In this document: positions 1 through 64,000 of the stretch, in pieces
How the letters are laid out: the number at the start of each line of letters is the position of its first letter
Numbering within the stretch: the stretch's first letter is position 1
Assembly (NCBI GenBank): GCA_030625085.1
Contig: DAOURK010000008.1
Coordinates: forward strand, 2,024-66,023
Length of the DNA: 64,000 bases
From: Pseudomonadota bacterium
GTDB taxonomy: Bacteria > SZUA-182 > DTGQ01
Reading direction: 5' to 3'
Translations under genes and position numbers: made by a program
Notes under the pieces: model-generated
Databases searched by the model: none
The model's input: the letters and a program-made list of their open reading frames with translations, nothing else
Told to the model about the DNA's origin: nothing

Positions 1-341
1 GATTTACTAAGCAGCTTTGTTTTTTCTGCTACTAATTTTTTCAGATTTTTACTGTTTTATCAGCCTTTTTTTCTATCTGTATGTTTTTTCTTTGTTTTTT
101 GATCGAAGGTCTGACTTTCGATAAAATCTTTGAAAAAAATTAATTCTGAAAACCCTCTCCTCCCTTGATATACTTGCAGATTATTTCCATGCCTTATAGC
201 TGATTTTTTATTGCCTTTTTGCTCAAATTGTGTTATTAAATAAATAACCCCGGCATAAAAGACATAAAGAAATAAAAAAACATCTCTTATTTTGTTTCTT
301 ATAATTTTTCAGATATTAAATTTTAGAACTAATTTTTTTAT

Positions 342-377
342 AACTGTATCGCAGGGCTAAGGCCCCGCGATACAGTT
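342..377. repeat. GC-rich stem-loop in an AT-rich leader. Arms are CTGTATCGCAGGGC and GCCCCGCGATACAG with loop TAAG. It belongs to the same family as the element at 19450-19477.
   Basis: Inverted repeat read directly from the sequence, with one mismatch. The core GCAGGGC-TRAR-GCCCYGCG recurs at 19450. Confidence 0.6.
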
Positions 378-488
378 ATCTGAATATAGATTGAGAAATT
401 ATTTTTCTGGAAATGTTTAGTTTGAACATATCGATTTATAAAAAAGATTAAATCCGGTCAACATTCAAAAGAAGAGGAGTATGAACCT

Positions 489-1667
489 ATGCCAGATAAA
501 AGACTCCCGCAATTCGTTTTCCTGTTTACCATTTTTTGTTCCATGCTGTTGGTTAATTTTGCGTGGGACCCCGTATTGGTCAGAGCTGCAGATCAGGAAA
601 ATTGTATGCTTTGCCATCGTTATTCCGGTCTGGGCTGTTTTGACAAAGATACAGGCGCGAAAAAAATCTTTTATGTGAATGAAGCGCTTTACTCTAATAC
701 TGTTCATAACAATGTTCTTTGCACCCACTGTCATTTGAATCTGAAAGAGGTGCCGCATAAACCGGCCAAAAAAGTTGATTGTGGAACAAAATGTCATGTA
801 AAGGATCCTTCTACCAATAAGGATTTTTCCCATAAAATAGTGGTAGATGAATTCAGAAAAAGCGTGCATGGCGAATCTGCCCTTTTTACCTATAAAGACA
901 AGCAGCCTCGATGTAAATATTGCCACACCAATCCTCTTTACTCACCCCTGCGAGGAATTATGGCCGAAAAGCCGGGTTGCGAATCAGAGGCGCTTGCCAG
1001 GTGTTTAGCCTGTCATGAAAAAAGTCCGTGGACGAAAAGATTTTTAAAACATTTTGTTTCCCGGACATCCTCACGTTGGAATAATAAACAGATGGTGGAC
1101 CTTTGTAATAATTGCCATGCGGATGAGGAATTTATGCACAGTTTTGGGCTTGAAACCACTGCTAATTTCAAGAGTACGTTTCATTACCGGAATGTGAAAT
1201 ATGAAAGTGAAAATGCCGCTAATTGCTTAAGCTGCCATGGGCCAAGTCAACCTATTGAGATTGAAGAGGGAAAACCTGTGCAATTTTCCGCTCATTCGAT
1301 TAAGTCTGCCGATAATCCGAAATCTTCGCTTTTCAAAGAACACCGGGCCCTTACGTGCGGACAGTTAGGGTGCCATGAAGGCGCCAATAGGTTTTTTGCC
1401 TCAGGTGCGGTACACGGTACGGGGACAAAACCAACCTTACTGCGTAAACGGTTAGTAGCAGAGGCCGAAGAATTAACCCAGGAAGAAAAGGAAGAGATTA
1501 AGGCTGACATTAAAAAGGCCAAGATGGATAAACTCCAATTAACCATAATTTGGGGCATTAAGGCCTTTTATAAATTAATGATTATCCTCGTTGGAGGGTT
1601 TATGTTTGTTCATCAAATGCTGGACTTGAGAATAACCTTGAAAGAGAGAAGAGAGGGGAGACATTAA
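489..1667 (+). CDS. Membrane-anchored multiheme cytochrome c with about 8 heme-binding motifs. A C-terminal TM helix makes it the candidate periplasm-facing subunit of a quinol-oxidoreductase-type complex.
   Basis: Motifs seen: CMLCH, CTHCH, CGTKCH, CKYCH, CLACH, CNNCH, CLSCH, CGQLGCH. A hydrophobic C-terminal helix (IIWGIKAFYKLMIILVGGFMFV) is present. RBS GAGGAG sits 9 nt upstream. The stop overlaps the start of the next gene (TAATATG). Confidence 0.8.
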   Translation: MPDKRLPQFVFLFTIFCSMLLVNFAWDPVLVRAADQENCMLCHRYSGLGCFDKDTGAKKIFYVNEALYSNTVHNNVLCTHCHLNLKEVPHKPAKKVDCGTKCHVKDPSTNKDFSHKIVVDEFRKSVHGESALFTYKDKQPRCKYCHTNPLYSPLRGIMAEKPGCESEALARCLACHEKSPWTKRFLKHFVSRTSSRWNNKQMVDLCNNCHADEEFMHSFGLETTANFKSTFHYRNVKYESENAANCLSCHGPSQPIEIEEGKPVQFSAHSIKSADNPKSSLFKEHRALTCGQLGCHEGANRFFASGAVHGTGTKPTLLRKRLVAEAEELTQEEKEEIKADIKKAKMDKLQLTIIWGIKAFYKLMIILVGGFMFVHQMLDLRITLKERREGRH

Positions 1668-1668
1668 T

Positions 1669-2454
1669 ATGGCCAGGAAATGGGGAAGAAGGTCAGAAGA
1701 TCAACAATACTTCGCTCGACTGTCGCGAGCTGAAGTATGGCAGCATAATATTGTTTGGATATCCTTTGTTTTATTGGTAGCTACGGGAATGATGTCTTTA
1801 ATACCAACCGATTGGGTAACGACCATGTTTGGCAGTTATACCACCCAAGTTTACTATTACCGTCGTATTGCTCATCTCGTCTTAGCGGTGCTTTTGATTG
1901 CCGGTTCTATATGGCATCTAGCTTATGGTGCATTGACGGAAGCCGGAAGACAGATGCTCAAGGATATGATTCCTACTTATACGGACGCCATTCAAATGAA
2001 GCAAAATATACAGTATATGCTCGGAATGTCGGATTTTAAACCTAAATTTGATCGTTTTGATTATCGGGAAAAAATGGAGTATATTTTTGGGCTAATCGGC
2101 ACCACGGTTATTGTTTTGACCGGCATTGTCATGACCTTTGCTCCCTATTTCCCTAAATTCATGGTTGATGTTTGCGGTACCTTCCATTTATGTGAGGCTA
2201 CCCTGGCCAGTATTACTATCGCAATCTGGCATTTCTACGCCATACATTGGAAACCGGGGCAATTCCCCCAGGACACTTCATGGCTTGACGGAATGGTAAC
2301 CATGGATCATTTGAAACATGAACACCCGCTGCAATGGGAGCGAGTAATGAGAGAAAGAGAAACGGCAAAAAAAAGAAGTGATGATTTTTCTTTTTTGGAT
2401 ACTCCCTCAACGAAAAGGCAATTTAATAACCTGCCGGAAATGGAGGAGGAATAA
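1669..2454 (+). CDS. Di-heme cytochrome b membrane subunit of the HyaC/FdnI-like family.
   Basis: Several TM helices carry conserved histidines (HLVLAVLLIAGSIWHLAYG; HFYAIHW). The gene is translationally coupled between two c-type cytochrome genes. Confidence 0.65.
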   Translation: MARKWGRRSEDQQYFARLSRAEVWQHNIVWISFVLLVATGMMSLIPTDWVTTMFGSYTTQVYYYRRIAHLVLAVLLIAGSIWHLAYGALTEAGRQMLKDMIPTYTDAIQMKQNIQYMLGMSDFKPKFDRFDYREKMEYIFGLIGTTVIVLTGIVMTFAPYFPKFMVDVCGTFHLCEATLASITIAIWHFYAIHWKPGQFPQDTSWLDGMVTMDHLKHEHPLQWERVMRERETAKKRSDDFSFLDTPSTKRQFNNLPEMEEE

Positions 2455-2457
2455 TCA

Positions 2458-3369
2458 ATGAAAAGCGGTCGTGGAAGTCTTGCTAAATTAATCAGTGTTC
2501 TATCAGCCATATTATTGGTGATTTGTTTGTTAATGATGGTAAAAGTTTTCTATTTTCCGAAAAAAGGGATCCATCACGGGCCACCCGGCATTGAGTTTGA
2601 AGAGACACAACAGGGAGAGTTGCCGAGAGTTATTGATACAAAGCCCATTGGAGTTGAGGTATTTGATAAGATCTTAAAAGAGAAGGCCTTTTCTCAAATG
2701 GAACATTTCCATAATGTGGACGATAGTCTTGATATCAAAAAACGGGTCCCTTCCCTCTGTTTAATTTGCCACGGGAGTTACCCTCACATTAAAGATAAGG
2801 AAGTTCGATCGCTCTATAATATGCACACCTTCTTTTGCGCCTGTGAAACGTGCCATACAAAGGCTACCAATGTTACTTATCTATGGTTTGATAATTATAC
2901 AGGCGAGAAAATCCCGGAGATCAAAGATCGTGTTCCGGACGGCGTTTATGCCGGCAATTATGGGGCCAAAATTGTTCCTTGTCTACCTAATAAAATTGGT
3001 AAATTCCAAAGACTTGATCAGCCTATTACTCAAGAATCTGCCCAAGAATATTTAAAATTATGGGCTCAATATAACTATGATCAGCAGTCAAAGGCCAAAG
3101 CTGAGGTGCATAAGCGATTGACTGACAAACCGGTTACCTGCTCTGAGTGCCATCGGAGGAAAGATCCCGTTTTGGATTTTAAGGCCCTGGGATATCCAAA
3201 GCACCTGTGTGATGAATTTACTGGAACTGAGGTAGCCGGTATGGTTGGTAAATATAAATCTTTATATCTGCCTACAATGTTTCGACCTGAAAATATTATC
3301 GACGGCAAAAGAACTTTAAAAGACGGTAAAATGCCTCTTCCCCTAACGGGCCAGGAAGGTATATTTTAA
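2458..3369 (+). CDS. Membrane-anchored triheme cytochrome c.
   Basis: N-terminal TM helix followed by CLICH, CETCH and CSECH. It starts 4 nt after the stop of the cytochrome b gene. Confidence 0.75.
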   Translation: MKSGRGSLAKLISVLSAILLVICLLMMVKVFYFPKKGIHHGPPGIEFEETQQGELPRVIDTKPIGVEVFDKILKEKAFSQMEHFHNVDDSLDIKKRVPSLCLICHGSYPHIKDKEVRSLYNMHTFFCACETCHTKATNVTYLWFDNYTGEKIPEIKDRVPDGVYAGNYGAKIVPCLPNKIGKFQRLDQPITQESAQEYLKLWAQYNYDQQSKAKAEVHKRLTDKPVTCSECHRRKDPVLDFKALGYPKHLCDEFTGTEVAGMVGKYKSLYLPTMFRPENIIDGKRTLKDGKMPLPLTGQEGIF

Positions 3370-3533
3370 TAAAACTTTTATGCCGATCATTCTTATTCCC
3401 GGCATCTTTCATCACAGACAAAAAGTAATTGACATTTTTTGACTGTCAATTCAAGGAATAAATAGCTGTCATTTTAGGGAATAAATAACATAAAAAGTAA
3501 ATTCCCACCACCTTCCCTCAAGGAGAAAAAAAA

Positions 3534-4661
3534 TTGCTGCGCTTGCCGCTCCGGCCGCCTCCGCCCTTATCCGGAAAACTTGGGACCGGAAAAATAGAAA
3601 TAATTGGAGTAAGAAAAAGTAAATGGTTACTCATTATAGGTCTTGTTGTATGTCGGCTCTTTATTTTTTTATTATTTTCTATAGGAAAAGTAAAACCGGC
3701 GGCGGCGGAGATTATTTCCGTCAAGCATCTCTTTGATATAGAAAAAAATGCTGTTGCCCCTCCCCTTAACCAACCAAGTGCAGTAGCCGTCGATCCCCAA
3801 AAAAGAATCTGGGTCCTCGATGGTGTCAACAGCCGGCTGGTAGGATTTTCATCTAAAGGAAAATATTTGACTCAATTTGGCCAAAAAGGAAGCGACCCTG
3901 GAGAATTTAAATCTCCATTGGGATTGACGATTGACTCTGAGGGGTTGTTGTATGTGGCCGATTCCAAGAATCATCGGATTCAAATTTTAGATGAAGCCGG
4001 TGGTTTTCTATCAGAATTGTATATTTCACCGGATAAATACGGCTGCTTGGCCGATCCGACGGATATTGTTTTAGACAAAGGTAAGCAGCGAGTTATCATA
4101 GTGGATAATGATAATCATCGTTTATTAATTTACAGATGGAAGTACAAATTAAGCGATCAGAAGCCGGTTGTTAGTGATGAAAAAAAGGCGGAGACTGCAC
4201 CTGAAAAAGAGGCTAATGCTCAGGCTATGGAATTAATAAGTGAGATAGGCGGTGTCGGGTATGAAGAGGGAAATTTTCGGTATCCTTATTCTGCTTGTAT
4301 AGATACTGCCGGCAATATCTATGTTACTGATGTGATCAACACCAGAGTTCAAGTATTCAACCCGCAAGGTGAGTTCATACGAAGCATAGGCGAATGGGGT
4401 ATTGAAAAAGGACAATTTTTCAGACCCCAATCTATTTGTATTGATCGGCAGGGAAGAGTTTTTGTTGGCGAAAACTATGATAAAATCGGCTTAATTCAGG
4501 TTTTTGACCAACAGGGCAATTTATTAGGCATAATTGGAGATGCCCAGAAACAAAAAATTCGTTTTCGGGTCCCAACCGATTTGTACATTGATCAACAAAA
4601 TCGATTGTATGTTGTTCAGATGTATACCAGTGTTATAAGTGTTTATTCTTTTATTGATTAA
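3534..4661 (+). CDS. NHL-repeat beta-propeller protein with an N-terminal membrane anchor or signal.
   Basis: TTG start with AGGAG 8 nt upstream. Repeated NHL-type blades are visible (YVADSKNHRIQILD, YVTDVINTRVQVFN, FVGENYDKIGLIQVFD). The N-terminal hydrophobic segment is WLLIIGLVVCRLFIFLLF. Confidence 0.7.
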   Translation: MLRLPLRPPPPLSGKLGTGKIEIIGVRKSKWLLIIGLVVCRLFIFLLFSIGKVKPAAAEIISVKHLFDIEKNAVAPPLNQPSAVAVDPQKRIWVLDGVNSRLVGFSSKGKYLTQFGQKGSDPGEFKSPLGLTIDSEGLLYVADSKNHRIQILDEAGGFLSELYISPDKYGCLADPTDIVLDKGKQRVIIVDNDNHRLLIYRWKYKLSDQKPVVSDEKKAETAPEKEANAQAMELISEIGGVGYEEGNFRYPYSACIDTAGNIYVTDVINTRVQVFNPQGEFIRSIGEWGIEKGQFFRPQSICIDRQGRVFVGENYDKIGLIQVFDQQGNLLGIIGDAQKQKIRFRVPTDLYIDQQNRLYVVQMYTSVISVYSFID

Positions 4662-4685
4662 TAAAGAATTTCATAAACTTGACTG

Positions 4686-7600
4686 ATGTTTAATCAAAAT
4701 TCTCACTATACTATCCTCCCCGGTTTTTTCAGAAAGTCTTCTCATAGTCAATTTACCCGCGGTCTGTATCTTTTCTGTTTATGGCTGATGGTAAATTTGG
4801 CCTGTTTTGTTTACCCGGTTCATGGACAAATGGTGCCGAACTCGGCTAAAGAATGCGCCATTTGTCACTTTCGGTGGTTGGATCAATTTTATCATGAGGG
4901 TCGAGGCACGGATCTGGTAAAGTACCAGGAAGAACGAGTAGCCGCCAGTGAAATGATTTGCTATAGCTGTCATAATGGTATTTTGGTTGACTCTCGCGAT
5001 CGATTTTGGGCTAAACGTGGGCACCGGGTGAATATGAAACCTTCGGACAAGATAAAGATTGATAAGGATATGCCCCTGGGAGAAGAGGGAGAGGTTACCT
5101 GTGCCACCTGCCACACTGCCCATGGTGTTTCCGACGAATTGCGCTATCAGCAAACGATTCATCTTCGATTTCCGAACCGGAATTCGGAAATTTGTATTCG
5201 ATGTCACTTTACCAAAACCGGCGGGCCGCCGGGAGGAAATCATCCCCTGGGAGTCAGCTCAATCCCTATTCCGACCAAAATCCTGGAAAATTACGGTCGA
5301 GCAGGTGTAAAAAAGGATGCCGTTATTTGCGAAACCTGCCATACTGTACATGGAACTATGGATAAAAACCTTTTGGTAATTCCGAATAAAATTGGGGAAA
5401 AATACACCGCCTTTTTATGTGAATCCTGTCATACGGCTAATCCCAGTCTGAGGGGCAAAGGCATAGGCAAGGGAACGCATCCTGTTAATAAAGTATCTAA
5501 GTTAAAAATGCCGTCTAAGTGGACTGACGGTTCTTCAATTATCACCGGGGCATATGGTCAAATCATTTGTTTAACCTGTCATTCACCTCATGAGGCCCAA
5601 AAAGAAACCTCTATTTTGGTGAAAGGGTCCAAATCGCCTCTTTGTATTGAATGTCACCAGCAGGAAAAAAACATTGCCGGAACAGAACATGATCTTACTT
5701 TATCCGCACCGGCTGAGATCGATTTAACTTCCAAAGTGGGCTCCCAAACAGGAATTTGCAGCGCCTGCCACAGACCGCACAATGCCGAAAAATATCGCCT
5801 GTGGTCGCGTTCTTTAGCCGGCCTTAAGGGAGACGCCGGCTCCCGGATGTGTGAGAGTTGCCACCATGTCAAGTCTTGCGCCAAAAAAAAATTGACCGGC
5901 GCCTTTAGCCATCCTGTGAATCGAGATATGTCCAAGGTTACAAGAAAAAAACAATTCCCTGCTTATGATGGAGAAGCCCGCCCTGCTGATCAAGGGAATA
6001 TCATGTGCGCTACCTGCCATAATCCCCACCAATGGGACCCTGAAAAAAATCAGTATGGATCAGGCCAGATGATTGAAGGCAACCGCTCAAATAGTTTTTT
6101 AAGAATGCCTAATAACAAGGATTCCGGTTTTTGTCTTGCCTGCCATCAGAGTAAAAACATGTTGATAAAAACAGATCATGATTTGCGGATTACAGCTAAG
6201 GAGGAACTCAATTCATTGGGGCAACTATGCACTCAATTCGGACCTTGCAGCGCCTGCCACGTGGTGCATAATGCTCAAGGAAACAAGCTGTGGGCTCGCT
6301 TGCTGCCTCAGGCCGATGATCCCATATCCGCCCTTTGCCAAAGTTGCCACCGGCAAGAAAGTTGCGCTCAGAAAAAATTGGTCGGCGCTTATACCCATCC
6401 AGTCCAAGCTGATATTCAATCGGCAGGAAATAAGACTTCACTCCCCTTATTCAATAAAAAAGGTGATATTAAAGCCCAAGCTAAATTGGTCACTTGTTCA
6501 ACCTGCCATAATGTCCATCAGTGGCGACCGGATCAAAAAGGTTTTGGTTCAGGCAAAAATGTAGAGGGAGAGGGGAAGGATAGTTTCTTAAGGATTGTCA
6601 ATGATGATAAATCCAGCCTCTGCCTTGATTGCCATAAAAACAAACAGTATATTGCTCAAACCGATCATGATTTGCGGTTCATGGCTCCCAAAGAAAAAAA
6701 TATTTTAGATACCGTACCGCAAAAAAGCGGCCTTTGCGGTTCCTGTCATCTGGCACATAATGGTGCGTCGATTTTTATGTTTGCCAAAAACTTGAATAAC
6801 CAAGGAGATTTAGCCAATCAATTATGTGCTTCCTGCCATAGAGAAAAGGGATGTGCTGAAAAAAAGGTAATCACCAATCATACTCATCCCCTGGATAAAG
6901 GGATTAAATCGGCAGACGAGTCTACCGGTCTTCCTCTTTACATGCCGGATGCTTCTAAACAGCCGGAAGGTAAGGTAGCTTGCCCCACCTGCCATAATGT
7001 GCATCAGTGGTCATCAACCGAATCGGCTTCCGGAACCGGAAAAAACAGGGAAGGGACGGCCGACAATAGTTTCCTTCGGCTCTCCATGTTGCCCAATCCA
7101 TCTCTTTGTGAAGATTGCCATCAAAAGGAATGTAGAATTGTTTACACCGATCATGATATGCGCATGGTGGCCGAAGGCGAAAAAAATATTCGAAATCAAA
7201 CTGTCCAAGAATCAGGGGTTTGCTCAGCCTGTCATTTGGTTCACAATGCCCCGGAGGATAATATGTGGGCGCGAGAGCTTCCTTACCTGGCCCAAAGCTT
7301 GATTACCCGGGAATGCTGCAGTTGCCATAGTGAGGGAAAGGCAGCTAAAGAAAAAATTATCGCCGGTTTTTCCCACCCGGTGGATATTCCTCCTGCCGAA
7401 AGGGAAATCACTACCGGCTTGCCCCTTTATACCATGGCCGGGGAGGTGGGAAAGTCGGCTAATGACCTTATGACTTGCACTACTTGCCATAATCCGCATC
7501 AATGGTCACCCGGGTATAAAGAAGATGAGACACCAACAAAAACAGTTACCCGGGGACAAAAGAAAAGGATTTTCAAGAAAAATCTTGAGGGAGATATTTA

Positions 7601-8267
7601 TAACAGTTTTTTAAGGCTGACGGAAGAAAAAAAGAAAAATCTGTGTACGGACTGTCATCAGGATAAACAGCATATTTGTCTGAGTGAACATGACCTGCAG
7701 TTGCTGGCTGCTGATAAGCCAAATTTACAAGGACGAACAGTAAAACAATCAGGTGTTTGCTCTGCATGTCATCTTGTGCATAACAGTCCCTATAAAACAA
7801 TTAGTTGGGCTCGGCAACTGCCGCCGGGAAAAGATTTTATGCTGACCACCTGTCTTTCATGCCATGAAAAAGACAAATGCGCTGAGAAAAAAATTGCCTT
7901 TATCGGTCTTCATCCCAGATCCTTCGTTTATACCGGCAAAATTACCCAGTTCCGAAGAATGGGGAATGTTGACTATCAAAGTTATTTTCCATTATATAAT
8001 AACAGTGGGGCAAAATCGCCAATCGGGTATGTAACTTGTCCTACATGCCACAATGTTCATCAGTGGGACCCTCAATCGAAGGTATACCCGGAGGGGAGAA
8101 AGAATATTGAAGGGGACCCCCGCAATAGTTTCTTGCGCAATAGCGGGGCCCAATTCTCTATTTGTCTTGATTGCCATGGTTTTGAAGCCATTCTCAGATA
8201 TAAAAATTATCATGTTCCTTCAGAATGGCAGCAAAAATATTGGCGGCCGGGCCAGAAAATAAAATAG
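4686..8267 (+). CDS. Giant modular multiheme cytochrome c of 1193 aa with about 28 CxxCH motifs. It is built from about five tandem tetraheme modules.
   Basis: I counted 28 CxxCH motifs. A recurring module runs NSFLR - CxxCH - DHDL - CSACHxVHN - WAR - CxSCH - HP - TCxTCHNxHQW. A signal-like N-terminus is present. Confidence 0.85.
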   Translation: MFNQNSHYTILPGFFRKSSHSQFTRGLYLFCLWLMVNLACFVYPVHGQMVPNSAKECAICHFRWLDQFYHEGRGTDLVKYQEERVAASEMICYSCHNGILVDSRDRFWAKRGHRVNMKPSDKIKIDKDMPLGEEGEVTCATCHTAHGVSDELRYQQTIHLRFPNRNSEICIRCHFTKTGGPPGGNHPLGVSSIPIPTKILENYGRAGVKKDAVICETCHTVHGTMDKNLLVIPNKIGEKYTAFLCESCHTANPSLRGKGIGKGTHPVNKVSKLKMPSKWTDGSSIITGAYGQIICLTCHSPHEAQKETSILVKGSKSPLCIECHQQEKNIAGTEHDLTLSAPAEIDLTSKVGSQTGICSACHRPHNAEKYRLWSRSLAGLKGDAGSRMCESCHHVKSCAKKKLTGAFSHPVNRDMSKVTRKKQFPAYDGEARPADQGNIMCATCHNPHQWDPEKNQYGSGQMIEGNRSNSFLRMPNNKDSGFCLACHQSKNMLIKTDHDLRITAKEELNSLGQLCTQFGPCSACHVVHNAQGNKLWARLLPQADDPISALCQSCHRQESCAQKKLVGAYTHPVQADIQSAGNKTSLPLFNKKGDIKAQAKLVTCSTCHNVHQWRPDQKGFGSGKNVEGEGKDSFLRIVNDDKSSLCLDCHKNKQYIAQTDHDLRFMAPKEKNILDTVPQKSGLCGSCHLAHNGASIFMFAKNLNNQGDLANQLCASCHREKGCAEKKVITNHTHPLDKGIKSADESTGLPLYMPDASKQPEGKVACPTCHNVHQWSSTESASGTGKNREGTADNSFLRLSMLPNPSLCEDCHQKECRIVYTDHDMRMVAEGEKNIRNQTVQESGVCSACHLVHNAPEDNMWARELPYLAQSLITRECCSCHSEGKAAKEKIIAGFSHPVDIPPAEREITTGLPLYTMAGEVGKSANDLMTCTTCHNPHQWSPGYKEDETPTKTVTRGQKKRIFKKNLEGDIYNSFLRLTEEKKKNLCTDCHQDKQHICLSEHDLQLLAADKPNLQGRTVKQSGVCSACHLVHNSPYKTISWARQLPPGKDFMLTTCLSCHEKDKCAEKKIAFIGLHPRSFVYTGKITQFRRMGNVDYQSYFPLYNNSGAKSPIGYVTCPTCHNVHQWDPQSKVYPEGRKNIEGDPRNSFLRNSGAQFSICLDCHGFEAILRYKNYHVPSEWQQKYWRPGQKIK

Positions 8268-8318
8268 AAAACAAAAGACGTCGGTTTAAGGGGCTTGAAT
8301 TAGCGCTTATTTACAGCT

Positions 8319-9194
8319 CTAATCAATAACATGGCAGTATAAGCATTTATTTTTCATAAGCTTACCATTTGGGTCAATCTGGATATGGGGATTAACCGCC
8401 CGGTACTTGTCTTCAGAATGACATAAGAGACAGGCATCAACTCTCTTTTCATAGGGACCGCCCCGTAAAAAATTTGTCTCAATCCTCCCCAATCCTTTGC
8501 AGGGCATATAATGGCAAGTAAGACAGGTTAACTTTCCATTATGTAAAGGAAATCCATCCGGCATGATCATCCCTTTCTCCTTGGACGGACTAATACCAAT
8601 CGGATGATTGTCCGCCCTGGCCTTTTTCCCGTCATGGCATTGAATGCATACGCCTATCCGATCTCCCTGAAATTTTAGTTGCAGATTGTCGCCGGATAAA
8701 CCAATTGCGGTCTCATGGCAGAGTTGACAAAAAACGCCGGCTTTATGCGGATCAATTTTTTGGACCCTGGACCAAAAATTTGAATAATACTTATTAAGTC
8801 TTTTCTCATTTGTCGGCCGACCTGCCGGTTGATGAAAAACATGACAACTTCTACAGGAAATAACCTCTGAAAAAAGAGCAATCCCTAAATAGTTTAATTG
8901 AGATTTGAGAATCTGAGTTGCTTCTTTAGTTGTTATCAAACGACAACTCTCCGGAATGGCGTGGCAACTAATACATTGGGCCTGAAACTTTTCCGAATGA
9001 ATAGTCTCCTGCGCTTGTAAAGAAACTAAAGGATCAGAGGAATGGCAATCTTTACATTTTCCCTGAAATAATTGATTATTTTTTTGATGAGGGTTTTTGG
9101 TTTCAATACTACCGACAGAACAAACTACTATTATATAACTAATAAATAATACTATTAACGAAAATGTGGCAATTTTTATATGATTATATCTCAA
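8319..9194 (-). CDS. Octaheme cytochrome c with signal peptide or N-terminal anchor. It is a paralogue of the central part of 9483-11189.
   Basis: Motifs seen: CKDCH, CISCH, CRSCH, CQLCH, CIQCH, CLTCH, CLLCH, CLYCH. The block ARADNHP...GKLTC(L/V)TCH...FLRGGPY is shared with the next gene. Confidence 0.8.
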   Translation of the reverse strand: MRYNHIKIATFSLIVLFISYIIVVCSVGSIETKNPHQKNNQLFQGKCKDCHSSDPLVSLQAQETIHSEKFQAQCISCHAIPESCRLITTKEATQILKSQLNYLGIALFSEVISCRSCHVFHQPAGRPTNEKRLNKYYSNFWSRVQKIDPHKAGVFCQLCHETAIGLSGDNLQLKFQGDRIGVCIQCHDGKKARADNHPIGISPSKEKGMIMPDGFPLHNGKLTCLTCHYMPCKGLGRIETNFLRGGPYEKRVDACLLCHSEDKYRAVNPHIQIDPNGKLMKNKCLYCHVID

Positions 9195-9245
9195 CCTTAA
9201 ATTTTATCTCCCATTAACCCTACAACGTCACTTAGCATTTAAGAT

Positions 9246-9324
9246 GTCATTTCGAGGAGAGAAGCAACGAGAAATCTTATTATAAAACAGATGGTTAAAG
9301 ATTTCTCCCTTCGATCGAAATGAC
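9246..9324. repeat. Compound palindromic intergenic element of the GTCATTTCGAGGAG...GAGAAATCTT family, with its inverted partner.
   Basis: First arm GTCATTTCGAGGAGAGAAGCAACGAGAAATCTT. After about 20 nt comes AAGATTTCTCCCTTCGATCGAAATGAC. The same half-element recurs at 34164-34196, and the motif GTCATTTCGA recurs at 20879. Confidence 0.55.
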
Positions 9325-9482
9325 AAGTATCGTTGTAAGGTTCAATATAAATATAAAATTCAGAATGTAAAACTTATTTGTAAATAAAATCTTCATGCCT
9401 CTTCGAGGCACTACAAATTATAAAAATGTTATTTCTCAAAGCGTTATATGGTTATTTTCGAAACAAAATAAACAAAAAAATG

Positions 9483-11189
9483 TCAATAAGGGGCCTTTTT
9501 ATTTTGCGCATTCCCAATTTTACTTTGATCCGGATGACAAAAAGAACATAATAAATCCATTTCTTTCAGACGAAGCTTTTTCCCTTTTCGGCCATCATGC
9601 GGATCATGGCAAGTAAAACAAGCCACTTGGCCATTCGTTGTTAAAGGGATAATTTGAGATGTTTCAGTCTGTGATAACCTGATTCTTTGCTTATAGGAGA
9701 AGTGTCTTCCAAAATTCCTGATAAATTTTCCGATATGATCTACTCCAAAGGGATGCTTTTTCTCTTTATTAGGATGACAGCCTACACAATAAAACCGCAA
9801 CGAGGCTATATACCCAAAGGGTTGATGGTCTTCTCCCTTTGGAGCACTGACCTGCGTATCAGACAGGTTTTCACTTTCCCTCATCGTTGGTGAAGACTTA
9901 TCACCATAATGTTGGAAATGGCACTGCCGGCAACTCTTATTGATGTCATCAATTCTCAATTTCGGCCCGGGTCTGGTATCATGCGGATTATGGCATGAGG
10001 CGCACATAATCTGGCCGGATAAAGTCACAGGAGTAATTTTAAAGGATTGATTATGGGATATATTTAATCTGTCAGTCATGGATAAGCCCGTCCAGATGGA
10101 ATCTATATAACGACCGGTATGATCGGCCCCAAAGGGATGCTTTTTTTCTTTATTAGGATGACAGCCTACACAATATAAACGAAAAGGCGCCTTAAACTTA
10201 AAGCCAAGTTTTTTTTCACCCTTTTCATCAGTATCAACCACATGACAGAAAAAACACCGGTCCTCTCTTATTTCACCATCATCAGATATGGAATCATGGG
10301 GATTTGTCTTCTGGTACTGCTCTTTTACATGACAAACCAGACAAGTCTCCAGTCTTCTCCTATATGGCCCTCCCCGTAAAAACAGGGGGTTTTCCTTCCC
10401 TTCTTGACATCGTAAGTGATGACAGGTAACACAGGTCAATTTCCCGTCAGTTAAGGGGAAATCTTTGGGGATTCTTTTTTTCTTCTCTTCAGAAGGGACT
10501 ACGCCGACAGGATGGTTATCCGCTCTGGCCCGCTTATTATCATGGCATTCTTTACACAGTTTAATCGTATCCTGTTTATATTTCAGATATAAAGGCCGGC
10601 CTTTTTCTCTCGGCTCTTTCTCATGGCACAAAAAACAAAATACCCCGGTTTTATGAATATCAATATTCTCCGCTTCTTTTTTTAAGGTCTCATACCCTTC
10701 TTTAAGCCGGTCGGCCTCTGTTTTATCTGTTTTTACTTCATGGACCCGATGGCAACTGGAGCAGATAACACTGCCGGAGAATAGTTTTAAGGGAAAGTCA
10801 GGTATTTGAGCCTTGAGGGTATTGTAGATTTTTGGCTTCACCATAAGTTGGCAGCTCTCCGGGGTATGACGATGGCAGGTGATACAGATATTTTCGTAGC
10901 CTTTAACCAGGGTTGGCTCTATATTTGCCCCTGCCTCGGGGACATGAAGATGACACTGGTTACATTTAATACGGATGAATCTCTCTGCCCTTTTTTGATT
11001 ATCAAAAGAAAAATGCGGAGTACCGGAAATCTGATCAGCCATTTCAGCAAACAGATACAACTCGGTAAAAGGCCAGGTTATTAAAAGCAGAACCACCGTA
11101 AATCCCAGGCAGGTAATGAATTTATGAAAATAGCTATTAATATCTGGCAGCGCGAACATCTGTCTTTCTAAGCTGTCCCTTTTCAGCAA
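9483..11189 (-). CDS. Multiheme cytochrome c with about 14 hemes and an internal duplicated di-heme module.
   Basis: 14 CxxCH motifs. The protein segment YCVGCHPNKEKKHPFG(A/V)DH...C(A/F)(S/T)CH(N/D)PHD occurs twice. The matching DNA repeat GGATGCTTTTT(T)CTTTATTAGGATGACAGCCTACACAAT lies at about 9760 and about 10140. Confidence 0.85.
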   Translation of the reverse strand: MLKRDSLERQMFALPDINSYFHKFITCLGFTVVLLLITWPFTELYLFAEMADQISGTPHFSFDNQKRAERFIRIKCNQCHLHVPEAGANIEPTLVKGYENICITCHRHTPESCQLMVKPKIYNTLKAQIPDFPLKLFSGSVICSSCHRVHEVKTDKTEADRLKEGYETLKKEAENIDIHKTGVFCFLCHEKEPREKGRPLYLKYKQDTIKLCKECHDNKRARADNHPVGVVPSEEKKKRIPKDFPLTDGKLTCVTCHHLRCQEGKENPLFLRGGPYRRRLETCLVCHVKEQYQKTNPHDSISDDGEIREDRCFFCHVVDTDEKGEKKLGFKFKAPFRLYCVGCHPNKEKKHPFGADHTGRYIDSIWTGLSMTDRLNISHNQSFKITPVTLSGQIMCASCHNPHDTRPGPKLRIDDINKSCRQCHFQHYGDKSSPTMRESENLSDTQVSAPKGEDHQPFGYIASLRFYCVGCHPNKEKKHPFGVDHIGKFIRNFGRHFSYKQRIRLSQTETSQIIPLTTNGQVACFTCHDPHDGRKGKKLRLKEMDLLCSFCHPDQSKIGNAQNKKAPY

Positions 11190-12629
11190 TTAATCCTTCC
11201 AAATTTTGTCAATCACAATCCCCCATGGCTTTTTACCCACTTTAATAACATCTATCACTCGCTCTTTTCCCAAATCAATTACCGAAACAGTGCCGTCCCC
11301 CTGATTAACTACATAGAGGAGCCTTCCGGATTTATCTAAGGCCATGGTGGTGGGAATCATGCCTACCGGTATGACTGCCTCTTTCATATTCATATCCTCA
11401 ATAAGAAAACAAACATCATTTGATTGGGAATTGGCTACATATAGCCTTCGGCGTGTATCATCCAAAATAATATCGACAGGTCCGCTATTGGTAGGTAAGA
11501 TATTAATAATTTTACCGAGTTCTCTATCTATAACCTGAATAACATCCGATCCTTTACTGGAAATATAAATCTCATCGCCGCCGGGGCTTGAGGTAATGCC
11601 AACCGGTTCCGGTCTGGTAGCAATGGTTGCACTTACTCGTCTTTCATTGAGGTCTATAATCATAAGATTATTAGATCGTTGGTTGGTTACATAGGCCCAA
11701 TCCCCCCAGGGCCCCACAGCTACCTGTGAGGGAGATTGACCCACAGGGATATGCTCAATAACCCGCTGTGAATCAGGGTCAATGAGACTGATATTGCCTG
11801 AGCCTTTATTGGCAGTGAGCAATAATCTTCCATCATGAGTTATGGCTATGTCCCCAGGGTTTACTCCCAGCCCAAGGAAGATTGTATCCGTTACCTCTGA
11901 AGTTAGGGTATCAAGAACTGAAATACTGTCGGAACCCGAATTAACAATATAGACTTTGGCTCTATCAGGAGACATTACTATCCCTCGAGGTTTGTCCCCC
12001 ACTGGGACTGTCTCTATGATAGATCTGCTCAATTGATCGAAGATCACTACACAATCTCCTGCTTCATCGGTCACATAGGCTTTAAGCCCTCTCAGTCCAA
12101 CCGACCGTATACCCGGTTTGATAAAAGAGGTAAGAATAAAAGCATCCTTTTTCTTATCCCTCTCAAGTCCGCAGATTATTTTGAGGAGAAGGCTCTTTCT
12201 TTCCCATGGTCCGATCTCAATATCAGTATCATAAGTAATATTTTCAGTTTTGACGGATAAAGGGGTCAACTTCCCTTCAGTGAAGAGGAAGGCCTCTTGA
12301 AGAGAAAAAACAAGACCGGTATATAAATCGGGTTTGATGGAAAAATCTCCTAACAGGACCTTTTTGGGTGATTTATTAAGCATAAACTTTTCATTGATGG
12401 GAATAGTTACAGCTTGTTCCACACCCTCCCTCTTCAGGGTTAATTCGCCAATTATTATCGAGATGTCCTGCCCACCCTTTGAAACCAGCTCCAGGATAAT
12501 GGAAAGGTGACCATCGAAACCGGTCTGAGTGTAAGATGGACGATAGGCACACGACAGGGTGAGTAAAAGACAAATGAAAAATATGGGCCCAAACCAAAGA
12601 CCGGAAAAGAGATTGTTTTGGTTTTTCAC
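11190..12629 (-). CDS. YVTN-family beta-propeller lipoprotein.
   Basis: Repeated 40-residue blades are visible (YVTDEAGDCVVIFD, YIVNSGSDSISVLD, YVTNQRSNNLMIID, YVANSQSNDVCFLIE, YVVNQGDGTVSVIDL). The lipobox-like sequence LLTLSCAY is present. It starts immediately after the stop of the 14-heme cytochrome. Confidence 0.75.
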   Translation of the reverse strand: MKNQNNLFSGLWFGPIFFICLLLTLSCAYRPSYTQTGFDGHLSIILELVSKGGQDISIIIGELTLKREGVEQAVTIPINEKFMLNKSPKKVLLGDFSIKPDLYTGLVFSLQEAFLFTEGKLTPLSVKTENITYDTDIEIGPWERKSLLLKIICGLERDKKKDAFILTSFIKPGIRSVGLRGLKAYVTDEAGDCVVIFDQLSRSIIETVPVGDKPRGIVMSPDRAKVYIVNSGSDSISVLDTLTSEVTDTIFLGLGVNPGDIAITHDGRLLLTANKGSGNISLIDPDSQRVIEHIPVGQSPSQVAVGPWGDWAYVTNQRSNNLMIIDLNERRVSATIATRPEPVGITSSPGGDEIYISSKGSDVIQVIDRELGKIINILPTNSGPVDIILDDTRRRLYVANSQSNDVCFLIEDMNMKEAVIPVGMIPTTMALDKSGRLLYVVNQGDGTVSVIDLGKERVIDVIKVGKKPWGIVIDKIWKD

Positions 12630-12744
12630 GGACGTATTCCTCCTTATTATTTTCTAGCGGAGCTTCGCCGATGCTGGTTTCCGGATACTGGATGCCGGAT
12701 AAAAACTGGACTCATTTGTTAAGTTTTTGCCCTATAAAGAACGA

Positions 12745-13995
12745 CTAATACGCATGGCATTCATTACATAACTGCTTTGAACCATCCAGTCGCATAAGCT
12801 GCGGGAATTCGGCCTCCATCATATTATGACAGGTTATGCAATCAATAAGGGACTTATCTCTCGGATCTATGGCTTTTTCACCCACCGGATGACAGAGCCC
12901 CTTTTGTCGCTTGTGACAATCGATGCAAAGGGTAAGAGGGGAAGTTTTTAAAAATTTCAGCTTGTCCGAGGCATGAGCATCATGACAAGTAGAACATTTC
13001 CCTGCTGAAACCTCCGGATGACGGTTAAGTCCCTTTTTCTGCACTCTGAGCCTTTTTCGTATATCCTGATGGCAGGCCGTGCAAAGAGGCCTATCACTCC
13101 TTCTCACCAAATCCTCTCTTTCCGAACCGTGGGGATTATGGCAGAAGACACATTCATCCCGGCCGGATACAATATGACTTTTCTCTTTGGCCTTAAACTT
13201 CTCTTTGGTTTTTGGATGACAGGCATAACAGTCTTCCGCTCTGGCGGTAACGGGTCCGGAACCTGATGAATCAGGGTGACATTTCAGACATTCTTTTTGG
13301 GTATAAGGATCATGTGAGAAGCTAAAGAGTAAATTCTTTTTGTTGGTAGAATGAGGATTATGACAGCAAAGACAATCAACTTGATTGATCTGAAAATCCG
13401 GGTGTTCAGCTTTCAAGCTTTCCGTTGTATGGCATTGAAAACACAGTTGAGGTGATAACTGGGTAAGTAGTAAGGGGTTTTGAGAACTATGGGTTTGATG
13501 GCAAATGGTACAACTGCCTTCTTCAACCGGTTGATGAACATATTCCTTTTCAAATGATGCCTTATCATGACACTGATAACATAAATCCTCTCCCTCCAGC
13601 CTTAAAAGACTGGTGTAAGGTGATACATGCGGCTGGTGACACTTAAGACACTCTCCATATTCCACCGGAAGATGCACTGTTTTATCTTTAAGCCAATTCC
13701 TGTTGGATTCATGACACCCATAGCAAAGAGCATCTCCAATATTAAGCAGAAGATTTTGGTGCTTGGCTGCATGGGGTGTATGGCAGGAGATACATTCTTT
13801 GACGTTTAAGGCCTGATGGGGCTTGCCCTCTTCTAATTCCTCTTTCATTTCCGGATGACAATCAAGGCATGCTTGCTTTAAATCGGATTTTAATATTGCT
13901 TTTGCCTTTACCTGCACTACCTGCCGGCCTAAAATCAGACCAATAATAATAACCCCTAATAATAAACTTAATCTTGATCCAGCTATTTTTTTCAT
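12745..13995 (-). CDS. Multiheme cytochrome c with about 16 hemes and a repeated CxxCHxPH motif.
   Basis: 16 CxxCH motifs, most followed by xPH and then LL about 8 residues later (CISCHTPHAAKHQNLL, CLKCHQPHVSPYTSLL, CLCCHNPHSTNKKNLL). The track start at 14088 overlaps the upstream gene. I prefer Met32 (MKKIAGSRLSLLLGVIIIGLILG, a signal-like sequence) at 13995; Met24 at 14019 is the alternative. Confidence 0.8.
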   Translation of the reverse strand: MKKIAGSRLSLLLGVIIIGLILGRQVVQVKAKAILKSDLKQACLDCHPEMKEELEEGKPHQALNVKECISCHTPHAAKHQNLLLNIGDALCYGCHESNRNWLKDKTVHLPVEYGECLKCHQPHVSPYTSLLRLEGEDLCYQCHDKASFEKEYVHQPVEEGSCTICHQTHSSQNPLLLTQLSPQLCFQCHTTESLKAEHPDFQINQVDCLCCHNPHSTNKKNLLFSFSHDPYTQKECLKCHPDSSGSGPVTARAEDCYACHPKTKEKFKAKEKSHIVSGRDECVFCHNPHGSEREDLVRRSDRPLCTACHQDIRKRLRVQKKGLNRHPEVSAGKCSTCHDAHASDKLKFLKTSPLTLCIDCHKRQKGLCHPVGEKAIDPRDKSLIDCITCHNMMEAEFPQLMRLDGSKQLCNECHAY

Positions 13996-14011
13996 AGTAT
14001 CTTCATAACCC

Positions 14012-15985
14012 TCATTCATGACATGCTCGACAATTTTTCTCAATGAAGGGCAGGTGTATATGGGGTAAAAACAGCCCCTCTTCCTCACTCATATGGGGAT
14101 CGTGACAAATCAGGCAATTGCTTTTTGCCGCAGGGATACCCATATGACTTTTTGGAAACTCAGGTCCTTCAACGTTATGACAGCCAATACACAAATTTCT
14201 TTCCTGCGCCGTAAGGAGCCCTTGATAAGCCGAATCATGCCCGCTGTGGCATTCTAAACAATCTCCCTTGATAATGGGTGAATGCACCACCATATTCTCT
14301 TTTTCTATCTGCTCTTGCATTTCCTCGTGGCAAAAGAGGCACAAACTGCCGGTCGAACTTCTTAAATAATGGTCCAGCTTATTCCCATGGGCATTGTGAC
14401 AAGATATGCACTCCTTCTTATTCAACGGCTCGTGCACTACTTTTGCCTCATTTATCTTTTTTTCGATTGAATCATGGCAGCCATTGGCCATACATACCTG
14501 ACTGCCGGGTAACAGGAGCACATTATGATATCGGCCGGCGTGGGCATCATGGCATCCCAGGCATTGCCCTTTCTGGCTTAAAAAATGTAGGTATCCTTCT
14601 TTTTGTCCCGCTGCCAAGTCAGAATGACATTGAAAACAAACCTTATCGCTTGTGGTCGTCAGGAGGTTGTCCTGAACTGATACATGGGGTTCATGACAGT
14701 CTTTACAAGTGCCTTCCGCAATAGGCGTATGAATATGAACATTGGAAAATTTTTCTTTTTCCTTTGTGTGGCAATCAAAACAAAGCGCTGCCTTCGGTTT
14801 TTTGGCCTGCCCCGGAAAATCAGTGGCATGAGCATCATGGCATACGAGGCATTCCCCTTTGTCTACGGGTTGATGCATACAAGGGCCCTGAAAATCTTTT
14901 CCCGGGTGGCAGAGAGCACAAAGGTCCCGGCCGACTGCTTTGAGTTGATGCTTCTTATCGGCACCATGAGGAAGATGACAACTGCTGCATCCCTCTTTAT
15001 CCGAAGCCGTATGAGTAAAGGCCTTATTGAATATATCCCGAGTCTCCTGATGACAGGAAAAACAAAGTTTCCTTTCCTCCCGGTTCATAAGGGCGGAATG
15101 ATTCGATGTATGAGGATCATGACAGGTCAGGCAATTGCCCTTCACCGTAGGATCATGAATAAAATTTCTTCTCAATTCCTTTTTCATACTGCTGTGGCAT
15201 TCCAGGCATAATTCCGACCCAGTCTTAGTGGTTTTAAAGGGAGAAGGGTCAGTGGGGGCGAGATGACATTCCCGGCATTGACCGCCTACCATGGGCTTAT
15301 GGACGGTAATCTTCAATAACCCTTTTTCCTTTGCAGAGTGCGGGTCGTGGCAGGAAAGGCAATGTTCTCCTTCCAGTGTATAGCCCTCGTGGGCCTCTGT
15401 TAATTCCTGATTTACCGGATGACACTTTAGACACAGATCTTTTGATGGGCTTACTATCTGGTCCGGATAATCAGAGGCATGGGGCATATGACAAACCAGG
15501 CACCCTGTTTCTTTGAGCGGGCTATGGATAACCGCCCTTTGAAAGGGTTCTTTGTTATGACAATCATAGCATACCTCATCACCCGCTCTCTTTAATAAAT
15601 CAGGCAGATCTGCCGAGTGCGGATCATGACAGGGAGAGCATTTTCCCATCTTAAACTGAGAATGCTGATACTGCTTTTGGGTAAGCGCCTCCTCCTCTTT
15701 ATGGCAGGTATAGCATACCTTGGCCTCTACCCCCTCCCAAAGGTGTAAAACCCCCACTGTCCCATGGGGTTCATGACAAGCCTTACAATCCTTTTTCTTA
15801 ATAGGGTCATGGACTTCTTTGCGAACAAGATAGGCCGTAAGTTCTTTTTGATGGCAGCTATCACAAGTGCGGCCGGCAAAACGGGCCTCCCTGCCCGCCC
15901 TCCCTTTGGGCGCACAAGAACAAAGTATCAGGCATACGGGTATGGTCAAAAGCCACAAAAAATATACTCTTCTTACATTTTTCAC
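14012..15985 (-). CDS. Large multiheme cytochrome c of 657 aa with about 26 hemes and a signal or lipoprotein N-terminus.
   Basis: 25 CxxCH motifs plus one CxxxxCH. The spacing is regular with CxxCHxPH-type repeats. The N-terminus is MKNVRRVYFLWLLTIPVCLILCSC. Confidence 0.85.
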   Translation of the reverse strand: MKNVRRVYFLWLLTIPVCLILCSCAPKGRAGREARFAGRTCDSCHQKELTAYLVRKEVHDPIKKKDCKACHEPHGTVGVLHLWEGVEAKVCYTCHKEEEALTQKQYQHSQFKMGKCSPCHDPHSADLPDLLKRAGDEVCYDCHNKEPFQRAVIHSPLKETGCLVCHMPHASDYPDQIVSPSKDLCLKCHPVNQELTEAHEGYTLEGEHCLSCHDPHSAKEKGLLKITVHKPMVGGQCRECHLAPTDPSPFKTTKTGSELCLECHSSMKKELRRNFIHDPTVKGNCLTCHDPHTSNHSALMNREERKLCFSCHQETRDIFNKAFTHTASDKEGCSSCHLPHGADKKHQLKAVGRDLCALCHPGKDFQGPCMHQPVDKGECLVCHDAHATDFPGQAKKPKAALCFDCHTKEKEKFSNVHIHTPIAEGTCKDCHEPHVSVQDNLLTTTSDKVCFQCHSDLAAGQKEGYLHFLSQKGQCLGCHDAHAGRYHNVLLLPGSQVCMANGCHDSIEKKINEAKVVHEPLNKKECISCHNAHGNKLDHYLRSSTGSLCLFCHEEMQEQIEKENMVVHSPIIKGDCLECHSGHDSAYQGLLTAQERNLCIGCHNVEGPEFPKSHMGIPAAKSNCLICHDPHMSEEEGLFLPHIHLPFIEKNCRACHE

Positions 15986-16009
15986 TTCAAAATCTCCCTT
16001 ATTTATTCC

Positions 16010-17725
16010 TTAACCTCCCACATTTGACAATATGATCTGAAGACGGTCCTCAAAGATAATAACCTCAGAGGATGCCCTTAAGATACGCTCCCATTTCTCA
16101 ACGGTTTCATTAAAGCGCTCCCTGAAAAGCTTATCACGGGAGGCTTTTTTAACCTTATCAAAGGGGAAGATTTCTCCTCCCCGGCGTCTTTTTAATTGAA
16201 AGATACTGTGCCCCATGTCCCAAGATACTGGCCCGATCACCTCACCCACTTTAGCCTCGATAAGCCCCTCTTTGACGGGCGGGGATAATGAGTCCAAGGG
16301 AATCCAGTGCCTGCTGATCATTCTCTTGTGCAGAGACCTTTTTTTTAGAAAAGTAAAATCGGCGCCGGCCCCCAACTCATCATTTATTTCATTGGCTTCT
16401 TCTTTTGTTCTAACCCGGATCTCCTCCACCTTAACATAGCGGGGACTGCAAAATAAATCGGGATGCTCCTCGTAATACGTCTTAACCTCCTCATCAGTTA
16501 ATTTAATTGAGGGGAGAAGGAGTTTTCGGTAAAATTTCTTATAAAGGATTTTGTCCCCGGCGGCTTTAGCTGCTTTTCTCACCTCAGGGCGGTTTTCATA
16601 TCCCCGACTGAGAGCCTCTTGATCTATCAGCAAGCAATCAATAAGGTATTGTAATCTGTTTTCGATCATGGATTGTCTGTCCTCAGGGCCGGCTTCCTTA
16701 AACTCCTCTGCCTTTAGGCCCTTTTTTAACTCAGCCAGGCTAATAGGCTCATCATTTACCAGAGCAGCGGGCAGGTTAGGATCATTACCTTCCATATTTA
16801 CCGAAGCAGCAGGCAGGTTAGGATCTTTAGCTTCCATGAAAAGTGAGTTTGGATCTAAGGCCGGTCTAGATATTTTTGCCTTTTGTCGAAGCTCTTCCAA
16901 ATAGGCAACTTCTCTTTCCCGGCGATGTTTTTTTAATAAATCTTTTCGTATACTTTTTTCATTCCTTTGAAAGGAATTCCGGGAAGGTGAAAAGCGCTGT
17001 ATCTCTTTTTCCAGCAGGTCATTATCGATTAATTGCCAAAGGGCATATTCCCAGGGTATCTGTCCTTCCGAGGTTTCAGTAGGCTTTATATCCTTGAAAA
17101 GATCATGACCGCTAATTGATTTCCCATTGTACTTAGCCGCAATTTTATTCGGATCATATTGTTCTTCCCCCGGCTGGATATAATTGGGATCAACTTCCAG
17201 CTTTGCACTCTTCCTGAGCATTGACAGATAATTTTTCGTTTCAGTACTTTGTGTGTTGGGATCTGCAGAGTATTCCTCCCTTATTTTTTCCGGCTTAGTT
17301 CGGCGTTTTTCAAGCCGGGCACAATACTCCTCCCAGGCCTCATCATCAGTTACCCGCACCTTATCGTAAATCTCTTCTTTATGAAGGTACAAAATGGATT
17401 GCCTTTTCAGTTCTGCCTTAACGGTCAGGACCACCTCAGGAGCTTGGTCCAGTCCTGTGCGAACAGCCTCTTGAATAAAAAGCCGATTCCTGATCAATTT
17501 ATCCAAAAAACCCCTAATATCAAGTGAGTCGATCTTTCCATCTTGTCCCTTTTGAATATGCAATCCCTCTAAGGCATTCCTGAATTGAGCAAAGGTAATC
17601 TCCTCATTATTCACCATAACAAGTGGTGTTTCATCTTTTATTTCAGTCTTACAGGACAGAAAAACAGTAACTAAAAAAATCAGTGCCGCTATTTTTATTG
17701 TCTGTTTACACCTTAAATTCATCAA
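16010..17725 (-). CDS. Periplasmic chaperone with a PPIC-type (parvulin) peptidyl-prolyl isomerase domain, SurA/PpiD-like, probably a lipoprotein.
   Basis: A SurA-like N-terminus (VMVNNEEITFAQF) is present. A parvulin-like C-terminal segment runs DEEVKTYYEEHPDLF...VKVEEIRVRTKEEANEI...GADF...GHSIFQLKRRRG. The signal sequence is FLVTVFLSCK. A 39-bp tandem repeat inside encodes DPNLPAA(S/L)VN twice. Confidence 0.6.
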   Translation of the reverse strand: MMNLRCKQTIKIAALIFLVTVFLSCKTEIKDETPLVMVNNEEITFAQFRNALEGLHIQKGQDGKIDSLDIRGFLDKLIRNRLFIQEAVRTGLDQAPEVVLTVKAELKRQSILYLHKEEIYDKVRVTDDEAWEEYCARLEKRRTKPEKIREEYSADPNTQSTETKNYLSMLRKSAKLEVDPNYIQPGEEQYDPNKIAAKYNGKSISGHDLFKDIKPTETSEGQIPWEYALWQLIDNDLLEKEIQRFSPSRNSFQRNEKSIRKDLLKKHRREREVAYLEELRQKAKISRPALDPNSLFMEAKDPNLPAASVNMEGNDPNLPAALVNDEPISLAELKKGLKAEEFKEAGPEDRQSMIENRLQYLIDCLLIDQEALSRGYENRPEVRKAAKAAGDKILYKKFYRKLLLPSIKLTDEEVKTYYEEHPDLFCSPRYVKVEEIRVRTKEEANEINDELGAGADFTFLKKRSLHKRMISRHWIPLDSLSPPVKEGLIEAKVGEVIGPVSWDMGHSIFQLKRRRGGEIFPFDKVKKASRDKLFRERFNETVEKWERILRASSEVIIFEDRLQIILSNVGG

Positions 17726-18293
17726 GAGTTTCCTTTATTTTGGTTATCTCCTTTTCCAGATCAGACATACCCCCGCTGATCACCTCCATATTCGAATCCT
17801 GCACTGCCTTAACCATCCGGTTATAAATAGCTTCCATTTGTTTATTATTTTCTTTGAGTAAAAGCACCCTTTCTCTCATTTTTTTCATCATCTTGGTAAC
17901 TTGACCAGCCAGGTCCTTCAGCTCATCTCCTGAGCGAAGATTCAATTGACATTCGGACAGATCACCATCAGCCACCATATCCAGGACTTTTTCTATCCGG
18001 TATAGCGGACCGGCCAGATATTGAGGAAAAAACAATGTTAATGCCAGGGCTACAACCAAGCCGGCCATCGTGCCGATAATAACCATGGGAAAAATAAGGG
18101 TCTTAAAATTATCCAATTGCACATGAAACTGACGATACGTTGAAGCCACCTCTTGGTGACTGCCAAGCCAAAAAATTGCTCCGCTGATTATCACGGCCGT
18201 CATAATGATGACAGAAATTTTAAAAAAGAGTCTAATCTGCATACCTCGTTTAATGGAAAGATTGATCCTTTTTCTTTTTTTTCCTTTTTTCAT
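17706..18293 (-). CDS. Small membrane protein with two TM helices followed by a HAMP-like or coiled-coil domain and no output domain.
   Basis: Hydrophobic segments IIMTAVIISGAIFWL and FPMVIIGTMAGLVVALALTLFF are followed by a HAMP-like region (AGPLYRIEKVLDMVADGDLSE...ELKDLAGQVTKMMKKM) and a heptad-rich tail. Confidence 0.45.
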   Translation of the reverse strand: MKKGKKRKRINLSIKRGMQIRLFFKISVIIMTAVIISGAIFWLGSHQEVASTYRQFHVQLDNFKTLIFPMVIIGTMAGLVVALALTLFFPQYLAGPLYRIEKVLDMVADGDLSECQLNLRSGDELKDLAGQVTKMMKKMRERVLLLKENNKQMEAIYNRMVKAVQDSNMEVISGGMSDLEKEITKIKETLDEFKV

Positions 18294-18295
18294 CT

Positions 18296-18781
18296 TTATT
18301 TATAATACCTTTCCCCGTGACAGGCAATGCACAATTGGGCCGAGACCGGTTTTCTGCCCAGATATTCCTCATCACTCCCATGAGGCGTATGGCAAGTAAG
18401 GCAAAGAATCTGTCCGAATGATCCCTTCGGCAATTCCTCGGGTATGCGAATCTCCTTTGTCGGATATACCCCCACAGGATGGGAAATACCTAGATTCTTT
18501 TTTGTATGACAGCAATAACACACATTTATTCCTATGTCATCCACAGAGCGCAACCCCTGCTCATGATTTTCGTCTTTTGAAGGCTCATCCGGTAACACAT
18601 GACAAAAAGAGCATTTTTTTTCCGAAAAAGGTTGATGAACATAGGTATACGCTTGTTCTACCACCTTGTTATGACATTCCAAACATTTCAAATCCTGCTC
18701 AGTTTCCTGAGCGCGACCTAAAAAGATTGAAAGACAGATAAAAACAAATACACCTAAAACTGCCCAGTGGATAGGCCTCAT
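18296..18781 (-). CDS. Pentaheme cytochrome c, periplasmic, with signal peptide.
   Basis: Motifs seen: CLECH, CSFCH, CYCCH, CLTCH, CIACH. The signal sequence is MRPIHWAVLGVFVFICLSIFLGRA. Confidence 0.8.
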   Translation of the reverse strand: MRPIHWAVLGVFVFICLSIFLGRAQETEQDLKCLECHNKVVEQAYTYVHQPFSEKKCSFCHVLPDEPSKDENHEQGLRSVDDIGINVCYCCHTKKNLGISHPVGVYPTKEIRIPEELPKGSFGQILCLTCHTPHGSDEEYLGRKPVSAQLCIACHGERYYK

Positions 18782-19395
18782 ACCTCATCATTACCTATTG
18801 CGGAAACCAGCCTCTGGGCCAGCTTTTGGGCCAGGGAAAAAGCTGCCTGTCTATCCTTAACACCCAAAAGATATCCTTGAGCCGCCCCTTTCTCCATAAA
18901 CTGCCCTTGTCCTAAAATCCGGCCGGATCGTGTATCAAGGATGGTGCTGTGAACCATAATTTTAGGCACAGTTGATTTTTTATCCTTCCTCCGGTGAGCG
19001 CCATAACTATTTCCAACCCCGTACTGGAGGACAGTGCCTATGATAACCGCTTCAACCTTAAATTGTTTCCTGAATGCTCTCAGGGTTTCAATATCAATAG
19101 TAGATACTGAAATCTTACGCCTGATCAGGAAAAATTTTCTCACATCACCATACTTGATTAAGCGAAATTTTTCAAGTTTTATGAGTTCAGCCATGAGTAC
19201 GTTAGTCATAATTATGCCGGCGTTTGTTTTTTGACTAAGGTTATGGAAGGGGAAGACCGCCAAAGACTTCACCCCCTTAAGGGATTGGCTGTCCATATGA
19301 TAGTTACTTTTGTACTGAAGCCCTTGACATCCGGAATAAAGGACGATGCCGAACATACCCAGACAAAAAATTATCAATATTTTTTTCGTACTCAT
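18778..19395 (-). CDS. Lipoprotein, the first of three tandem paralogues sharing a (V/I)AV(F/L)PF(H/E)N(L/F)S motif. The fold is possibly LpoB/CsgG/TolB-N-like, but this is tentative.
   Basis: Lipobox LYSGC. The motif SLAVFPFHNLSQ is present. Size and layout match 19549-20178 and 20194-20805. Confidence 0.5.
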   Translation of the reverse strand: MSTKKILIIFCLGMFGIVLYSGCQGLQYKSNYHMDSQSLKGVKSLAVFPFHNLSQKTNAGIIMTNVLMAELIKLEKFRLIKYGDVRKFFLIRRKISVSTIDIETLRAFRKQFKVEAVIIGTVLQYGVGNSYGAHRRKDKKSTVPKIMVHSTILDTRSGRILGQGQFMEKGAAQGYLLGVKDRQAAFSLAQKLAQRLVSAIGNDEV

Positions 19396-19449
19396 GAATT
19401 ACCTATAGATTTTCAAAAAAATAATTTCACAATCCATATTCAAACAGAA

Positions 19450-19477
19450 GTAGCGCAGGGCTGAAGCCCTGCGCTAC
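19450..19477. repeat. GC-rich perfect stem-loop, GTAGCGCAGGGC-TGAA-GCCCTGCGCTAC, the second copy of the element family seen at 342-377.
   Basis: Perfect 12-bp inverted repeat read from the sequence. It is intergenic between two lipoprotein paralogues. Confidence 0.6.
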
Positions 19478-19548
19478 AGGATAAAATTTAATATCTATCT
19501 ATGGCACCCTTTTAAATGCATTAATTTTAGCCCAAAACAACCCCTGGC

Positions 19549-20178
19549 TTAACTTCTGCGCCTCCTTGGACTTCGCCTCCTTTGCCTGGGTAATGGTATT
19601 TCCTTCACTAGGTCTTTGACCACTTCATTAATCAAACAATCCACCTGGCCGATATAGTTTATGCCGAACCACGTCTCCTTATGACGGCCATAAGAAAAGG
19701 CGCATCCCATCCACAGGATAGGGGTCCCTTCTTCCATGCTGATCATTTTCATGATCAGGCCAAATCCCGGATCGGGGGTTTCCTGGTACTCACAGATCGC
19801 CCCTAAGATAATGGCTTTTGCCCGAAGGTTTTTCCCGATGGCTGAAGCTTGTTTTGAAGTCAAGTATCCGGTGTGTCTGAGTCTTTGCCGCAAAATGACC
19901 CTATCTACCCTCTCCCAGGATGAAAGGGTATAGATTTCATCCAGGTTTTGATAGACGGCTTTCATTACATCATCAATCACCAAAAAGCGCCCACTCAAAT
20001 TTTCAAAAGGAAGAACAGCTACTTTTGTCCCGTAGCCCGGCTTTTTTGCCCTCATCAAGAAAATAGGCAGATCTATTGCCTCTATAGCCATTGATTCTCC
20101 CGCCAAAAGAATGACTGCTAAAACTTGCAGGCAGACAAAAAGGCCCAGATAGATAAAAACAATATATGGCCTCTGCAT
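19549..20178 (-). CDS. Lipoprotein or anchored paralogue 2, carrying KVAVLPFENLSG.
   Basis: N-terminal hydrophobic anchor. The motif VAVLPFENLS is present. It ends in a Pro/Arg-rich tail (PRQRRRSPRRRRS). Confidence 0.5.
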   Translation of the reverse strand: MQRPYIVFIYLGLFVCLQVLAVILLAGESMAIEAIDLPIFLMRAKKPGYGTKVAVLPFENLSGRFLVIDDVMKAVYQNLDEIYTLSSWERVDRVILRQRLRHTGYLTSKQASAIGKNLRAKAIILGAICEYQETPDPGFGLIMKMISMEEGTPILWMGCAFSYGRHKETWFGINYIGQVDCLINEVVKDLVKEIPLPRQRRRSPRRRRS

Positions 20179-20193
20179 CGCTTATCCTTCCCA

Positions 20194-20805
20194 TCATTTA
20201 TAGATGAGTGTTTCCACAATTTTTTTACATGCCTTAATAGCCGTCTCAGTCACCGTTCCCTCCCCTATCCCCAGGATACTGGGAAGGATGCGGTTTCCTT
20301 TCTCAGTATGACTGATCGCCCAGATAATTGACCCTGTCTTGGCATCAATCATCCTTAAAGATAGAGAGACTTCCGGATAAGAACCGGAGCCGCTGCGAAC
20401 TATCCTATATTCTTCAACATTTCCCAGGACGATCCCTTGAATTTTGAGAGCCTGCCCGAGTTCTTTGGCTACCTCCTTGGTAATTGTTCCTTTAAAGGTT
20501 TCCTGCCCGGGCGCTGAGGCAGCCAGGTTAATGTTATTTATAACCTGTAATAACTCTCCCAACTCGGGGACTTCAACCATTTCGGAGGCCAATAAGGTGG
20601 TGACAAAAATATCTCTCACCTTTTTATGAGCAAAACGATCATTAGTAAAATTTTCAAATGGGAGTACGCCTACCTTTTTGACAAACCGGAAATTGACGTT
20701 CGGATTAATGTAAACCTTAGATTTTGTAGCCACGCAACCGATATAACCGAACAACATCAAAAAAGAGACCATAGACAGCAAAATCCTTGATTTCATAGAC
20801 CTCAT
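20194..20805 (-). CDS. Lipoprotein paralogue 3, carrying KVGVLPFENFTN.
   Basis: Signal plus lipobox FGYIGCVA. The motif VGVLPFENF is present. Confidence 0.5.
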   Translation of the reverse strand: MRSMKSRILLSMVSFLMLFGYIGCVATKSKVYINPNVNFRFVKKVGVLPFENFTNDRFAHKKVRDIFVTTLLASEMVEVPELGELLQVINNINLAASAPGQETFKGTITKEVAKELGQALKIQGIVLGNVEEYRIVRSGSGSYPEVSLSLRMIDAKTGSIIWAISHTEKGNRILPSILGIGEGTVTETAIKACKKIVETLIYK

Positions 20806-20904
20806 ATTATGTCATCTCTCCTCTATTATTTAGTGCCTGAATAAAACCCCTTCTTTTTGTTATTTCGATTTCTGTCCTGTCATTTCGACATTGTATCATG
20901 TCTA

Positions 20905-22557
20905 TTAAAAAATTTGTAATGTTAACCCGAGCTTCACAATTTGTTCCTTTGACGGATATTGATACTGTAAGTCTAAACGAATCTTGCTGGTGATATTAAT
21001 GTCCATTCCCCCTAAAAAGTAAGGTTCAAATTCGCCTGATCGATAGCTCACATCAAACTCCAACTTGGAAGTGGGACGCCAGTTGAAAGAATATTGATAA
21101 CTTGTCTCATTGCCTCCATAACCACTAGTATACCCGACATCGAGCATAAAGGTCCTCACCGGCCTATAGACTAATTTTGTTTCAAGATTACCCGAAGAAT
21201 CGGTCCCCCCATCACTTTTACCACTATCCGCCGTCCATTCGGACCTTTGTGATATTGAAGCCTTTAGATTCGGCAACAAATTCAGGTTAAAATGACTATT
21301 TACTCTTTTTCCCACCCTTTTAGTGTCGGAAATAAAATTCTTGGTCTCAGTAAGCCCTATATCCATGGCAAGGTCTACGCCCTGGTAAACAGTGGTTGAT
21401 CCGGTCAAAAGAAAAGACAACCGGTGATTCTGTTTTGTTCCCCCGCTTTTATCAGTGTAATTACTTATAAGAAAAGAGGTTTTAATGGGATACATGGGTT
21501 TATTCGGATCAAAGATTAATCCCTTTAGTTGAGGGTCCATCTTCAGTGAATAGGTAGTCGCCTCTCTCGGCTCGGAACCGGGGCCCATCCCACTCCTGTT
21601 ATAATTCATACCGAGGGTTATGGGGATATTATAGGGCGCGAATTTAGGGTCAAGGGAAAGACTGAATATATGCCCTATTGAGCTGTCTTTATGATCAGGG
21701 TGGTCCGTTTCGATCCTATTCATAAATAATCTATACCCGGGTTTCATCCATTCAGTAACTTTCCCATCAATGTTAATATGGGCATTCTGCTCCAATGTTT
21801 TTTTAACCAGGCCCTCTTTATCCAGGCCTTCTTCCTCTTTATCCCGGCTTTGATCTTTATCCCGGCTTTGACTCACCTCATATCCCGTTCCGATATTTAA
21901 TCTCTCATTAAAGAAGGAAAATCTCTGCCCGATCCGACCGCTGTTTAAAAGATCATAGGTGGTGGTTACCTTGCCGTTCTTATCCCATCTACGGTAGTTG
22001 TAACTGTGATCCAGGGTTAAAAATCCGATGGTTAACGAATAATTCTCGCTAACGGATGCTCCCTTTTCTCTGGTAATGTTTCCCCCTTCCCGATCCTCTT
22101 TTTGATCTTGGAATTGGCACAGGATATGAGGCAGCCACTTCGGCCGCCAGGCAAAACTGGTGTAACCCCTTTCATTTATATAGGAGCTTTTTTCTTCGGA
22201 AATAAAATCCTTGCTCCAGCCTAAATTCACATCCATCATCTGATGCCCCAGTCTCATATTCAGGGAGGGCAACGCTTGGGCCCGTTCCCTGGCCCCCTCT
22301 TCTTCCCTTGTCTCCGACCTGAACTCAAGTTTAAGGCCGGCGTCGTATAAGGGCGGTAATCTCCTTAATAAAATCACATCATACGTCTGCGTAAAGCGAG
22401 TATTTCGTTTATCATCAGTTTTTCTCTGCTCCCACAAAAAATCTGCCGAGCCTTGCATGCCGCGAGCTTTAGCTAGAGGACACAGAGTTATGAACATCCA
22501 AAGGGTAAAGCTCAACATTATTAAACCCACATTGCTTTTTATTGCCCTCTTCCTCAT
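20905..22557 (-). CDS. Putative outer-membrane beta-barrel, a candidate porin partner of the adjacent giant cytochrome.
   Basis: Signal peptide MRKRAIKSNVGLIMLSFTLWMFITLCPLAKARG. Alternating hydrophobic beta-strand pattern. C-terminal ...LGLTLQIF ends in Phe, the typical OMP signature. Confidence 0.5.
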   Translation of the reverse strand: MRKRAIKSNVGLIMLSFTLWMFITLCPLAKARGMQGSADFLWEQRKTDDKRNTRFTQTYDVILLRRLPPLYDAGLKLEFRSETREEEGARERAQALPSLNMRLGHQMMDVNLGWSKDFISEEKSSYINERGYTSFAWRPKWLPHILCQFQDQKEDREGGNITREKGASVSENYSLTIGFLTLDHSYNYRRWDKNGKVTTTYDLLNSGRIGQRFSFFNERLNIGTGYEVSQSRDKDQSRDKEEEGLDKEGLVKKTLEQNAHINIDGKVTEWMKPGYRLFMNRIETDHPDHKDSSIGHIFSLSLDPKFAPYNIPITLGMNYNRSGMGPGSEPREATTYSLKMDPQLKGLIFDPNKPMYPIKTSFLISNYTDKSGGTKQNHRLSFLLTGSTTVYQGVDLAMDIGLTETKNFISDTKRVGKRVNSHFNLNLLPNLKASISQRSEWTADSGKSDGGTDSSGNLETKLVYRPVRTFMLDVGYTSGYGGNETSYQYSFNWRPTSKLEFDVSYRSGEFEPYFLGGMDINITSKIRLDLQYQYPSKEQIVKLGLTLQIF

Positions 22558-22649
22558 AATTATTGTATTTACTATCTAAAAATGCCATTCTTCATTTGTC
22601 AGTGGACATTGTTGTTTTGTAATAGTTCAGCACACTATTACGTTGTTTT

Positions 22650-25600
22650 TTATCTGGTCCATCTAATCTCCTCCAATTCTTTGGAGGTTGGGATTTTTGA
22701 AGTGACCCTCACATTAAATTTGGCCGTGCCCGGCTCTTTGCCCGCCTGATATACGGCCCTGGCTTGACCTGAAAAATCCGTGATCTCATCGATTTTCAAA
22801 ATTTTGCCGCCGCCGCTGATTACCCTAACAGAAGGCGCCACACCACGGCAAGGATTTTTATTTATGTCAGTGACCTTTATGGTTAAGGTGCAGGTACTTT
22901 TCCCATCAGCAGGAATTCTTTCCGGTTTCACGCTTACCTCAAGAACAGCCGGTGCATCGCTTTTGAGAATGATATGGGTTTTTGCTCCCAGGGGAGGTGT
23001 TGCCGTCACATCTGTTGCGGTTATTTCTACCGTACCGATTGATCTTCCGGCTACATATTTCACCTCGGCCTTGCCCCCGGCATCCGTATAGGCTTCTCTG
23101 GGCTGAAGATATCCGTCACCCATGGACACGATAAAGGTTATTCGATGGCCCTTCACCGGTGTGCCGGTCCGGTCGATCAGCTCGGCTTTGATTTGGGACC
23201 TGCCCACACCGTCTGCCGTCAGCCATTGAGGAGAGGCTGATAAGGAAAGGTAATACTCTTGTCCCCTGGCCCTCATCCTAGCCTTGGCCTGCTCTATGGG
23301 AAGATATTGCTCTACCTGTGCCTGAGTTTCAAGATATGAGGTGAGATAGCCGAATCCCACATCCCCGGTGATCTGATCCTCGGCCCGAAAAATAATGGTC
23401 TTGGCGGCAAATCCTGTTTGATACTCCATGGATATTTGTCCGAAACCATCAGTTGTAAATACATACGATTCGCCACTTGCCGTGGGATCGTTTATCCCAA
23501 AGAGCGGATTGACTACATATCCGATATCCGCTTGATTCAGTTTCCCCAGACCGACCAGGCCGGTGTATTCAGAGGATGCAAAAAGCGTGACCCCAACCTG
23601 CCTGTCTGCTATACCACGGCCCCGTGCATTTTTCAGCAAAGCCAGCACCCGGCCCCTGGAGAGGCTGTCTGCCTTAAGCTCGGGAGGCAGCGGTCGCACC
23701 TCAATCCTGCTCTCAGTATCCATGGTGATAGTATGAGAAGATCGAAAGGGAAGGGAATATTGACCGAATTCATCCCTGAGGGACGCAAAGACATATCCCT
23801 GTATTATCCGCTCAGTGGGCAGCACTGTATATTCACTTTCATAGGTGCCGGGATCATCCGTTTCCATTAAGGCGATGTTTCTTTTGGGCGTGGAGATTAA
23901 CCGGGGATGCCCATCGTTGTTTACAGCCGTTATAAAGAAAGAGTCATTAAGATCAGATTCATTATCAGTCACCTGATATTCCCGCGCCCCAAGACCGAGC
24001 ATAGCTAAAGGGTTTTGCTTGTCCGGGGAAAAGGCCGGCCAGGTGCCCCTATAGATGCGGTATGCTGATATATCCGGATTATCCGACTCACTGAATCCGG
24101 ACCAGTCAAGGGACACCGTACGATCTTCATTAACAAAAGCCCCCAGGTGAAAAGCGCCCTTACAACCCGGCGTGCCCCTGACAATTATTTTAAATAGATC
24201 TCCGGTCACCAGACCTACCGAACCTCCAACCTGAAAGCTGTCTTCCTCAATCGCGTAAATTTCCGGTTTTGCTCCGGCTGAGCGTCTGACAACAGAGACT
24301 CTGTTGCTTAAAGTACGGCTGGTGCTATTACCCGAGGGATCGGTAAGCCGGCCTGTGATGATCATCCCTTCGGCCTCGTCAACGTCCTGAAAAACATATT
24401 TTCCCTCATACCTTCCTTTTTCAAAGGATTCTATCATAACTATATCTTTTATTCGGCCCCCCAGGGAAAATGCGGCTTTACATCCCGGCTCTCCGATCAT
24501 TAAAAGAGAAATGTTCTCACCGAGGTTCCATACTTCTTTCTCGCCGATTACCCGTATCTCGGTAATAAAGGGCGGAATTGTATCGGGAGGCACAAAAACT
24601 TCAGCTATAGAAGAAGGGGCGGACTCATTTTCAGCCTCATCAACAGAGGTAATAAGATAATAATACCTGGTATCCGGCCTCAGGTCAAAGTCTTTATATT
24701 CGCGCCTGTCCGGGGGCAGGTCCGAGGCCAGGCGGCTGTTAACATCCGGGGTAATACCCTCATTCAAGCCCCGATAGATTCTGTAGGAGGCGATTTGTTC
24801 ATCCGCTTCTTCTGCTGCGGGCCATAAAAGGCTGACGCTGCCATCCGAATTAAGGGCCGCCTCAAGCCTTGCCGGCGCAGGGGGAGGCAGATTATCAATC
24901 TTTAAGGGGAACGGGGATTCTTTGGATCTGATCTTACCCCGCCCATCATCTAAAAATCCGGTTACCTTGAGTTGCGCCTGATCTGTTTCCCCGGGGATAA
25001 GATACTTTCCTATATAAGTGCCGGTACCATCAGTCTCCTCCATAAAAATAGGCTCGGCCAGGCCCTCAATCGTAAAATAGGCCCTTTGGCCGGGGCTCCC
25101 TGTAAGCGTGGCCACCATCTGCCGTCCGCCTTTAAGGGGGATCTCTCCCTGGCTGAGGGACACTGAAAAGATGTACAAAGCTTCATAAGAGACCCTCACC
25201 TCTTTGGGAAATCGGGCCTCATTACCCATACTGTCCACGGCAGCCACCGTATATAAATAAACCTTTCCCTTGACAATTTTTCTGTCCTCGTACACAGGCC
25301 ATCTCAAAGGCTCATACCGGGTAATTCGAACCCATTGCGGTCCTTCCCCCTCCAGGCGGCGATACACATAATATCCTGCCACCAACTCGTCCAGGTCCTC
25401 CTCCCAGGTAAGGCAAATCGTATCTCCCTCAATTTTTGCCGAAAGCCCCTTCACCTCTTCCAATGTTTTAAGCTCCTTTGGTGTCAGACTCACAGGTGTG
25501 GCCCTGGCCTCCTCAGAATAGGTGCTCTCCATACCCGGCATATCTTCAACAGTCAGTACATAATAATAATTCTGCTCAGGACTGACCTCCTTATCCATAT

Positions 25601-27956
25601 ATCTGTTTACATGGTCCGGCTCAGAGCTGATCAGAGCATAGGGCCCTCCGGGGGTTTGACTGCGATAGAGGTGATAGCCCCTGATATTCTCATCAGGATA
25701 TTTTTCCCAGCTAAGCTCAACCAGCCTTTTCCCTGCGGTTGCTATAAAGCCGCTCGGGGGTGCCAGGGGGGGGAGGGGGACACTTTTCAGCCTGCTCTGC
25801 CCTTTCTTGCCTGGCTTGGGCTTCGGGTTATGAACATTGAAGGCGGGGCTGGCCGCGCTGGTAACGTCGTAGTCTTTGCCGTGGCAATTATAGCAATGCG
25901 TGGTGCCGTCCGATTCATGGTGGCTCTGTTGTCCCATTTCAAGCTCGGGTATCGCGGCCATCACAATCCCGTCCACCTCGGGGCATTGGCCATTATAAAG
26001 CGTGCAGTTCGGATCATCGCTGGGCACATGACAACTGAAACAAAAAGGCCGGCATTGGCTGGCCATGGTTTTGGTGTCGATAATCCCATCATATCCCGGT
26101 CGCTGATCGCTGAGCAGATAGGCATTCGGTAGACCAATATCGGCATGTCCTCTAGTGCCGTGCGGATTATGGCAATTTGAGCAGGCCAATCTATCCCCCA
26201 CCTGAATATGATCCGGCCAGTAAGAAGCGCTGTTGGTGGACTTTCTGATCATATGACCTGCAGTTTCGGGATTTATGGATTTATTATAATAATGGGAGAT
26301 ATTTTTGTTTTCACTATCCATGCCGGCCGGACCATCATGGTCGTGACATTTTAAACACAGTTCATAGTTGAGCGGCTCATCGCCCTGAGAGGACCCCTTG
26401 GTGCTGAGATAGGTGTCAATGAGCATATCAAAGGCATTGCCCGTGCCGTGAGGAGAGTGGCAATTCACGCAACGTCCTACGCCGGACGAATCCTTTATCG
26501 GCATATCAGGATCATTCCGGTGTGGCGAAAAAAACTTCTGCGGCGGGCCATCATCCCAGGTGTTCGGGTTCTCAAAAACATCCATCCCGGGCCAGGCCAC
26601 CCGATTGTTGAGTCCGGGCGCCTTTGCCCCTGAGACAAAATATTCGAAATATCCCGGATAATCAGAGCCGGCCGGCGCCCTGTCTTCTTCCTGGGCCGGG
26701 TAGCCGGAATAGCCTCCCGTGGGCGTAAAATCGTGGCAACCCGTTGTATAACATAAGGCATTGGTATTATCGGTAAACAGATTGTAGTCCTTTCCGACGT
26801 GCTGAAGGTGACATTGGTTGCACTCTCCTTTGAGCCACCGATCATCCCTGGAAAGCCCCGTATCCGGATGGCCGTGGGGCGAAACATCATAAATTCCATT
26901 ATCCTCGTCGTCAGTCCCTCCCCTAAGGTGACATGCCTGGCAGGTGCCCACCATGCGCGAGCCGTCCTCAAGAGTGGATGTTTCCGGATCATCGTACATA
27001 AGACAAAAGAGCTGATCCGAACCGTGGGCTTTATGGCAGGAGGTGCACCCGGTTTCATTATCGCTTACGGATTTGGTACCGATCTCCCCTAAGGGCGAAA
27101 TGTAGGGAGGCCTGGATAAAACGAGGCTTGACCACCAGTATCCCAGACCACCGTCCGCGGTTCCATCGATATGTAGGTTAGTGACACCCTGCGCAAGAGT
27201 AATTCCCACCGTAGGATGCCTTATCCAGGTGTCCGTATCGAGGGCCTGTGTATCTCCAGATGAAGAGCCGCCCATATTGGCATCTCCCCCGTCGCCGTAA
27301 AACTGCCCATGGCAGCCCGCGCACCAGGCGGAAAGGCCGTAATTATTGTCTGACTCTGATTGGCGGTGTTTAATATTGCCGACCTTATAATGTTCGGCAA
27401 GAGGCGTATCGAGTAATTGTTGCACGGCAACATCACCCCCATAGGTCCCTGTTTCATAGGTCACTGTAATGTTGACGGCCTGACCCGGGTTCGTCCTCAA
27501 GTTGCGGTAATAGTCATTGCCATGGGGGTTATGGCAGGTGATGCAGGTCAGGGGATCACCCGACCACGTCCCCGAATAACCCGGTGGCGTGACAGTGCTT
27601 CCCAGGGAGTGCTTACTCGGAGAATTGGGATCAATGGACAATTCCCCGGCGCTGGAAATATAGCGTTCCTCCCCCAGTACATTGGGGGCTGAGGTGTCGG
27701 TGCCGTCATGGCACATCAGGCACATCTCATTGGTCAAATTCTTGAGCAGTCTTTCATAGGGGCCGGCTTGACCCCAATCGGCCGACACCCCGCCATCCTG
27801 GCTGTAATGAATAGTATGGCAATCCGAACAATAAAGATTTTTAGACCCGACATGGAAATCACCGGCCACAGCGGTTTTTTTCACCCATGGGCATAGCAAA
27901 AAGAAAAATAAGAAAACCATGGGTAAGAAGATATGTATTTTGGGCTTTCCAGTCAA
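22650..27956 (-). CDS. Giant 1768-aa extracellular fusion protein. An N-terminal multiheme cytochrome with about 13 hemes and an OmcS-like first-heme motif is followed by FN3-like and Ig-like (Big) domains.
   Basis: After the signal peptide comes DFHVGSKNLYCSDCHTIHYSQDGG, matching the CHTMHxSQDG motif of the OmcS-like paralogues. There are 12 CxxCH motifs plus 1 CxxxxCH in the first ~700 aa. FN3-like segments follow (YHLYRSQTPGGPY..., YYVYRR..., YRIYRG...), then C-terminal Ig-like repeats. Confidence 0.8.
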   Translation of the reverse strand: MTGKPKIHIFLPMVFLFFFLLCPWVKKTAVAGDFHVGSKNLYCSDCHTIHYSQDGGVSADWGQAGPYERLLKNLTNEMCLMCHDGTDTSAPNVLGEERYISSAGELSIDPNSPSKHSLGSTVTPPGYSGTWSGDPLTCITCHNPHGNDYYRNLRTNPGQAVNITVTYETGTYGGDVAVQQLLDTPLAEHYKVGNIKHRQSESDNNYGLSAWCAGCHGQFYGDGGDANMGGSSSGDTQALDTDTWIRHPTVGITLAQGVTNLHIDGTADGGLGYWWSSLVLSRPPYISPLGEIGTKSVSDNETGCTSCHKAHGSDQLFCLMYDDPETSTLEDGSRMVGTCQACHLRGGTDDEDNGIYDVSPHGHPDTGLSRDDRWLKGECNQCHLQHVGKDYNLFTDNTNALCYTTGCHDFTPTGGYSGYPAQEEDRAPAGSDYPGYFEYFVSGAKAPGLNNRVAWPGMDVFENPNTWDDGPPQKFFSPHRNDPDMPIKDSSGVGRCVNCHSPHGTGNAFDMLIDTYLSTKGSSQGDEPLNYELCLKCHDHDGPAGMDSENKNISHYYNKSINPETAGHMIRKSTNSASYWPDHIQVGDRLACSNCHNPHGTRGHADIGLPNAYLLSDQRPGYDGIIDTKTMASQCRPFCFSCHVPSDDPNCTLYNGQCPEVDGIVMAAIPELEMGQQSHHESDGTTHCYNCHGKDYDVTSAASPAFNVHNPKPKPGKKGQSRLKSVPLPPLAPPSGFIATAGKRLVELSWEKYPDENIRGYHLYRSQTPGGPYALISSEPDHVNRYMDKEVSPEQNYYYVLTVEDMPGMESTYSEEARATPVSLTPKELKTLEEVKGLSAKIEGDTICLTWEEDLDELVAGYYVYRRLEGEGPQWVRITRYEPLRWPVYEDRKIVKGKVYLYTVAAVDSMGNEARFPKEVRVSYEALYIFSVSLSQGEIPLKGGRQMVATLTGSPGQRAYFTIEGLAEPIFMEETDGTGTYIGKYLIPGETDQAQLKVTGFLDDGRGKIRSKESPFPLKIDNLPPPAPARLEAALNSDGSVSLLWPAAEEADEQIASYRIYRGLNEGITPDVNSRLASDLPPDRREYKDFDLRPDTRYYYLITSVDEAENESAPSSIAEVFVPPDTIPPFITEIRVIGEKEVWNLGENISLLMIGEPGCKAAFSLGGRIKDIVMIESFEKGRYEGKYVFQDVDEAEGMIITGRLTDPSGNSTSRTLSNRVSVVRRSAGAKPEIYAIEEDSFQVGGSVGLVTGDLFKIIVRGTPGCKGAFHLGAFVNEDRTVSLDWSGFSESDNPDISAYRIYRGTWPAFSPDKQNPLAMLGLGAREYQVTDNESDLNDSFFITAVNNDGHPRLISTPKRNIALMETDDPGTYESEYTVLPTERIIQGYVFASLRDEFGQYSLPFRSSHTITMDTESRIEVRPLPPELKADSLSRGRVLALLKNARGRGIADRQVGVTLFASSEYTGLVGLGKLNQADIGYVVNPLFGINDPTASGESYVFTTDGFGQISMEYQTGFAAKTIIFRAEDQITGDVGFGYLTSYLETQAQVEQYLPIEQAKARMRARGQEYYLSLSASPQWLTADGVGRSQIKAELIDRTGTPVKGHRITFIVSMGDGYLQPREAYTDAGGKAEVKYVAGRSIGTVEITATDVTATPPLGAKTHIILKSDAPAVLEVSVKPERIPADGKSTCTLTIKVTDINKNPCRGVAPSVRVISGGGKILKIDEITDFSGQARAVYQAGKEPGTAKFNVRVTSKIPTSKELEEIRWTR

Positions 27957-28005
27957 TGTCTTTACCTTTCAGCACACCACGGAGGCACAGCGTCAAGGAG
28001 AAAAA

Positions 28006-28305
28006 TCAAAAGACAAGCCTCTTGATTCCCTCTTTTAAAATAGGCACATTAAAATTTATAATAAGGCCTACCTTCATACCGGATAATCTTAAATAGGTTA
28101 GCAATTGTGCCTCGTGAATTGGCGCTATTGTATCAACTACTTTAAGTTCAAGAACAACCTTTTCTTCAACCACAATATCCATCCGATATCCACAGTCGAG
28201 CTTGATGCCTTTATATTCAAGGGGAAGAGGACTTTGTCGAGAGGGCCTGGAGACGACCTGCACCCTTTTCCAATACATAGACAATGCCTTTCGGATCAAC
28301 GGCAA
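28006..28305 (-). CDS. GxxExxY-family (PD-(D/E)XK-like) small protein. It appears N-terminally truncated and is possibly a remnant.
   Basis: The C-terminal consensus of this family is present (LEYKGI...GYRMDIVVEEKVVLELKVV...HEAQLLTYLRLSG...GLIINF). The N-terminal helical part with the GxxExxY motif is missing. The ORF's 5' end overlaps the 3' end of the NHL gene. Confidence 0.5.
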   Translation of the reverse strand: MPLIRKALSMYWKRVQVVSRPSRQSPLPLEYKGIKLDCGYRMDIVVEEKVVLELKVVDTIAPIHEAQLLTYLRLSGMKVGLIINFNVPILKEGIKRLVF

Positions 28306-29290
28306 TATCTACCGGATAGATAAACATACCCGGCACACGGCCACGCGCTCCGATATGGAATAGATATTGCTCCTCGGGGCTAAATACCTTAACTGAATGC
28401 CTGAAGGCATCTACAATAAAGATCCTGCCCTCGCTATCCGCCGTAAGGCTGCTGGGGAATGAAAAACTGTCGTCATATAAAGCCCCATGTCGGCCAAAAG
28501 AAGAAACACGCTTGCCCTCAGGGTCCATGACGATAACGACCGGTGAGCCTTGGGCCGTAGTTACATATATCTTCCCTTTCGGGCCTACACCCAAGCCGGT
28601 CGGCAAAAGGCTTTTTTTATCTTTCCAGTGTTTACCGAGTCTTTTAATCACTTTACCCCCACCGGACATGACCCACACTATTCCCGTACTCCGGTCAATA
28701 ACCAGAAGGTTGCCTTGATGGTCGAAAGCCATTCGCCCCGGTGTTAATTCCCATCCCTTTTCATTCTTTTCCTTAGGGATGTTGGGGAGGGATGCTCTCC
28801 AGATACCTTTCCGGTCAAAAACCTCAATCGTTTTTTCGCTGATTTGGCTGATATATACACATTCGGATGATCCTTGATGATTTCCGATGACCAAATCAAA
28901 AGGCCGTTTAAGAGGCCGGGAGGTGTGAAATTGGCCGGCGGCATGACCATCAGTACCAAATATCATTACCCGATTGTTGTCAGTATCGGCCACATATATT
29001 CGAGAAGAATCAGTATTTAGGCAACACCCTTGAGGCCGCTTTAAGGGCAGGCCATCCGGTAAGCCGCTTGTCTGCCACAGGGCTTTATAGGTAATTTTCA
29101 GTCCTTCGGCCGATTTCGCCCTATCTTTTGTCCCCAAGTTTGAACTGCTTGAACTATTTGTATACGGCTGTTTACAAATAGCGTCGCTGGGCATACATAT
29201 TGGGGTTATTAAAAATATAAAAAAAGAGAGGGTAATATAGAGGGTATAACTCACGCTAAAAATTAGCCCTTTTCCCCTGTAATACATCAT
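28217..29290 (-). CDS. NHL-repeat beta-propeller protein, the partner of the OmcS-like cytochrome at 29313-30560.
   Basis: NHL blades are visible (IYVADTDNNRVMIFG, VYISQISEKTIEVFD, IFIVDAFRHSVKVFS). The track start at 29416 overlaps the upstream gene by about 100 nt. I chose Met43/44 at 29290, which gives a signal-like N-terminus MMYYRGKGLIFSVSYTLYITLSFFIF. Confidence 0.65.
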   Translation of the reverse strand: MMYYRGKGLIFSVSYTLYITLSFFIFLITPICMPSDAICKQPYTNSSSSSNLGTKDRAKSAEGLKITYKALWQTSGLPDGLPLKRPQGCCLNTDSSRIYVADTDNNRVMIFGTDGHAAGQFHTSRPLKRPFDLVIGNHQGSSECVYISQISEKTIEVFDRKGIWRASLPNIPKEKNEKGWELTPGRMAFDHQGNLLVIDRSTGIVWVMSGGGKVIKRLGKHWKDKKSLLPTGLGVGPKGKIYVTTAQGSPVVIVMDPEGKRVSSFGRHGALYDDSFSFPSSLTADSEGRIFIVDAFRHSVKVFSPEEQYLFHIGARGRVPGMFIYPVDIAVDPKGIVYVLEKGAGRLQALSTKSSSP

Positions 29291-29312
29291 TAAAATAATG
29301 ATAAAAATTTCT

Positions 29313-30560
29313 CTAATTTTTCCCTGAATGGCAAATCTTACATCCCGTGTTTTTACCATCATCGGCCTCCACCTGCTCATAATCCCAGCGAAGGATGTCT
29401 GGATAGGGTGAGGCATGGGCCCGATGACAGGAAAGACACATCACCTGATCATTGCCTCCATATCCGTTCCCTGTGCTTACCTTAAGTCTCTCAGAAGGAG
29501 TTATATAAGGCTCCAGATTTTTCCTGGCTACCGGGGCATCTAAATTATATTCCGTGTAGGCATCAAATTCTCCTCCCTCCGGCAATCCGATATGCGCAGG
29601 GTGTCTAAACCAGGGGCTGGCATTCACTCCCTCAGGGGAGGTTTTATCTTTAGCATGAAAATTCCCATGACAACCCCCGCAAGAATCACTTATCGAGTGG
29701 TCCGGATCGGCAGAGGTTGCATCTACATTACTTCCCTTATATTGATTAATTGGATAGTCATCCCCTTTTGATTGCTCCCAGTCGTAAGATTCAATGCCGT
29801 GAATTCCACTAATTTCAGCATCATGCCCCTTCAAAAAACGATAACAACCCACAGTATGATCCACTATGAGATTATAATCATCCGGGTTATTACTGACATG
29901 ATCTTCCGCATGATGGCTCTTTCTTATATTAGTATGGCAGCTTTTGCAGCCGCAATAAGGTTCATCGATAAGCGCCTGGTCACCGTTTAAGTTATGATCT
30001 CTTCCATTAAGATATTTATGGCAAGGAATACATGTGCCGGCATAAAGTCCGCTTTCCGTTCTGCCGGGGGCATCGTCCAACTCGGAATCCTTGAGGGAAA
30101 TACCCTCTGTTGCATCGATCCCACCAGGGCCGGCCAAAATATTGTGCCCTCTATCATCCCCAAGCGTCATCCAATAAAAATTACCACCTGCAAGTTCCTT
30201 ACCATCAGCCGGCTGTTGAGTATTATAGACAATGGGAATTCTGCTTGTCCCCGGATCAGCCGGATCGCCTCCCACATATTTAATGGTCTCGCTTCCCGTG
30301 TTGGAGTGACACCCGATACAATCAACCTTAGTTAAGGCGGAACCAGGCAGAGTGCCGCCGCCGATACCGTAGTTGACTGGATTTTGTATGTTTTCGGACG
30401 TCCCTTCCTGGCTGGTGTGCATAGTATGACAATTGTCACAATTTCCGGTAACCTTGGCCATGGAACGGGCCGGATTCGTAAATATGACTAATACGGCGAC
30501 AATACAACAATGCATAATAAAATGTAAACAGTGTTTATGCGCCTTTCCTTTCCCTCTCAC
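29313..30560 (-). CDS. OmcS-family (nanowire-type) multiheme cytochrome c with 7 CxxCH motifs.
   Basis: Signal peptide, then AKVTGNCDNCHTMHTSQEG. An internal MCLSCHRAHASPYPDILRW matches what I recall of the OmcS heme-5 region (NCLSCHRAHASGF...). The protein ends ...GCKICHSGKN. No alignment was run. Confidence 0.65.
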   Translation of the reverse strand: MRGKGKAHKHCLHFIMHCCIVAVLVIFTNPARSMAKVTGNCDNCHTMHTSQEGTSENIQNPVNYGIGGGTLPGSALTKVDCIGCHSNTGSETIKYVGGDPADPGTSRIPIVYNTQQPADGKELAGGNFYWMTLGDDRGHNILAGPGGIDATEGISLKDSELDDAPGRTESGLYAGTCIPCHKYLNGRDHNLNGDQALIDEPYCGCKSCHTNIRKSHHAEDHVSNNPDDYNLIVDHTVGCYRFLKGHDAEISGIHGIESYDWEQSKGDDYPINQYKGSNVDATSADPDHSISDSCGGCHGNFHAKDKTSPEGVNASPWFRHPAHIGLPEGGEFDAYTEYNLDAPVARKNLEPYITPSERLKVSTGNGYGGNDQVMCLSCHRAHASPYPDILRWDYEQVEADDGKNTGCKICHSGKN

Positions 30561-30704
30561 TTTAGCCCCCTTTCAACCCCCCATGTTAAATTACATAGTT
30601 TCATAAGTATACAAATAATCTTTTTGTTTTACAAGTAATAATCGGGTTTACCCACCAATTCTCATTTTGAACTTTTCGTTTTAAAAAACTCACTAAAACA
30701 ATAC

Positions 30705-31799
30705 TCAATCGATTATCCGAAACAATTCTACTCGTTTATTAAATAAATCTGCCACAGCCAACATACCATTTTTAGTTACGGCTAAATCCTGGGGGTGATT
30801 AAACCATCCGTGGTCAGTTCCACTCCCCCCGAATTCAGCTAAATAAGAGCCGTCACTATCATATACATTCAGGCAATGTCTCATATAATCGGTAATATAG
30901 ATCCTCCCCTTTTGGTCAACAGCAATGCCTCTTGGTCTGCTTAATGTGCGCGGGACGCCGCCTTTTCTTCCAAATTTAAATAAAAATTCAAATTTTTGAT
31001 TATATACAAATACCCTTCCCAGGGTTTCGCTTAATAAATAAATATTATCTTCTTTATCCAAAGCCAGATCACGAATCACCACCGGCTTGGGCTCTTTGCC
31101 CCTAAGGGCATCTATGGGGGTTAACATTCCGGAAAAAACCCCTTTTTTATCTAACACCACCACCCCCGGTTGGGTATAGCCGGCAAGATAGATTTTTTTC
31201 TCTTTATCTAAGGCTATAGCATTGGGGACAAAGGTTTTTGCTCCTTTAAACCCTTCAAATTGTATGGTCTTAATCTTCTTGCGATTAAAATTGAAGACCG
31301 AAATGAATGAGGATTTTTTTTCTGCAGAATTCTCTACGGCATAGACCTCTCCTTCTTCACTCACGGCAAAAAAAAGCGCGGAAATAAGACCCTGGCCTTT
31401 AGAAAGCGTGGCGCTTGGTTGGTATAAGTCACTGAAGATATAAAGTGTTTTAGCACCATCCCCCAGTATATACATTTCATCATAAGCATCGATATAAATA
31501 CAGGTAGGAGATCCTATTTTCTTTGTTTCGAATGCAGCCAAAGTGGAGGTATATTGAATCTGCGGTTTCTTGGGAGATTCAGCACAGGTTGCCTTTCCCT
31601 GAATGGCGCTGAAAAACAGAATGAGCGCCAGGATAAAAATCTTCCTGATAAATAGCGCCTGAACGCCTCCCCCTTTTTTGGTCCTTTCAACGACGTCAGA
31701 TTTCTCGCATTGCTTTTGATTTATTTTCATTCGGTCACTCAAGAGCAGTGCCATTAGATAAAATCCCTTCTTGGCAAAGCCTGTAAAAATTAAAATCAA
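30705..31799 (-). CDS. NHL-repeat beta-propeller protein, the partner of the OmcS-like cytochrome at 31838-32887.
   Basis: Blades seen: IYITDYMRHCLNVYDSDG, LAVADLFNKRVELFRIID. An N-terminal hydrophobic anchor (IFILALILFFSAIQG) is present. Confidence 0.65.
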   Translation of the reverse strand: MILIFTGFAKKGFYLMALLLSDRMKINQKQCEKSDVVERTKKGGGVQALFIRKIFILALILFFSAIQGKATCAESPKKPQIQYTSTLAAFETKKIGSPTCIYIDAYDEMYILGDGAKTLYIFSDLYQPSATLSKGQGLISALFFAVSEEGEVYAVENSAEKKSSFISVFNFNRKKIKTIQFEGFKGAKTFVPNAIALDKEKKIYLAGYTQPGVVVLDKKGVFSGMLTPIDALRGKEPKPVVIRDLALDKEDNIYLLSETLGRVFVYNQKFEFLFKFGRKGGVPRTLSRPRGIAVDQKGRIYITDYMRHCLNVYDSDGSYLAEFGGSGTDHGWFNHPQDLAVTKNGMLAVADLFNKRVELFRIID

Positions 31800-31837
31800 A
31801 GAAAGAGGGCCAACCCTCTTCCTTTGATTTTTACCGG

Positions 31838-32887
31838 CTATCTCTGGTTATTATGACAGCTTAAGCATCCGGGGACATCCCCATCGCCGGCAATCTGTAA
31901 ATCATAGTCAAATCGTAAAATATCATTATTCCCCGTGCCGTGGGCTCGATGACAGGACAAGCAGGTAACCCTTCCTACCTTCGTTTCATCTGCCTCGGCA
32001 AATCCCAGAGGATTATTCACTCTGTCCTCATCATCATAATTTGTATCATGTGCAGTACCATTATCATTGACGATTCCCCAGGTCTCCTCGTAACCTCCGC
32101 CTGTATGGGGGATATCAATATCTGTAGGATGGCGGACAAAGGGCGATGAGCCCTGTAAATGAAAATTACCATGGCATTTTCCGCAAAAATCACTAATAGT
32201 TACCTCATCCTCTCCAGCGCTATAGACATTATAATTAGGGTCCGATGAAGCACCGGTAATTAAACCTTCTTCATAATCGCCACACCCCTTACCAACAACA
32301 GGGTCCCCATCTACATAAAGCATCCGATAGGTGGAACTAACATTGTGATGCCCTTTTTTGATTGCTTCAGTATCATCAACTGAGGTTTGATTTCCATGAC
32401 ACCCTGTGGCTCCGGCGCAGGTGAACTTATGTTCACCGCCGTCATCTCCCTTATACCAATCCTCCCCAGAGGGATTATATCCCACAGGTGTTTCCGTACT
32501 CCCCAGGGTATGACTATTATCATCATGGTTTTCATCGTCAGTATCATCAGTAAAAAAGCCACCGGCCAGACACTGACCATCACTTAAAGCCGTACCTTGA
32601 ACAAAAGGCGTATGATAGGTATCATCACGGGGATCGGTGCTGCCGTCCGGCGCAGTATGGCAACCGATACAATCATCTTTCAATAAGATTTCATAGGGCC
32701 CCTCCATGCCGTATTCCAGAGGAACGGTGCCATTCTGGCTGTAATGCATAGTATGACAATCATTGCACGAGCCGCCGACATCGGCCCCGGCAATATTTCC
32801 GGTAGCCACTATAATCAAACATGATACAGCTAAAACCATAGAATTTAATATGATACTTTTTATCTGTTTGGTGATATGTTTCATCAT
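31838..32887 (-). CDS. OmcS-family hexaheme cytochrome c.
   Basis: Motifs seen: ADVGGSCNDCHTMHYSQNG, CIGCH, CAGATGCH (CxxxxCH), CGKCHGNFH, VTCLSCHRAHGTGNNDILRFDY. The C-terminal end is ...GCLSCHNNQR. Confidence 0.65.
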   Translation of the reverse strand: MMKHITKQIKSIILNSMVLAVSCLIIVATGNIAGADVGGSCNDCHTMHYSQNGTVPLEYGMEGPYEILLKDDCIGCHTAPDGSTDPRDDTYHTPFVQGTALSDGQCLAGGFFTDDTDDENHDDNSHTLGSTETPVGYNPSGEDWYKGDDGGEHKFTCAGATGCHGNQTSVDDTEAIKKGHHNVSSTYRMLYVDGDPVVGKGCGDYEEGLITGASSDPNYNVYSAGEDEVTISDFCGKCHGNFHLQGSSPFVRHPTDIDIPHTGGGYEETWGIVNDNGTAHDTNYDDEDRVNNPLGFAEADETKVGRVTCLSCHRAHGTGNNDILRFDYDLQIAGDGDVPGCLSCHNNQR

Positions 32888-33007
32888 TACTCTAACCTCC
32901 TATAACCTCTCTTTTAACCTTAAAGTTAACTCCAGGATTATGCCTTCCGGCACAATCAGACCTATCTTCATTGTTTTTTTATTTGGCCGGCCGATTTACA
33001 CCTCCCT

Positions 33008-34045
33008 TCATTTTTTTCTATGTTTAGTTTGAAATATCTGTACTCTTTTATTGAACGTATCGGCCACAAACAACCTGCCTTTATTGTCAATACATATATC
33101 TTTGGGATAACTGAACCATCCCGGCCCCCAGCCTTCGCCCCCGAACTCATTCATGAACTCACCGGAAGAATCAAATGTTAAGAGGGTGTGTCGCATGTAG
33201 TCCATGACGTAAGTCACGCCATCTGCGGGATCAACAGTGAGCCCCTGGGCTCGGCTCAGTTTGCCGGGGCTTCCGCCTTTTTTGCCGAATGCCCGTATTT
33301 TTTTCTCTCCTTTGATATCGTATACGTGAACCTGACCGTGCCATTCGCTCAAAAGATAGATATGGTCTCCTTTCAGGGTTACTCTGTTCACATCCGCTTT
33401 CTTTTCCTCTCCGCTTCTTTTTTTTCCAAAGGGTTCAATGGCCCTTATAAATTCGCCCTTTCTATTTAAGATAATCAGCTTTCCACAAGAGCCGCCGGCA
33501 AGGTAGAGATTCCCTTTCTCATCTACGGCTATGTCCCTGGCCCTAAAGCTTTTGGCCCCGGCAAAGCCTTCAAAACGTATTGTTTTCCTCTTGCGGCCAA
33601 GGGGATCAAAAACCAGAATCAGGCCCTTCCCCGCATTACAGGTGATTTCTTCGGAAACATAGATCATCCCCTTGGTATCCACAGCCACACTTAAGGGAGA
33701 CTTAAGCCCATGAGATTTATCTATTACTGATATGGGGATAAAATTCTTGTCATAAATCAACACCTTCTGAAGACCGCTATCCAGGATATAGATCTCTCCG
33801 TTTTGGGTGACGTAGACATCGGTAGGAAATTGTAACGAGACATCCATCCCCGATTTAATGGCATCTAAATAAGTAATTTTTTTCTTATCAAAGGCGTAAC
33901 AGGTGATGGGTGCTGCTATGATGAACAATAGGGAGGAGAGGATTGATATCAAGCACAGCAAGGCGCAAACAGACAATCGCCGGGGAGGGATTTGTCTTTT
34001 TGTTGTTTCGGTAGTTTCTGTTGTTAGACTTAAGATGCTTAACAC
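33008..34045 (-). CDS. NHL-repeat beta-propeller protein, the first gene of the minus-strand array.
   Basis: Blades seen: IYVSEEITCNAGKGLILVFD, TYVMDYMRHTLLTFDSSGEF, LFVADTFNKRVQIFQ. An N-terminal TM segment (ALLCLISILSSLLFIIAAPI) is present. Confidence 0.65.
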   Translation of the reverse strand: MLSILSLTTETTETTKRQIPPRRLSVCALLCLISILSSLLFIIAAPITCYAFDKKKITYLDAIKSGMDVSLQFPTDVYVTQNGEIYILDSGLQKVLIYDKNFIPISVIDKSHGLKSPLSVAVDTKGMIYVSEEITCNAGKGLILVFDPLGRKRKTIRFEGFAGAKSFRARDIAVDEKGNLYLAGGSCGKLIILNRKGEFIRAIEPFGKKRSGEEKKADVNRVTLKGDHIYLLSEWHGQVHVYDIKGEKKIRAFGKKGGSPGKLSRAQGLTVDPADGVTYVMDYMRHTLLTFDSSGEFMNEFGGEGWGPGWFSYPKDICIDNKGRLFVADTFNKRVQIFQTKHRKK

Positions 34046-34100
34046 TGCCTGATACCTATAAAATCAACTTTGTCTAAATAGGCCGGGTTACTATTCTTTG

Positions 34101-34196
34101 GTCATTTTTTGTCTTTTCGATTTATTTTTAGATTTATTTTTAGTCATTTCGATTTATTTTTTTGTCATTTCGAGGAGCCTTAGCGACGAGAAATCT
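34101..34196. repeat. Degenerate tandem copies of (T)TCATTTCGATTTATTTTT ending in a half-copy of the 9246 element (GTCATTTCGAGGAGCCTTAGCGACGAGAAATCTT).
   Basis: Read directly from the sequence. There are 3-4 tandem ~20-bp units and then a 33-bp segment about 85% identical to 9246-9278. Confidence 0.55.
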
Positions 34197-35251
34197 TCAA
34201 ATTCGAGAAAGTGTATGGGGATTTTTACACTAATTGCGCATTTTGGCGAGATTCTTCTGTCAAAAAATCGTGAAGAACTGGTCCCCCCTTGTGATCCTAG
34301 ATGCTGTATGGTTTTTATTACAGTTAAATTTTAATTCGGGCAGATTTGTGCACAATAAAATTGTATACCTTATAAACTTTATCGGTTAATTAGTCAAGTA
34401 TTATCTGTATGTGCTGCTAATAAATTTAAAAAAATGTGGGGTGACTCGGTAGGAATTTATGAAGGGAAAAATGCAATGCTGATTTTAGAGGCCGGTTTTA
34501 TCGAGTGTAAGGTTTTTTTTACACTAATATCCCGTTTTGGGAAAATTTGTTCCCAATCATCATTAACTTTCCTGAAAATTGAATGCTCATAACCCGCCTT
34601 TTTCCCATTTAATTAATAAAATTATGCATTGTCTTTCATATCTTAAATTGGATCAAAAAAATAAATAAAGCTATTAATAACAAAGAGTTATCTTAATTAA
34701 ATACAAAATATATAAAAATATGCAAATTTCTTCATAATTTCTAATACGAATATACGTAAATTATTACCCGTTTTGGTGAATTGATAAGGGAAACACCCCT
34801 AAAAATTAACAATTATATTATTAATGGATATTTATTCTATTTAATTGGAGTATTTTCTCAATGGCATAATTTTTGCGGCCCTTCAAAGAAAACAATATTT
34901 TCCCCCCTTCGGGGAGTGTGTCAAATTTTAGCACCAATATATTTTTCACTATATATATAAAGGAAGGTATGGTTCAACAGTAAAGACACAGAAATTCCCC
35001 AAAAATCCATAAATATATTAAGTAAAAAATATATCTTAGACAAGGCACAAATTATGCATTTTATAGGTCACAAATAATCAAGAATTGGGTAGTAATTTCC
35101 AACTCATGAGCATGAGCGTGTGACCTCTAAGGACAAACTGTCAACAAAGTCCATCAATAAAGGCTTAAAAGGCAAAATCCCCGGCAAATGAAACGATACG
35201 TGTCTTTACTGCCATACCCGTAAGGATGGCTAAGGTTATTGAGGGTGGTTA

Positions 35252-35773
35252 ATGAGAGAGAGCTGTTTTTTAAAGAAAGCATTGCATGATACTTCAAGCA
35301 ATCGCGGTCGGATGAGCGCACAATCGACTGAACCCTCGATTGTGCACGGATCTTCTCACACCACATATCCTAAAGGCTCAGTCCCCGCTCATCGGTGGGT
35401 CATCGATAATCGATCCGCCATCTTTAATCAAAGGACAATTGCCAGCCTATGTGCAATCTCCGGTCGAATTTTAATCGTTTCGGCCATTCTCCTTTTCTTT
35501 CTTTGTTCGTATTTGTGTGTTTTCGCCCAGGAGGCAGAATATGACAAAGACAAGATAAAGTATCTGACCGCCATTCACGCATATGGCGAAAGAGATTCAT
35601 TTAGCCGCCCTACGGATATATTTGTTGATTCTCGCGGGGATATTTACCTGGCCGATTTTTCAAAAGCATCCGTCTTTATCTTTGACAGCGATTTTATGCC
35701 TGTGGCCAAAATAGACAAGGTCAACGCCGCCCCTGGCCAGATTGCATTCAGCAAAAGGGATCAGGGTTTATAA
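35252..35773 (+). pseudogene. Truncated duplicate of the 5' end of the NHL gene at 36963-37913. Only about 90 aa are homologous.
   Basis: Protein ...AQEAEYDKDKIKYLTAIHAYGERDSFSRPTDIFVDSRGDIYLADFSKASVFIFDSDFMPVAKIDKVN aligns with the N-terminus of 36963-37913. DNA at 35560-35748 versus 37068-37248 is about 85% identical and includes a 47-bp identical run. Homology stops abruptly at 35748, and a stop follows 8 codons later. Confidence 0.6.
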
Positions 35774-35834
35774 ATCAAGGTTGTAAGAGGAACACAAACA
35801 AGGTTGTAGGGTAGGGAAAGTAGGTATATCAGAA

Positions 35835-36959
35835 ATGATGAAAGACCTAAAACTTATTTACCGAAGATCGCTATCGATTCATTATTTATTATTTGTGGTG
35901 ATTATTATTGCCTGCTTATCCCGGATACTTCAAAGACAGGCCAAGGCCAAGGTAACAGGCGAATGTGTGAACTGCCATACCATGCACAACAGCCAGGATG
36001 GGACCGCTGTGGATCCAAATGGGCCGAATCAGTATTTGCTTTCAAAATACTGTGTGGGCTGCCATTCGGCTACTGATGGATCTACATGGAAGGACCCTAT
36101 CACGGGGGCCCCCATTGTATATAACACGGCAGAGCCGTCTTACAATACGCAAAAGGGCCTGGCCGCAGGAAATTTCTATTACGTGGCGCAGGATCAAAGT
36201 AAAGGACACAACGTTACTGATATCCCGGGAGTGAGCAAAGATGACAATTTTCCGCCAACCCCTGGCCGCTGGGACGATGACGAAGACAATACGAAGAATT
36301 GTGGGGAGTGCCATGATCAGGGCCCGTCCTTACTTGTCGGCAGAACCTATCAAAATGTGTATTACAGCGGCTGTGAGTTTTGCCACGGTATATATGGTTC
36401 GCATCATGCTGATGATACTATTATTGACGGCCTTACTCAAGGCACAAGTTACCGCTTCCTGAAGACCTATGTCCACTGGGGTCATTCCGCGATCACAGGG
36501 GTTAAAGGCATTGAAGATAATGACTGGGAAAAAACCGTTGACCCAAACGATCATAATGAATATTGCGGAAAGGATGGCATAACGGAATCAAAACACTCAA
36601 TAAGTAGATATTGCGGCCATTGCCATGGAAAATTCCATGGAGCAGAGGATACCGGAAGCGTCTCTCCCTGGATTCGGCACCCCTCAGAAAATGACTTGCC
36701 GAGTGGCGACACTGAATATGCAGAGTATACCATTTATAATCCCGAGGCGCCCATTGCCAGGGATCCGGCGATTCTTGCAACCATGAACGGGCCTTCCAGA
36801 GAAGTAACAAGCGATGACCAGGTCTCGTGCATCTCCTGCCACAGGGTACATGGCAGCCCTTACGCTGATATACTCAGATGGAATTATAGCACTATGAAAG
36901 TGGGCGGAACAACAACCGGCGGATGTTTTACCTGCCATACCACCAAGAATGGTTTATAG
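35835..36959 (+). CDS. OmcS-family heptaheme cytochrome c.
   Basis: Motifs seen: AKAKVTGECVNCHTMHNSQDGT, CVGCH, CGECH, CEFCH, CGHCHGKFHG, VSCISCHRVHGSPYADILRWNY. The C-terminal end is ...GCFTCHTTKNGL. Confidence 0.65.
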   Translation: MMKDLKLIYRRSLSIHYLLFVVIIIACLSRILQRQAKAKVTGECVNCHTMHNSQDGTAVDPNGPNQYLLSKYCVGCHSATDGSTWKDPITGAPIVYNTAEPSYNTQKGLAAGNFYYVAQDQSKGHNVTDIPGVSKDDNFPPTPGRWDDDEDNTKNCGECHDQGPSLLVGRTYQNVYYSGCEFCHGIYGSHHADDTIIDGLTQGTSYRFLKTYVHWGHSAITGVKGIEDNDWEKTVDPNDHNEYCGKDGITESKHSISRYCGHCHGKFHGAEDTGSVSPWIRHPSENDLPSGDTEYAEYTIYNPEAPIARDPAILATMNGPSREVTSDDQVSCISCHRVHGSPYADILRWNYSTMKVGGTTTGGCFTCHTTKNGL

Positions 36960-36962
36960 CAT

Positions 36963-37913
36963 ATGTTAAAAAAGAAGGTTTTTAGAATAATGAAAATTAA
37001 AGGGATTGTGGCTTTAGTCATCTTATTCTCTTGCTCTCATGTCTTTGCTCAGGCGGGATATGAAAAAAACAAGATAAAGTTTCTGACCGCCATTTACGGA
37101 TACGGGGAAAGAGATGCATTTGACCGCCCCACGGACATATTTGTTGACTCTCGCGGGGATATTTATCTGGCTGATAGTTATAAAAAGGCAATTTTTATCT
37201 TTGACAGCGATTTTATGCCTGTGGCCAAAATAGACAAGGTCAACGGCTTGCTGGCCAGACCGCTGAGTGTGGCTGCAAATGATGAGGGGGTCCTCTTTGT
37301 TTCAGAAGAGTCAATAGGAAATAAACCCGGACGACTTCTTTCTTTTAATTTTAGAGGGGAATTCAAAAAACAGATTAAATTTAAAGGCTTTAAAGGGGCT
37401 GATAGGTTTTCTGCTCTTGATATGGCCGTGGATAAAGAAGGCAATCTGTACCTGGCCGGAGGCAAAGCCGGCCTGGTCATTTTAGATAAAGCCGGCAGGT
37501 ATTTAAAAACTATCCGGTCGGGCAGTATCAATAGCGAATATATAAGGTGTGTGGAGGTAAAGGGCGGAAATATCTTTGTCTTTAATTCAGGGACCTGCCG
37601 TATTTATGTTTATGACCGGGAAGGCAACTTTATTATTAAATTCGGAAGGGCCGGAGGGGTTGCCGGCACATTAAGCCGCCCCCAGGGGTTGGCTGTAGAT
37701 AATCAAACAGGCTTGATTTATGTTGCTGATTATATGCGACACTGCTTGACTGTATATGATCAAAAGGGCAAATACCTTTTTGAATACGGGGGGCTAGGCA
37801 CAGGAGCGGGCTGGTTTAACTATCCTAAAGGCATCTTTATTGATCACGGGGGAAGATTGTTAGTGGTGGACACTTTTAATAAACGGGTCCAGGTTTTTAC
37901 TATGAGGGACTAA
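36963..37913 (+). CDS. NHL-repeat beta-propeller protein, coupled 4 nt after the OmcS-like gene.
   Basis: Signal sequence IVALVILFSCSHVFA. Blades seen: IYLADSYKKAIFIFD, LYLAGGKAGLVILDKAG, IYVADYMRHCLTVYDQKG, LLVVDTFNKRVQVFT. Confidence 0.7.
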   Translation: MLKKKVFRIMKIKGIVALVILFSCSHVFAQAGYEKNKIKFLTAIYGYGERDAFDRPTDIFVDSRGDIYLADSYKKAIFIFDSDFMPVAKIDKVNGLLARPLSVAANDEGVLFVSEESIGNKPGRLLSFNFRGEFKKQIKFKGFKGADRFSALDMAVDKEGNLYLAGGKAGLVILDKAGRYLKTIRSGSINSEYIRCVEVKGGNIFVFNSGTCRIYVYDREGNFIIKFGRAGGVAGTLSRPQGLAVDNQTGLIYVADYMRHCLTVYDQKGKYLFEYGGLGTGAGWFNYPKGIFIDHGGRLLVVDTFNKRVQVFTMRD

Positions 37914-38156
37914 AATTATTCTCTGATCATTTTGGCGAAGGAGGTGGTAAATTGAAAAATTTTTCATTTGGTTTTTATTATTGGGATGTATCAACTAAAG
38001 CCCAAAAAAATGTAAATGTAATAGAAGCGAAAGAGAGGTGATGCCAAAGGCTTATACCAAGACATGGATTGACTTAAGTATAGTCAATCTTATCGCGATC
38101 TAATGGCATTATTAAGCATTAGATCTTAACTTAAAAGGATCAGGAGGAAACAATTT

Positions 38157-39314
38157 ATGAGATATGCAAAGGCTTTAATGATACTTTTTTTAGCTGTCAC
38201 CTTAGTCGGCACAATTGTTTTTACTTCAAATGATGCCATGGCCAAAGTCGGTGACAATGTAGAGGCGGTATGCAGCGTCTGCCACACCATGCACCATAGT
38301 CAGGATGGAACTGATCCGACTAATCCCAATGATGAGACCCAGTCCGTGGGGCCGAATAATGCGCTTCTTTATGGTGACAGTAGCGGCAATAATGCCACCT
38401 GCGTTGCCTGTCATACTGGTTCCGGAGGCACTCACGCTACTTTAGGTTACGATGAGGAAACCGGTGCGCCTATAGTCGACCTTGCTGCGGATAAGCAATT
38501 GGCCGGTGGGACGTATGTAGCCGGTACTGATAAAACACGACATAATGCTCTAGGAATTACTGGTGCAGATGCCACCATACCAAATGATGGCGTAAGCGGA
38601 GGCGATATACCGCCCGGAGGCGCCAACAGCGATATTGGCGATGCCTTGCAGATTACCTGTGCCGGAACAACCGGATGTCACGGCGACAGAGCCGAAAGTG
38701 ATAATGTTAAGTCCGTGCACGGCGCCCATCATCTTGATGATAGGACAATAGATGGAACCAAGATAGGGAAAAGTTATCGCTTTTTAGGCATTGATGTTTC
38801 AGGCAGTTCGTTTTCCTCCGGCGACGGTGTGGATGGGTTGGAGCATGATCACTGGGAATCGGGCCAAGAGAATAGTTTATTTGCCAACAATACCCTTAAT
38901 GCTGATGATCATAATGTTTATGATGCTGAAGGTATTAATAGGGTCTGTGCGAGCTGTCACGGCGATTTTCATGGAACTGATCAGGGTACAAGCGAGCCTT
39001 GGATAAGACATCCCACTGATATTACCTTAGAAAGTGCTGCTGATGAAGGTCCCTCAGCCGAATATGATGAGTATCCTAATACAGCGGGAGGTGAGCTTTA
39101 TTCCACTGAAGCCCCAGTTGGTTTTACAGTTGCCCAGGCTGATGGTGAAGCTAACGTTGATGCAAATGACGGGCAGGTGCTTTGTATTTCTTGCCATCGA
39201 GCCCATGGATCAGAATGGGATGATATTTTGCGCTGGAATTACGATGCTATGCTGGCTACAGGAGGGGAAGGCTCTGTAAATACCGGTTGTAATCGCTGTC
39301 ACACCACAAAGTAA
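38157..39314 (+). CDS. OmcS-family hexaheme cytochrome c, a Gly/Asp-rich variant.
   Basis: Motifs seen: AKVGDNVEAVCSVCHTMHHSQDGT, CVACH, CAGTTGCH, CASCHGDFHG, VLCISCHRAHGSEWDDILRWNY. The C-terminal end is ...GCNRCHTTK. Confidence 0.65.
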   Translation: MRYAKALMILFLAVTLVGTIVFTSNDAMAKVGDNVEAVCSVCHTMHHSQDGTDPTNPNDETQSVGPNNALLYGDSSGNNATCVACHTGSGGTHATLGYDEETGAPIVDLAADKQLAGGTYVAGTDKTRHNALGITGADATIPNDGVSGGDIPPGGANSDIGDALQITCAGTTGCHGDRAESDNVKSVHGAHHLDDRTIDGTKIGKSYRFLGIDVSGSSFSSGDGVDGLEHDHWESGQENSLFANNTLNADDHNVYDAEGINRVCASCHGDFHGTDQGTSEPWIRHPTDITLESAADEGPSAEYDEYPNTAGGELYSTEAPVGFTVAQADGEANVDANDGQVLCISCHRAHGSEWDDILRWNYDAMLATGGEGSVNTGCNRCHTTK

Positions 39315-39351
39315 GGATTATTGGCGATTATTTGTTTTTGAACGTTCTATT

Positions 39352-39397
39352 TTTAAAAAAAAAGCAGGATGGGAGGCCCATCCTGCTTTTTTTTTAT
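39352..39397. terminator. Bidirectional rho-independent terminator.
   Basis: AAAAAAAAA-GCAGGATGGG-AGG-CCCATCCTGC-TTTTTTTTT. It lies between the convergent genes 38157-39314 (+) and 39516-40052 (-). Confidence 0.85.
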
Positions 39398-39515
39398 TCA
39401 AATTAAAGCCGCACCTATTAATTAATGGACAAGCGAGATTTCAGTCTTCCCGAATCGGATTCGACCGGCTTTTTCTTCCAGTCCTGTTTCGATTGATAGT
39501 AAATCAAGTTGTTAA

Positions 39516-40052
39516 TTATTTTCCGGGTGCTGTCTTCGGTCTTTGTTTTTCAGATTTGTTTTTCATTTTCAGATAAGTCTCTTCAAGATTGTATCGGGAC
39601 GTCTCATTATCCGGATCTAACCGGATAGCCTCATTAAGGGCCAAGATAGCTTCCGGGTAATTGCCCATTTCGCCATAGGCCGCGCCCAGATTGCAGTATG
39701 CCTTGGCATATTTAGGATTATATCGAATAGCTTGCTTATAGGACCGAATCCCTTCAGGATAGTTCCCCATTTTACAAAAGAGCACGCCTAAATTATAATG
39801 GGCATGGGGCAATCGAGGGTTAATACGAAGGGCCTCTTTATATGCCTCAAACTCTTCCTTCATACGGCCAAGATTGCCGTAACCTTTCCCGAGATTAGAA
39901 TGACCTCTTGCCTTGTTGGGAGTTTTCTTGACCACATCAGACCATAGCGACAAATCATCCTTCCAGACAGTATTCCTCACATAAGTGGCCGTGCTGAACA
40001 GTAACACCAAACAGCTCATTAGTATTAATTCGCAATATTGATTTGGTTTCAA
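39516..40052 (-). CDS. Membrane-anchored TPR-repeat protein, paralogue family member 1.
   Basis: N-terminal TM segment, then the conserved TATYVRNTVWKDDLSLWSDVVKK motif. TPR repeats follow (HSNLGKGYGNLG, AHYNLGVLF, AYCNLGAAYGEMGNYPEAI). Confidence 0.7.
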   Translation of the reverse strand: MKPNQYCELILMSCLVLLFSTATYVRNTVWKDDLSLWSDVVKKTPNKARGHSNLGKGYGNLGRMKEEFEAYKEALRINPRLPHAHYNLGVLFCKMGNYPEGIRSYKQAIRYNPKYAKAYCNLGAAYGEMGNYPEAILALNEAIRLDPDNETSRYNLEETYLKMKNKSEKQRPKTAPGK

Positions 40053-40056
40053 ATGA

Positions 40057-40557
40057 TTAGGGGCCTTTCATCTTAAGATACGCCTGTTCAAGATTGGATT
40101 TGGCCGTTGCATCTTCCGGGTTTAAGCGAATTGCTTTCTTAAGGGCTTTGATGGCTTCCGGGTAATTGCCCGTTGCCCCGTAAGCCGCACCCAGATTACA
40201 ATATGCCTTAGCATAATCAGGTTTAAATCTGATAGCCTGTTTATAGGAGCGAATCTCTTCAGCATAATTCCTCATTGCACCAAAGAGCACGCCCAAATTA
40301 TAATGGGCCATGGAAAATCGCGGGTTAATACGAATGGCCTCTTTATAAGACGCAAACTCTTCCTTCATTCGCCCACGCGCCCCATACGCCTTGCCAAGAT
40401 TATAATGCCCTCTGACTTTGTTGGGGGCTTTCTTGACCACATCCTTCCATAGAGACAATTCATTTTTCCAGACAGTATTCCTCACATACGTGGCCGTATT
40501 GAATATAAATAGCAAACATATCATAATTACAAATTCAATATATTGCTTTGGGTTCAT
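40057..40557 (-). CDS. Membrane-anchored TPR-repeat protein, paralogue family member 2.
   Basis: About 70% identical to 39516-40052, with TATYVRNTVWKNELSLWKDVVKK and the same TPR layout. It lies 4 nt downstream of its paralogue. Confidence 0.7.
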   Translation of the reverse strand: MNPKQYIEFVIMICLLFIFNTATYVRNTVWKNELSLWKDVVKKAPNKVRGHYNLGKAYGARGRMKEEFASYKEAIRINPRFSMAHYNLGVLFGAMRNYAEEIRSYKQAIRFKPDYAKAYCNLGAAYGATGNYPEAIKALKKAIRLNPEDATAKSNLEQAYLKMKGP

Positions 40558-40857
40558 AGGCGAAGAAAATCCATATAATAAAGGTAATGGCTTAATTCAT
40601 ACTTTAACCACAATAATTTAAAATATCCTTAAGACTATAGAAGACAGGATATTTCTGTTAATTCACTTTTCTTAAAAGTAGATAATATACATATTTTCAT
40701 AAGCGTACATTATAATTAAAAAATGTCAACCTATGCATAATCATTTAGTCCTTTGACTTTTTCTTTCCATTCAGATACACTGGCCTAAATATTCTTTAAT
40801 TATTCTATATATTTATCAGTTAAAAAAGGGATAGCGATAATAAAATGCCATATACTT

Positions 40858-41778
40858 ATGAAAAAGAATGAAAGAAACTATATAGAATTTTTGACTGTCG
40901 CTATTTTATTAATTCTTTTTTGTATAACCACCTACCGGCGCAATTTCGTATGGAAAAATGAGCTGACACTATGGCAGGATGTGGTTAATAAATCTCATAA
41001 CAAAGCGAGGGCCCACAATAACCTGGCCATGGCCCTAAACTCTGTAAGGTTGCTTGATCGGGCCATTATTGAAGCAAAAAAAGCCTTGAGCCTCAATCCT
41101 GCCTTCAAAAAACCATATATTATCCTTGGAAATGCATGTGTACAGAAGGGCCTCATTGATAAGGCCATCAATCATTTCAAGGACGCCGTAAGGATTGATC
41201 CTGGATATGCCGAAGCCCACGTCAACTTGGGTAATACATATCGTATAAAAGGATCGATTGACCTTGCCATACGCGAATATAAAAAGGCTATAACGCTCAA
41301 GGCCGGCTATGTACGGGGCCACCGTTGTTTGGCTACGGCATATTCTTTTAAGGGAATGGCTGATGAGGCCATTGATGAATATAAAAAATTGTTGGAATTG
41401 GAGTCTGATAATTACAGAACTTACAATAGTCTTGGGCTGAATTATGTTAAAAAGGGGTTGTACGATGAAGCAATTATAGAATTCAAGAAGAGTATATTTT
41501 TGAAATCGGATCAGATAGCACCACGCGTCAATCTTGCCTCTGCCTATGGTTCTTTGGGATTGACTAACGAAGCCATAGCCGTGCTCAAAAAGTGCCTTCA
41601 GTTAGACCCCAATAATGTAGATATTCATTATAATTTGGCTCTGTCCTATACTGATAAAAGAGAATATGATGAGGCCATTAGGGAATTTGAAAAGGTTTTA
41701 AGACTGAAACCCGGTGACACCCAAGCCCGCAAAAGACTCCAGCGTCTCAAGGATAGATCTGACGAGGCTTTGAATTGA
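40858..41778 (+). CDS. Membrane-anchored TPR-repeat protein with about 7 TPRs, paralogue family member 3.
   Basis: N-terminal TM segment plus TTYRRNFVWKNELTLWQDVVNK, followed by multiple TPR units. Confidence 0.7.
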   Translation: MKKNERNYIEFLTVAILLILFCITTYRRNFVWKNELTLWQDVVNKSHNKARAHNNLAMALNSVRLLDRAIIEAKKALSLNPAFKKPYIILGNACVQKGLIDKAINHFKDAVRIDPGYAEAHVNLGNTYRIKGSIDLAIREYKKAITLKAGYVRGHRCLATAYSFKGMADEAIDEYKKLLELESDNYRTYNSLGLNYVKKGLYDEAIIEFKKSIFLKSDQIAPRVNLASAYGSLGLTNEAIAVLKKCLQLDPNNVDIHYNLALSYTDKREYDEAIREFEKVLRLKPGDTQARKRLQRLKDRSDEALN

Positions 41779-41832
41779 TTAATATTTTAATAAATATAAT
41801 TTTGCAGTATGATTTCAAATTGTATTTGAGCT

Positions 41833-42609
41833 TCAATGCCCATTGTATTGCTTTGGATTTTGATTATTAACCGCTCTTTCAATCATCTTAATAAAGGTAT
41901 TGATCTTTTGTGCCAAGGGATGGTTTGGTTTCACCTTTTGCCCCTTTTTAAAATATAACAGGGCCTTATCATAATCTCTTTTATGTTCCAAATAGGTCTT
42001 GCCAAGATGATAATAAACGAAAATATCTTCCGGGGCAAGCTCTATGGCTGTTTTATATTCTTGAATACTCTCATCAATCAATCCTATCTGACCGTAAAGC
42101 GTGCCCATATTAAAATGCACATCCGGCTCATTAAATTTTTGCTCACAGGCTTTTTTGTATTCGGTGAGCGCTTCTTTAAGCTTCCCCTGCTTATGGTAGA
42201 TAAGGCCAATATTATAATGGACTTCATTATTTTCAGGATTTAGGCCAAGGGCTGTTTTATATAAAGCCAGGGCCTCATCAAATTTGCCCAGATTGTAATA
42301 ATCAACGCCAAGATTTAAGTAACCCTTGGCATAATCAGGGGCCAGGGTGATTACTCTTTTATGTTCTTCTATGGCCTTTCGGGTTAAACCGGCCCTGTCA
42401 TAAGCATTGCCTAGATTCACATGCGGTCGCGGCTTTAGCGGAGATTTAAGAGCAATATCTCCCCATAAAGTCAGTTCATTTTTCCATAGTATGTTTCTCT
42501 GGTATGTTAAGGTGGAAAAGATACTTATTAGAGCAATAAAAGGAATTAACTCACACAATAGTAATAAGTGAGCTTTCATATCCATAATCTTTACTCTGTA
42601 TCTGAACAA
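41833..42609 (-). CDS. Membrane-anchored TPR-repeat protein, paralogue family member 4.
   Basis: N-terminal TM segment plus TLTYQRNILWKNELTLWGDIALK, followed by TPR units. Confidence 0.65.
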   Translation of the reverse strand: MFRYRVKIMDMKAHLLLLCELIPFIALISIFSTLTYQRNILWKNELTLWGDIALKSPLKPRPHVNLGNAYDRAGLTRKAIEEHKRVITLAPDYAKGYLNLGVDYYNLGKFDEALALYKTALGLNPENNEVHYNIGLIYHKQGKLKEALTEYKKACEQKFNEPDVHFNMGTLYGQIGLIDESIQEYKTAIELAPEDIFVYYHLGKTYLEHKRDYDKALLYFKKGQKVKPNHPLAQKINTFIKMIERAVNNQNPKQYNGH

Positions 42610-42695
42610 TTAAAGGCCGTCCTTAAAATAGTTGTTATACACTAAATCAAGAAATACCCTTTTGCAGTAAGGGCTCGTATAGCTAATTCACAGCC

Positions 42696-42733
42696 ATTTA
42701 CCAAAAATGCCAAAATTGGCATTTTTGGTAAAT
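42696..42733. promoter_or_regulatory. Perfect 38-bp palindrome with 18-bp arms and a 2-bp centre, a candidate operator or regulatory hairpin. It sits 87 nt upstream of the start (42609) of the minus-strand TPR gene 41833-42609.
   Basis: ATTTACCAAAAATGCCAA-AA-TTGGCATTTTTGGTAAAT. I checked by hand that the right arm is the exact reverse complement of the left arm. Confidence 0.5.
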
Positions 42734-43133
42734 AGCGATTTGTTGAGCAGATTTACCGTGCTCCGGATTGCTGAGAAGCGCTGTTAGCCGCAGGCCGATA
42801 ACAAAGCCAATATATAATATCTTACTCGATTTTGATATAGATTTAAAATAAATTATTCATTGCTCGTTTTATTTCAGATTTTCCTTAAATTGAATAACAA
42901 ACAGATAAACAACTTTGATAAGGCGGCGATTGGCTATTATCAGCATAATTTTTTCATGCTTGATATTGCTTGACATCAGGGATGGAATAATTAAAAATAT
43001 TACCAAAAGGCAAGATGAATCTCAAAATGGTAATAGAAAATAATCAGCAATTTGAAAACAAGGTAAAGCAAAAAAAGCAGCCCCGGTGTATTCTGAGCAA
43101 TTACTTTTTATCGTATATAGGCTGTAAGTAAAA

Positions 43134-45056
43134 ATGTATCAAATGAAAAAATATGTTTTTTTTAATTATCTTCTTGGCCTATCCTTTGCTTTGATAGAGA
43201 TATCATGGCAATTGTACGTTGGGGTAATAGACGAAAATGCTGTATGGTTTCAGAGCACAGCTTCAAGCTTAAAATTTTTTATCATTTCTCTTATTATATA
43301 TTCATTCTTTATCATTATTATTGCATATATTTCGATTTTTATTACCGCTCTAATAAAAAAATCTTTTCTTAGAAAAATTTCTCCAACTCCCTTCAGTATG
43401 GCTTTAACGACCGGTATCCTCTTGTCCTTATTTTTAGGGACAGATGTGTGCTACTCAAAACTTTCCGTCCATAATTCCCTTTCACAACTTATCGGTTATG
43501 GATTTTTGATCTTCTTTGCATCTTTATTTGTTTTCATACTTGGCGCATATTTGATATTTACACTTATCTTTAAATTATCAAGACAAAAGCTTAATATTAT
43601 CTTAATTTTATGTTTTTCAATTATATTTGTTATTATTTTAACACTTTGCTTTACTACCCAGGAACAAACATTAATTACCAATAAAGATAAAAATAATATC
43701 GTCTTTATCTCGATAGATACCTTAAGACAAGATCGTTTGGGCTGCTATGGCTATAAAAAGCCTACCTCCCCTAATATTGATGCGATAGCTAATGAGGGAA
43801 TTGTTTTTTCTAATTCTTTTGCTCAGTATCATGCAACACTTCCTTCCTATATGAGCATGATGACTTCACTGATACCGCTGGTTCACGACGTTATTGATTC
43901 CAGCGCGGTACTTGACAAAAATCGTATTACTTTGGCGAGCTTATTAAAAAGCAATGGATACACTTGTATTGCTTTTGTCGACGGTAAGAGAAAAAGTTAT
44001 ATCGGTGGTTTCCACGGTTTCTCCAGAGGCTTTGATTGGTATGGACATTATCCTGAAAATACCACGCTTTTCAGCAAAATACTCCCCATAAGATTCATTT
44101 TAGGCTTTAAAGTCATATTGAACAAATATTTTCCTGAACACGGCAATGGTATCACTAAAAGTGTTATTTCTTGGATAAGAAAAAACAAAAAATATCCTTT
44201 TTTTCTTTTCATTCATTACTATAGTGTGCATTCACAACCTAGCGGGCTTCCTTATTGGCGCTATCCTCCTTTTGATAAAAAGTTGGTCGACTCCCCTGTC
44301 ATTCCAGAACATTTTGCTGTCGATGGTGCAACCGGCTCACGATTTTTGTCAAAAATACTCCATACCCCGAGGGGGAAAAAATTTATAGCAGAAGATTTGC
44401 CAGTCTTAAGCCAGTTATATGATTGTGGCATTGCATATGTTGGTGCTCAAATCGGAAAGTTATACAAGGAACTAAAAAATATGAACTTGTTAAACACCAC
44501 AGCAATAATCATTAATTCCGATCATGGTGAAGAATTTCTGGAACATGATAAGCTAATGCATACACAAGATTATTCTGAGTGCTTAAAAGTGCCTTTAATA
44601 ATATCGGCACCTCTCCACCGTAGCCATCAGAGGACAATTTGTTCAAATGTTCAGGGCATCGATCTTGCACCTACAATTTTAGATATAGCAGGGATTAATG
44701 CCCCTGCCAAAATGATGGGCACTTCCTTAATGAAAAAAATACGTGGTGAAAAAATGCCCGAAGCTGTTATTATATCCACTTGCGGCCATGCAATGCATTA
44801 CAAAAATTATGCACTTCTGATAAAGGAGAAAGATATTGAATTATATGACCTGAACAATGATCCTAAACAAAAAAATGATCTAAGCAAGTCGCATGAAACA
44901 TTATTCTATGATTTGATGACAATCTATAATAAAACAATTGAAGAACATCTGGCCATCAAGTCTAAATTGACCTGCCAGGAGGAAAAAGAAAAGATTAAAT
45001 TATCCCCACGAGATATTGAGCGTTTGAAATCATTGGGATACATTAATGATGGGTAA
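43134..45056 (+). CDS. Membrane-anchored sulfatase-fold hydrolase or transferase with a Ser/Thr nucleophile, of the LtaS/EptA/OpgB-like family.
   Basis: About 5 N-terminal TM helices, then an alkaline-phosphatase-superfamily core (VFISIDTLRQDRLGCYGY...PNIDAIANEGIVFSN...). The true sulfatase CxPxR motif is replaced by TLPSY. Confidence 0.6.
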   Translation: MYQMKKYVFFNYLLGLSFALIEISWQLYVGVIDENAVWFQSTASSLKFFIISLIIYSFFIIIIAYISIFITALIKKSFLRKISPTPFSMALTTGILLSLFLGTDVCYSKLSVHNSLSQLIGYGFLIFFASLFVFILGAYLIFTLIFKLSRQKLNIILILCFSIIFVIILTLCFTTQEQTLITNKDKNNIVFISIDTLRQDRLGCYGYKKPTSPNIDAIANEGIVFSNSFAQYHATLPSYMSMMTSLIPLVHDVIDSSAVLDKNRITLASLLKSNGYTCIAFVDGKRKSYIGGFHGFSRGFDWYGHYPENTTLFSKILPIRFILGFKVILNKYFPEHGNGITKSVISWIRKNKKYPFFLFIHYYSVHSQPSGLPYWRYPPFDKKLVDSPVIPEHFAVDGATGSRFLSKILHTPRGKKFIAEDLPVLSQLYDCGIAYVGAQIGKLYKELKNMNLLNTTAIIINSDHGEEFLEHDKLMHTQDYSECLKVPLIISAPLHRSHQRTICSNVQGIDLAPTILDIAGINAPAKMMGTSLMKKIRGEKMPEAVIISTCGHAMHYKNYALLIKEKDIELYDLNNDPKQKNDLSKSHETLFYDLMTIYNKTIEEHLAIKSKLTCQEEKEKIKLSPRDIERLKSLGYINDG

Positions 45057-45227
45057 CACTGGCAGAGAATATGGCCGTTTTTTTATTTTACCTTCCACCT
45101 TTCAGTTTAATCCCTGTAATTGTCATAAAATGATGGTAGGCAAGTGAGTTCAACGAGATTATGGAAATAGTAAAAATAATATTAGTATCAGTTGTAAAGG
45201 ATAAACATTAAAACAATGAAGGAATAA

Positions 45228-46631
45228 ATGGACATCTTACTAATAAATCCGCCCCCTAGATGCATAACCCATGAAAATGTCGTTATGCCTCCCCTCGGAT
45301 TGGCTTATCTGGCTGCTGCATTAGAAAAAGAAAAATATCGGGTCGAGATTTTAGACGCCTTTGCTTTACAATTAAGTTGGCATGATTTCGAAGCGAAAAT
45401 TACCAAAAAAAAGCCGGAGATAGTCGGCATTGGAGGTATGTCGCCGGTTATTGATAATACCTTTCGATCTATAGCAATCTGCAGAAAATATACTAAGCAT
45501 ATTGTTATGGGGGGGCCTCATGTATCCGCATATAAGCAACAAATTTTTACCCAGTGCCCACATATTGATTATGGCATTATTGGAGAAGGGGAAAGAAGTT
45601 TTGTAAATCTGGTAGCAGAATTAGACCAAAATAAGTCCTCCGGTCAATGTAAGGGGGTCATTACCAGAGATATGCTCAGTGATCCGGAGGACCTAATCCA
45701 AAATATTGACAGTATCCCCTTTCCTGCCAGACACTTGCTACCTAACCACCACTATAAATATGCCCTCTCCCCCGGTGAAACCATCACTACAATGTTTACC
45801 TCCAGGGGGTGCCCATATAATTGCATCTTTTGTGACAAATCCATTTTTGGGTCAAAATGGAGGGCAAGAAGCCCTGAGAATATAATAAACGAGCTAAAAG
45901 AGATTATAGCCAACCTGGGGGTAAAAACAATCATTTTTTACGATGATCTCTTTACTGTAAATAAGGAAAGGGCAATCAATATATGCCGGGGAATTATTGA
46001 TGCTGGTCTAAAGATAACCTGGAAATGTGAAGGCAGGGTAAATCTGGTTGATGAGGAATTGTTAGCCTGGATGAAAAAGGCCGGCTGTAAAATAATTGCC
46101 TATGGAGTGGAAAGCGGCAATCAAAAGGGGCTGGATTATCTTAATAAAAACACCACTCCGGAACAGATAAAAAGAGCTTTCAAATTAACTCATCAAGCCG
46201 GGATAAAAACCATGGCCTATTTTATTCTCGGCATTCCGGTTGAGACATATGATGATACCTTGCACACGATAAACTTTGCCACTAAAATCAATCCAACCTA
46301 CGCCCAATTTAGCGCCCTTTCACCCTATTACGGCACCAAACTTTACCAAGAAGCTAAGGCAAAGGGGTGGTATAAGGAGATAGATGCCCAAAATCCTCTT
46401 GATAAAGACCTTAAGCGGCCGGTAGTAATCGCAGAAAATTGGACGGAAGAGAGCTTAAAAAGAATAGTCAAGGAAGCTCATAAAAATTTTTATCTAAGGT
46501 TTAGATACATTGTCGGATCAATAGTAAGGTTAAAAAATTTTAAACAGTTGGTTAGTTTATTCAAGACCGGATTAGGCATATTTAAGTGGATAGCAACTCC
46601 TAAAAATAAATCTATTAGAAAAATTAAATAA
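45228..46631 (+). CDS. Cobalamin-binding radical SAM enzyme (class B).
   Basis: N-terminal B12-binding-like domain, then the radical SAM motif TSRGCPYNCIFCD and an elongated TIM-barrel-length C-terminus. Confidence 0.7.
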   Translation: MDILLINPPPRCITHENVVMPPLGLAYLAAALEKEKYRVEILDAFALQLSWHDFEAKITKKKPEIVGIGGMSPVIDNTFRSIAICRKYTKHIVMGGPHVSAYKQQIFTQCPHIDYGIIGEGERSFVNLVAELDQNKSSGQCKGVITRDMLSDPEDLIQNIDSIPFPARHLLPNHHYKYALSPGETITTMFTSRGCPYNCIFCDKSIFGSKWRARSPENIINELKEIIANLGVKTIIFYDDLFTVNKERAINICRGIIDAGLKITWKCEGRVNLVDEELLAWMKKAGCKIIAYGVESGNQKGLDYLNKNTTPEQIKRAFKLTHQAGIKTMAYFILGIPVETYDDTLHTINFATKINPTYAQFSALSPYYGTKLYQEAKAKGWYKEIDAQNPLDKDLKRPVVIAENWTEESLKRIVKEAHKNFYLRFRYIVGSIVRLKNFKQLVSLFKTGLGIFKWIATPKNKSIRKIK

Positions 46632-46634
46632 TAC

Positions 46635-47831
46635 ATGTATTCTTATAAGCCTATAAGTATTTGTATGGTTTCGCCACTATACCATACCTCACTCGGAGGT
46701 GTAGGCAGACAAGCATTAGCCTTAACAGAAAAACTAAAATCCCAAGGGATCAGTGTATTTGTCATAGCCAGAAAAATGAAAGGACTTCCCGTTTGTAATT
46801 TTAATACCCATATCCCTGTTTATAAAGCGTGGGCAATTAGACCTGACAAACACAATTTGGAAAAGATGAATTTAATAAATATTATTATATCTTTCTCATT
46901 CTGTTTAAGCATAGCTATTATTCTTTTTAAAAAAAGAAAAGAGTATGACATTGTGCATTTCCATGGCGCAAGCCTACCTCTTATGTCAAACATTCTCCTG
47001 TTAAAGCTTTACAGAAAAAAAATTATAGCGAAAGTAGCTGCTGCTAACCTTGGAACCGAAGCAGGTTCATTAAAGGGGAGATATTCCCTTTTAGGAAAAA
47101 TTTTAATTAGTCTTTTAAAAAAAGTAGACTGTTTTATTGCCATAAGCGAAGAGATTAAAAAAGGCCTATTGATTGATGGATACGATCAAAATAAAATAGT
47201 AAGAATTCCAAATTTTATTGACACAAAAGCATTTTATCCAGTGAATAAAAAATTGAGAAATAATTTTAAAAAAAAACTATTTTTACCTGATAAAAAAATT
47301 ATTACTTTCAGTGGAAGATTGGTAGAAAGAAAAGGGATACATATTCTGTTGCAATCTTTTGCAATGGTAGTAAAAAAACATAAAGATATTTTCCTAATAA
47401 TTCTTGGTGGGGGATATCTAAAAAAAAATTTAAAGGATCAAAGCCAAGCCTTTGGAATAGTCAAAAATATCAAATTTTGTGGATTTGTTACTAACATCTA
47501 TGAATATTTAAATGCAACAGATATATATATATTCCCTTCTTTTCAAGAAGGATTTCCCAATGCTGTCTTGGAAGCCATGGCCTGCGGCCTTCCTGTCATA
47601 GCTACTAAAATCGGAGTAGTAGTAGACATTATTAAAGACGGAGAAAATGGGCTTTTGGTAGAGTCAGGAAATAAAAATGAATTAGCAAATGCATTAAAAA
47701 AATTAATTTCAGAGCCTGAATATGCATTAAGTTTGGGGCAAAATGCCCTTAAAACGATCCGTGAAAATTATAATATTGACATTATTGCAAATAAATATCT
47801 CCACCTCTATGCTAAGATGATGAACCTTTAA
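46635..47831 (+). CDS. Glycosyltransferase family 4 (GT-B).
   Basis: The motif FPSFQEGFPNAVLEAMACGLPVIATKIG is present, the GT4 EX7E-type C-terminal domain. Confidence 0.8.
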   Translation: MYSYKPISICMVSPLYHTSLGGVGRQALALTEKLKSQGISVFVIARKMKGLPVCNFNTHIPVYKAWAIRPDKHNLEKMNLINIIISFSFCLSIAIILFKKRKEYDIVHFHGASLPLMSNILLLKLYRKKIIAKVAAANLGTEAGSLKGRYSLLGKILISLLKKVDCFIAISEEIKKGLLIDGYDQNKIVRIPNFIDTKAFYPVNKKLRNNFKKKLFLPDKKIITFSGRLVERKGIHILLQSFAMVVKKHKDIFLIILGGGYLKKNLKDQSQAFGIVKNIKFCGFVTNIYEYLNATDIYIFPSFQEGFPNAVLEAMACGLPVIATKIGVVVDIIKDGENGLLVESGNKNELANALKKLISEPEYALSLGQNALKTIRENYNIDIIANKYLHLYAKMMNL

Positions 47832-48342
47832 TGACTTAAGGAGCTTCATATCTTTTAAGATACTCTTGAATATATTAAGTTCTTATTATCGATAAACATG
47901 GTTCATCCGGTTAATGAGTGCCTTTGAGTATGTAAATGTCCATATCCTTACAAAATTCGTAAAAAATTTCCTCATAAAAATGTAAATCGGTTTTCAGAAA
48001 ATAAAAAATAGCTGCCACTTTTATAAAGTTTGTTGTATAATACCCTAGCGCTTAAAAAAACGAATTCTTATTACCTCACCTGAACAGAATGTGTTTATTT
48101 ATGCTGAGTACCTTGATGCACTTTATCAACGAGCTTATAATTATTTTGTAGAGTCTGTAACTTAAGAAAAGTTTCTATCTGATGCGGTGAAGAGCCTCAA
48201 ATTGTGCGGAGGAGCGAATAATGATAAAATAAAAATAATGCAACAAGAAAAACCATTAAAATGATTTAAAAAATGAAGAAACATTATGAATTTCAAAAAT
48301 ATGCTCGATGGAGTTTTAAGCTAGGGAACTATTGTAAAGCAA

Positions 48343-49092
48343 ATGTTGGATCAAAAAGCGGAAACAATTCTAAAAGCGAATTCATTTAAAAATCGTGCTG
48401 AATTGAATATCGCTCACTTCCAAATTACTCAAATGAAAGAATTGATTTCATTAGAGAATAAAAAGATTTTAGATATTGGCTGTGGGAAGGGCGAATTTTT
48501 AATACTTTGTTCCCTTGCAGAAAACGTGTCACATTGCGTTGGATTGGATTCAGCAATGGGAGAGGGAAGCAAAAAAGACACTTTTGAAATTTTCAAAAAC
48601 GATATCAATTTGCTGGATATTGAAAATATCGATACCATTCAGGCAGATATATTTGAATATGACTTTCCGAAAGAAAAATTTGATATTATCGTAACCAATT
48701 ATTCACTCCACCACATTATATTCACCAACAATAATCTTTTAAAATGTCCGGAATCAAAAGAAAAAGCCACACTTTTATTTAACAACATATGTAATAGCTT
48801 GAGACCCAATGGAGTCTTTGTTATTAAAGAGATCTCAAAAAATAATCTTTGTAGATATTGGCGGTCCTATGGGAAACTGGTAGGTACGGAACAGATGGCT
48901 TGGTTATCTAAGCATACACCAAAAGAATATAGAGAGATATTGCTAAGCACAAATCTTAGAAATATTAAGGTTAAATATTTGATTCCTTACGTTTTTAAAA
49001 GGTTTGGACTGGATAAATTTCGTTTTCTGCTTTCCAATTCAATTGCGAGTTTTTTCTTCCACTCAGCATATTATATATTTGCATGGAAGTGA
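48343..49092 (+). CDS. Class I SAM-dependent methyltransferase.
   Basis: Motif I ILDIGCGKGEF is present, and the length is typical. Confidence 0.6.
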   Translation: MLDQKAETILKANSFKNRAELNIAHFQITQMKELISLENKKILDIGCGKGEFLILCSLAENVSHCVGLDSAMGEGSKKDTFEIFKNDINLLDIENIDTIQADIFEYDFPKEKFDIIVTNYSLHHIIFTNNNLLKCPESKEKATLLFNNICNSLRPNGVFVIKEISKNNLCRYWRSYGKLVGTEQMAWLSKHTPKEYREILLSTNLRNIKVKYLIPYVFKRFGLDKFRFLLSNSIASFFFHSAYYIFAWK

Positions 49093-49117
49093 ATGAGAAT
49101 CATGATCTGCAGTAAAG

Positions 49118-49499
49118 CTAATGACTTGAAAAGGGCTTCAAAAAAGCAAGAGGATAATTATAAATAGAACCCCATATTTGCTTCTTAGTCTTCCCCTGAT
49201 CAGGAATGTATTCTTGAACCTTGCTATTATCCAAGAACAATAAAGGTGATAATATTTCGTGTGCTCCCGGCAAGCAAGCACACGAGCCAGATAGTGCCAC
49301 CTTCATTTGACATTGGCTGATGGGCATTATAAGAAACATCAATAACAGATAATAGTCTGTGCCCCAGGCCAATATTGTTTTTTATATAAACACCCTCATC
49401 ATCAGGACCGCGATGGGCAAGACAGGAGGTCATTTGCCTAATAAGGGCTTCTTCAACCGGTACATTATTAAGGTTCATCTTACCGCAGATTCCGCACAT
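49118..49499 (-). pseudogene. asnB: Degraded fragment of the asparagine synthetase (glutamine-hydrolysing) N-terminus.
   Basis: ORF 49227-49499 reads MCGICGKMNL...AHRGPDDEGVY...GLGHRLLSVIDVS..AHQPM, the class-II glutaminase N-terminus. It continues out of frame in 49118-49372 (GSIYNYPLAF). Only about 125 codons are present against the roughly 600 aa I recall for intact AsnB. Confidence 0.6.
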
Positions 49500-49668
49500 G
49501 TTTTATCTATTACCTTCTCATATTCTCGGATAATTTTGTTGATCCTGAAATCTTCCGCCCTCTTAAAACGTTAGGCCACCTCCCTTTTATGATTTTATCA
49601 AAGATATCGTAACTGTCGGCTAAGAATATTTGTTTCCCTTTGATTTGACAATATCCCCATGGCACATT

Positions 49669-50829
49669 TTAATGAGCTAAATGATTGTAAACGTCACTAA
49701 GTAAGTATTCAACAAATCTTTCTATTGTATGCTCTTTCAATACTTTTTTCCTTGCATTTTTACCCATTTCCTTTAATTTGTCAGGATTATTAAACAAGGC
49801 AACAATTGCATTAGCAATATCTTGCGAATTCAGTGTTACTTTAATTCCTGTCGAGTCATCAATAAGTTTCCACGTTTCACCTACATCGGTTGCGACAATT
49901 GCATTTCCACAGGCCATGGACTCAAGGAGACTTTGTGAAGGATAATTATTTATATTCTGTATGGATATGAATATTTTAGACTTACATAAAATTTCCGCAG
50001 TATTACAGGCATAAGAAAATGTAACATACTTTTGAATTCCTATCTTTTTGACATAAATTCTAAGGGCTTTCTCTAAAGGACCTTCCCCGACGACGTGAAA
50101 TTTAATATCTTCAAATCTACCAGACAATTTCTCTAAAACAATGGGAATAGCATCAATGAAGAGATTAGGGTTTTTTTCTTCTATCAATCTTCCCACAAAA
50201 ACCACACTGTTATCTTTTTCTTTATCATTTAGAGTAAATAAAGAATAATCACTGAAGCTACATGGAGATACATAATATTTCCCATTAAAATATTTACCGT
50301 ATTTTTTAATAAATCTAACCTCAATATCTTCAGATAAGAAATCTATAAAGTCGGACCTTATAATTGCAATCTTAAAAAGAAAACTAGTTAAAATATTACT
50401 CCCGTCGGACTGAACTTTGGAACTAAATATGGAAATCCCTTTGTATACATTTTTTAGCCTTGTAAACAAAAAAGAGTTTATCAATAAAAATATCCCCATT
50501 GAGTGCAGAAACCTTATATCATTATTTCTTATTATTTTGATGATCTGAAAAGGTAAAAATATTCCACTCAAAATCTTATATATGAAAGAGGTTTTTGAAA
50601 AATATTTCCCTTTTATTAAAACTACATTATTACTTTTATCTAGCGGAATTCCGTGTTTGATTAAACTTTCGTATTGCTTTTGATTAATAATTAGAAATAA
50701 ATTATTATCTTTCTCTGTTAGTTTTATGAAGGCCCGTGCGAATCTCCTCTCAGCACCTCCGATTTTCCCCCCGCCGACTAAAAGAATAGCTTTGTTGAAA
50801 TTATTTTCTTTTTGAAGTTTGTCTTTCAT
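49669..50829 (-). CDS. Glycosyltransferase family 4.
   Basis: The motif IFISIQNINNYPSQSLLESMACGNAIVATDVGE is present. Confidence 0.7.
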   Translation of the reverse strand: MKDKLQKENNFNKAILLVGGGKIGGAERRFARAFIKLTEKDNNLFLIINQKQYESLIKHGIPLDKSNNVVLIKGKYFSKTSFIYKILSGIFLPFQIIKIIRNNDIRFLHSMGIFLLINSFLFTRLKNVYKGISIFSSKVQSDGSNILTSFLFKIAIIRSDFIDFLSEDIEVRFIKKYGKYFNGKYYVSPCSFSDYSLFTLNDKEKDNSVVFVGRLIEEKNPNLFIDAIPIVLEKLSGRFEDIKFHVVGEGPLEKALRIYVKKIGIQKYVTFSYACNTAEILCKSKIFISIQNINNYPSQSLLESMACGNAIVATDVGETWKLIDDSTGIKVTLNSQDIANAIVALFNNPDKLKEMGKNARKKVLKEHTIERFVEYLLSDVYNHLAH

Positions 50830-50846
50830 TTTTTTAAATGTGCTTT

Positions 50847-52247
50847 TCAGTCATTCCGCAGTAGCGATTCATATAACCAAACTTCTTCATTATTCACAAA
50901 ACGGTTGTTATGCCATAACAGGATAAAATCACCGTTGAATAGACGACAACGATTTTTTAATGTATTCAAAGCGGATTGTGCATCCCGGCCTGTTCCCAAA
51001 TTCATATATCTGTTTTCAATAATAGACCCGTCCATTACTATGAGAGGCCGCTCCTTCAGGTTAAGTTGTTTTTTGGCCTTAAGGTCATAAACCGGGTATT
51101 CATAGCATGTTCCACAGCGGAAACCCGCATGATCGGCATAGCCAAGGGTTGTATCATAATCTAACCCAGCTTTTTCCAAATTCGCAAACGTTATCGGTGT
51201 TTCCCAACGAAGATTGTGCTGTCTGCTACCCCACAGTTCCTGTCGAATGCCTTCCTCCTTGCAAACGGATTTCAATATTTTAAACTCCTTGAACATTTGT
51301 CGAAAATCAGTGCAAGTGTTGTAGCTCGCATGGAGGCCGATATCATGTCCCCGTTCATGAATATGTCGCATTAAATGCCTAATGGAGCGGTGATTTATGG
51401 AATAATATCCATCCTTTGCCCCGCCGCTATGATCAGTAATGAAATAAAACGTCGAGGTAAGTCCATATTTTTCATTAATATCTAAAATACTGTCGAAAGT
51501 ATTGTAAGGGTCTCTCTCCATGCCTTTTGTTTTTACATGCAAGCAATGAAGCAGTTCACGGGTTGCTTTTACCGGTGAGCGGCGTCGAATTAATTCGCCA
51601 GCAAAAGATATGGCAACACGGGCGGGTTTGAGATCAAAATATGCATATGGCTTATCAACATCATGAGTTGGAACAATTTTAAATCGACGATCTTTTCTTT
51701 TAAGTCCCGGCCATAGCCGTTTCATACAGTCCCAAAGAATTTCAAGGCATTCGTTTACTATGGGACGAAATAAAAAGTCCTCTTGATAGGATAGCGAGGC
51801 CTTAGCAGGAAAGCGATCATGGTTATCTCGTTCCTTTTTTACAACTTCTTCATATCGGGTGAGCATAAAGAAGGATAATCCAAAAATATCCAATCCAATG
51901 GTTATGCGGTTTTCTTTTACAGTAAAAAAATTCGGGCTGTCGGGATCTAATCCGTAAATTACAGGGATCTTATTAGTAACTGTATTAACATCAAACCCCA
52001 AACATTTTAGATCCCATAATTTTAACGGTTGACGAGGCAATGATTCAGGCGTCATCCATCGGCATGCGGGAAGAGCGAAGAAATCAACAGCAACTATCAG
52101 TTCACGGTGATCGCCAGAAGTCAATGATACATTATCACAATCAGTAAAGTGAATTTTAAAATCTAAGCCAAGAAATTCACCAAGCAAAACGGAAACTATA
52201 TAACGCTGTTCAGCTTGGTAGTTGTTTGGAAGTTTTAGTGTTATCAT
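50847..52247 (-). CDS. Hypothetical protein, possibly a polysaccharide deacetylase-like (CE4/NodB-like) enzyme.
   Basis: Motifs VPTHDVDKPY, LTSTFYFITD, GHDIGLHASY and FILLWHNN resemble the NodB Asp/His motif series. The fit is weak. Confidence 0.35.
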   Translation of the reverse strand: MITLKLPNNYQAEQRYIVSVLLGEFLGLDFKIHFTDCDNVSLTSGDHRELIVAVDFFALPACRWMTPESLPRQPLKLWDLKCLGFDVNTVTNKIPVIYGLDPDSPNFFTVKENRITIGLDIFGLSFFMLTRYEEVVKKERDNHDRFPAKASLSYQEDFLFRPIVNECLEILWDCMKRLWPGLKRKDRRFKIVPTHDVDKPYAYFDLKPARVAISFAGELIRRRSPVKATRELLHCLHVKTKGMERDPYNTFDSILDINEKYGLTSTFYFITDHSGGAKDGYYSINHRSIRHLMRHIHERGHDIGLHASYNTCTDFRQMFKEFKILKSVCKEEGIRQELWGSRQHNLRWETPITFANLEKAGLDYDTTLGYADHAGFRCGTCYEYPVYDLKAKKQLNLKERPLIVMDGSIIENRYMNLGTGRDAQSALNTLKNRCRLFNGDFILLWHNNRFVNNEEVWLYESLLRND

Positions 52248-52271
52248 CTTTATCCTTTTTGATACAACATA

Positions 52272-53240
52272 TCACTTCTTTTTCATTACGACATGTATCC
52301 CAGATTCTGCTGAAAATTTTGGTATGATGCCTACATAAGAAAATAATGAACTCGCTAATTTAATTATTTTTAAAGCCGCCCCTTTAAAAGGGAGTGTTGT
52401 TTTTTGATTCTTGATAGAGTCACTAGTTTCAAAAAACCTTCTTTTTGCTCTGAAGCCCTTTAAACGACCCAACAGCTTTTTTATATAAAGCCATGCATTT
52501 TGATGGGCTTCATATAGCTCTATATTAATCGTGAGGTCGGATAAATCTTTAAAATTATCTCTCCAGAATTCCCCCTTGAACAGCGTCACTAAATCAGGTG
52601 GTGGTGTATCTAACCATATCTTGCCGGTTTCGAGACATGCAGAAATATTTGGCGCATTAAATATAAGGAGGCCCTCCGGTTTCAATAACCTCAATAAAAA
52701 CTGGGTAAAATTAATCGGGGATTCCACGCATCCTATTGTACCGACATGATAAATCGCATCATAAGGCGCATTCTCTGTTATTGCCAGAGCATCAGATTTT
52801 AAAAAATGACGCCCGAATTTTTTCGTTGCTTCTTCTATAGCTGTCGCCGAAATATCGATACCAGTTATATCAAAGCCTTTCATTATAAAATATGCGCTCA
52901 AATATCCTTTTGAACAACCAACTTCTAATATTTTCTTAATATTTCCGCAGCGCTCAAGGGTATCAATTACGAATTTATTTTTTTTTGTTTTACTTAAAAA
53001 TTCTCTCAGGCCGTCATAGTTTTTGTTAATAAAATACATTCCAGCTTTTTTAGCCATTTCATCATGCTTGAAGTATGTTGTTCCCTTAGATTGATGCATT
53101 TTCTCATAGATGTACTTGTCATAGGGAGCAAAGCGGCACCCGCAGTCTTTACAATCATGAATATCACATTCATAGTCTATATAAGGCTTGTACTTGCCGA
53201 TGTAGTGAACATTATTACTACCACAGATTCTACAGGTCAT
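52272..53240 (-). CDS. Class I SAM-dependent methyltransferase with an N-terminal Cys4 zinc ribbon.
   Basis: MTCRICGSN...CKDCGCRF, then methyltransferase motif I LEVGCSKGY. Confidence 0.6.
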   Translation of the reverse strand: MTCRICGSNNVHYIGKYKPYIDYECDIHDCKDCGCRFAPYDKYIYEKMHQSKGTTYFKHDEMAKKAGMYFINKNYDGLREFLSKTKKNKFVIDTLERCGNIKKILEVGCSKGYLSAYFIMKGFDITGIDISATAIEEATKKFGRHFLKSDALAITENAPYDAIYHVGTIGCVESPINFTQFLLRLLKPEGLLIFNAPNISACLETGKIWLDTPPPDLVTLFKGEFWRDNFKDLSDLTINIELYEAHQNAWLYIKKLLGRLKGFRAKRRFFETSDSIKNQKTTLPFKGAALKIIKLASSLFSYVGIIPKFSAESGIHVVMKKK

Positions 53241-54474
53241 GCAAAAAACCTTTCATAAGGTTTACAAATAATTTTGTATTTTCTTCTATTTTAGCCCGAG
53301 CTTTTTCGTTTGCAAAAACGAGTTTTTTGCATATCGCGGGTCTTTTTTGGTAAACCTCATCAAAAATATCAAATAAATCATAAATGCTTTTGTTGTGAAT
53401 TCCGTCAAATATATAGTCTTCACTGCCAAACTCTCGCATGATGTCCTTGTATTTCGGGTGCCAAGAAAGAGATATAGCTGGAACGGCGGATGATAAAGAA
53501 GCAACGATACTATGATACCTCGCACCAATGTGGACACAAGACGTGCTTATTATTGATTTTAATTCGGCTGGGGACAGGTCTTCTTGAATCAAACCTACAT
53601 TTGGAATGTCTTTGAAATGGTTTAACACAAGCCGAGATACCGCAAAATCGCATACCTCGGGGTAATGCCTGTTGAGACGAAACGTATGGGGAACAAGTAA
53701 AATAAAAAAACTTTTTTCTAACAAGAACCGGCACAGATTAACCATATCCTCAATATGTTTGTTCTCGCCGGTATGTTTTTTAGTTCTCTTGTACATGACC
53801 GCGCTGGGAGAGATCGTGATTAGTTTTTCGAAATTAATATCTTGATAGATTGAGTGTAAGTAATCAGTTCCCCAGGATTGATTATATTCAAATATGACGG
53901 CGACATCGGGGAAAGAAAATGCTTTTTTTTGAGGCAAAAGTCTATTCACTTCAGAAAGACAATCATCTCCCCTGCAAAATATTACAGGTTGCCTTTTTAA
54001 ATCCAGCTTAGCTATAAATCGCAAAATTTTTGGTGACAAAGGCCCGTAACTCTGAGTCCAGGCTAAAAAAGGCTTTTTAAAAATAAGGGCCGACAGGAAA
54101 TACATAAACCTTGCGCCCAACAAAGCTGATCTGACGTTTCCTATCGGATGGCCGACATAGCTGATGGCCGACATCTCGATAACCAGGTCAGCTACCGACA
54201 ACTTTTTAAACCAGTTTTTTACTCTTATATACTTTAAATAAAAATTTTTAAAGACATAGGGTGGCAGGACATCCTTTATCGAGTAGCTTTCGACCACCTC
54301 TACTTTATATTTTCTTGACCATAACAATTCATGCTGAAATTCTTCACCTGATGGAACTGAAAATACAAAATCTGATTCCGGCAAGTATTTTCTTATTTGC
54401 TGCATGAGAGCCAGCGCAATTGCCGGGCCACCCTTGTTACCCTGTAAACATAGACCCGTTATAAATATGTTCAT
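53230..54474 (-). CDS. Polysaccharide pyruvyl transferase family protein (CsaB/WcaK-like).
   Basis: N-terminal MNIFITGLCLQGNKGGPAIALAL fits the IxIxGxxGxxNxG start of pyruvyl transferases. It is adjacent to an FrhB-like gene, a pairing I recall from exopolysaccharide loci. Confidence 0.5.
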   Translation of the reverse strand: MNIFITGLCLQGNKGGPAIALALMQQIRKYLPESDFVFSVPSGEEFQHELLWSRKYKVEVVESYSIKDVLPPYVFKNFYLKYIRVKNWFKKLSVADLVIEMSAISYVGHPIGNVRSALLGARFMYFLSALIFKKPFLAWTQSYGPLSPKILRFIAKLDLKRQPVIFCRGDDCLSEVNRLLPQKKAFSFPDVAVIFEYNQSWGTDYLHSIYQDINFEKLITISPSAVMYKRTKKHTGENKHIEDMVNLCRFLLEKSFFILLVPHTFRLNRHYPEVCDFAVSRLVLNHFKDIPNVGLIQEDLSPAELKSIISTSCVHIGARYHSIVASLSSAVPAISLSWHPKYKDIMREFGSEDYIFDGIHNKSIYDLFDIFDEVYQKRPAICKKLVFANEKARAKIEENTKLFVNLMKGFLHDL

Positions 54475-55787
54475 TTTAGCGACACTCTTCTTATATAATT
54501 TTCTATTCGATACTTTATCAATGATTTAGATCCAATAAGCGCAAAACATATTTTTGCTAATGCGAATCTCCTTTCTCTGAAGAGTTTTTTTATTACTTTA
54601 ATTTTTAGCAAGTCAAATATGCCGAATTTAAACGCCTTTATATCTTCTGAATTTATCGTTCTTTTGTGGTGCGGATAAAAGTATTTGCCTTTAAATTTAA
54701 TATCTCTCATTCCTTCACCTATTGAACCAAGTGCATATAAAATACTCTGTGACTCAATAATTTCGTTTTTAAATCCTTTTTCAATATGAAAATTGTTGAT
54801 TTTAGAAATGGCTTCTTCACCCTTTGCTGTCCTACTGATCAAAATGTTAGTGCCGATATAGTCGTCTTTATATCTTCTTTGCCATGCGTCGCCGGCAACA
54901 ATATCAGCACAATATCCCATGTGATCTACACAATAAAGACAACCATTTTGTACCAGAAACCTGTCAACAAGCAGCCTGTTGTTAATAAGTTCACTGAACG
55001 ATTTAGGTTTAAGGAAATCAAAGACTTTACTTTCAAATTTGTTTGTAATTCTCGTTTTCCTATACCTGCCTTTTTCACGATAGCTTATCTCATTTATATC
55101 AACTTTACTGTAGTAAGCGAAAGCCAGCGCATTTATTCTGTCAAATGAATATCCACACATCAATGCAACCTTGGCATAAACCCTTTCTTTCAAAAACGAG
55201 AATTTTTTCAGATGGAGCAGTTTTTCGATAGAAGTAATTTGACAGGGCAGCCCTATAACTAAATACTTTCTGTCGCTTTTTTTAAGAATTTTGAAGGCAT
55301 TTTCATAGTTGATATTATGATAAATAGAGTTGGGCATTAAAGAGACATCTTTTATAGGAGAAGGCAAATAATCCAGACCTTTATGATGCATAATTGAAAT
55401 AACAGTATCGATAACTTTTGCCTTCATTAGGGACAGGCATAGCTCTCTTATAAATCCTCCTGAACTTGATGCCAGCCGATTTGTGTTATCCATTGAAAAA
55501 CCGTTATAAACATTCTTTATCTTGCCAAGCAAATTATTTTTATTGCTGCCCGCCAATTTTATATAGTCCATATCATAACTTGGACAAACTTCAAGGCACT
55601 TATTTATCCCGCCGCATTTTAAGCAAGGTTCCGTGCTTTTGGCAGATGCTTCCCATTTCTCTCGGTAGCTGTTATATTTCATTTCAATATTTGAAAATGG
55701 ACATATATGAGTACAGGCGCCGCAACTGATACATAAATCATTATCTGTGATGATGTTAATTGACTTAACCATGGCAACATTTATCAT
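54471..55787 (-). CDS. 4Fe-4S ferredoxin-domain protein of the coenzyme F420 hydrogenase beta subunit (FrhB)-like family.
   Basis: The N-terminal motif CISCGACTHICP is present. The size and the context next to a pyruvyl transferase fit this family. Confidence 0.5.
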   Translation of the reverse strand: MINVAMVKSINIITDNDLCISCGACTHICPFSNIEMKYNSYREKWEASAKSTEPCLKCGGINKCLEVCPSYDMDYIKLAGSNKNNLLGKIKNVYNGFSMDNTNRLASSSGGFIRELCLSLMKAKVIDTVISIMHHKGLDYLPSPIKDVSLMPNSIYHNINYENAFKILKKSDRKYLVIGLPCQITSIEKLLHLKKFSFLKERVYAKVALMCGYSFDRINALAFAYYSKVDINEISYREKGRYRKTRITNKFESKVFDFLKPKSFSELINNRLLVDRFLVQNGCLYCVDHMGYCADIVAGDAWQRRYKDDYIGTNILISRTAKGEEAISKINNFHIEKGFKNEIIESQSILYALGSIGEGMRDIKFKGKYFYPHHKRTINSEDIKAFKFGIFDLLKIKVIKKLFRERRFALAKICFALIGSKSLIKYRIENYIRRVSLK

Positions 55788-55790
55788 TTA

Positions 55791-57224
55791 TTAAATCTCC
55801 ATAGTTTTAATATGGAAGACATTCAATGCTATAACACTGGTTAATAAGACAGGGAAATTGTTAATAAAACCATTAATCGCAGCTAAAATAGCCATATAAG
55901 GTGTTATCTTGAGCAATTGTTTTAAATACATTGAGGAGAAATAACGGCTAGATTTACCTAACTGTTTATAATTCCAGCTCCCTAAAAGAAGGAACAGCGT
56001 AAATTGAACTGTTGCTATAGCAACTACCGAATATAAAATGTTTTTAAATAACAAAAAAGACAGAACTATTGCCAAAACTTTAACCATGGCCAAGAGGGCA
56101 TTGAAGGTCATATCTGCATCCGGCCTGTTAAGAATCGTAAATAGACTGAAACTCGCGACAACTAAATTAATATGTGCACCAATGATCAACGGATAAAGAA
56201 ATACCGCAGCTTCTCTCCAGCTTTCTCCAAAAATAATCACAAACAGGTTCGATGCTACAAATAGTGATGAGTAGAAAGGAAGTGTCGTCATTTTAAATAA
56301 TGTCGATTGATAGTGATTGAGAGAATTAAGTATTTGTTCTTTTGTCCTCCTACTATTTTCTCCTAAAAAAACCTGCCATATAGCACTTGATACAAATAAT
56401 TTAGGGATGTTAACTATTTTATTAACAAAGAAAAAATGACCTACACTCGCTAAATTAAAGAGCATAGTCAGTATTATAAACTCAGCTTGATATGAAGTTG
56501 CATTTAATAAAGCCCCGACCGCACTTTTTTTTGGATAATCTATATATTCAACGAATAGAGATTTTATTCTTTTTAATGAGAGCTGTTTTTTTACCTCCTT
56601 GTCTTTTCTCAACACTGAGAATCCCAAAAATCCTGCACCCACACCCTGCCCTATTATGCCGCCGACAATAAGTCCACTGACACCGAAGCCACCGAACCCC
56701 ATCCCCAGATTTGTTAGGGCAGTGGCTATGGATTTGGAAACCATACTGGTAGCAAGCCTTTTGAACTGCTTAATTCGGTTTGACCAGTAGTTCAGAGTCT
56801 GAAAGATTCCTGTCAAGAGAACCATCAAAGGTATAAAATACAGCCACATAGAAATTTCCGGTTTTCCCAATATCTCTGTAATAGAATGATTAAAAATCCA
56901 TACTATTAGAAGGGTTAAAAAACTTAATAAAAAGACTAGGATAAAAGACAGTGTTGCAATATGTATCGCGTCCATATCTTTTTCAGGCAGCATCAAAGCA
57001 TGCTCGTATCGCCCTGTAGATATGACAGATAAGACAGAGGCTACAGCAGTATAAATGGCAAAGATACCAAAATCCCGGGGAACATATATTCTTGATAAAA
57101 TCGGTGAGATGATGATTAATATTGCTTGAGCAATGGTCGTGCCGGTCATCAAGGTCAACACATTCGCCACAAATGGGCCTTCCCGGGCATAAGGACTTTT
57201 CAGGTTTGTTAAAATTTTAAACAT
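55791..57224 (-). CDS. Wzx-like oligosaccharide flippase (MOP superfamily polysaccharide biosynthesis protein).
   Basis: About 12-14 predicted TM helices, 477 aa, in a glycan-locus context. Confidence 0.6.
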   Translation of the reverse strand: MFKILTNLKSPYAREGPFVANVLTLMTGTTIAQAILIIISPILSRIYVPRDFGIFAIYTAVASVLSVISTGRYEHALMLPEKDMDAIHIATLSFILVFLLSFLTLLIVWIFNHSITEILGKPEISMWLYFIPLMVLLTGIFQTLNYWSNRIKQFKRLATSMVSKSIATALTNLGMGFGGFGVSGLIVGGIIGQGVGAGFLGFSVLRKDKEVKKQLSLKRIKSLFVEYIDYPKKSAVGALLNATSYQAEFIILTMLFNLASVGHFFFVNKIVNIPKLFVSSAIWQVFLGENSRRTKEQILNSLNHYQSTLFKMTTLPFYSSLFVASNLFVIIFGESWREAAVFLYPLIIGAHINLVVASFSLFTILNRPDADMTFNALLAMVKVLAIVLSFLLFKNILYSVVAIATVQFTLFLLLGSWNYKQLGKSSRYFSSMYLKQLLKITPYMAILAAINGFINNFPVLLTSVIALNVFHIKTMEI

Positions 57225-57252
57225 TATTAATTTTCACCAAAATCTTAAATAT

Positions 57253-57540
57253 TCATCTGCATAGATTACCCTGCGACAGCGAGCGCATTTCCCGGCCAGC
57301 CGATGCTGTATGCTGGGTTGGCGCGCGAATATTAAAATGGATAAAATTCCTTACAGTCGAACCCCGCCAAGGCGGTATTGCAATTTGTTGAAGCGAAGTA
57401 AAAATTCCGCCTACCGGTGGCGGAGCAGAGCAGAAATCCCCTTTCAGCGGGGCTGCAGGGAGCTTCAATCAGTCAACAACCTGTACAACGATTACTGCCC
57501 TAATGCGCTGACCGGTACAAACCTGGTACTTATCATCCGA
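57253..57540. other. GC-rich ~290-bp island containing several short GC hairpins within an AT-rich non-coding stretch. Its nature is unknown; it could be a structured RNA or a gene remnant.
   Basis: Hairpins seen: CCGCCAAGGCGG, CCGCCTACCGGTGGCGG, CCCCTTTCAGCGGGG. The sharp composition shift is visible by eye. The two overlapping short ORFs there have no recognisable motifs. Confidence 0.3.
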
Positions 57541-57552
57541 AATAGATAAATC

Positions 57553-58133
57553 TGATTGATACGAATTTACTTTTTTACTGTCCAATAATAATAATTCAGA
57601 CAAATCGAAGTCTATTTTTCACTGTTATATTCAAAAAATTTTATCAAAATTCGAGGGATTTACTGCTGAAAAAATTGCCAATACCTTTCTAATAGGACCA
57701 ATAAACAGTTAAGTCTTCTACAACAAGTTAACCTTTTATTTTTAGAAATCTGTTATAAACGTAAATGGCTTATTTGAAGCCATTATAAATGATCTATAAT
57801 TACAAAAATTTAATAATTCATTTAATTATAATTTGTTATACAGTTTAAAAAACTCATTGTCATTAAAACTAGACTCAAATAAAGACTTAACATTTTTAAA
57901 AGGTCTGACATTAAAAAAACCGTAAAACTAATTTTTTCATAAATAATGGCAACCAATTAACTAATTGAAAAAAATGTTTTTAAAAAAGGTCAGTTTGGGA
58001 ATTGTATAATATTCAAAAAGATTCAACAAATGATATGGGCAATTTATAAAATTACTGAGCTGTTTTTTTGAAATTATATTCTCGATTGTCTGCGATTGAT
58101 AGGGATTTCCTTTTTTACTGTCCAATAATAATA
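57553..58133. repeat. Pair of ~41-bp imperfect direct repeats, at 57553-57594 and 58093-58133, flanking about 500 bp of AT-rich non-coding DNA.
   Basis: TGATTGATACGAATTTACTTTTTTACTGTCCAATAATAATA versus CGATTGATAGGGATTTCCTTTTTTACTGTCCAATAATAATA. Confidence 0.55.
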
Positions 58134-58502
58134 GCGCAAAATCTAGAAAAATACAAATGATTGATTTGCCTTTTTATGATAGGATTGTTAAAAAATTTGT
58201 AAGGAATGTACATCTGCTTTAAAACTACCTATTCTGACCAAGACCAGATTCAAAAAAATCTTAAGCAATTCCTCGCCAAAAATATGCAAAAACCAAAACT
58301 TTTTAAAGCGATATATTTTTCATTCAGGGCAAAAGTTTGATGATTCTGCAAAAAACTCTAATCTTAGCCAAAGGATCTTTACTAATGCCTAAGTCATTGC
58401 ATGGTTGAAAAGGTTTTGGTCTTTAATCTTCCAAAAGGCAACACGCATAAATCTGGCAGCAGTAGCAACATATGCACAATCTTTGCATTTACCTTTACTC
58501 CC

Positions 58503-59534
58503 TCATTCCTTTAAAGCCAATTCTTTGATACTAATGCCGAATTTATTAAGCCATTGATAAAACTGTTTATTATTAATTTTTTTGGTTTTTTGAATAATTT
58601 TGCGTTTTTTTATCATCCTTGGAATCCCTAACAAGGCTTCCAAATTGGCTATTAACAATATCTTTATAAGCTGGGCTTTTGAAAATTCTTCTGTAAATTT
58701 TCCAGCAGCGCCTTTGCCGCATAAAGCGCCATAAGCCTGATATATATATCTAATTAAAGCGAAAAAGGGATTTAACAAAAGAAGGGGAAAGGGAAACAGC
58801 TTAACTGCCACCCATATCCGATTTCTTTCTACCAGTTTTGCTTTGAGGGGGGTGTATTTGCCCGCTGTGGCGGAATACATATGATATACAATAGCAGTTG
58901 GGATATAGAGGCATTGCCAATCCAGGAAACGACAACGCAGCCCCAACTCTGTATCATCACCATAGAGAAAAAAATCTTCATCAAAGGGGCCGGCTTCATC
59001 AATCGCTTCTTTACGATAAAAGGCAGCACATCCGCTGGGATAAAAGGCCTCTGCTATTTTATTATATTGCCCCTTATCCGGCTCCAATCTTCCTTTTCCT
59101 CTATTTAATCCATCATAATATAATAAATGCCCAATATTATCAATCATTTGGCGATCAAAATAAGATAATATCTTTGTTGCGCACATGCCCACTTTCGGGC
59201 TTTTGTTAATCCCTTTATATAATTCGGCTACACAATTAATATCCAGTTCCGTGTCATTATTTAATATAAATATATAGTTACCTCTGGCCGTCTTAATCCC
59301 GATATTGTTTCCCCCTCCGAATCCGAGATTTTTACTATTTTTGATTAATTTTACTTCAGGAAAATTTTTAGAGATGAAATCTGCAGAATCATCTGTAGAG
59401 CCATTATCCACAACAATAGTTTCAATATTGGGATATGATTGTTTCCTAATAGAAGGGAGACATACTTCCAGATATTTTCTGCCGTTCATATTAAGTGTGA
59501 TTATTGAAACCAAGGGTTGATTTAGTAATTTCAC
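58503..59534 (-). CDS. Glycosyltransferase family 2 (GT-A).
   Basis: SIITLNMNGRKYLEVCLPSIRKQSYPNIETIVVDNGSTDDS, with DxD-type motifs. Confidence 0.75.
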   Translation of the reverse strand: MKLLNQPLVSIITLNMNGRKYLEVCLPSIRKQSYPNIETIVVDNGSTDDSADFISKNFPEVKLIKNSKNLGFGGGNNIGIKTARGNYIFILNNDTELDINCVAELYKGINKSPKVGMCATKILSYFDRQMIDNIGHLLYYDGLNRGKGRLEPDKGQYNKIAEAFYPSGCAAFYRKEAIDEAGPFDEDFFLYGDDTELGLRCRFLDWQCLYIPTAIVYHMYSATAGKYTPLKAKLVERNRIWVAVKLFPFPLLLLNPFFALIRYIYQAYGALCGKGAAGKFTEEFSKAQLIKILLIANLEALLGIPRMIKKRKIIQKTKKINNKQFYQWLNKFGISIKELALKE

Positions 59535-59897
59535 ATCATTATTTTCTATATTTTTTTAGGTATGTTCATTTGTTAACTTTAATTATGGGGATGTAAGCGA
59601 GTCAAAGCATTAACTATTTATTTGACCAAGGGAAAAAATCCTTTAGTAATTATATTGATAACACTTGATAAAATAACAAATTGCCCGCTGAAAGGCAAGT
59701 TGAAAGTATGGTTTCCAGATGATAAGGGCAAAGCTGAAATGAAAACTGCCTGCTAAAATAGATAGAATGCTTAAACCCATTTTTAAATTGATTTTTTCTT
59801 CCCATTTAGATACACTGACCTTGCTATTCATCAACTATCTCATATATTTATTAATGCTTTTTGTATAATTATCTATAGGAGCAAAGGAAAGCCAAAT

Positions 59898-62060
59898 TTG
59901 ATTAAAAAGAGAAAATTAAAGGCTTATGAACTGATTGCTGTTTCCGCCTTTATTTTAATGCTGCTGGCCTACAGTCTTCATCATATTTCCAACCTTGACT
60001 TCTGGCTTCATTTAAAGGCTGGGGAATGTATGGTCAAGGAGCTGAATATTATCAAGACCAATACCTTTTCCTATATTGCTGCTGATAATCCGTGGACCAA
60101 TGTCTACTGGCTATTCCAGGGCTTGATTTATATAATTTACTACCTGGGTGGTTTTGCAGGCTTGATTCTCTTTAAGGCTTTTATACTGCTTGTATCCTTC
60201 CTCTTCCTTTTTAAAACCATGAACCCGGAGGGCAATAAAAAATATCTTCTCTCTTTGTTCTGTCTTATACCGGCTGTCCTTGTAGCCAATGAAAGGTTTA
60301 TCATCAGGCCGGAATTGATGAGTTTGTTTTTTATCTGCCTTTATATCCATATCCTTTATAGATACCAAAAAGAGAATACCCGTTTGATTTACCTTTTGCC
60401 TTTCTTACAGATAATCTGGGCCAATATGCACGGGCTGGCTGTAATCGGAATTGGTTTGATCGGATTGTTTTTAGCAGGTGAATTGTTTACCTGGTTATGT
60501 CCCTTGCCCTTCAAATGGAAAGAAAGAAAAACAAATAGGGGGAAAAATTGCGGCCGCCTTTTTCTTGTCGGCGTCTTGGCGGCATTGGCTAGTCTGGTTA
60601 ATCCTTTCGGCACCAGGATAATTTCTCTTTACCTTGGTTTGCCGAAGGCCTTAATGGCTTCAGGTGCCGGTAGTGGCGGCTTTACCATGCCCCAGGTTAT
60701 TGAACTGCTGCCCCCATTAAAGGAAAATTTTTTATTTCCTACGCAAGTTGTTTTCTATTTTAAGATATTGCTTATCATCTCAGGCCTTAGTTTCCTTCTA
60801 AATATAAAAAAGATAAAACTTACTGATGTATTCATCTTTCTTTCTTTCCTTTATCTGGCCTTGCAGGCCAGGAGAAATCTACCTTTTTTTGCTGTTATCG
60901 CCGCAGTTATCATGTTTTTTAATCTGGCCGGTTTTTGGGAAGAGATTCATCCCCGGATGACATCTTTTTTTAAAGATAAGGCCAAGCTAAAAAAGGCCGC
61001 TTTTATCGGCTGTTATTTATTTATTACAGCAGCAATGCTGATATTTGCCTATGATGCCGCTTCAAACAGATATCATCTGCGTGATCGAAGCAACAAAAGG
61101 TTCGGGTTAGATATATCCCGAATCACCTATCCGGTAAAGGCCGTTGATTTTATTGAGGAACATCATCTTTCAGGCAATATGTTCAATAACATTGGAATAG
61201 GGGATTATCTTACCTTCAGGCTTTATCCGCAGCAGCGGGTTTTTCTGGATGGCCGTTTCGATATGGGAGGGAACAGCTTTTTATACCAATATGGCTCTCC
61301 TAAGCTATGGCCAATGTTAGTCAAAAGGTTTAATCTCAATTTTGCCGTCATAGAATATGGTTGGACACCCGGCGCCGGCGATTTAATGAAAAAATTATAT
61401 TATGATCCTGATTGGGCCATGATTTATTATGATGAGATTGCAGTCATTTATCTGAAAAATACTCCTGAAAATAAAGCACTCATAACCAAATTCAACATAG
61501 ATCTTTCTCAAGAAAAATCGCCAAAGGAAATTTCATCTCTTGATAATGGAGGTGGAGTATTGCAGAAGTTGTATTATAATTTGGTGCGGCCCAGGGATAT
61601 CCCTGTGGGCAGATTGCACCTGGGAAACTTTTATGCAATATTCAGCCTGTATGATAGGGCCATAGCCCAATATCAGCAATGTCTGGAAACAGCACCCGAT
61701 TATTTTGAGGCGCATTACAGATTAGGTGACGTTTTGCAAAAAATGAAACAATTTGAAAAGGCTGTTCATCCATATAATCAATGTATAAAAATCAAGCCGA
61801 ATTTTGCACAAGGTTATGCAGGGTTAGGTGATGTTTACTATTCTTTGCGCAACCTCCGGAAGGCCAAAAGTTATTATAAAACGGCCTTAAACATCAAACC
61901 GAAGCTTACCTCGGCCCATCAAAACCTTGGCTTTATATACATCCAGGAGGGTAAATACCGGGAAGCTGTGGCCGAATTTGAGTCGATTCTAAAAATAGAG
62001 CCGGACAATAAAATGGTGGCAAGGATTTATAATATTTATAAAAAAAAGCTAAGTGAATAG
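59898..62060 (+). CDS. Polytopic membrane protein with a C-terminal TPR domain, a GT-C-like TMTC/PMT-type glycosyltransferase candidate.
   Basis: TTG start with a GGAAAG RBS. About 11 TM helices occupy the first ~400 aa. Four or more TPR repeats follow (AHYRLGDVLQKMKQFEKAV, GYAGLGDVYYSLRNLRKAKSYY, AHQNLGFIYIQEGKYREAV). Confidence 0.55.
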   Translation: MIKKRKLKAYELIAVSAFILMLLAYSLHHISNLDFWLHLKAGECMVKELNIIKTNTFSYIAADNPWTNVYWLFQGLIYIIYYLGGFAGLILFKAFILLVSFLFLFKTMNPEGNKKYLLSLFCLIPAVLVANERFIIRPELMSLFFICLYIHILYRYQKENTRLIYLLPFLQIIWANMHGLAVIGIGLIGLFLAGELFTWLCPLPFKWKERKTNRGKNCGRLFLVGVLAALASLVNPFGTRIISLYLGLPKALMASGAGSGGFTMPQVIELLPPLKENFLFPTQVVFYFKILLIISGLSFLLNIKKIKLTDVFIFLSFLYLALQARRNLPFFAVIAAVIMFFNLAGFWEEIHPRMTSFFKDKAKLKKAAFIGCYLFITAAMLIFAYDAASNRYHLRDRSNKRFGLDISRITYPVKAVDFIEEHHLSGNMFNNIGIGDYLTFRLYPQQRVFLDGRFDMGGNSFLYQYGSPKLWPMLVKRFNLNFAVIEYGWTPGAGDLMKKLYYDPDWAMIYYDEIAVIYLKNTPENKALITKFNIDLSQEKSPKEISSLDNGGGVLQKLYYNLVRPRDIPVGRLHLGNFYAIFSLYDRAIAQYQQCLETAPDYFEAHYRLGDVLQKMKQFEKAVHPYNQCIKIKPNFAQGYAGLGDVYYSLRNLRKAKSYYKTALNIKPKLTSAHQNLGFIYIQEGKYREAVAEFESILKIEPDNKMVARIYNIYKKKLSE

Positions 62061-62078
62061 TTTTCGCCAATACAATAT

Positions 62079-62813
62079 ATGAACAGGATCTTAACAATAA
62101 TTCCAGCTTATAATGAAGAAGAGAATATATCTAAGGTTATCGCCGAGATAAAAAATTATTGCCGGCAGACAGATATTATTGTTATTAATGATGGATCAGA
62201 AGATAAAACAGGCGACGTGGCCACATCTGCCGGGGCAGTAGTGATTGATTTGCCCTATAATATGGGCTATGGCGCCGCCTTGCAGACGGGGTTTAAATAT
62301 GCCTTAAGAAATAATTACCAATATGTTGTCCAGATAGATGGGGACGGACAGCATGAACCGGCGGATATTCCCCGGTTATTGGGTCCGGTGTTTTCAGGCG
62401 AAGCCGATGTGGTTGTCGGCTCACGATTTTTAGTTGCTAATAAATATAAGGCCCCCTTCTTCAGGAAGGTGGGCATGAAGATTTTTAGTTTTTTGGCTTC
62501 CATAATAACCAGGCGTAAGATTACAGACCCTACCTCGGGTTATCAGGCTTTAAATATTAATGGCCTTGAATTTTATGCCGGCGAATATTATCCGGCGGAT
62601 TTTCCTGACGCGGATGTAATTATTATGCTTCATCGGGTGGGACTGAAAGTGAAAGAAGTGCCGGTAGTGATGTATCAGCACCTCAGCAACAAATCCATGC
62701 ATGCGGGCCTAAAGCCGGTTTATTATATTTTTAAAATGTTTTTATCCATCTTTCTCACCTTATTGAGAAAGGATACCTTTGAAAAAAAGGTGGTAATGCC
62801 TGGTCAATTATAG
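62079..62813 (+). CDS. GT2 polyprenyl-phosphate sugar synthase (Dpm1/GtrB-like).
   Basis: LTIIPAYNEEENISKVIAEI...IIVINDGSEDKTGDVA...VVQIDGDGQHEP is the pattern I recall for dolichyl/undecaprenyl-phosphate mannose/glucose synthases. It is a 244-aa soluble GT-A domain. Confidence 0.7.
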   Translation: MNRILTIIPAYNEEENISKVIAEIKNYCRQTDIIVINDGSEDKTGDVATSAGAVVIDLPYNMGYGAALQTGFKYALRNNYQYVVQIDGDGQHEPADIPRLLGPVFSGEADVVVGSRFLVANKYKAPFFRKVGMKIFSFLASIITRRKITDPTSGYQALNINGLEFYAGEYYPADFPDADVIIMLHRVGLKVKEVPVVMYQHLSNKSMHAGLKPVYYIFKMFLSIFLTLLRKDTFEKKVVMPGQL

Positions 62814-62889
62814 GAGGGAGTAATCAGCGGCAGGCAGGCGGCCGTAAACGAACAGATGAAAGTTTTATTATATGGGAGGTTAAAAAAAA

Positions 62890-63252
62890 ATGCTTTTTAA
62901 ACAGAAAATATTTGCCCTTTTGATGCTTTTGGCTATTATTACCATTATTATTGAACTGGTGCGAAGAAGAAAATTACTGGAGGAATATTCCTGGTTATGG
63001 ATTCTGACCGGAACTGTTGTGGCCGTGCTTGTTGTCTGGTATGATCCCCTGGTTTTCATAAGCAAACTAATTGGCGCTGTTCTGCCGACTACAACTCTTT
63101 TTATATTCGGAATTATCTTTTTGTTGTTAATCTCTCTTCATTATTCAATTAAAATCTCAACACTTACTAATCAGGTAAAAAAACTTGCCCAGGAGTTAGC
63201 CATCCTGGACCAGGAATTAAGAGAGCAGGTCAGGGGTAATTCTGATGTTTAA
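62890..63252 (+). CDS. Small membrane protein with 3 TM helices and a C-terminal coiled coil, a DUF2304-like GT2 companion.
   Basis: Hydrophobic helices followed by LTNQVKKLAQELAILDQELREQVRG. Confidence 0.4.
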   Translation: MLFKQKIFALLMLLAIITIIIELVRRRKLLEEYSWLWILTGTVVAVLVVWYDPLVFISKLIGAVLPTTTLFIFGIIFLLLISLHYSIKISTLTNQVKKLAQELAILDQELREQVRGNSDV

Positions 63253-64000
63253 GGCAATCTCCATGCTTTCGGAAAGGAAAAAAAATGTGCTGGCGGTTAT
63301 GTTGATAACTGCTTTGGCTTTTATTATTTATTCCAACAGCTTTGATTGTTCCTTCCATTTTGACGATCAGCACAGCATAGTAGAAAATTACCGCATACAA
63401 AGGTTTGACCTTAAAAAAATACTTCACACTAACAGACCGGTGCTCGAACTTACGCTGGCTGCAAACTATTATTTTGGAAAACTTAACGTTTTCGGCTATC
63501 ATCTGGTCAATCTTTTGTTACATATTTTTAATGGGATAATGGTCTATTTTATTCTGCTTTACACCTTAAAATCCCCGGTATTTTCAAAGGAGAAAAAGGT
63601 TAAATATGGGAGAGTGTCGATTTATGCGGCCCTGATTTTTATTGCCCACCCCATTCAAACTGAATCTGTTACTTATATCATAAGCAGATCTTCCGTATTA
63701 GCCACCTTTTTCTATCTTCTGACTCTTTTATTCTTTATTATGGCGCATCGTTTTGAGAAAGGTAAATCCGGCTACAGGAGATTTATGTTATATGCCGGCT
63801 GTATTATAGCTTCTATTCTCGGGATGGGGACAAAACCCATTGCAGCAACCTTACCGATAATGGTTATATTGTATGATTTTTATTTTGTTGCTGATGGGGA
63901 TATTAAAAAGACTGCCGGACGGTATAAATTTTATCTGCTGTTATTGCTCACAGTGTTTGTAGCCATTCATATTAATGTTCACGGACTCAATAAAAGCCTT
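63245..64000 (+). CDS. Second TMTC/PMT-like membrane glycosyltransferase, with only its N-terminal part in the window; the gene runs off the end.
   Basis: ATG at 63245 overlaps the stop of the previous gene. The N-terminus reads MFKAISMLSERKKNVLAVMLITALAFIIYSNSFDCSFHFDDQHSIVEN..., carrying the FHFDD(Q)..I.EN signature of bacterial TMTC-type (DUF1736) proteins, then multiple TM helices. Confidence 0.55.
   Translation, partial: MFKAISMLSERKKNVLAVMLITALAFIIYSNSFDCSFHFDDQHSIVENYRIQRFDLKKILHTNRPVLELTLAANYYFGKLNVFGYHLVNLLLHIFNGIMVYFILLYTLKSPVFSKEKKVKYGRVSIYAALIFIAHPIQTESVTYIISRSSVLATFFYLLTLLFFIMAHRFEKGKSGYRRFMLYAGCIIASILGMGTKPIAATLPIMVILYDFYFVADGDIKKTAGRYKFYLLLLLTVFVAIHINVHGLNKSL

Follow-up and report, generated by a model that had tools for sequence, protein, structure and literature searches.

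The window, a 64,000-nucleotide stretch of DNA from an uncultured bacterium, carries a cytochrome island that spans 489-39314 (about 39 kb). Exact regular-expression counting on the translated ORFs finds 141 CXXCH motifs in 13 proteins (6, 3, 28, 8, 14, 16, 25, 5, 12, 7, 5, 7 and 5, in gene order). Six variant sites that do not overlap a CXXCH raise these counts to 8, 3, 28, 8, 14, 16, 26, 5, 13, 7, 6, 7 and 6, or 147 heme sites. An earlier sequence-only reading had given identical per-gene counts and a sum of about 150. It had also recognised the island, but closed it at 33008, which is no boundary. CX4CH matches in 2458-3369 and 29313-30560 were rejected as extra sites, since each overlaps a CXXCH.

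In 200 residue shuffles of the same 27 island proteins, the mean number of CXXCH motifs was 1.26 and the maximum 4. By the same regex, none occurs in the 6592 aa of the 18 ORFs that lie outside the island. Export signals (signal peptides, anchors or lipoboxes) are predicted for all island products. Domain searches identified the accessory proteins proposed earlier, namely NHL and YVTN propellers, a SurA-like PPIase and lipoproteins. The features are collected in Table 1.

Table 1. Genes and other features of the cytochrome island, in window coordinates.
Position	Strand	Feature	Details
489-1667	+	8-heme c-type cytochrome	6 CXXCH, CX3CH, CX4CH; MtrC/MtrF domain II/IV match
1669-2454	+	Membrane cytochrome b	Ni_hydr_CYTB/formate dehydrogenase gamma-like; PF01292 E 2.2e-8
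2458-3369	+	3-heme cytochrome, N-terminal membrane anchor	3 CXXCH; TM-like N-terminus
3534-4661	+	NHL six-bladed beta-propeller	Just before 28-heme gene; NHL E 5e-34
4686-8267	+	28-heme cytochrome, 1193 aa	28 CXXCH; Paired_CXXCH, MtrC/F and cytochrome c7 domains
8319-9194	-	8-heme cytochrome, N-terminal TM anchor	8 CXXCH; weak sub-threshold NapC/NirT-like match
9483-11189	-	14-heme cytochrome, accessory	14 CXXCH
11190-12629	-	OscD-like YVTN/YncE-type beta-propeller lipoprotein	Lipobox TLSC
12745-14088	-	OscJ-like 16-heme cytochrome	32% identity over 421 aa, E 4.5e-68 to OscJ
14012-15985	-	OscI-like 26-heme lipoprotein, MtrA/DmsE-like modules	36% identity over 626 aa, E 1e-133; CX4CH; lipobox LCSC
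16010-17725	-	OscH-like SurA-type peptidyl-prolyl isomerase chaperone lipoprotein	Rotamase_2 and SurA_N matches; lipobox FLSC
17706-18293	-	Small 2-TM protein, weak HAMP-like segment	HAMP E 5.5e-4, below cut-off; TM-like at 18 and 63
18296-18781	-	5-heme periplasmic cytochrome	5 CXXCH; among relatives, in L002 and L006 only
18778-19395	-	OscF/OscG-like lipoprotein	E 1.8e-13 to OscF; E 1.5e-6 to OscG residues 192-300; lipobox YSGC
19450-19477	-	Stem-loop, intergenic, inside OscEFG-like block	12-bp stem, 9 GC pairs; dG -27 kcal/mol, z -5.7
19549-20178	-	OscG-like protein	E 8.6e-11 to OscG residues 38-179 (N-terminal half)
20194-20805	-	OscF-like LpoB/GNA1162-type lipoprotein	32% identity over 194 aa, E 2e-26 to OscF; lipobox YIGC
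20905-22557	-	Short OscE-like outer-membrane beta-barrel	Profile link to OscE family; all-beta model
22650-27956	-	1768-aa cytochrome, 13 heme sites	OmcS-like module, second heme module, Ig-like domains; CX4CH
28217-29416	-	NHL beta-propeller	Just before giant cytochrome gene; NHL E 1.5e-18; kept in L001, L003, L005, L006
29313-30560	-	OmcS-family 7-heme class, 415 aa	OmcS 6EF8 E 1.9e-4, residues 39-393; OmcT E 3e-13; CHTMH
30705-31799	-	NHL beta-propeller	Just before 415-aa gene; NHL E 1.9e-12
31792-31831	-	Stem-loop	Directly after 6-heme OmcS-like gene; 18-bp stem; dG -31 kcal/mol, z -5.8
31838-32887	-	OmcS-family 6-heme class, 349 aa	5 CXXCH, CX5CH; OmcS 6EF8 E 3.7e-3; followed by hairpin
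33008-34045	-	NHL beta-propeller, first gene of minus arm	NHL E 3.5e-20
34046-35251		Non-coding AT-rich gap between divergent arms	1.2 kb, 31.6% GC; only short ORFs
35252-35773	+	NHL propeller gene remnant	Only N-terminal ~110 aa homologous
35835-36959	+	OmcS-family 7-heme class, 374 aa	OmcT E 3e-10; 37% identity to 415-aa paralog; CHTMH
36963-37913	+	NHL beta-propeller lipoprotein	Just before 385-aa gene; NHL E 3.4e-24; lipobox LFSC
38157-39314	+	OmcS-family 6-heme class, 385 aa	5 CXXCH, CX5CH; OmcS E 5e-10; CHTMH; L006 orthologue
39354-39396	+	Intrinsic-terminator-like hairpin with U-tract, right end of island	dG -28.6 kcal/mol

The core of the island is collinear with the osc (OmcS companion) cluster of Geobacter (L009). 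The cluster is also syntenic in six other loci at 42-65% identity, and a core of 12-14 genes keeps in all six the order seen in Geobacter. At 3.8 heme sites/kb the island is about as dense as the Geobacter locus, which holds 61 CXXCH in 19.8 kb (3.1/kb). The density, earlier called unusual, is typical of such clusters. What exceeds the Geobacter locus is the total alone, raised by additional paralogs and additional large cytochromes.

Several Osc-like genes can be matched in detail. All 26 heme motifs of the OscI-like protein and all 16 of the OscJ-like protein share alignment columns with their Geobacter counterparts. The former also matches TIGR03508 (258.7 bits) and the MtrA chain 6R2Q_A (E 4e-13). 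The start of the OscJ-like gene is probably internal, near 13995-14019. The OscH-like protein has the same length as OscH (571 aa; E 2.5e-17 over 554 aa). The OscD-like propeller aligns with Geobacter OscD by BLASTP over 465/479 residues (E 2e-36/2e-37), although OscD has a CXXCH and this protein has none. The single OscG gene of Geobacter is represented here by two genes, one for each half and in the expected order, with the OscF/OscG-like lipoprotein corresponding to the C-terminal half. The OscF-like lipoprotein has a weak LpoB match.

The barrel protein is shortened relative to OscE. It has no Pfam or NCBIfam match, and a search of 5.8 billion proteins gave only 14 close homologues. A profile search with it recovers members of the OscE family of 700-770 aa, among them P0176, P0156 and P0175 of the OscE list; the similarity lies in N- and C-terminal stretches, with an insert of ~160 aa between them. 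Pairwise similarity to OscE is weak (hhalign 74% probability, BLAST E 0.006). An AF2 model is all-beta at low confidence (pLDDT 52.7), and Foldseek matches it to 22-26-strand barrels, including MtrB. This protein, modelled with all-beta hairpins, is the "porin" of the earlier reading.

Other parts of the island differ from the Geobacter locus. OscB is absent, and there are additional proteins with 5, 8, 14 and 28 hemes as well as a cytochrome b/c module of CbcBA-like type. The first cytochrome of this module has an N-terminal signal or anchor and a C-terminal TM-like segment (residues 6 and 351), an architecture like that described for CbcA. The cytochrome b gene follows after 1 nt. Its product shows three TM-like segments in a crude hydropathy scan and an FdnI-like NCBIfam match far below cut-off; it is a putative CbcB-like quinol-oxidising subunit. 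Next to the module, the NHL propeller before the 28-heme gene is similar to Geobacter OscK and to the 315-aa protein upstream of omcS. No protein of the Geobacter osc locus matches the 28-heme protein one to one.

Some of the extra genes also vary among relatives. L001, L003 and L004 retain the 8-heme gene of the minus arm at the end of the cluster but have no 14-heme counterpart between it and the OscD-like gene. The small 2-TM protein is full length in L002 and L006, 99 aa long in L001, and absent from L003 and L004.

Five genes of the island belong to the OmcS family, each with an NHL propeller gene ahead of it. The same NHL-then-omcS adjacency occurs in Geobacter, and the propeller before the 415-aa gene matches the 315-aa protein there (E 7e-20). 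Homology of the propeller remnant at 35252-35773 stops after its N-terminal part, which is 60% identical to residues 11-110 of the propeller encoded at 36963-37913. Although identity to OmcS is low (23-28%), profile-profile comparison with hhalign links the OmcS-like proteins of this lineage to the OmcS family at 99.8% probability (E 8e-30, 271 columns). In the PDB, the 349-aa and 415-aa paralogs match OmcS 6EF8 best. An AF2 model of the latter has a pLDDT of 38.5, too low for fold comparison. By alignment, OmcS heme motifs 1, 2, 4, 5 and 6 keep their order in all five genes. In the 6-heme class the third heme site sits elsewhere in the sequence than in OmcS, or is a non-canonical CX5CH. Across 33 sequences there is no variation at the second histidine of CHTMH, which is kept in all five island genes and every homologue of the giant protein. 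In OmcS, one heme ligand is supplied by the neighbouring subunit (PMC6584659; PMC9473688).

The fifth member of the family is the giant 1768-aa cytochrome, a conserved OmcS-like/Ig-like fusion that sets the island apart from the Geobacter locus. Residues ~34-385 match OmcS (BLASTP E 1e-5) and the 349-aa paralog (E 2e-16), with a CHTIH motif at residue 46. A second module has further heme sites, extending to residue 688. The ~1070 residues beyond are free of heme sites and end in Ig-like Big_1/invasin domains (Big_1 and Invasin_D3 matches). Homologues in L001-L006 are 55-60% identical and share the motif and heme layout.

Judged from its sequence, the island is a divergent counterpart of the known Geobacter gene set for conductive OmcS filaments: dense, but of a known kind. 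We consider it likely (probability about 0.7) that it encodes, in a small uncultured lineage, a variant osc-type system by which OmcS-family cytochrome filaments are made and wired. The earlier description as an EET island was right in kind; the more specific identity would be an osc-type OmcS-family nanowire and biogenesis cluster with a CbcBA-like module at its left end.

In such a system, the CbcBA-like module (489-3369) would draw electrons from the inner-membrane quinol pool. Anchored or periplasmic proteins with 8, 14, 5, 16 (OscJ-like) and 26 hemes (OscI-like, MtrA-type) would carry them across the periplasm. The short OscE-like barrel and three OscF/G-like proteins, two of them lipoproteins, would make up a passage in the outer membrane, the exit route of OmcS-like subunits, electrons or both. 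Outside the cell, the OmcS-family subunits (two 6-heme and two 7-heme genes) would polymerise head to tail. Subunits would be linked as in Geobacter OmcS, with the conserved histidine of the N-terminal CxxCHTMH ligating a heme in the next subunit. The 349-aa protein is a candidate for the major filament subunit. The OscH-like prolyl isomerase may fold these subunits, and the propellers (the OscD-like one and the NHL protein of every OmcS-like gene) may be assembly or morphology partners. The giant protein, with its OmcS-like module, six more hemes and Ig-like domains, would probably sit at a filament end, as base or adhesive tip. In Geobacter, according to the summary of Shen et al. 2025 in PMC13194489, OscH acts in folding, OscEFG in secretion and OscD in morphology; the same article describes the physiological need for OmcS filaments as disputed.

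Alternatively, the OmcS-like proteins may stay unpolymerised and join the NHL propellers, the barrel and the large cytochromes in a cell-bound outer-membrane complex. Such a complex would exchange electrons with minerals or partner cells, possibly by uptake, as proposed for the Desulfovibrio ferrophilus IS5 clusters. Deng et al. 2018 reported expressed multiheme cytochromes whose neighbouring genes code for two NHL propellers, and proposed that the propellers stabilise an outer-membrane complex for electron uptake (PMC5815863). The pairing of each OmcS-like gene with one NHL gene suits stoichiometric complexes, the nearest relative with a name bears the label of a Deltaproteobacteria MAG, and the direction of electron flow is not readable from sequence. 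This arrangement is nonetheless unlikely: the inter-subunit ligating histidine of OmcS is invariant, the full gene set for folding, secretion and morphology of OmcS filaments is present and collinear, and NHL-then-omcS adjacency is also found in Geobacter, where OmcS forms filaments.

The transcription of the genes from 8319 to 34045 is a separate question. All 18 ORFs lie on the minus strand, as reported earlier, and taking the longest ORFs confirms the junctions quoted then (11189/11190 abut; 14012-14088, 17706-17725 and 18778-18781 overlap). The sequence-only reading proposed one ~26-kb polycistronic unit driven from the intergenic region at 34-35 kb. Nine of the 17 junctions do fit its "short or overlapping" description (4 overlaps, 1 abutting, 4 gaps of at most 38 nt), and several genes are tightly coupled. 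The conserved gene order agrees with it too, and terminator-like sites are overall no more numerous than in shuffled sequence. However, the other eight junctions are gaps of 92-288 bp, and two highly stable hairpins (z about -5.8) lie within the run. The one at 31792-31831, a candidate terminator or attenuator, has counterparts of unrelated sequence at the matching position in L001 and L003. Because of these gaps and hairpins, a single mRNA is improbable, and several transcription units or attenuation points are more likely. Among OmcS-like genes, strong hairpins follow only the 6-heme class, in several genomes, which fits separately controlled, abundant structural subunits.

That the island is a chance or recombinational pile of unrelated respiratory modules (e.g. 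nitrite, sulfite or hydroxylamine enzymes and partners) is very improbable: the left block (489-8267) lies on the other strand with no counterpart in the Geobacter osc locus, and the 14-heme gene and the 5-heme/HAMP-like pair vary between relatives, but the core order is shared, every product is predicted to be exported, a regex finds no CXXCK site in the island proteins, and in family profile searches NrfA, HAO and octaheme-enzyme families all stay below cut-off.

The gap between the divergent arms is presumed to be a promoter or regulatory region. It holds two sigma-70-like sites (10/12 matches) facing the minus arm. One sigma-54-like site lies at 34862-34877 (+), with such sites overall not above chance. 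At the right end of the island, L006 has a hairpin comparable to that at 39354-39396, 3' of its orthologue of the 385-aa gene.

Among solved structures, the closest relative of the island's 349-415-aa cytochromes is OmcS (PDB 6EF8), which the 415-aa protein matches with an E-value of 1.9e-4 over residues 39-393. This relationship pointed to the osc operon of Geobacter. The OmcS query, mostly rebuilt from the PDB alignment, was used to retrieve the Geobacter protein; two Geobacter loci (L007 and L008) were fetched from OmcS, and a third (L009) was reached via OscE. In L009 the genes are arranged in the order 315-aa propeller-like gene, omcS, omcT, oscB (1017 aa), oscC (OmcS-like), oscD (YncE propeller), oscE (725 aa), oscF (LpoB/GNA1162-like), oscG, oscH (PPIase, 571 aa), oscI (26 CXXCH), oscJ (16 CXXCH), and oscK (NHL). 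All window ORFs were compared with the L009 proteins by BLASTP. The NHL propeller proteins pair with the 315-aa protein and OscK (best E 7e-20), and the remaining counterparts are listed in the table.

Features of the window and their counterparts in the Geobacter osc locus L009
Positions	Feature	L009 counterpart	Match or detail
489-3369	Left block: 8-heme cytochrome, cytochrome b 1 nt later, 3-heme anchored cytochrome
489-1667	8-heme cytochrome		C-terminal TM-like segment (residue 351); includes CX3CH and CX4CH sites
1669-2454	Cytochrome b		PF01292
11190-12629	YVTN/YncE-type propeller	OscD	E 2e-36/2e-37, full length
12745-14088	16-heme protein	OscJ	32% identity, E 4.5e-68
14012-15985	26-heme protein	OscI	36% identity over 626 aa, E 1e-133; includes a CX4CH site
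16010-17725	SurA-like prolyl isomerase	OscH	E 2.5e-17 over 554 aa; 571 aa in both; Rotamase_2 + SurA_N
18778-19395		OscF and OscG C-terminal half	E 1.8e-13 (OscF); E 1.5e-6 (OscG residues 192-300)
19450-19477	Intergenic hairpin		dG -27 kcal/mol, z -5.7
19549-20178		OscG N-terminal half	E 8.6e-11
20194-20805		OscF	E 2e-26
20905-22557	Barrel, 550 aa	OscE	Profile level
22650-27956	Giant OmcS-Ig fusion, 1768 aa		13 heme sites, including a CX4CH
29313-30560	OmcS-like, 415 aa		7-heme class
31792-31831	Intergenic hairpin		dG -31 kcal/mol, z -5.8
31838-32887	OmcS-like, 349 aa		6-heme class; candidate CX5CH site
34862-34877 (+)	Sigma-54-like -24/-12 element		TGGCATAATTTTTGCG
35252-35773 (+)	Truncated NHL gene		Directly upstream of the 374-aa OmcS-like gene
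35835-36959	OmcS-like, 374 aa		7-heme class
36963-37913	Gene whose product aligns with the truncated NHL gene
38157-39314	OmcS-like, 385 aa		6-heme class; candidate CX5CH site
39516-42609	Four small TPR proteins, alternating strands		Directly flanking the island
43134-63252	Exopolysaccharide-type biosynthesis cluster

Upon global alignment, the heme motifs of the OscI-like and OscJ-like proteins fall in the Geobacter columns in 26/26 and 16/16 cases, which is strong evidence of orthology. OscH, OscD, OscI, OscJ, and the OscE-F-G set are all present, OscE at profile level only and in shortened form. The window thus resembles the omcS-osc loci of Geobacter sulfurreducens and G. anodireducens in the order of its E/F/G/H/I/J block, in the number and positions of hemes in OscI and OscJ, in the length of OscH, in having both OscD-type and NHL propellers, in the ligand His of the CHTMH motif, and in the propeller gene that directly precedes an OmcS-like gene. 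According to PMC13194489, Shen et al. 2025 (Cell Chem Biol 32:239) attribute the folding of OmcS to OscH, its secretion to OscE/F/G, and the morphology of the filament to OscD.

There are also differences. A tblastn search for OscB, a 1017-aa spermine-synthase-like membrane protein, reached a best E-value of 1.7 in the window and gave no match in six loci from relatives; the gene could lie elsewhere in the genome. The OscE-like barrel falls about 175 aa short of its Geobacter counterpart and is missing the central insert, OscG is represented by two genes, and the OscD-like gene follows OscJ instead of preceding OscE and carries no CXXCH. The window also has four small OmcS-like paralogues in two classes, the giant fusion, and a linked module of cytochromes b and c, as well as additional genes for 5-, 8-, 14-, and 28-heme proteins.

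The same cluster order, at 42-65% identity, is found in all six related loci, which come from a JGI metagenome contig (L001) and five species-representative MAGs (L002-L006). The closest named relative is a 'Deltaproteobacteria bacterium' MAG, whose barrel is 87% identical. Some elements vary: the 14-heme gene is missing from L001, L003, and L004, and the 5-heme and HAMP-like genes occur in some loci only. Throughout the lineage, the OscD-like proteins lack the CXXCH of Geobacter OscD.

Heme-binding motifs were counted by regular expression on the translated ORFs of the whole window. All 141 CXXCH motifs lie within 13 proteins encoded at 489-39314, and six additional sites lie clear of any CXXCH. 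Among the 45 substantial ORFs of the window, the 18 to the right of the island contain no CXXCH, and within-protein residue shuffles of the same proteins give a mean of 1.26 CXXCH (maximum 4). Because of these two controls, the enrichment can be considered real and far above what composition would give. The sites per gene (8, 3, 28, 8, 14, 16, 26, 5, 13, 7, 6, 7, 6; 147 in total, variants included) agree exactly with the counts of the sequence-only reading, and its run of 18 minus-strand ORFs at 8319-34045 exists together with the junctions it quoted. The end it placed at 33008 does not correspond to any boundary: the island continues to 39314, where a terminator-like hairpin follows, and the DNA left of 489 is non-coding and AT-rich. 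Its description of the heme density as unusual is weakened, since the 3.8 sites/kb of the island are near the 3.1/kb of the Geobacter osc locus. Such density is characteristic of an osc-type system, not exceptional. The general label of an EET (extracellular electron transfer) island can be narrowed, in that the locus belongs to a known kind of cluster, the osc/OmcS kind, in a distinct variant. Neither tRNA genes nor Rfam families were found in the window.

Domains were annotated with Pfam and NCBIfam on the window ORFs. Generic multiheme domains are found in all 13 cytochromes, and the accessory genes of the island include five full NHL propellers and one remnant, as well as small proteins with lipoprotein-type N-termini. 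Every island product is predicted to carry a signal peptide, a membrane anchor, or a lipobox.

The best-supported reading of the island is an osc-type system for OmcS-family filaments that would have its own inner-membrane entry module. The observed basis for this reading consists of homology, collinearity, motifs, and export signals. Under the proposed mechanism, quinol oxidation would deliver electrons to the entry module, from which they could pass to periplasmic and anchored multiheme relays, including the OscI and OscJ orthologues of MtrA-like modules. Passage across the outer membrane would then be provided by OscE/F/G-type proteins, leading to extracellular polymers of the OmcS type. 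The OscH-like and propeller proteins may help in folding and assembly.

The chief alternative is that the products form a cell-bound cytochrome complex at the outer membrane, possibly serving electron uptake. Such a complex has been proposed for Desulfovibrio ferrophilus IS5, where multiheme cytochromes encoded beside NHL propellers (DFE_448-451 and DFE_461-465) were suggested to work at the cell surface (Deng et al. 2018, PMC5815863). The window shares this adjacency of cytochrome and NHL propeller genes with D. ferrophilus, the two having been compared by description only. It differs in its set of PPIase, barrel, and lipoprotein genes, which is not described for the D. ferrophilus loci and their proposed cell-bound uptake complex (PMC5815863).

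A porin-cytochrome conduit offers a second comparison. Like MtrCAB and Pcc of Shewanella and Geobacter, the island encodes a large outer-membrane barrel and a long periplasmic multiheme partner. The latter, the OscI-like 26-heme protein, contains MtrA/DmsE-like modules and exceeds the TIGR03508 cut-off (258.7 versus 192.2 bits) only when five repeated stretches are summed; it matches the MtrA chain 6R2Q_A at E 4e-13. It is orthologous to OscI rather than a decaheme cytochrome. The listed molecule name of 6R2Q_A, 'Cystathionine beta-synthase', is an apparent label error. The same window protein also matches a 278-aa PDB entry named 'Cytochrome c' (28pb_A, E 4.4e-6). In Pfam and NCBIfam the barrel has no MtrB/PioB-family match, and the MtrC/OmcA-family decaheme model TIGR03507, whose cut-off is 209.3 bits, reaches only 44.4. 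Unlike in MtrCAB, the extracellular partner in the window is of the OmcS type. As for other cytochrome nanowires, OmcE (7TFS) gives a marginal match (E 0.1) to the 374-aa protein only, and OmcZ gives no match. Finally, a reading of the cytochromes as enzymes (Nrf, HAO, or octaheme reductases) was rejected, as there is no CXXCK and the corresponding families all score far below cut-off.

The candidate entry module lies at the left end of the island and is followed by an NHL propeller gene and the gene for the 28-heme protein. In Geobacter CbcBA, a b-type membrane cytochrome is combined with a c-type multiheme cytochrome whose C-terminus bears a TM segment (bioRxiv 10.1101/2021.04.15.440034). 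The genes at 489-3369 show the architecture of such CbcBA-type quinol oxidoreductases and form a candidate module of this type; the c-type protein of the window has eight heme sites, not seven, and the gene order is c then b.

The barrel has no family match in Pfam or NCBIfam, and only 14 homologues were found among 5.8 billion proteins. This small number had suggested a new porin family, an idea that was dropped once a profile search tied the barrel to OscE. Against 1.84 billion representatives, the family profile retrieves about 100 proteins of 700-770 aa, which match in two stretches: query residues 10-230 align with target residues 15-250, and 235-520 with 410-710. Three of the matched proteins (P0176, P0156, and P0175) also appear in the list of OscE homologues. 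The two-stretch matches and these shared members indicate that the ORF encodes a shortened OscE without an internal insert of about 160 aa. Pairwise comparison with OscE is marginal (hhalign 74%). An AlphaFold2 model of the barrel consists entirely of beta-hairpins at a pLDDT of 52.7, and Foldseek with this low-confidence model returns loose matches to generic 22-26-strand barrels, including MtrB (TM 0.40), which lend weak support.

Five OmcS-like modules are encoded in the window, four as the small genes and one as the first ~385 residues of the giant. A profile of the lineage's small OmcS paralogues aligns by hhalign with a profile of 29 OmcS-family proteins at 99.8% (E 8e-30, 271 columns). 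OmcS homologues as a whole number 5556 proteins at E <= 1e-3, and have been reported as widespread (PMC10954620). OmcS filaments have reportedly been produced in Shewanella oneidensis by heterologous expression (bioRxiv 10.1101/2023.10.26.564108). The order of OmcS heme motifs 1, 2, 4, 5, and 6 is kept in 5/5 genes. The 7-heme class retains motif 3 and has one extra site; in the 6-heme class motif 3 is displaced or missing, and a candidate CX5CH heme site is found at the position of the extra site. At this position the sequence C-A-G-x-T-G-C-H is conserved in both 6-heme-class genes of the window, in L001 (586-1659), and in L006 (2141-3298); the 7-heme class has CXXCH there. An AlphaFold2 model of the 415-aa protein, built from a 33-sequence alignment, reached a pLDDT of only 38.5, too low for use.

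Near the predicted mature N-terminus, CxxCHT(M/I)H is present in 5/5 OmcS-like genes, and CHTMH or CHTIH is found in the homologues of the giant as well. Column H48, which corresponds to the second His of CxxCHTMH, is invariant across 33 aligned sequences. We take this residue to be the inter-subunit ligand His16 of OmcS (Wang et al. 2019), that is, precursor His41 minus the 25-residue signal peptide. The neighbouring subunit supplies one of the axial ligands of heme 5 in OmcS (PMC6584659; PMC9473688).

The OmcS paralogues are old, being 24-37% identical to one another. Directly upstream of each OmcS-like gene lies an NHL propeller gene, as with omcS in Geobacter. The one preceding the 374-aa gene is truncated: homology is confined to ~110 N-terminal residues, which share 60% identity with the 36963-37913 product (its residues 11-110). 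The module of the 374-aa gene has lost most of its propeller partner.

The giant protein consists of an OmcS-like module, a second heme module, and ~1070 heme-free residues. The last heme site is at residue 688, and the heme-free part ends in Big_1 and invasin-D3 domains. In all related loci covering the position, the protein is present at 55-60% identity with its motif and heme layout kept, and its gene always immediately precedes that of the short OscE-like barrel. No gene of this type is present in the Geobacter osc locus L009. The GC content of the giant gene (0.51) is the maximum of the window, with a GC3 of 0.54-0.57 in the heme-bearing part; other island genes range from 0.39 to 0.48, and ORFs outside the island from 0.30 to 0.43. 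A different origin, or codon use linked to expression, could explain the high GC.

One proposal, against which the odds stand clearly, is that the lineage makes more than one kind of OmcS-type filament (6-heme CX5CH and 7-heme, each with its own NHL protein) and that the giant is a dedicated terminus. Its single OmcS-like module with the ligand His would dock on one filament end, while the six further hemes and ~1000 Ig-like/invasin residues would either anchor the wire to the adjoining OscE-type barrel or form an adhesive conducting tip for minerals or partner cells. We know of no described base or tip subunit for any cytochrome nanowire.

The variant found here is distinguished from the Geobacter system by the lack of OscB, a short OscE, a split OscG, a heme-less OscD, two subunit classes, one propeller per subunit gene, and a conserved OmcS-Ig fusion. 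To our knowledge, OmcS filaments and the osc assembly genes have been studied in Geobacter only. Since the OscI/OscJ layouts and the ligand His are kept, and OscB, the OscE insert, and a single-gene OscG are not, a conserved core can be separated from dispensable parts. The two heme-number classes of subunit and the strict one-propeller-per-subunit layout are natural experiments, and an OmcS module fused to Ig-like domains could address filament anchoring or termination. Of all these parts, the fusion and the multiple subunit classes most deserve further study. For genome annotation, the case shows that a dense multiheme island from an uncultured anaerobe need not be labelled a generic EET locus, and can be placed in a specific, testable system.

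The 17 junctions of the minus-strand arm comprise four overlaps, one abutting pair, four gaps of at most 38 nt, and eight gaps of 92-288 bp. Strong hairpins are located 3' of the 6-heme-class genes, both of those in the window as well as those in L001, L003, and L006, and their sequences are unrelated; the 7-heme-class genes and the giant gene have no comparable hairpin 3'. The conserved position suggests termination, attenuation, or mRNA stabilisation after what are likely the major subunits. Being kept in position, the hairpins argue against one 26-kb transcript. The long polycistronic run proposed earlier is supported by the overlapping and short junctions, but a single 26-kb mRNA is disfavoured by two exceptionally stable intergenic hairpins and the gaps of 92-288 bp. 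Scans for sigma-70 and terminator consensus sequences give results at or modestly above shuffled expectation, and operons cannot be defined from them. Matches to a sigma-54 pattern across the window are at chance level (25 versus 27.6 expected).

The sigma-54-like element listed in the table lies in a 1.2-kb divergent intergenic region and faces the plus-strand arm. In Geobacter, a sigma-54 activator is encoded upstream of omcS (L007/L008).

Among the TPR proteins that flank the island, at least three of the four share a near-identical N-terminal TM segment and the motif ATYVRNTVWKNELS, and form a paralogue family; they show weak, below-cut-off matches to the CcmH/CycH TPR domain. The exopolysaccharide-type cluster beyond them encodes a sulfatase/LTA-synthase-like enzyme, a B12-radical SAM enzyme, GT1, GT2, and GT4 glycosyltransferases, a pyruvyl transferase with an FrhB-like partner, a flippase, and methyltransferases. 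With a GC content of 30-40%, the cluster lies below the island (39-51%). In Geobacter, glycosyltransferase and PMT_2-TPR genes lie upstream of omcS in L007, and the presence of glycosyltransferase-type neighbours in both places may be a coincidence.

Follow-up and report, generated by a model that had tools for sequence, protein, structure and literature searches.

The open reading frame at 4686..8267 (+) of our window, the whole 64,000-nt stretch of DNA that was analysed, holds 1193 open codons and encodes a secreted product of 1193 AA (gene E). The sequence supports the conclusion that gene E is a 28-haem c-type cytochrome which arose by old tandem amplification of a tetrahaem module. Judged from profile searches and structural modelling, its repeat is an OmcE-type subunit joined covalently into one chain and not a c7-domain polymer.

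Repeat architecture and haem count

Motif counting found exactly 28 CxxCH motifs in gene E, and zero CX3-4CH or CxxCK variants over the whole ORF, in agreement with the first-pass annotation of this region as a 28-haem cytochrome of about 1200 residues. From haem 8 onward the haem spacing 38/31/52/42 is repeated five times, and five tetrahaem modules of ~163 AA occupy residues 306-468, 469-631, 632-793, 794-972, and 973-1146. Five tandem tetrahaem modules of ~150 AA had been described previously; the tetrahaem repeat and its five canonical copies held, while the unit is longer than was thought and there are seven units in all. The string of motifs read from the repeat was likewise correct, except that module 1 starts with KETSILV and not NSFLR, and a phasing that begins each unit with NSFLR follows a real repeat but is offset by one haem from the natural unit boundary.

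When the five modules were aligned end to end, all against all, they were 33-43% identical, and identity was still 25-38% after removal of all Cys and His columns. Pairwise blastp, in which they were 34-42% identical, gave E-values of 1e-33 to 1e-46, so that self-comparison upheld the internal repeats. The module HMM scored 234-252 bits on these five modules but did not exceed 19 bits per domain on any of the window's 11 other multihaem ORFs, so that the repeat in gene E is not generic CxxCH similarity.

With hhalign, the 300-AA N-terminal head of the protein resolved into two degenerate copies of the tetrahaem unit, and gene E is thus made of 7 x 4 haems (Table 1). Compared with canonical unit 4, unit 1 matched with a probability of 98.5% (E 2e-15) and all four haem motifs collinear, unit 2 with 99.4% (E 8e-22), and the canonical unit 3 with 100% (E 3e-77); the module HMM also scored 41 bits on residues 164-306. 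Alignments to homologues begin at about residue 14-55, which together with hydropathy supports the signal peptide region at AA 1-47.

As had been proposed, the modules are diverged at the DNA level, where the repeat is almost erased: only islands of 21-59 nt with 62-84% identity and a spacing of ~486-561 nt were detected, and Tandem Repeats Finder reported no array in the gene E DNA. The age ascribed to the amplification was also confirmed, since homologues down to 49% identity keep module-by-module orthology, which makes the five-module state older than that divergence.

Table 1. Genes of the cassette and parts of gene E, with window coordinates
Feature	Coordinates	Strand	Basis
Gene A, 392-AA hexahaem c-type cytochrome	489..1667	+	6 CxxCH; signal peptide; C-terminal TM helix AA 351-369
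Gene B, 261-AA membrane cytochrome b, FdnI / Ni-hydrogenase cytochrome b type	1669..2454	+	Pfam PF01292
Gene C, 303-AA trihaem cytochrome, N-terminal membrane anchor	2458..3369	+	3 CxxCH; TM-like segment AA 12-30
Gene D, NHL-repeat six-bladed beta-propeller, N-terminal anchor or signal	3534..4661	+	Pfam NHL
Gene E, signal peptide region, AA 1-47	4686..4826	+	Hydropathy; hydrophobic core LYLFCLWLMVNLACFVYPV, then VHG/Q
Gene E, unit 1, AA 48-174, haems 1-4, degenerate OmcE-like tetrahaem	4827..5207	+	hhalign and invariant residues
Gene E, unit 2, AA 175-324, haems 5-8, degenerate OmcE-like tetrahaem	5208..5657	+	hhalign, module HMM
Gene E, unit 3, AA 325-487, haems 9-12, canonical	5658..6146	+	Alignment, HMM, hhalign
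Gene E, unit 4, AA 488-650, haems 13-16, canonical	6147..6635	+	Alignment, HMM; inside modelled AA 469-793
Gene E, unit 5, AA 651-812, haems 17-20, canonical	6636..7121	+	Alignment, HMM; first 143 residues in modelled AA 469-793
Gene E, unit 6, AA 813-991, haems 21-24, canonical with 14-AA insertion	7122..7658	+	Alignment, HMM
Gene E, unit 7, AA 992-1164, haems 25-28, canonical with 10-AA insertion	7659..8177	+	Alignment, HMM
Gene E, C-terminal cap, AA 1165-1193 and stop codon	8178..8267	+	Invariant columns, His1176

Relationship to OmcE and haem ligation

A profile of 41 modules was searched against all PDB sequences, and the top two matches were 9yuq_N, the OmcE homologue of D. soudanensis (E 1.1e-11), and OmcE itself (7tfs_A; E 2.4e-9), followed by OmcS (2.5e-6) and NrfA (6e-6), with MtrA (6r2q_A; E 5e-5) as a weak match, the HMM E-values resting partly on the Cys and His columns. 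The alignment of the unit with OmcE runs through four segments, is collinear after re-phasing of the unit, and includes the non-haem motifs TKHDL, LWxR, LPLF, and LR..LCxxCH. An AlphaFold (AF2) model of two modules (AA 469-793), built haem-free, was confident (pLDDT 86.9, pTM 0.84), and 7tfs was its sole Foldseek match with a meaningful probability (0.95, over 206 aligned columns); with a TM score of 0.42 (normalised to OmcE), an rmsd of 5.2 Å, and an E-value of 0.03, this match of a haem-free model is suggestive rather than conclusive. The AF2 model of the whole protein was weak (pLDDT 61.5, and below 50 in the head) and returned no Foldseek match. For OmcE and OmcS, Foldseek finds nothing beyond their own homologues (PMC9473688). 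Because the profile search and Foldseek both led to OmcE, we take the repeat to be a covalently concatenated OmcE-type subunit, and a wire-like arrangement of gene E is plausible given a confident two-module model whose closest structure is a nanowire subunit.

The ligand complement of the unit follows the same pattern. OmcE homologues conserve 4 CxxCH motifs and 4 His (Petersen et al.), and in an alignment of 36 homologues each canonical unit of gene E has 4 CxxCH motifs with 4 further invariant His, from which its haems would be expected to be bis-His coordinated. Over the whole protein the same 36 homologues share 27 invariant distal His for 28 haems, which leaves one haem of unit 1 without a conserved sixth ligand. 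Unit 1 has neither the 'HDL' His nor the CxxCH-xx-His, and an invariant Trp64 takes the place of the latter at the +3 position of haem 1; none of the invariant columns of the homologues supplies a Lys, Tyr, or Met candidate ligand for this haem. In OmcE, His ligation occurs between subunits that are stacked with a rise of 34 Å (PMC12954529, PMC9473688). The 'HDL' His of gene E lies 11 residues past the final haem site of the unit before it and probably ligates in cis, whereas the inter-subunit His of OmcE and OmcS filaments acts in trans. An invariant His1176 in the C-terminal cap lies 12 residues past the last CxxCH His, a spacing that corresponds to that of the inter-unit 'HDL' His, and it therefore probably supplies in cis the ligand otherwise given by the next unit.

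Gene cassette, distribution, and proposed function

Gene E is the last gene of a conserved respiratory cassette in the order hexahaem A, cytochrome b B, trihaem C, NHL propeller D, and giant cytochrome E. The first-pass annotation had paired it with an upstream NHL gene; gene D is indeed an NHL propeller (Pfam NHL E 5.4e-34, 4 repeats, with a further match to the 6-bladed propeller family DUF5128), but the context is this five-gene cassette with a cytochrome b. Gene A has two hydrophobic segments and a match to the Pfam MtrC/MtrF II-IV domain, and no NCBIfam model matched it. Gene B starts 1 nt past the end of gene A and scored 34.5 bits against PF01292 (cutoff 30.1), with weak NCBIfam FdnI matches; hydropathy indicated three clear TM segments and a weaker fourth, with His in the TM helices, and His26, His69/83, and His173/188 are the likely b-haem ligands. 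A 3-haem orthologue of gene C is conserved at the same position in related loci. Gene D has a TM-like segment at AA 32-50 and orthologues of 305-380 AA, and its translation probably begins downstream of the TTG at 3534.

Relatives of gene E were found in 368 species genomes, and the tetrahaem module in 276 protein clusters at E<=1e-30, in a family annotated only as 'cytochrome c3 family protein'. Haem counts and gene order were taken from the 79 best loci. Sideroxydans did not appear among the best 80 of the 368 matching genomes. Gene A is the first cassette gene in 45 of the 79 loci; A-B-C-D-E are collinear in 45 and A-B-C-E in 8 more, and the hosts of the collinear loci are Gammaproteobacteria, Nitrospirota, Thermodesulfobacteriota, and Deferribacteres. 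The haem numbers of E in the best 79 loci were 18 (10 loci), 20 (16), 24 (39), 28 (16), and 31-32 (2), bunching at 20, 24, and 28, while 18 haems mark a set apart; the 18-haem variants, like others of 34-35 haems, depart from a strict 4n rule. Neither in the window nor in the related loci inspected did the cassette contain a porin or large beta-barrel gene. Outside the cassette, and in this window only, a barrel-like ORF, the candidate outer-membrane barrel, lies 12.6 kb away; propellers and a PPIase are likewise 12-14 kb distant, so that gene E could be exported, and OmcE itself is extracellular. All hosts are uncultured MAGs.

We favour, with moderate confidence, the reading that gene E is a Sec-exported, seven-unit OmcE-type periplasmic wire fed by a quinol-oxidoreductase module. 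Seven OmcE-type units, the first two diverged and the last five canonical, would be fused head to tail into one insulated 28-haem chain of genetically fixed length, a geometry that we infer. The wire would be ~24 nm long by the OmcE rise of 34 Å per unit, or ~20 nm by the published relation of haem number to length; spanning a periplasm of 200 Å takes about 27 haems (PMC7096707). Gene E would be co-transcribed with a membrane module of the hexahaem A, the dihaem cytochrome b B, and the anchored trihaem C, which in architecture and Pfam family resembles a CbcBA-type quinol:cytochrome oxidoreductase and would engage in electron exchange with the quinone pool. From there, in the periplasmic location that we infer, gene E may carry electrons through the periplasm in either direction, linking the module to outer-membrane or extracellular partners; the adjacent cytochrome island would fill that place in this genome, and the gain or loss of whole units (5, 6, 7, 8, or about 12) would set its reach.

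A more far-reaching version of this wire is a tentative possibility. Gene E would be a single-chain nanowire of fused OmcE-type subunits, in which the inter-subunit His-haem bond has become intramolecular and lengths are exact. The unsatisfied N-terminal haem would serve as a docking socket, completed by a His of a membrane-anchored partner (A, C, or D) and plugging the wire into the quinol oxidoreductase; the number of units would be adjusted to how wide the periplasm is in each lineage, and the family would be an ancestor or a derivative of polymerising nanowires.

That gene E instead works at the cell surface, as an extracellular wire like OmcE or OmcS, alone or as a block or tip of a longer filament, with propeller D aiding export or anchoring and the membrane module only supplying electrons, seems to us unlikely. 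The unit is OmcE-like and OmcE is extracellular, omcE clusters also contain beta-propeller proteins and multihaem cytochromes, and for D. ferrophilus it has been suggested that NHL propellers stabilise the cytochrome complexes of the outer membrane (PMC5815863); moreover, within 35 kb the window has an OmcS-like cytochrome, a probable outer-membrane barrel with LGLTLQIF at its end, a SurA-like PPIase, and further propellers. However, in the loci inspected the cassette itself never includes a large beta-barrel and is often isolated among unrelated genes (e.g. on a Desulfobacterales chromosome), the 'HDL-type' His of the C-terminal cap argues against OmcE-style head-to-tail polymerisation, and tight co-transcription with three inner-membrane-anchored proteins better suits a periplasmic partner.

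We give somewhat less credence to a protein that is mainly a periplasmic electron store, a capacitor with room for up to 28 electrons, buffering the quinone pool under intermittent acceptors or donors. Electron storage has been suggested for PCC3 components, among other large multihaem cytochromes (PMC10734462), and it would suit both the many closely spaced bis-His haems and a cassette that encodes no outer-membrane partner, but it leaves unexplained the strict linear architecture of the units, the conserved and distinct ends (an open N-terminal haem and a capped C-terminus), and the clustering of haem numbers at periplasm-width values. Storage and conduit roles of gene E are not mutually exclusive. 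It is very improbable that gene E is the electron-delivery arm of an enzyme, with the unit 1 haem lacking a conserved distal His as a catalytic, substrate-binding site and the NHL propeller binding substrate or mineral, since the 27 invariant His for 28 haems, the Trp64 substitution, and a weak profile match between NrfA and part of the unit are offset by the absence of a conserved candidate ligand or a recognisable catalytic domain, by the restriction of the NrfA similarity to a two-haem electron-transfer segment, and by a 24-haem tail that far exceeds what known multihaem enzymes use.

In extracellular electron transfer it is still an open question how electrons cross the ~20-nm periplasm and how cytochrome nanowires originate, assemble, start, and stop. 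The periplasmic wire that we favour would be an OmcE-type wire of fixed length, genetically defined and different at its two ends, easier than a polymer to express, solve, and measure, and the gene E family would tie giant multihaem cytochromes evolutionarily to polymerising nanowire subunits. Among uncultured Gammaproteobacteria, Nitrospirota, and Thermodesulfobacteriota that cycle sulfur and iron, the cassette is widespread. In genomes, gene E could become a new marker of long-range electron transfer, whether periplasmic or extracellular, and the variation in unit number would allow a direct test of wire length against cell-envelope dimensions.

Comparison with known multihaem systems

In concept, gene E resembles the Geobacter c7-domain polymers GSU1996, GSU0592, and GSU2210 ('periplasmic nanowires'), long periplasmic cytochromes made of tandem small multihaem domains. 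GSU1996-type polymers consist of trihaem c7 domain repeats and have 12 or 27 haems. Gene E gave partial matches to Pfam Cytochrome_C7. The first-pass annotation had pointed to such polymers for comparison, but we rejected this identity because the units of gene E are tetrahaem, with haems in fours and not threes, and the family clusters at 20, 24, 28, and 32 haems; OmcE homologues led the PDB profile matches, and the GSU1996-type dodecahaem was absent among them at E<=1.

The decahaem cytochromes MtrA and DmsE form a linear bis-His haem wire of the kind proposed for gene E, which differs from them in its modular repeat, in having 28 and not 10 haems, and in the absence of a partner porin. The head of gene E (AA 75-179) partially matched TIGR03508 and the GSU2203 family; membership in the DmsE/MtrA family (TIGR03508) was rejected at 79.7 bits against a cut-off of 192.2, and the GSU2203 family score was 74.2 against 325.

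The PCC3 clusters of Fe(II) oxidisers encode very large, repeat-containing multihaem cytochromes of 21-35+ haems, for which a periplasm-spanning role has been put forward (He et al. 2017, PMC5566968). Their periplasmic cytochromes have 21, 24, or 27 haems, and the clusters are defined by a porin, extracellular and periplasmic cytochromes, and an unannotated 5-TM protein in which two HX13H motifs occur, with no NHL propeller. Common ground is an inner-membrane protein of b-haem-like type that is associated with them, and an overlap in host groups (e.g. Gallionellaceae, Sulfuricella). In gene content, however, the gene E cassette has two anchored small cytochromes, an NHL propeller, and a PF01292 cytochrome b as its membrane protein, and no porin in the window or the related loci, and we therefore rejected its identity with PCC3.

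In the CbcBA complex of Geobacter, CbcA (7 haems, C-terminal anchor) and CbcB (dihaem b) form an inner-membrane quinone oxidoreductase (doi 10.1101/2021.04.15.440034). Genes A and B share this architecture and order, in that a C-anchored multihaem c (6-7 haems versus 7) precedes a dihaem b of PF01292 / thiosulfate-reductase-like type, a likeness of architecture and Pfam family only. Unlike the gene E cassette, the cbcBA operon as described includes no giant cytochrome and no NHL propeller.

With OmcE, each unit of gene E shares 4 CxxCH and 4 distal His and, in the same cyclic order, T-K/D-H-D-L, CxxCH-xx-HNA...LW-x-R, CxSCH, LPL(F/Y), CxxCH-xx-H, and LR...LCxxCH, and a beta-propeller gene and more multihaem cytochrome genes adjoin gene E too. 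The omcE clusters combine two multihaem cytochromes with two beta-propeller lipoproteins and with a large beta-barrel, whereas the gene E cassette has two small cytochromes, one NHL propeller, and a cytochrome b, and no barrel. OmcE itself is a ~200-AA monomer that builds a non-covalent extracellular polymer with His donated between subunits; gene E, in contrast, places seven units of ~163 AA in one chain of fixed length with a C-terminus that is predicted to cap itself.

Tandem repeats and ligands in gene E

Gene E, the last member of a five-gene cassette (A-E), is an ORF of 1193 open codons whose product contains 66 Cys, 63 His and the 28 CxxCH motifs already counted in the first-pass annotation; variant haem motifs were looked for in the protein and none were found. 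From haem 8 onward the haem sites follow a spacing of 38/31/52/42 residues, five times over. The five modules, delimited with the NSFLR-first phasing of the first-pass annotation, were 33-43% identical when aligned end to end, matched one another in pairwise blastp with E values of 1e-33 to 1e-46, and retained 25-38% identity after all Cys and His columns were removed, so that self-comparison bore out the tandem tetrahaem repeat. A module HMM scored 234-252 bits per gene E module and at most 19 bits per domain on the eleven other multihaem ORFs in the window, and the repeat is therefore specific rather than a by-product of the haem motifs.

The modules were also as diverged at the DNA level as had been proposed. 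Only short recurring islands were seen (21-59 nt, 62-84% identity, at a spacing of ~486-561 nt), and Tandem Repeats Finder detected no array. In homologues 72% and 49% identical to gene E the best match of each module was the module in the same position, which agrees with the earlier claim that the amplification is old; at ~35-40% identity this positional signal was gone.

Coordinates of gene E, its cassette and neighbouring features (window positions unless marked aa)
Feature	Position	Strand	Description
Gene A	489-1667		6 haems; signal peptide; C-terminal transmembrane helix
Gene B	1669-2454		PF01292 cytochrome b; His in transmembrane helices
Gene C	2458-3369		N-terminal anchor; 3 haems
Inverted repeat	3429-3449	+	TTGACA-N9-TGTCAA
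Gene D	3534-4661		N-terminal hydrophobic segment; NHL six-bladed propeller
Gene E	4686-8267	+	signal peptide
E module 1	aa 306-468		NSFLR-first phasing
E module 2	aa 469-631		NSFLR-first phasing
E module 3	aa 632-793		NSFLR-first phasing
E module 4	aa 794-972		NSFLR-first phasing
E module 5	aa 973-1146		NSFLR-first phasing
Cytochrome island	489-39314		12 multihaem ORFs
Haem-dense pair	12745-15985	-	657 aa/25 CxxCH and 447 aa/16 CxxCH
Overlap within pair	14012-14088		as listed
~205-aa ORFs	18778-19395, 19549-20178, 20194-20805	-	no Pfam match
550-aa ORF	20905-22557	-	signal peptide; no Pfam match
1768-aa protein	22650-27956	-	12 CxxCH N-terminally; Big_1/invasin D3 Ig-like domains at C-terminus
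415-aa cytochrome	29313-30560	-	7 haems
349-385-aa cytochrome	31838-32887	-
349-385-aa cytochrome	35835-36959	+
349-385-aa cytochrome	38157-39314	+

The head, that is, the N-terminal ~300 residues of gene E, was examined by profile-profile comparison, with slices of an alignment of 36 homologues having 28 haems set against the canonical unit. Residues 175-324 matched with a probability of 99.4% (E 8e-22) and residues 48-174 with 98.5% (E 2e-15), the latter in register at the four haem sites, the HP(V) His, (L)PL and FLR-x-CxxCH. This comparison shows that the head comprises two further copies of the unit, making the whole protein 7 x 4 = 28 haems; the five consecutive units first described stand as modules, and the total rises to seven.

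Among the same 36 homologues every CxxCH was invariant, as were 27 further His, of which each module contributes four, the first 300 residues six and the C-terminal tail one; no Met was conserved at the level of at least 80%. Since the 27 His are invariant and Met is not conserved, the haems are essentially all bis-His; 28 haems share 27 conserved distal His, and a haem of the N-terminal unit therefore lacks a conserved sixth ligand. Unit 1 is missing two of its four distal His; the 'HDL' element does not precede it, and an invariant Trp64 stands in place of CxxCH-xx-His. At the other end, the extra invariant His of the 29-residue tail past the last haem site, His1176, has the spacing (+11/+12) of the 'HDL' His after every unit.

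The unit is of the OmcE type

Pfam assigned only generic multihaem families to gene E (Paired_CXXCH_1, c3_2, c7 and an MtrC/F II-IV domain), and scores for the NCBIfam families DmsE, GSU2203 and HmcA lay far under their cut-offs, on which ground gene E was not assigned to the DmsE/MtrA or HmcA families. A profile of 41 family units searched against all PDB sequences ranked first 9yuq_N ('Putative multiheme cytochrome c', E 1.1e-11), a Desulfuromonas soudanensis homologue of the tetrahaem nanowire subunit OmcE with a structure from a filament bundle (doi 10.1101/2025.10.22.684050), and second 7tfs_A, the G. sulfurreducens OmcE filament subunit itself (E 2.4e-9), followed by OmcS (6ef8, rank 3, E 2.5e-6), NrfA (2rf7_A, rank 4, E about 6e-6) and, at rank 8, MtrA (6r2q_A, E 5e-5). 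This clear OmcE signal came from the 41-sequence profile only, whereas phmmer with the whole of gene E as a single sequence gave just a weak NrfB match (E 9e-4) and the 5-sequence module profile placed NrfA first and OmcE fifth. The comparison with c7-domain polymers suggested in the first-pass annotation fails on both unit type and sequence.

In the alignment to the 41-unit profile, OmcE T-K-H-D-L falls on T-D-H-D-L of the unit and OmcE C-x-F-C-H-T-P-H-N-A...P-L-W-N-R on C-S-A-C-H-x-V-H-N-A...L-W-A-R, with LPLF common to both proteins. The C-terminal LR...SKLCLGCHK of OmcE aligns with the N-terminal (F)LR...S-x-LCxDCH of the module, and for this reason the natural unit runs from 'HDL' through the next FLR-CxxCH. 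With this re-phasing the last unit of gene E is complete and is followed directly by the cap. A polyprotein precursor, cut to release OmcE-like monomers, was also weighed and dropped, because the junctions are linker-free, with ~11 conserved residues from haem site to the ligand His of the next unit. Whole-protein AlphaFold2 with the 36 homologues gave a mean pLDDT of 61.5 (head below 50) and a model for which Foldseek found no match in the PDB; the structure work was based instead on a two-module model.

A conserved five-gene cassette and its setting

Gene E lies within a conserved five-gene respiratory cassette, a context that extends beyond the NHL-cytochrome pairing noted earlier. The gaps within A-B-C measure 1-3 nt, and 24 nt lie between D and E. 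The collinear order A-B-C-D-E, with E last, was found in 45 of the 79 related loci, and eight more had the order A-B-C-E with a propeller nearby; the rest were mostly truncated contigs. Eight loci from Nitrospirota/Thermodesulfovibrionia (L062, L063, L064, L066, L068, L074, L080, L081) carry two complete cassettes in tandem, with E proteins of 18 and 20 haems, and on a complete Desulfobacterales chromosome the cassette is surrounded by unrelated genes. A variant in Sedimenticola/Chromatiales-type loci (L015, L018, L023, L028-L030) has a small E-like cytochrome, then an NHL propeller, then a 23-28-haem cytochrome, and lacks A-B-C directly upstream; the small protein has 322-326 aa and 8 haems in five loci and is a contig-truncated, 231-aa, 6-haem piece in L023. 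PDB searches with genes A and B were uninformative, and a scan for promoters and terminators around the operon stayed within shuffled expectation. The perfect inverted repeat in the unusually long C-D gap, present once in the window, could serve as a promoter or operator inside the operon; its significance is weak, a one-mismatch version arising in 19% of shuffles.

The family is large. The whole gene E protein has more than 1000 matches at E<=1e-5, none with a more specific annotation than 'cytochrome c3 family protein', and a five-module profile run against 1.84 billion cluster representatives recovered 858 proteins at E<=1e-3, of which 276 reached E<=1e-30; they have 2-14 matched stretches each, and the longest measure about 2500 aa. 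When each GTDB species is represented by a single genome, relatives are encoded in 368 stretches. Of these, the best 80 all come from MAGs, the closest unclassified, and their hosts include sulfur- and iron-oxidising Gammaproteobacteria (Sedimenticola, Polarisedimenticolaceae, Thiohalomonas, Thiobacillus, Sulfuricella, Sulfurimicrobium, Gallionellaceae), Nitrospirota/Thermodesulfovibrionia, Thermodesulfobacteriota, Deferribacteres and unclassified bacteria. Among the 79 loci the large cytochrome has 18 haems in 10, 20 in 16, 24 in 39, 28 in 16, 31-32 in two and 35 in one. A homologue, P0009, has 48, and the 18-haem form is a six-haem head plus three units. Whole units have evidently been gained and lost.

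The first 39 kb of the window form a dense cytochrome island with 136 CxxCH in total (6, 3, 28, 8, 14, 16, 25, 12, 7, 5, 7 and 5 per ORF), five NHL propellers, one YncE/lactonase-type propeller and a SurA-like PPIase. The 415-aa cytochrome matches the OmcS nanowire subunit nearly full length (residues 39-393 against 7-346 of 6ef8, E 1.9e-4), and three others of 349-385 aa are similar to it, the 374-aa one having no match in a single-sequence PDB search. An NHL propeller gene adjoins each of these four, in keeping with the recurrent NHL-cytochrome theme of the first-pass annotation. The 1768-aa protein looks like a cell-surface cytochrome-adhesin, and G+C reaches 51-52% in its gene region (24-28 kb), compared with about 40% in its neighbours. 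Directly downstream, the 550-aa ORF has the C-terminus VKLGLTLQIF, as is typical of outer-membrane beta-barrels, and is a candidate for the barrel part of a secretion or anchoring cluster of the OmcS/OmcE kind; the three ~205-aa ORFs lie between it and PPIase/HAMP genes. In the haem-dense pair, the 657-aa protein has 12 Paired_CXXCH_1 stretches and about 26 aa per haem, and because the two ORFs overlap, one start codon is probably mis-set.

Proposed function and known systems

OmcE and OmcS filaments contain a continuous insulated haem chain in which one subunit donates a His ligand to a haem of its neighbour; in OmcE every tetrahaem subunit adds a rise of 34 A (PMC12954529, PMC9473688). The invariant 'HDL' His of gene E follows the final haem site of the unit before it at a distance of 11 residues, and a finite OmcE-type chain with a capped C-terminus would give 27 His per 28 haems, in agreement with the count obtained. 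From these features together we propose that E is an OmcE-type wire made of one polypeptide, about 24 nm long (7 x 34 A), or about 20 nm by the linear relation between haem number and length in which ~27 haems span 200 A (PMC7096707), and thus long enough for bridging the periplasm. The analysis shows the repeat architecture, the relationship to OmcE and the conservation of both ligands and cassette; chain geometry, location, partners and direction of electron flow are inferred. On this reading the A-B-C membrane module would feed E or be fed by it, with D as a possible scaffold, a role proposed elsewhere for NHL propellers (PMC5815863).

No porin gene was found as a cassette member in the window or the related loci, and export of E as a surface wire, which would keep the OmcE-type chain and change its location, seems to us unlikely. 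That the 28 haems serve as an electron store is somewhat less probable again. An enzyme with a catalytic N-terminal haem, the one lacking a conserved sixth ligand, is very improbable.

Searches of the available literature returned no description of the cassette or of tandem or fused OmcE-type units, nor of the gene E family among 24-/28-haem cytochromes; known proteins of that size occur in other contexts (ANME S-layer, Methanoperedens, Geoalkalibacter with FN3 domains, Sideroxydans PCC3), and the most recent OmcE survey mentions, among OmcE-like proteins, five-haem proteins of similar length and nothing else. The original interpretation was right in outline, and is improved here to seven units, of OmcE rather than c7 type, in a conserved respiratory cassette.

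Compared on architecture only, genes A and B resemble in domain organisation and gene order CbcA and CbcB of Geobacter, which form a quinone oxidoreductase of the inner membrane on which low-potential extracellular respiration depends (doi 10.1101/2021.04.15.440034). The porin-cytochrome cluster PCC3 is conceptually close, but such clusters have a porin as their defining part and, unlike the cassette here, neither a propeller nor a PF01292 cytochrome b; this identity was rejected on gene content. The closest known relative of the gene E unit is OmcE, which differs in its non-covalent polymerisation and its barrel-containing gene cluster. If the single-chain wire reading holds, gene E would be a natural nanowire of defined length and would tie giant cytochromes to polymerising nanowires in evolution.

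Follow-up and report, generated by a model that had tools for sequence, protein, structure and literature searches.

The window, a 64,000-nucleotide stretch of DNA, carries an enlarged version of the osc cluster described in Geobacter sulfurreducens, a type of cluster in which an NHL gene is commonly found beside the cytochrome gene. The best explanation, which we think is probably correct, is an enlarged osc-type cluster of an uncultured Gram-negative bacterium in which NHL propellers serve as binding scaffolds for cytochromes. What is new is the variant: amplified NHL paralogs with their own partners across related MAGs, plus a fusion of an OmcS-like domain to an Ig-like stalk. The sequence-only reading had taken the NHL-cytochrome cassette for an undescribed module, which does not hold since the window contains a full osc-type set and NHL-cytochrome links had been published earlier. 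In the accessible part of the literature, a 2025 paper presents the osc (omcS-companion) system as widespread machinery for assembling OmcS nanowires (Shen et al. 2025, Cell Chem Biol; cited in PMC13194489); oscC, oscI, oscJ and the eight-gene block GSU2500-2493 were mapped from that same part (oscI name: PMC13194489). GSU2495 is a 26-heme cytochrome. GSU2505, an NHL repeat protein beside omcS in G. sulfurreducens, has an anode phenotype, and an earlier suggestion was that OmcS requires it for assembly or expression (PMC9070056).

Four OmcS-family cytochromes were found in the array. Seven CxxCH motifs each are present in cyt1 (29313-30560, minus strand, 415 aa) and cyt3 (35835-36959, plus strand, 374 aa), and five CxxCH plus one C-x5-CH in cyt2 (31838-32887, minus strand, 349 aa) and cyt4 (38157-39314, plus strand, 385 aa, identical to P0001). 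All the cytochrome and NHL ORFs named in the sequence-only reading were present where it had placed them, and its motifs were seen in all four cytochromes: C-x-x-CHTMH-x-SQ(D/E/N)G directly after the signal peptide, an internal C(L/I)SCHR(A/V)H(A/G)(S/T)...DILR(W/F)(N/D)Y, and a last CxxCH 3-6 residues before the C-terminus. The OmcS features that it had named were also borne out: the mature N-terminus FHSGGVAECEGCHTMHNS and the C-terminus CNKCHAKD were seen in close OmcS homologs, and the heme-5 region NVNCLSCHRAHASGF is present in OmcS itself.

The proposed OmcS layout was supported by single-sequence and profile searches. As a single sequence, cyt1 matched OmcS (6ef8) by phmmer with E=1.9e-4, co-linear over residues 39-393 versus 7-346. 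A profile of the four paralogs matched OmcS at E=5e-13 in the PDB and gave no other significant PDB matches, and a 30-sequence profile reached E=1.5e-26 over the full length, with the next PDB match at 0.0098. The latter had no significant match to OmcE (7tfs), which is tetraheme and unrelated in sequence. Identity to OmcS was 24-30%, and the equivalents of OmcS His16 and His332 were kept along with the other heme ligands. By these comparisons, true membership of the OmcS family extends to all four cytochromes and to the first ~340 aa of a 1768-aa protein. In the OmcS filament, heme 5 is ligated across the subunit interface by His16 of one subunit and His332 of the next. The CH-x-x-H motif is family-wide (92/104 ORFs, OscC-position paralogs among them) and, therefore, does not by itself prove filament formation. 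AlphaFold modeling of cyt3 gave a structure of too low quality to use (pLDDT 53), and Foldseek gave no matches.

The five NHL propeller genes and the additional fragment were confirmed to be interleaved with cytochrome genes, as had been claimed. The minus strand carries NHL3 (33008-34045, Pfam NHL E=3.5e-20), a six-bladed propeller with an N-terminal signal or anchor and the first gene of the minus-strand array, followed by NHL2 (30705-31799, E=1.9e-12) and the divergent NHL1 (28217-29416, E=1.5e-18), which lies 5' of the giant fusion gene. On the plus strand, NHL4 (36963-37913, E=3.4e-24) starts 3 nt past the cyt3 stop codon, NHL0 (3534-4661) has a strong Pfam NHL (PF01436) match and a truncated gene (35252-35773) has a weak one. 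This fragment shares 195 nt at 86% identity with the 5' end of the NHL4 gene, and 60% aa identity over 103 aa; on this alignment it is what remains of a partial NHL4 duplication. The longest-ORF start of NHL1 is probably too far upstream, as this ORF overlaps the end of cyt1, and the real start is probably near 29290. The longest-ORF start of NHL2 is doubtful since it falls inside a terminator-like or attenuator-like hairpin (31792-31831, minus strand, consensus match), an 18-bp stem followed by a T-run immediately 3' of the cyt2 stop codon; NHL2 probably begins downstream of this hairpin.

The same cytochrome subfamily, and the same NHL subfamily at up to 61% identity, were found in Thermodesulfatator atlanticus (L003) and in L085 (GCA_049472335.1) and L086 (GCA_016934595.1). 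For every NHL paralog, related MAGs carry a separate ortholog (54-61% identity) with the same downstream partner, indicating that the paralogs are old and maintained. NHL3 has orthologs in L086 (1233-2240) and L085 (7940-8788) at 60-61% identity, and NHL2 has one in L086 (7603-8529, 57%). The NHL1 ortholog (L085 11550-12473, 54%) is likewise 5' of the ortholog of the fusion protein, which has 1783 aa in L085, and the NHL4 ortholog (L085 8802-9773) is likewise 5' of the cyt4 ortholog. Orthologs of cyt2 were found in L086 (6392-7423) and L087 (6430-7425). Gene order differs, being cyt-cyt-NHL in T. atlanticus, NHL, four cytochromes, NHL and two cytochromes in L086, and cyt-NHL-NHL-cyt-NHL-fusion in L085; compared with these, only the window has one cytochrome per NHL throughout.

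The 1768-aa protein (22650-27956, minus strand) begins CSDCHTIHYSQDG and carries the OmcS-type first-heme motif, as had been reported. It joins an OmcS-like N-terminal domain to a 1400-aa Ig-like stalk, with further hemes (12 CxxCH in total) followed by fn3, Big_1 and invasin-D3 Ig-like domains. A second NHL module (489-8267, plus strand) encodes an MtrC-like cytochrome, a cytochrome b, a small cytochrome, NHL0 and a giant cytochrome (4686-8267, plus strand). The position of NHL0 5' of this last gene and the 28 CxxCH motifs of its product were as the sequence-only reading had them. The module recurs in T. atlanticus, L085, L086, L155 and L162.

Read in the direction of transcription, the minus strand has NHL3-cyt2-NHL2-cyt1-NHL1-fusion protein and then osc-type genes whose homologs lie 3' of OmcS-like genes in Geobacter and many other bacteria. 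At the OscE position is a 550-aa protein (20905-22557) that matched no Pfam family and shows weak homology to the ~730-aa product of the gene lying 3' of the 7-blade propeller gene at canonical loci (L042 12808-15042, phmmer E=2.9e-12). It is followed by p203 (20194-20805), a 203-aa LpoB-like lipoprotein at the OscF position with a weak Pfam LpoB match; p203 had matches in 60 of the fetched loci, and 50/71 homologs have a lipobox. Next are two exported proteins of ~205 aa, at 19549-20178 and 18778-19395, each of which matches the same single ~390-aa gene at the OscG position. A 161-aa 5-heme cytochrome (18296-18781) and a 195-aa membrane protein (17706-18293) form a pair also seen in L129, L132 and L157. 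The OscH position is occupied by a SurA-like PPIase (16010-17725, Pfam Rotamase_2, matches in 46 loci), the position of OscI (GSU2495, 26-heme) by a 657-aa cytochrome with 25 CxxCH and one atypical motif (14012-15985), and the OscJ position by a 447-aa 16-heme cytochrome (12745-14088). The last is a 479-aa YVTN/YncE-type 7-blade beta-propeller lipoprotein (11190-12629; Pfam Lactonase and YNCE; PDB 1l0q E=3e-45), which is a homolog of the gene at the OscD (GSU2500) position, here relocated to 3' of the 16-heme cytochrome. It had matches in 59 loci, immediately downstream of OmcS-like genes.

Window proteins were compared with 80 OmcS loci by phmmer, together with Pfam and heme counts. An NHL gene was directly 5' of the OmcS-like gene on the same strand in 47 of the 73 loci from other genomes that carry close OmcS relatives, in several phyla. 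NHL adjacency was also seen in T. atlanticus and L085-L087. Among the 32 metagenome loci with enough flank, 12 showed the adjacency. Adjacency outside the source genome, anticipated in the sequence-only reading, thus recurs in dozens of unrelated genomes; with a profile specific to OmcS, this places the pattern beyond chance. The canonical order is NHL, one to six OmcS-like genes, 7-blade propeller, ~2.2-kb gene, p203, p209, PPIase, MHC26, MHC16 and NHL. The claim that each cytochrome is paired with an NHL stands for the window but not as a general rule, as the ratio of cytochrome to NHL genes ranges from 1 to 6 in related loci. An NHL neighbor is missing at some OmcS loci (L005 and L006) and for many stand-alone members of the family. 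The variable ratio and the NHL-less loci argue against an obligatory one-to-one chaperone. NHL-subfamily members from D. ferrophilus (P0182), a Nitrospirae MAG and an NHL-OmpA fusion each have an OmcS-like gene on one side and a 7-blade propeller on the other. All sampled members of the subfamily are in the same cluster type, of which the NHL gene is a frequent, position-conserved part.

As far as the available part of its description goes, the G. sulfurreducens osc cluster (GSU2505/2504-GSU2493) shares with the window the OscD-type propeller, the OscE-position protein, LpoB-like lipoproteins, OscH, OscI and OscJ, and has the NHL gene GSU2505 beside cytochrome genes and, by position, a second NHL at the block end. 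The window differs in that its cytochromes have 6 or 7 hemes (C-x5-CH in two), its array is partly inverted and its NHL paralogs number five, plus a fragment, against one or two, with the OscD-type propeller moved, the OscG-position gene split and an OmcS-like domain placed on the stalk. In D. ferrophilus IS5, NHL propellers are co-expressed with multiheme cytochromes (PMC5815863), and the module at 489-8267 is of this general type; Deng et al. 2018 drew no connection between these NHL proteins and OmcS-type wires or osc machinery. A large beta-barrel is encoded together with beta-propeller lipoproteins in every OmcE cluster of Desulfuromonadia, and genes for glycosyltransferases, methyltransferases and TPR proteins often come next (bioRxiv 10.1101/2025.10.22.684050), as on the right side of the window. 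The propellers of those clusters are described as lipoproteins, whereas the window NHL proteins lack lipoboxes. A polysaccharide/glycosylation gene block adjoins the array.

Under the enlarged osc-type reading, the cytochromes would be exported by Sec and heme-loaded in the periplasm, where the PPIase would aid their folding. Soluble periplasmic NHL propellers would hold on to a particular cytochrome, or deliver it, ahead of its export, and the cytochromes would be handed to lipoprotein and channel components for secretion and polymerize end to end via the His16-type contact. NHL duplication in this lineage would have given each cytochrome sub-block its own partner, the fusion protein and the 28-heme cytochrome included. 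The fusion protein, which would be surface-tethered, may tether or nucleate a filament at the cell surface. Counting against this reading are the low identity to OmcS and the occurrence of CH-x-x-H in OscC-position paralogs, for which polymerization is not known.

The NHL proteins look, from their sequences, like soluble exported binding scaffolds, and a role as chaperone, platform or anchor is plausible. A Sec signal peptide without a lipobox was found in 80/82 NHL proteins, in which the 7-blade propeller and p203 differ from them. It is unlikely that the NHL proteins are instead enzymes (a lactonase, PAL-like lyase or related hydrolase) that modify the cytochromes or their glycans. Weak matches to SGL/gluconolactonase and arylesterase in Pfam and to peptidyl-alpha-hydroxyglycine lyase (PAL) in the PDB (E~1e-5) would fit such a role, as would the adjoining glycosylation block, given that OmcE-type wires can be glycosylated. 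However, the enzyme-family matches are under or near thresholds, and by far the best matches of NHL4 are non-catalytic, binding-type NHL domains (E~1e-39). The conserved residues of the subfamily are those generic to the fold, and the DYMRH histidine is at the usual NHL repeat position. Window NHLs scored ~80 bits against Geobacter-type OmcS-adjacent NHLs versus 139 bits against the eukaryotic TRIM71 NHL, and orthology with the former rests on position more than on sequence.

A more serious, though clearly less probable, alternative to the osc-type reading is that the OmcS-like proteins are monomeric hexa/heptaheme carriers of a trans-envelope conduit, periplasmic or at the cell surface, with NHLs stabilizing an outer-membrane cytochrome complex. 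OmcS alone is a proven wire among the Geobacter paralogs, OscC is listed as periplasmic in the available part of its source, many family copies stand alone with no machinery nearby, and the partner of NHL0 is a 28-heme cytochrome of non-OmcS type, in a module that also encodes a cytochrome b. NHL propellers of the D. ferrophilus outer-membrane cytochrome clusters were also proposed as complex stabilizers in 2018 (Deng et al., PMC5815863). Yet the full set of secretion and assembly genes tied to OmcS nanowires is found immediately downstream, the equivalent of the inter-subunit His16 is kept together with the other heme ligands, and the lack of a lipobox or membrane anchor in nearly all NHL proteins is a poor fit to an outer-membrane complex component. 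The truncated NHL copy and the 195-nt repeat point to recent rearrangement, and cytochrome:NHL ratios differ among relatives, as they would if the alternation had no functional meaning and had simply arisen as cytochrome-rich DNA was tandemly duplicated and rearranged within an island. This is very improbable given the orthologs that keep their downstream partners in other MAGs and the adjacency across several phyla.

The two arrays are separated by an AT-rich divergent intergenic region (34046-35251). It contains a 44-nt repeat (34210-34253 and 34504-34547) with the palindrome AGTGTA-N-TACACT.

The window locus is a variant of a known osc-type nanowire cluster, that is, of the omcS-companion (osc) cluster of G. 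sulfurreducens, in which amplified NHL partners with specific neighbours and a fusion protein carrying an OmcS domain are new. All the open reading frames named in the sequence-only reading exist as described there. The four cytochromes, cyt1 (29313-30560, minus strand), cyt2 (31838-32887, minus strand), cyt3 (35835-36959, plus strand), and cyt4 (38157-39314, plus strand), are 415, 349, 374, and 385 amino acids long, respectively, and share 28-37% pairwise identity by BLASTP. Much as that reading had noted, each contains C-x-x-CHTMH-x-SQ-x-G after the signal peptide and an internal C(L/I)SCHR(A/V)H followed by DILR(W/F)(N/D)Y; the final CxxCH of each lies 3-6 residues before the C-terminus. 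Its proposal of a relation to OmcS extends beyond the generic CxxCH motif, since full-length homology was significant in both single-sequence and profile searches. Cyt1 alone matched OmcS (PDB 6ef8) with an E-value of 1.9e-4, residues 39-393 being co-linear with residues 7-346. A profile of the four paralogs reached E=5e-13, and a profile of 30 family members searched against PDB sequences found OmcS at E=1.5e-26 (residues 8-348), with the next match at 0.0098. OmcE (7tfs) and OmcZ gave no match at E<=1 when this 30-sequence profile was searched against PDB sequences; the sole OmcE/OmcZ match was a local, non-significant one between cyt3 and 7tfs (E=0.1). Identity of the window cytochromes to OmcS is 24-30% and, on sequence grounds, they are assigned to a divergent OmcS subfamily. 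This subfamily, with six or seven hemes, counts 1216 or more members in the database searched (E<=1e-3) and occurs in Thermodesulfobacteriota, Nitrospirota, Spirochaetota, and unclassified MAGs. The OmcS termini given in the earlier reading were also accurate: in close OmcS homologs, the N-terminus reads FHSGGVAECEGCHTMHNS and the C-terminus reads CNKCHAKD.

The six-heme order of OmcS with its bis-His ligands was found overall in the window proteins, with variation at heme 3. The CxxCH motifs of hemes 1, 2, 4, and 5 align with OmcS in all window OmcS-type proteins. At the position of heme 3, cyt1 and cyt3 have a doubled site with two ordinary CxxCH motifs, and cyt2 (residue 157) and cyt4 (residue 168) have an atypical C-A-G-x-x-G-C-H, a site common to 19 of the 30 family members examined. 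The CxxCH count is thus seven for cyt1 and cyt3, and five plus one C-x5-CH for cyt2 and cyt4. The C-terminal CxxCH lies near the end as in OmcS homologs, and this last motif was left unaligned by HMMER. When residues are numbered by the OmcS sequence extracted from these alignments, CHTMH has His16 as its second His, and the His of CLSCH is His332. In the published OmcS filament structures, these two residues ligate heme 5 across the subunit interface, with His16 reaching heme 5 of the next subunit. Their equivalents are kept in all four cytochromes and in the N-domain of the 1768-aa fusion protein (22650-27956, minus strand), as well as in 90% or more of the sequences in the 30-member alignment. 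His110, 147, 243, 257, and 335 are likewise kept in the four cytochromes and in the N-terminal ~340 aa of the fusion protein; His247 is kept in the four cytochromes and is a Tyr in the fusion protein.

A CH-x-x-H motif was present in 92 of 104 OmcS-type ORFs. These included 47 of the 49 in the OscC position (here, as below, meaning the gene-order counterpart), and the motif is therefore necessary for polymerisation, without diagnostic value for it. Two family members from other metagenomes, P0066 and P0100, have CHGLY or CHTVY in place of CHTMH and have lost the His16 equivalent. They may be non-polymerising relatives and could act as natural negative controls. An AlphaFold2 monomer model of cyt3, built from the 30-sequence alignment, was unusable (pLDDT 53, pTM 0.48), probably because the hemes were missing from the model, and a Foldseek search of this model against the PDB gave zero matches.

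The genes around these cytochromes were compared with a reference set of at least 80 loci that encode close relatives of OmcS (45-64% identical to it), collected by genome scan from Geobacteraceae, Geomonas, Citrifermentans, Anaeromyxobacter, Nitrospirota, Rokubacteria, Acidobacteriota, and others; G. sulfurreducens itself is absent from the 80 loci listed. Every window protein was searched against the ORFs of the listed OmcS loci. The canonical order in these loci starts with an NHL gene, one to six OmcS-like genes, a 7-blade propeller, a ~2.2-kb gene, and genes of the LpoB-like 203-aa protein type (p203) and the p209 type, and ends with a peptidyl-prolyl isomerase (PPIase), a ~26-heme cytochrome, a ~16-heme cytochrome and, where the sequence reaches far enough, a second NHL gene. 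This order agrees with the published GSU2500-GSU2493 arrangement. In the literature, the eight-gene block GSU2500-GSU2493, which follows the OmcS-like GSU2501, is linked to nanowire maturation and secretion. There, oscC is GSU2501, oscI is GSU2495 (a 26-heme protein), and oscJ is GSU2494, and folding is ascribed to OscH, secretion to OscE/F/G, and wire morphology to OscD (PMC13194489).

In the window, the minus strand reads, in order of transcription, NHL3 (33008-34045), cyt2, NHL2 (30705-31799), cyt1, NHL1 (28217-29416), the fusion protein, and a 550-aa protein. These are followed by a 203-aa LpoB-like lipoprotein, two ~205-aa exported proteins, a 5-heme cytochrome, and a small membrane protein, and then by a SurA-like PPIase, a 657-aa cytochrome, a 16-heme cytochrome, a 7-blade propeller, and further cytochromes. 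The PPIase (16010-17725, minus strand) occupies the OscH position, contains Rotamase_2 and a SurA N-terminal domain, and has a homolog in 46 listed OmcS loci. The 657-aa cytochrome (14012-15985, minus strand; 25 CxxCH and one atypical motif) is the OscI counterpart, with E-values down to 1e-134, and the 16-heme cytochrome (12745-14088, minus strand; 16 CxxCH) is the OscJ counterpart, with E-values down to 3e-122. The propeller (11190-12629, minus strand) is of the YNCE/Lactonase, OscD type and is homologous to the gene directly 3' of OmcS-like genes in 59 listed loci. The p203 type matched genes in the OscF position (E down to 3e-30), and the p209/p205 types matched those in the OscG position (4e-19). 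The match of the 550-aa protein to the OscE-position gene was weak (E=2.9e-12, five listed loci); this protein is ~200 aa shorter and had no Pfam match. This gene order and these homologs show that the window carries an osc-type cluster, and the osc-type system is hereby extended to the divergent 6/7-heme OmcS subfamily.

Compared with the canonical osc order, the OscD-type gene of the window is relocated and its OscG-position gene is split in two. The OscG position holds a single ~390-aa canonical gene in the listed loci versus two ~205-aa genes in the window (18778-20178, minus strand), which have signal peptides and share a VLPFEN-type motif. The OscD-K identities in the window were deduced from gene order in related genomes together with published gene numbers; OscD was assigned by gene order, from the numbers of oscC, oscI, and oscJ. 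The possibility that OscD is itself an NHL protein was considered and rejected, as the gene in the GSU2500 position is of the YncE/lactonase 7-blade type; an ORF in that position in one reference locus, L005, had YNCE and Lactonase family matches.

Besides one fragment, all five genes for which NHL repeats had been claimed had Pfam NHL matches: NHL1, NHL2, NHL3, NHL4 (36963-37913, plus strand), and NHL0 (3534-4661, plus strand). NHL0 does adjoin a 28-heme cytochrome, the protein encoded at 4686-8267 carrying 28 CxxCH. The fragment, at 35252-35773 (plus strand), had a weak Pfam NHL match and repeats, in shortened form, the 5' end of NHL4 (195 nt shared at 86% identity). Matches to Pfam NHL, DUF5128, and SBBP indicate a full six-bladed NHL propeller in the window proteins. 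The adjacency of NHL and cytochrome genes proved to be conserved beyond the window genome, without being obligatory. An NHL gene lies immediately 5' of the OmcS-like gene on the same strand in 47 of 73 listed loci, and immediately 3' in four. Most of the remaining loci end at contig borders or resemble orphan paralogs, and in two (L005 and L006) histidine kinase genes take the upstream place of NHL. Members of the window subfamily in metagenomes occur either within osc-type clusters or as stand-alone genes; an NHL gene was present in 12 of the 32 loci that had 1.2 kb or more of flank on each side, and Thermosulfuriphilus has an orphan copy of the subfamily cytochrome. Among the closest relatives of NHL2-4 are one protein from D. 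ferrophilus, one from Nitrospirae, and fusions of NHL to OmpA. In all three contexts examined for these relatives, the NHL gene has an OmcS-like gene on one side and, on the other, the 7-blade propeller gene of an osc-type cluster.

The pairing of NHL and cytochrome genes had been put forward as an undescribed module, a claim that did not hold up against the literature. GSU2505, which adjoins omcS, carries the annotation of an NHL repeat domain protein (PMC9070056). NHL propellers of D. ferrophilus are co-expressed with outer-membrane cytochromes and have been proposed to stabilise complexes (Deng et al. 2018, PMC5815863), and beta-propeller lipoproteins are always present in OmcE clusters (bioRxiv 10.1101/2025.10.22.684050). 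The NHL-cytochrome module is, therefore, already described. In the accessible osc, D. ferrophilus, and OmcE literature, no demonstrated function is assigned to the NHL component; the published functional assignments there concern the PPIase, the channel-like proteins, and the 7-blade propeller.

Several roles for the NHL proteins were weighed. A role as lipoprotein anchors is unsupported, as a crude regex test found no lipobox in 80 of 82 NHL proteins from OmcS loci; the same crude test found one in 44 of 70 7-blade propellers and 50 of 71 p203 proteins. The NHL proteins of OmcS loci have Sec signal peptides with AxA-type cleavage sites. The invariant His of the DYMRH motif was considered as a surrogate heme ligand, and this was rejected since it falls where NHL repeats ordinarily carry N-H-R. 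No heme motifs were found in any NHL protein examined. Against PDB sequences, the window NHL proteins matched the NHL domains of TRIM71, Thin, and Brat with E-values of 1e-39 to 1e-24, and likeness to non-catalytic NHL binding domains (E~1e-39) far exceeded that to the enzyme PAL (E~1e-5). Fusions of NHL to an OmpA peptidoglycan-binding domain (P0169, P0170, and P0174; locus L170, 10001-11527), which share the position between the OmcS-like gene and the 7-blade propeller, suggest a periplasmic, wall-associated location. We favour the reading that the NHL protein would be a soluble periplasmic binding scaffold that holds cytochromes or hands them over before secretion, based on the signal peptides without lipobox, the OmpA fusions, the likeness to binding-type NHL domains, and the lack of heme motifs. 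The window NHL proteins score 139 bits with eukaryotic NHL domains compared to ~80 bits with the Geobacter-type NHL proteins next to OmcS, so a common origin of the window and Geobacter-type sets rests mainly on position and the shared cluster type.

Related MAGs have the same backbone with varying stoichiometry. The order is cyt-NHL-NHL-cyt-NHL-fusion in one MAG (GCA_049472335.1), and one NHL, four cytochromes, one NHL, and two cytochromes in another (GCA_016934595.1). A Spirochaetota locus has three cytochromes, an unrelated 216-aa gene, one NHL, two cytochromes, and then a 7-blade propeller. This variable ratio of cytochrome to NHL genes argues against a strict one-to-one chaperone. For each window NHL paralog there is a separate ortholog, 54-61% identical, that keeps the same downstream partner: NHL4 precedes cyt4 and NHL1 precedes the giant fusion protein in the window and GCA_049472335.1, and NHL0 precedes the 28-heme cytochrome in the window, GCA_016934595.1, and Thermodesulfatator atlanticus. 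The order NHL3...cyt2-NHL2...cyt1 is repeated in GCA_016934595.1 with extra cytochromes inserted. The individual orthologs and constant downstream partners indicate that the NHL duplications are old and maintained, which argues for paralog-specific roles. A wider generalisation, which we regard as rather unlikely, is that NHL propellers are a general class of dedicated periplasmic partners for extracellular multiheme cytochromes, diversified here into paralogs that each serve a single client, namely the various OmcS-type wire subunits, a fusion protein tethered at the surface that would seed or anchor a filament, and a 28-heme conduit cytochrome. If this were true, the locus would make more than one kind of wire, or else an anchored heteropolymer, with control specific to the paralog. 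The locus and its relatives offer a concrete, testable prediction of specific NHL-cytochrome complexes, and their interest lies mainly in being a compact natural test set of cognate and non-cognate NHL-cytochrome pairs. NHL0 is part of a second module (489-8267, plus strand) comprising an MtrC-like cytochrome, a cytochrome b, a small cytochrome, NHL0, and the 28-heme cytochrome. This type of module recurs in T. atlanticus (locus L003, 14521-19449), GCA_016934595.1, and two further loci (L155 and L162), and resembles the NHL-containing outer-membrane cytochrome clusters of D. ferrophilus.

The fusion protein is the most distinctive element of the window locus. It starts with CSDCHTIHYSQDG and, as the sequence-only reading had noted, reuses the first-heme motif of the OmcS-like cytochromes. 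The OmcS-like N-domain is followed by further hemes, for 12 CxxCH in total, and then by a C-terminal region of fn3, Big_1, and invasin-D3 Ig-like domains. An ortholog of 1783 aa is present in GCA_049472335.1 (12473-17824) with its own NHL ortholog ahead. The joining of an OmcS-like domain to a long Ig-like stalk points to a possible way of attaching such a wire to the cell surface or of starting it there, an issue openly raised for OmcE wires (bioRxiv 10.1101/2025.10.22.684050). As a conjecture from this domain layout, the fusion protein may tether or seed (nucleate) an OmcS-type wire there.

An Rfam search of the window returned zero matches, and terminator-like sites were no more numerous than in shuffled sequence. 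The sole outlier was a hairpin directly after the cyt2 stop codon (31792-31831, minus strand), with an 18-bp stem and a T-run, which resembles the attenuators after major-subunit genes in pilus operons. Its position implies an NHL2 start codon downstream of the one that the longest ORF would give. Between the two arrays, the divergent intergenic region is AT-rich and contains a 44-nt direct repeat (34210-34253 and 34504-34547, 75% identity). Each copy includes the palindrome AGTGTA-N-TACACT, and the repeat may be a regulator-binding site. At 39516-57224, four small TPR genes are followed by genes for a sulfatase, a B12/radical SAM enzyme, GT4 glycosyltransferases, methyltransferases, a pyruvyl transferase, and a polysaccharide flippase, a block that resembles the glycosylation block reported beside Geobacter omcE nanowire clusters.
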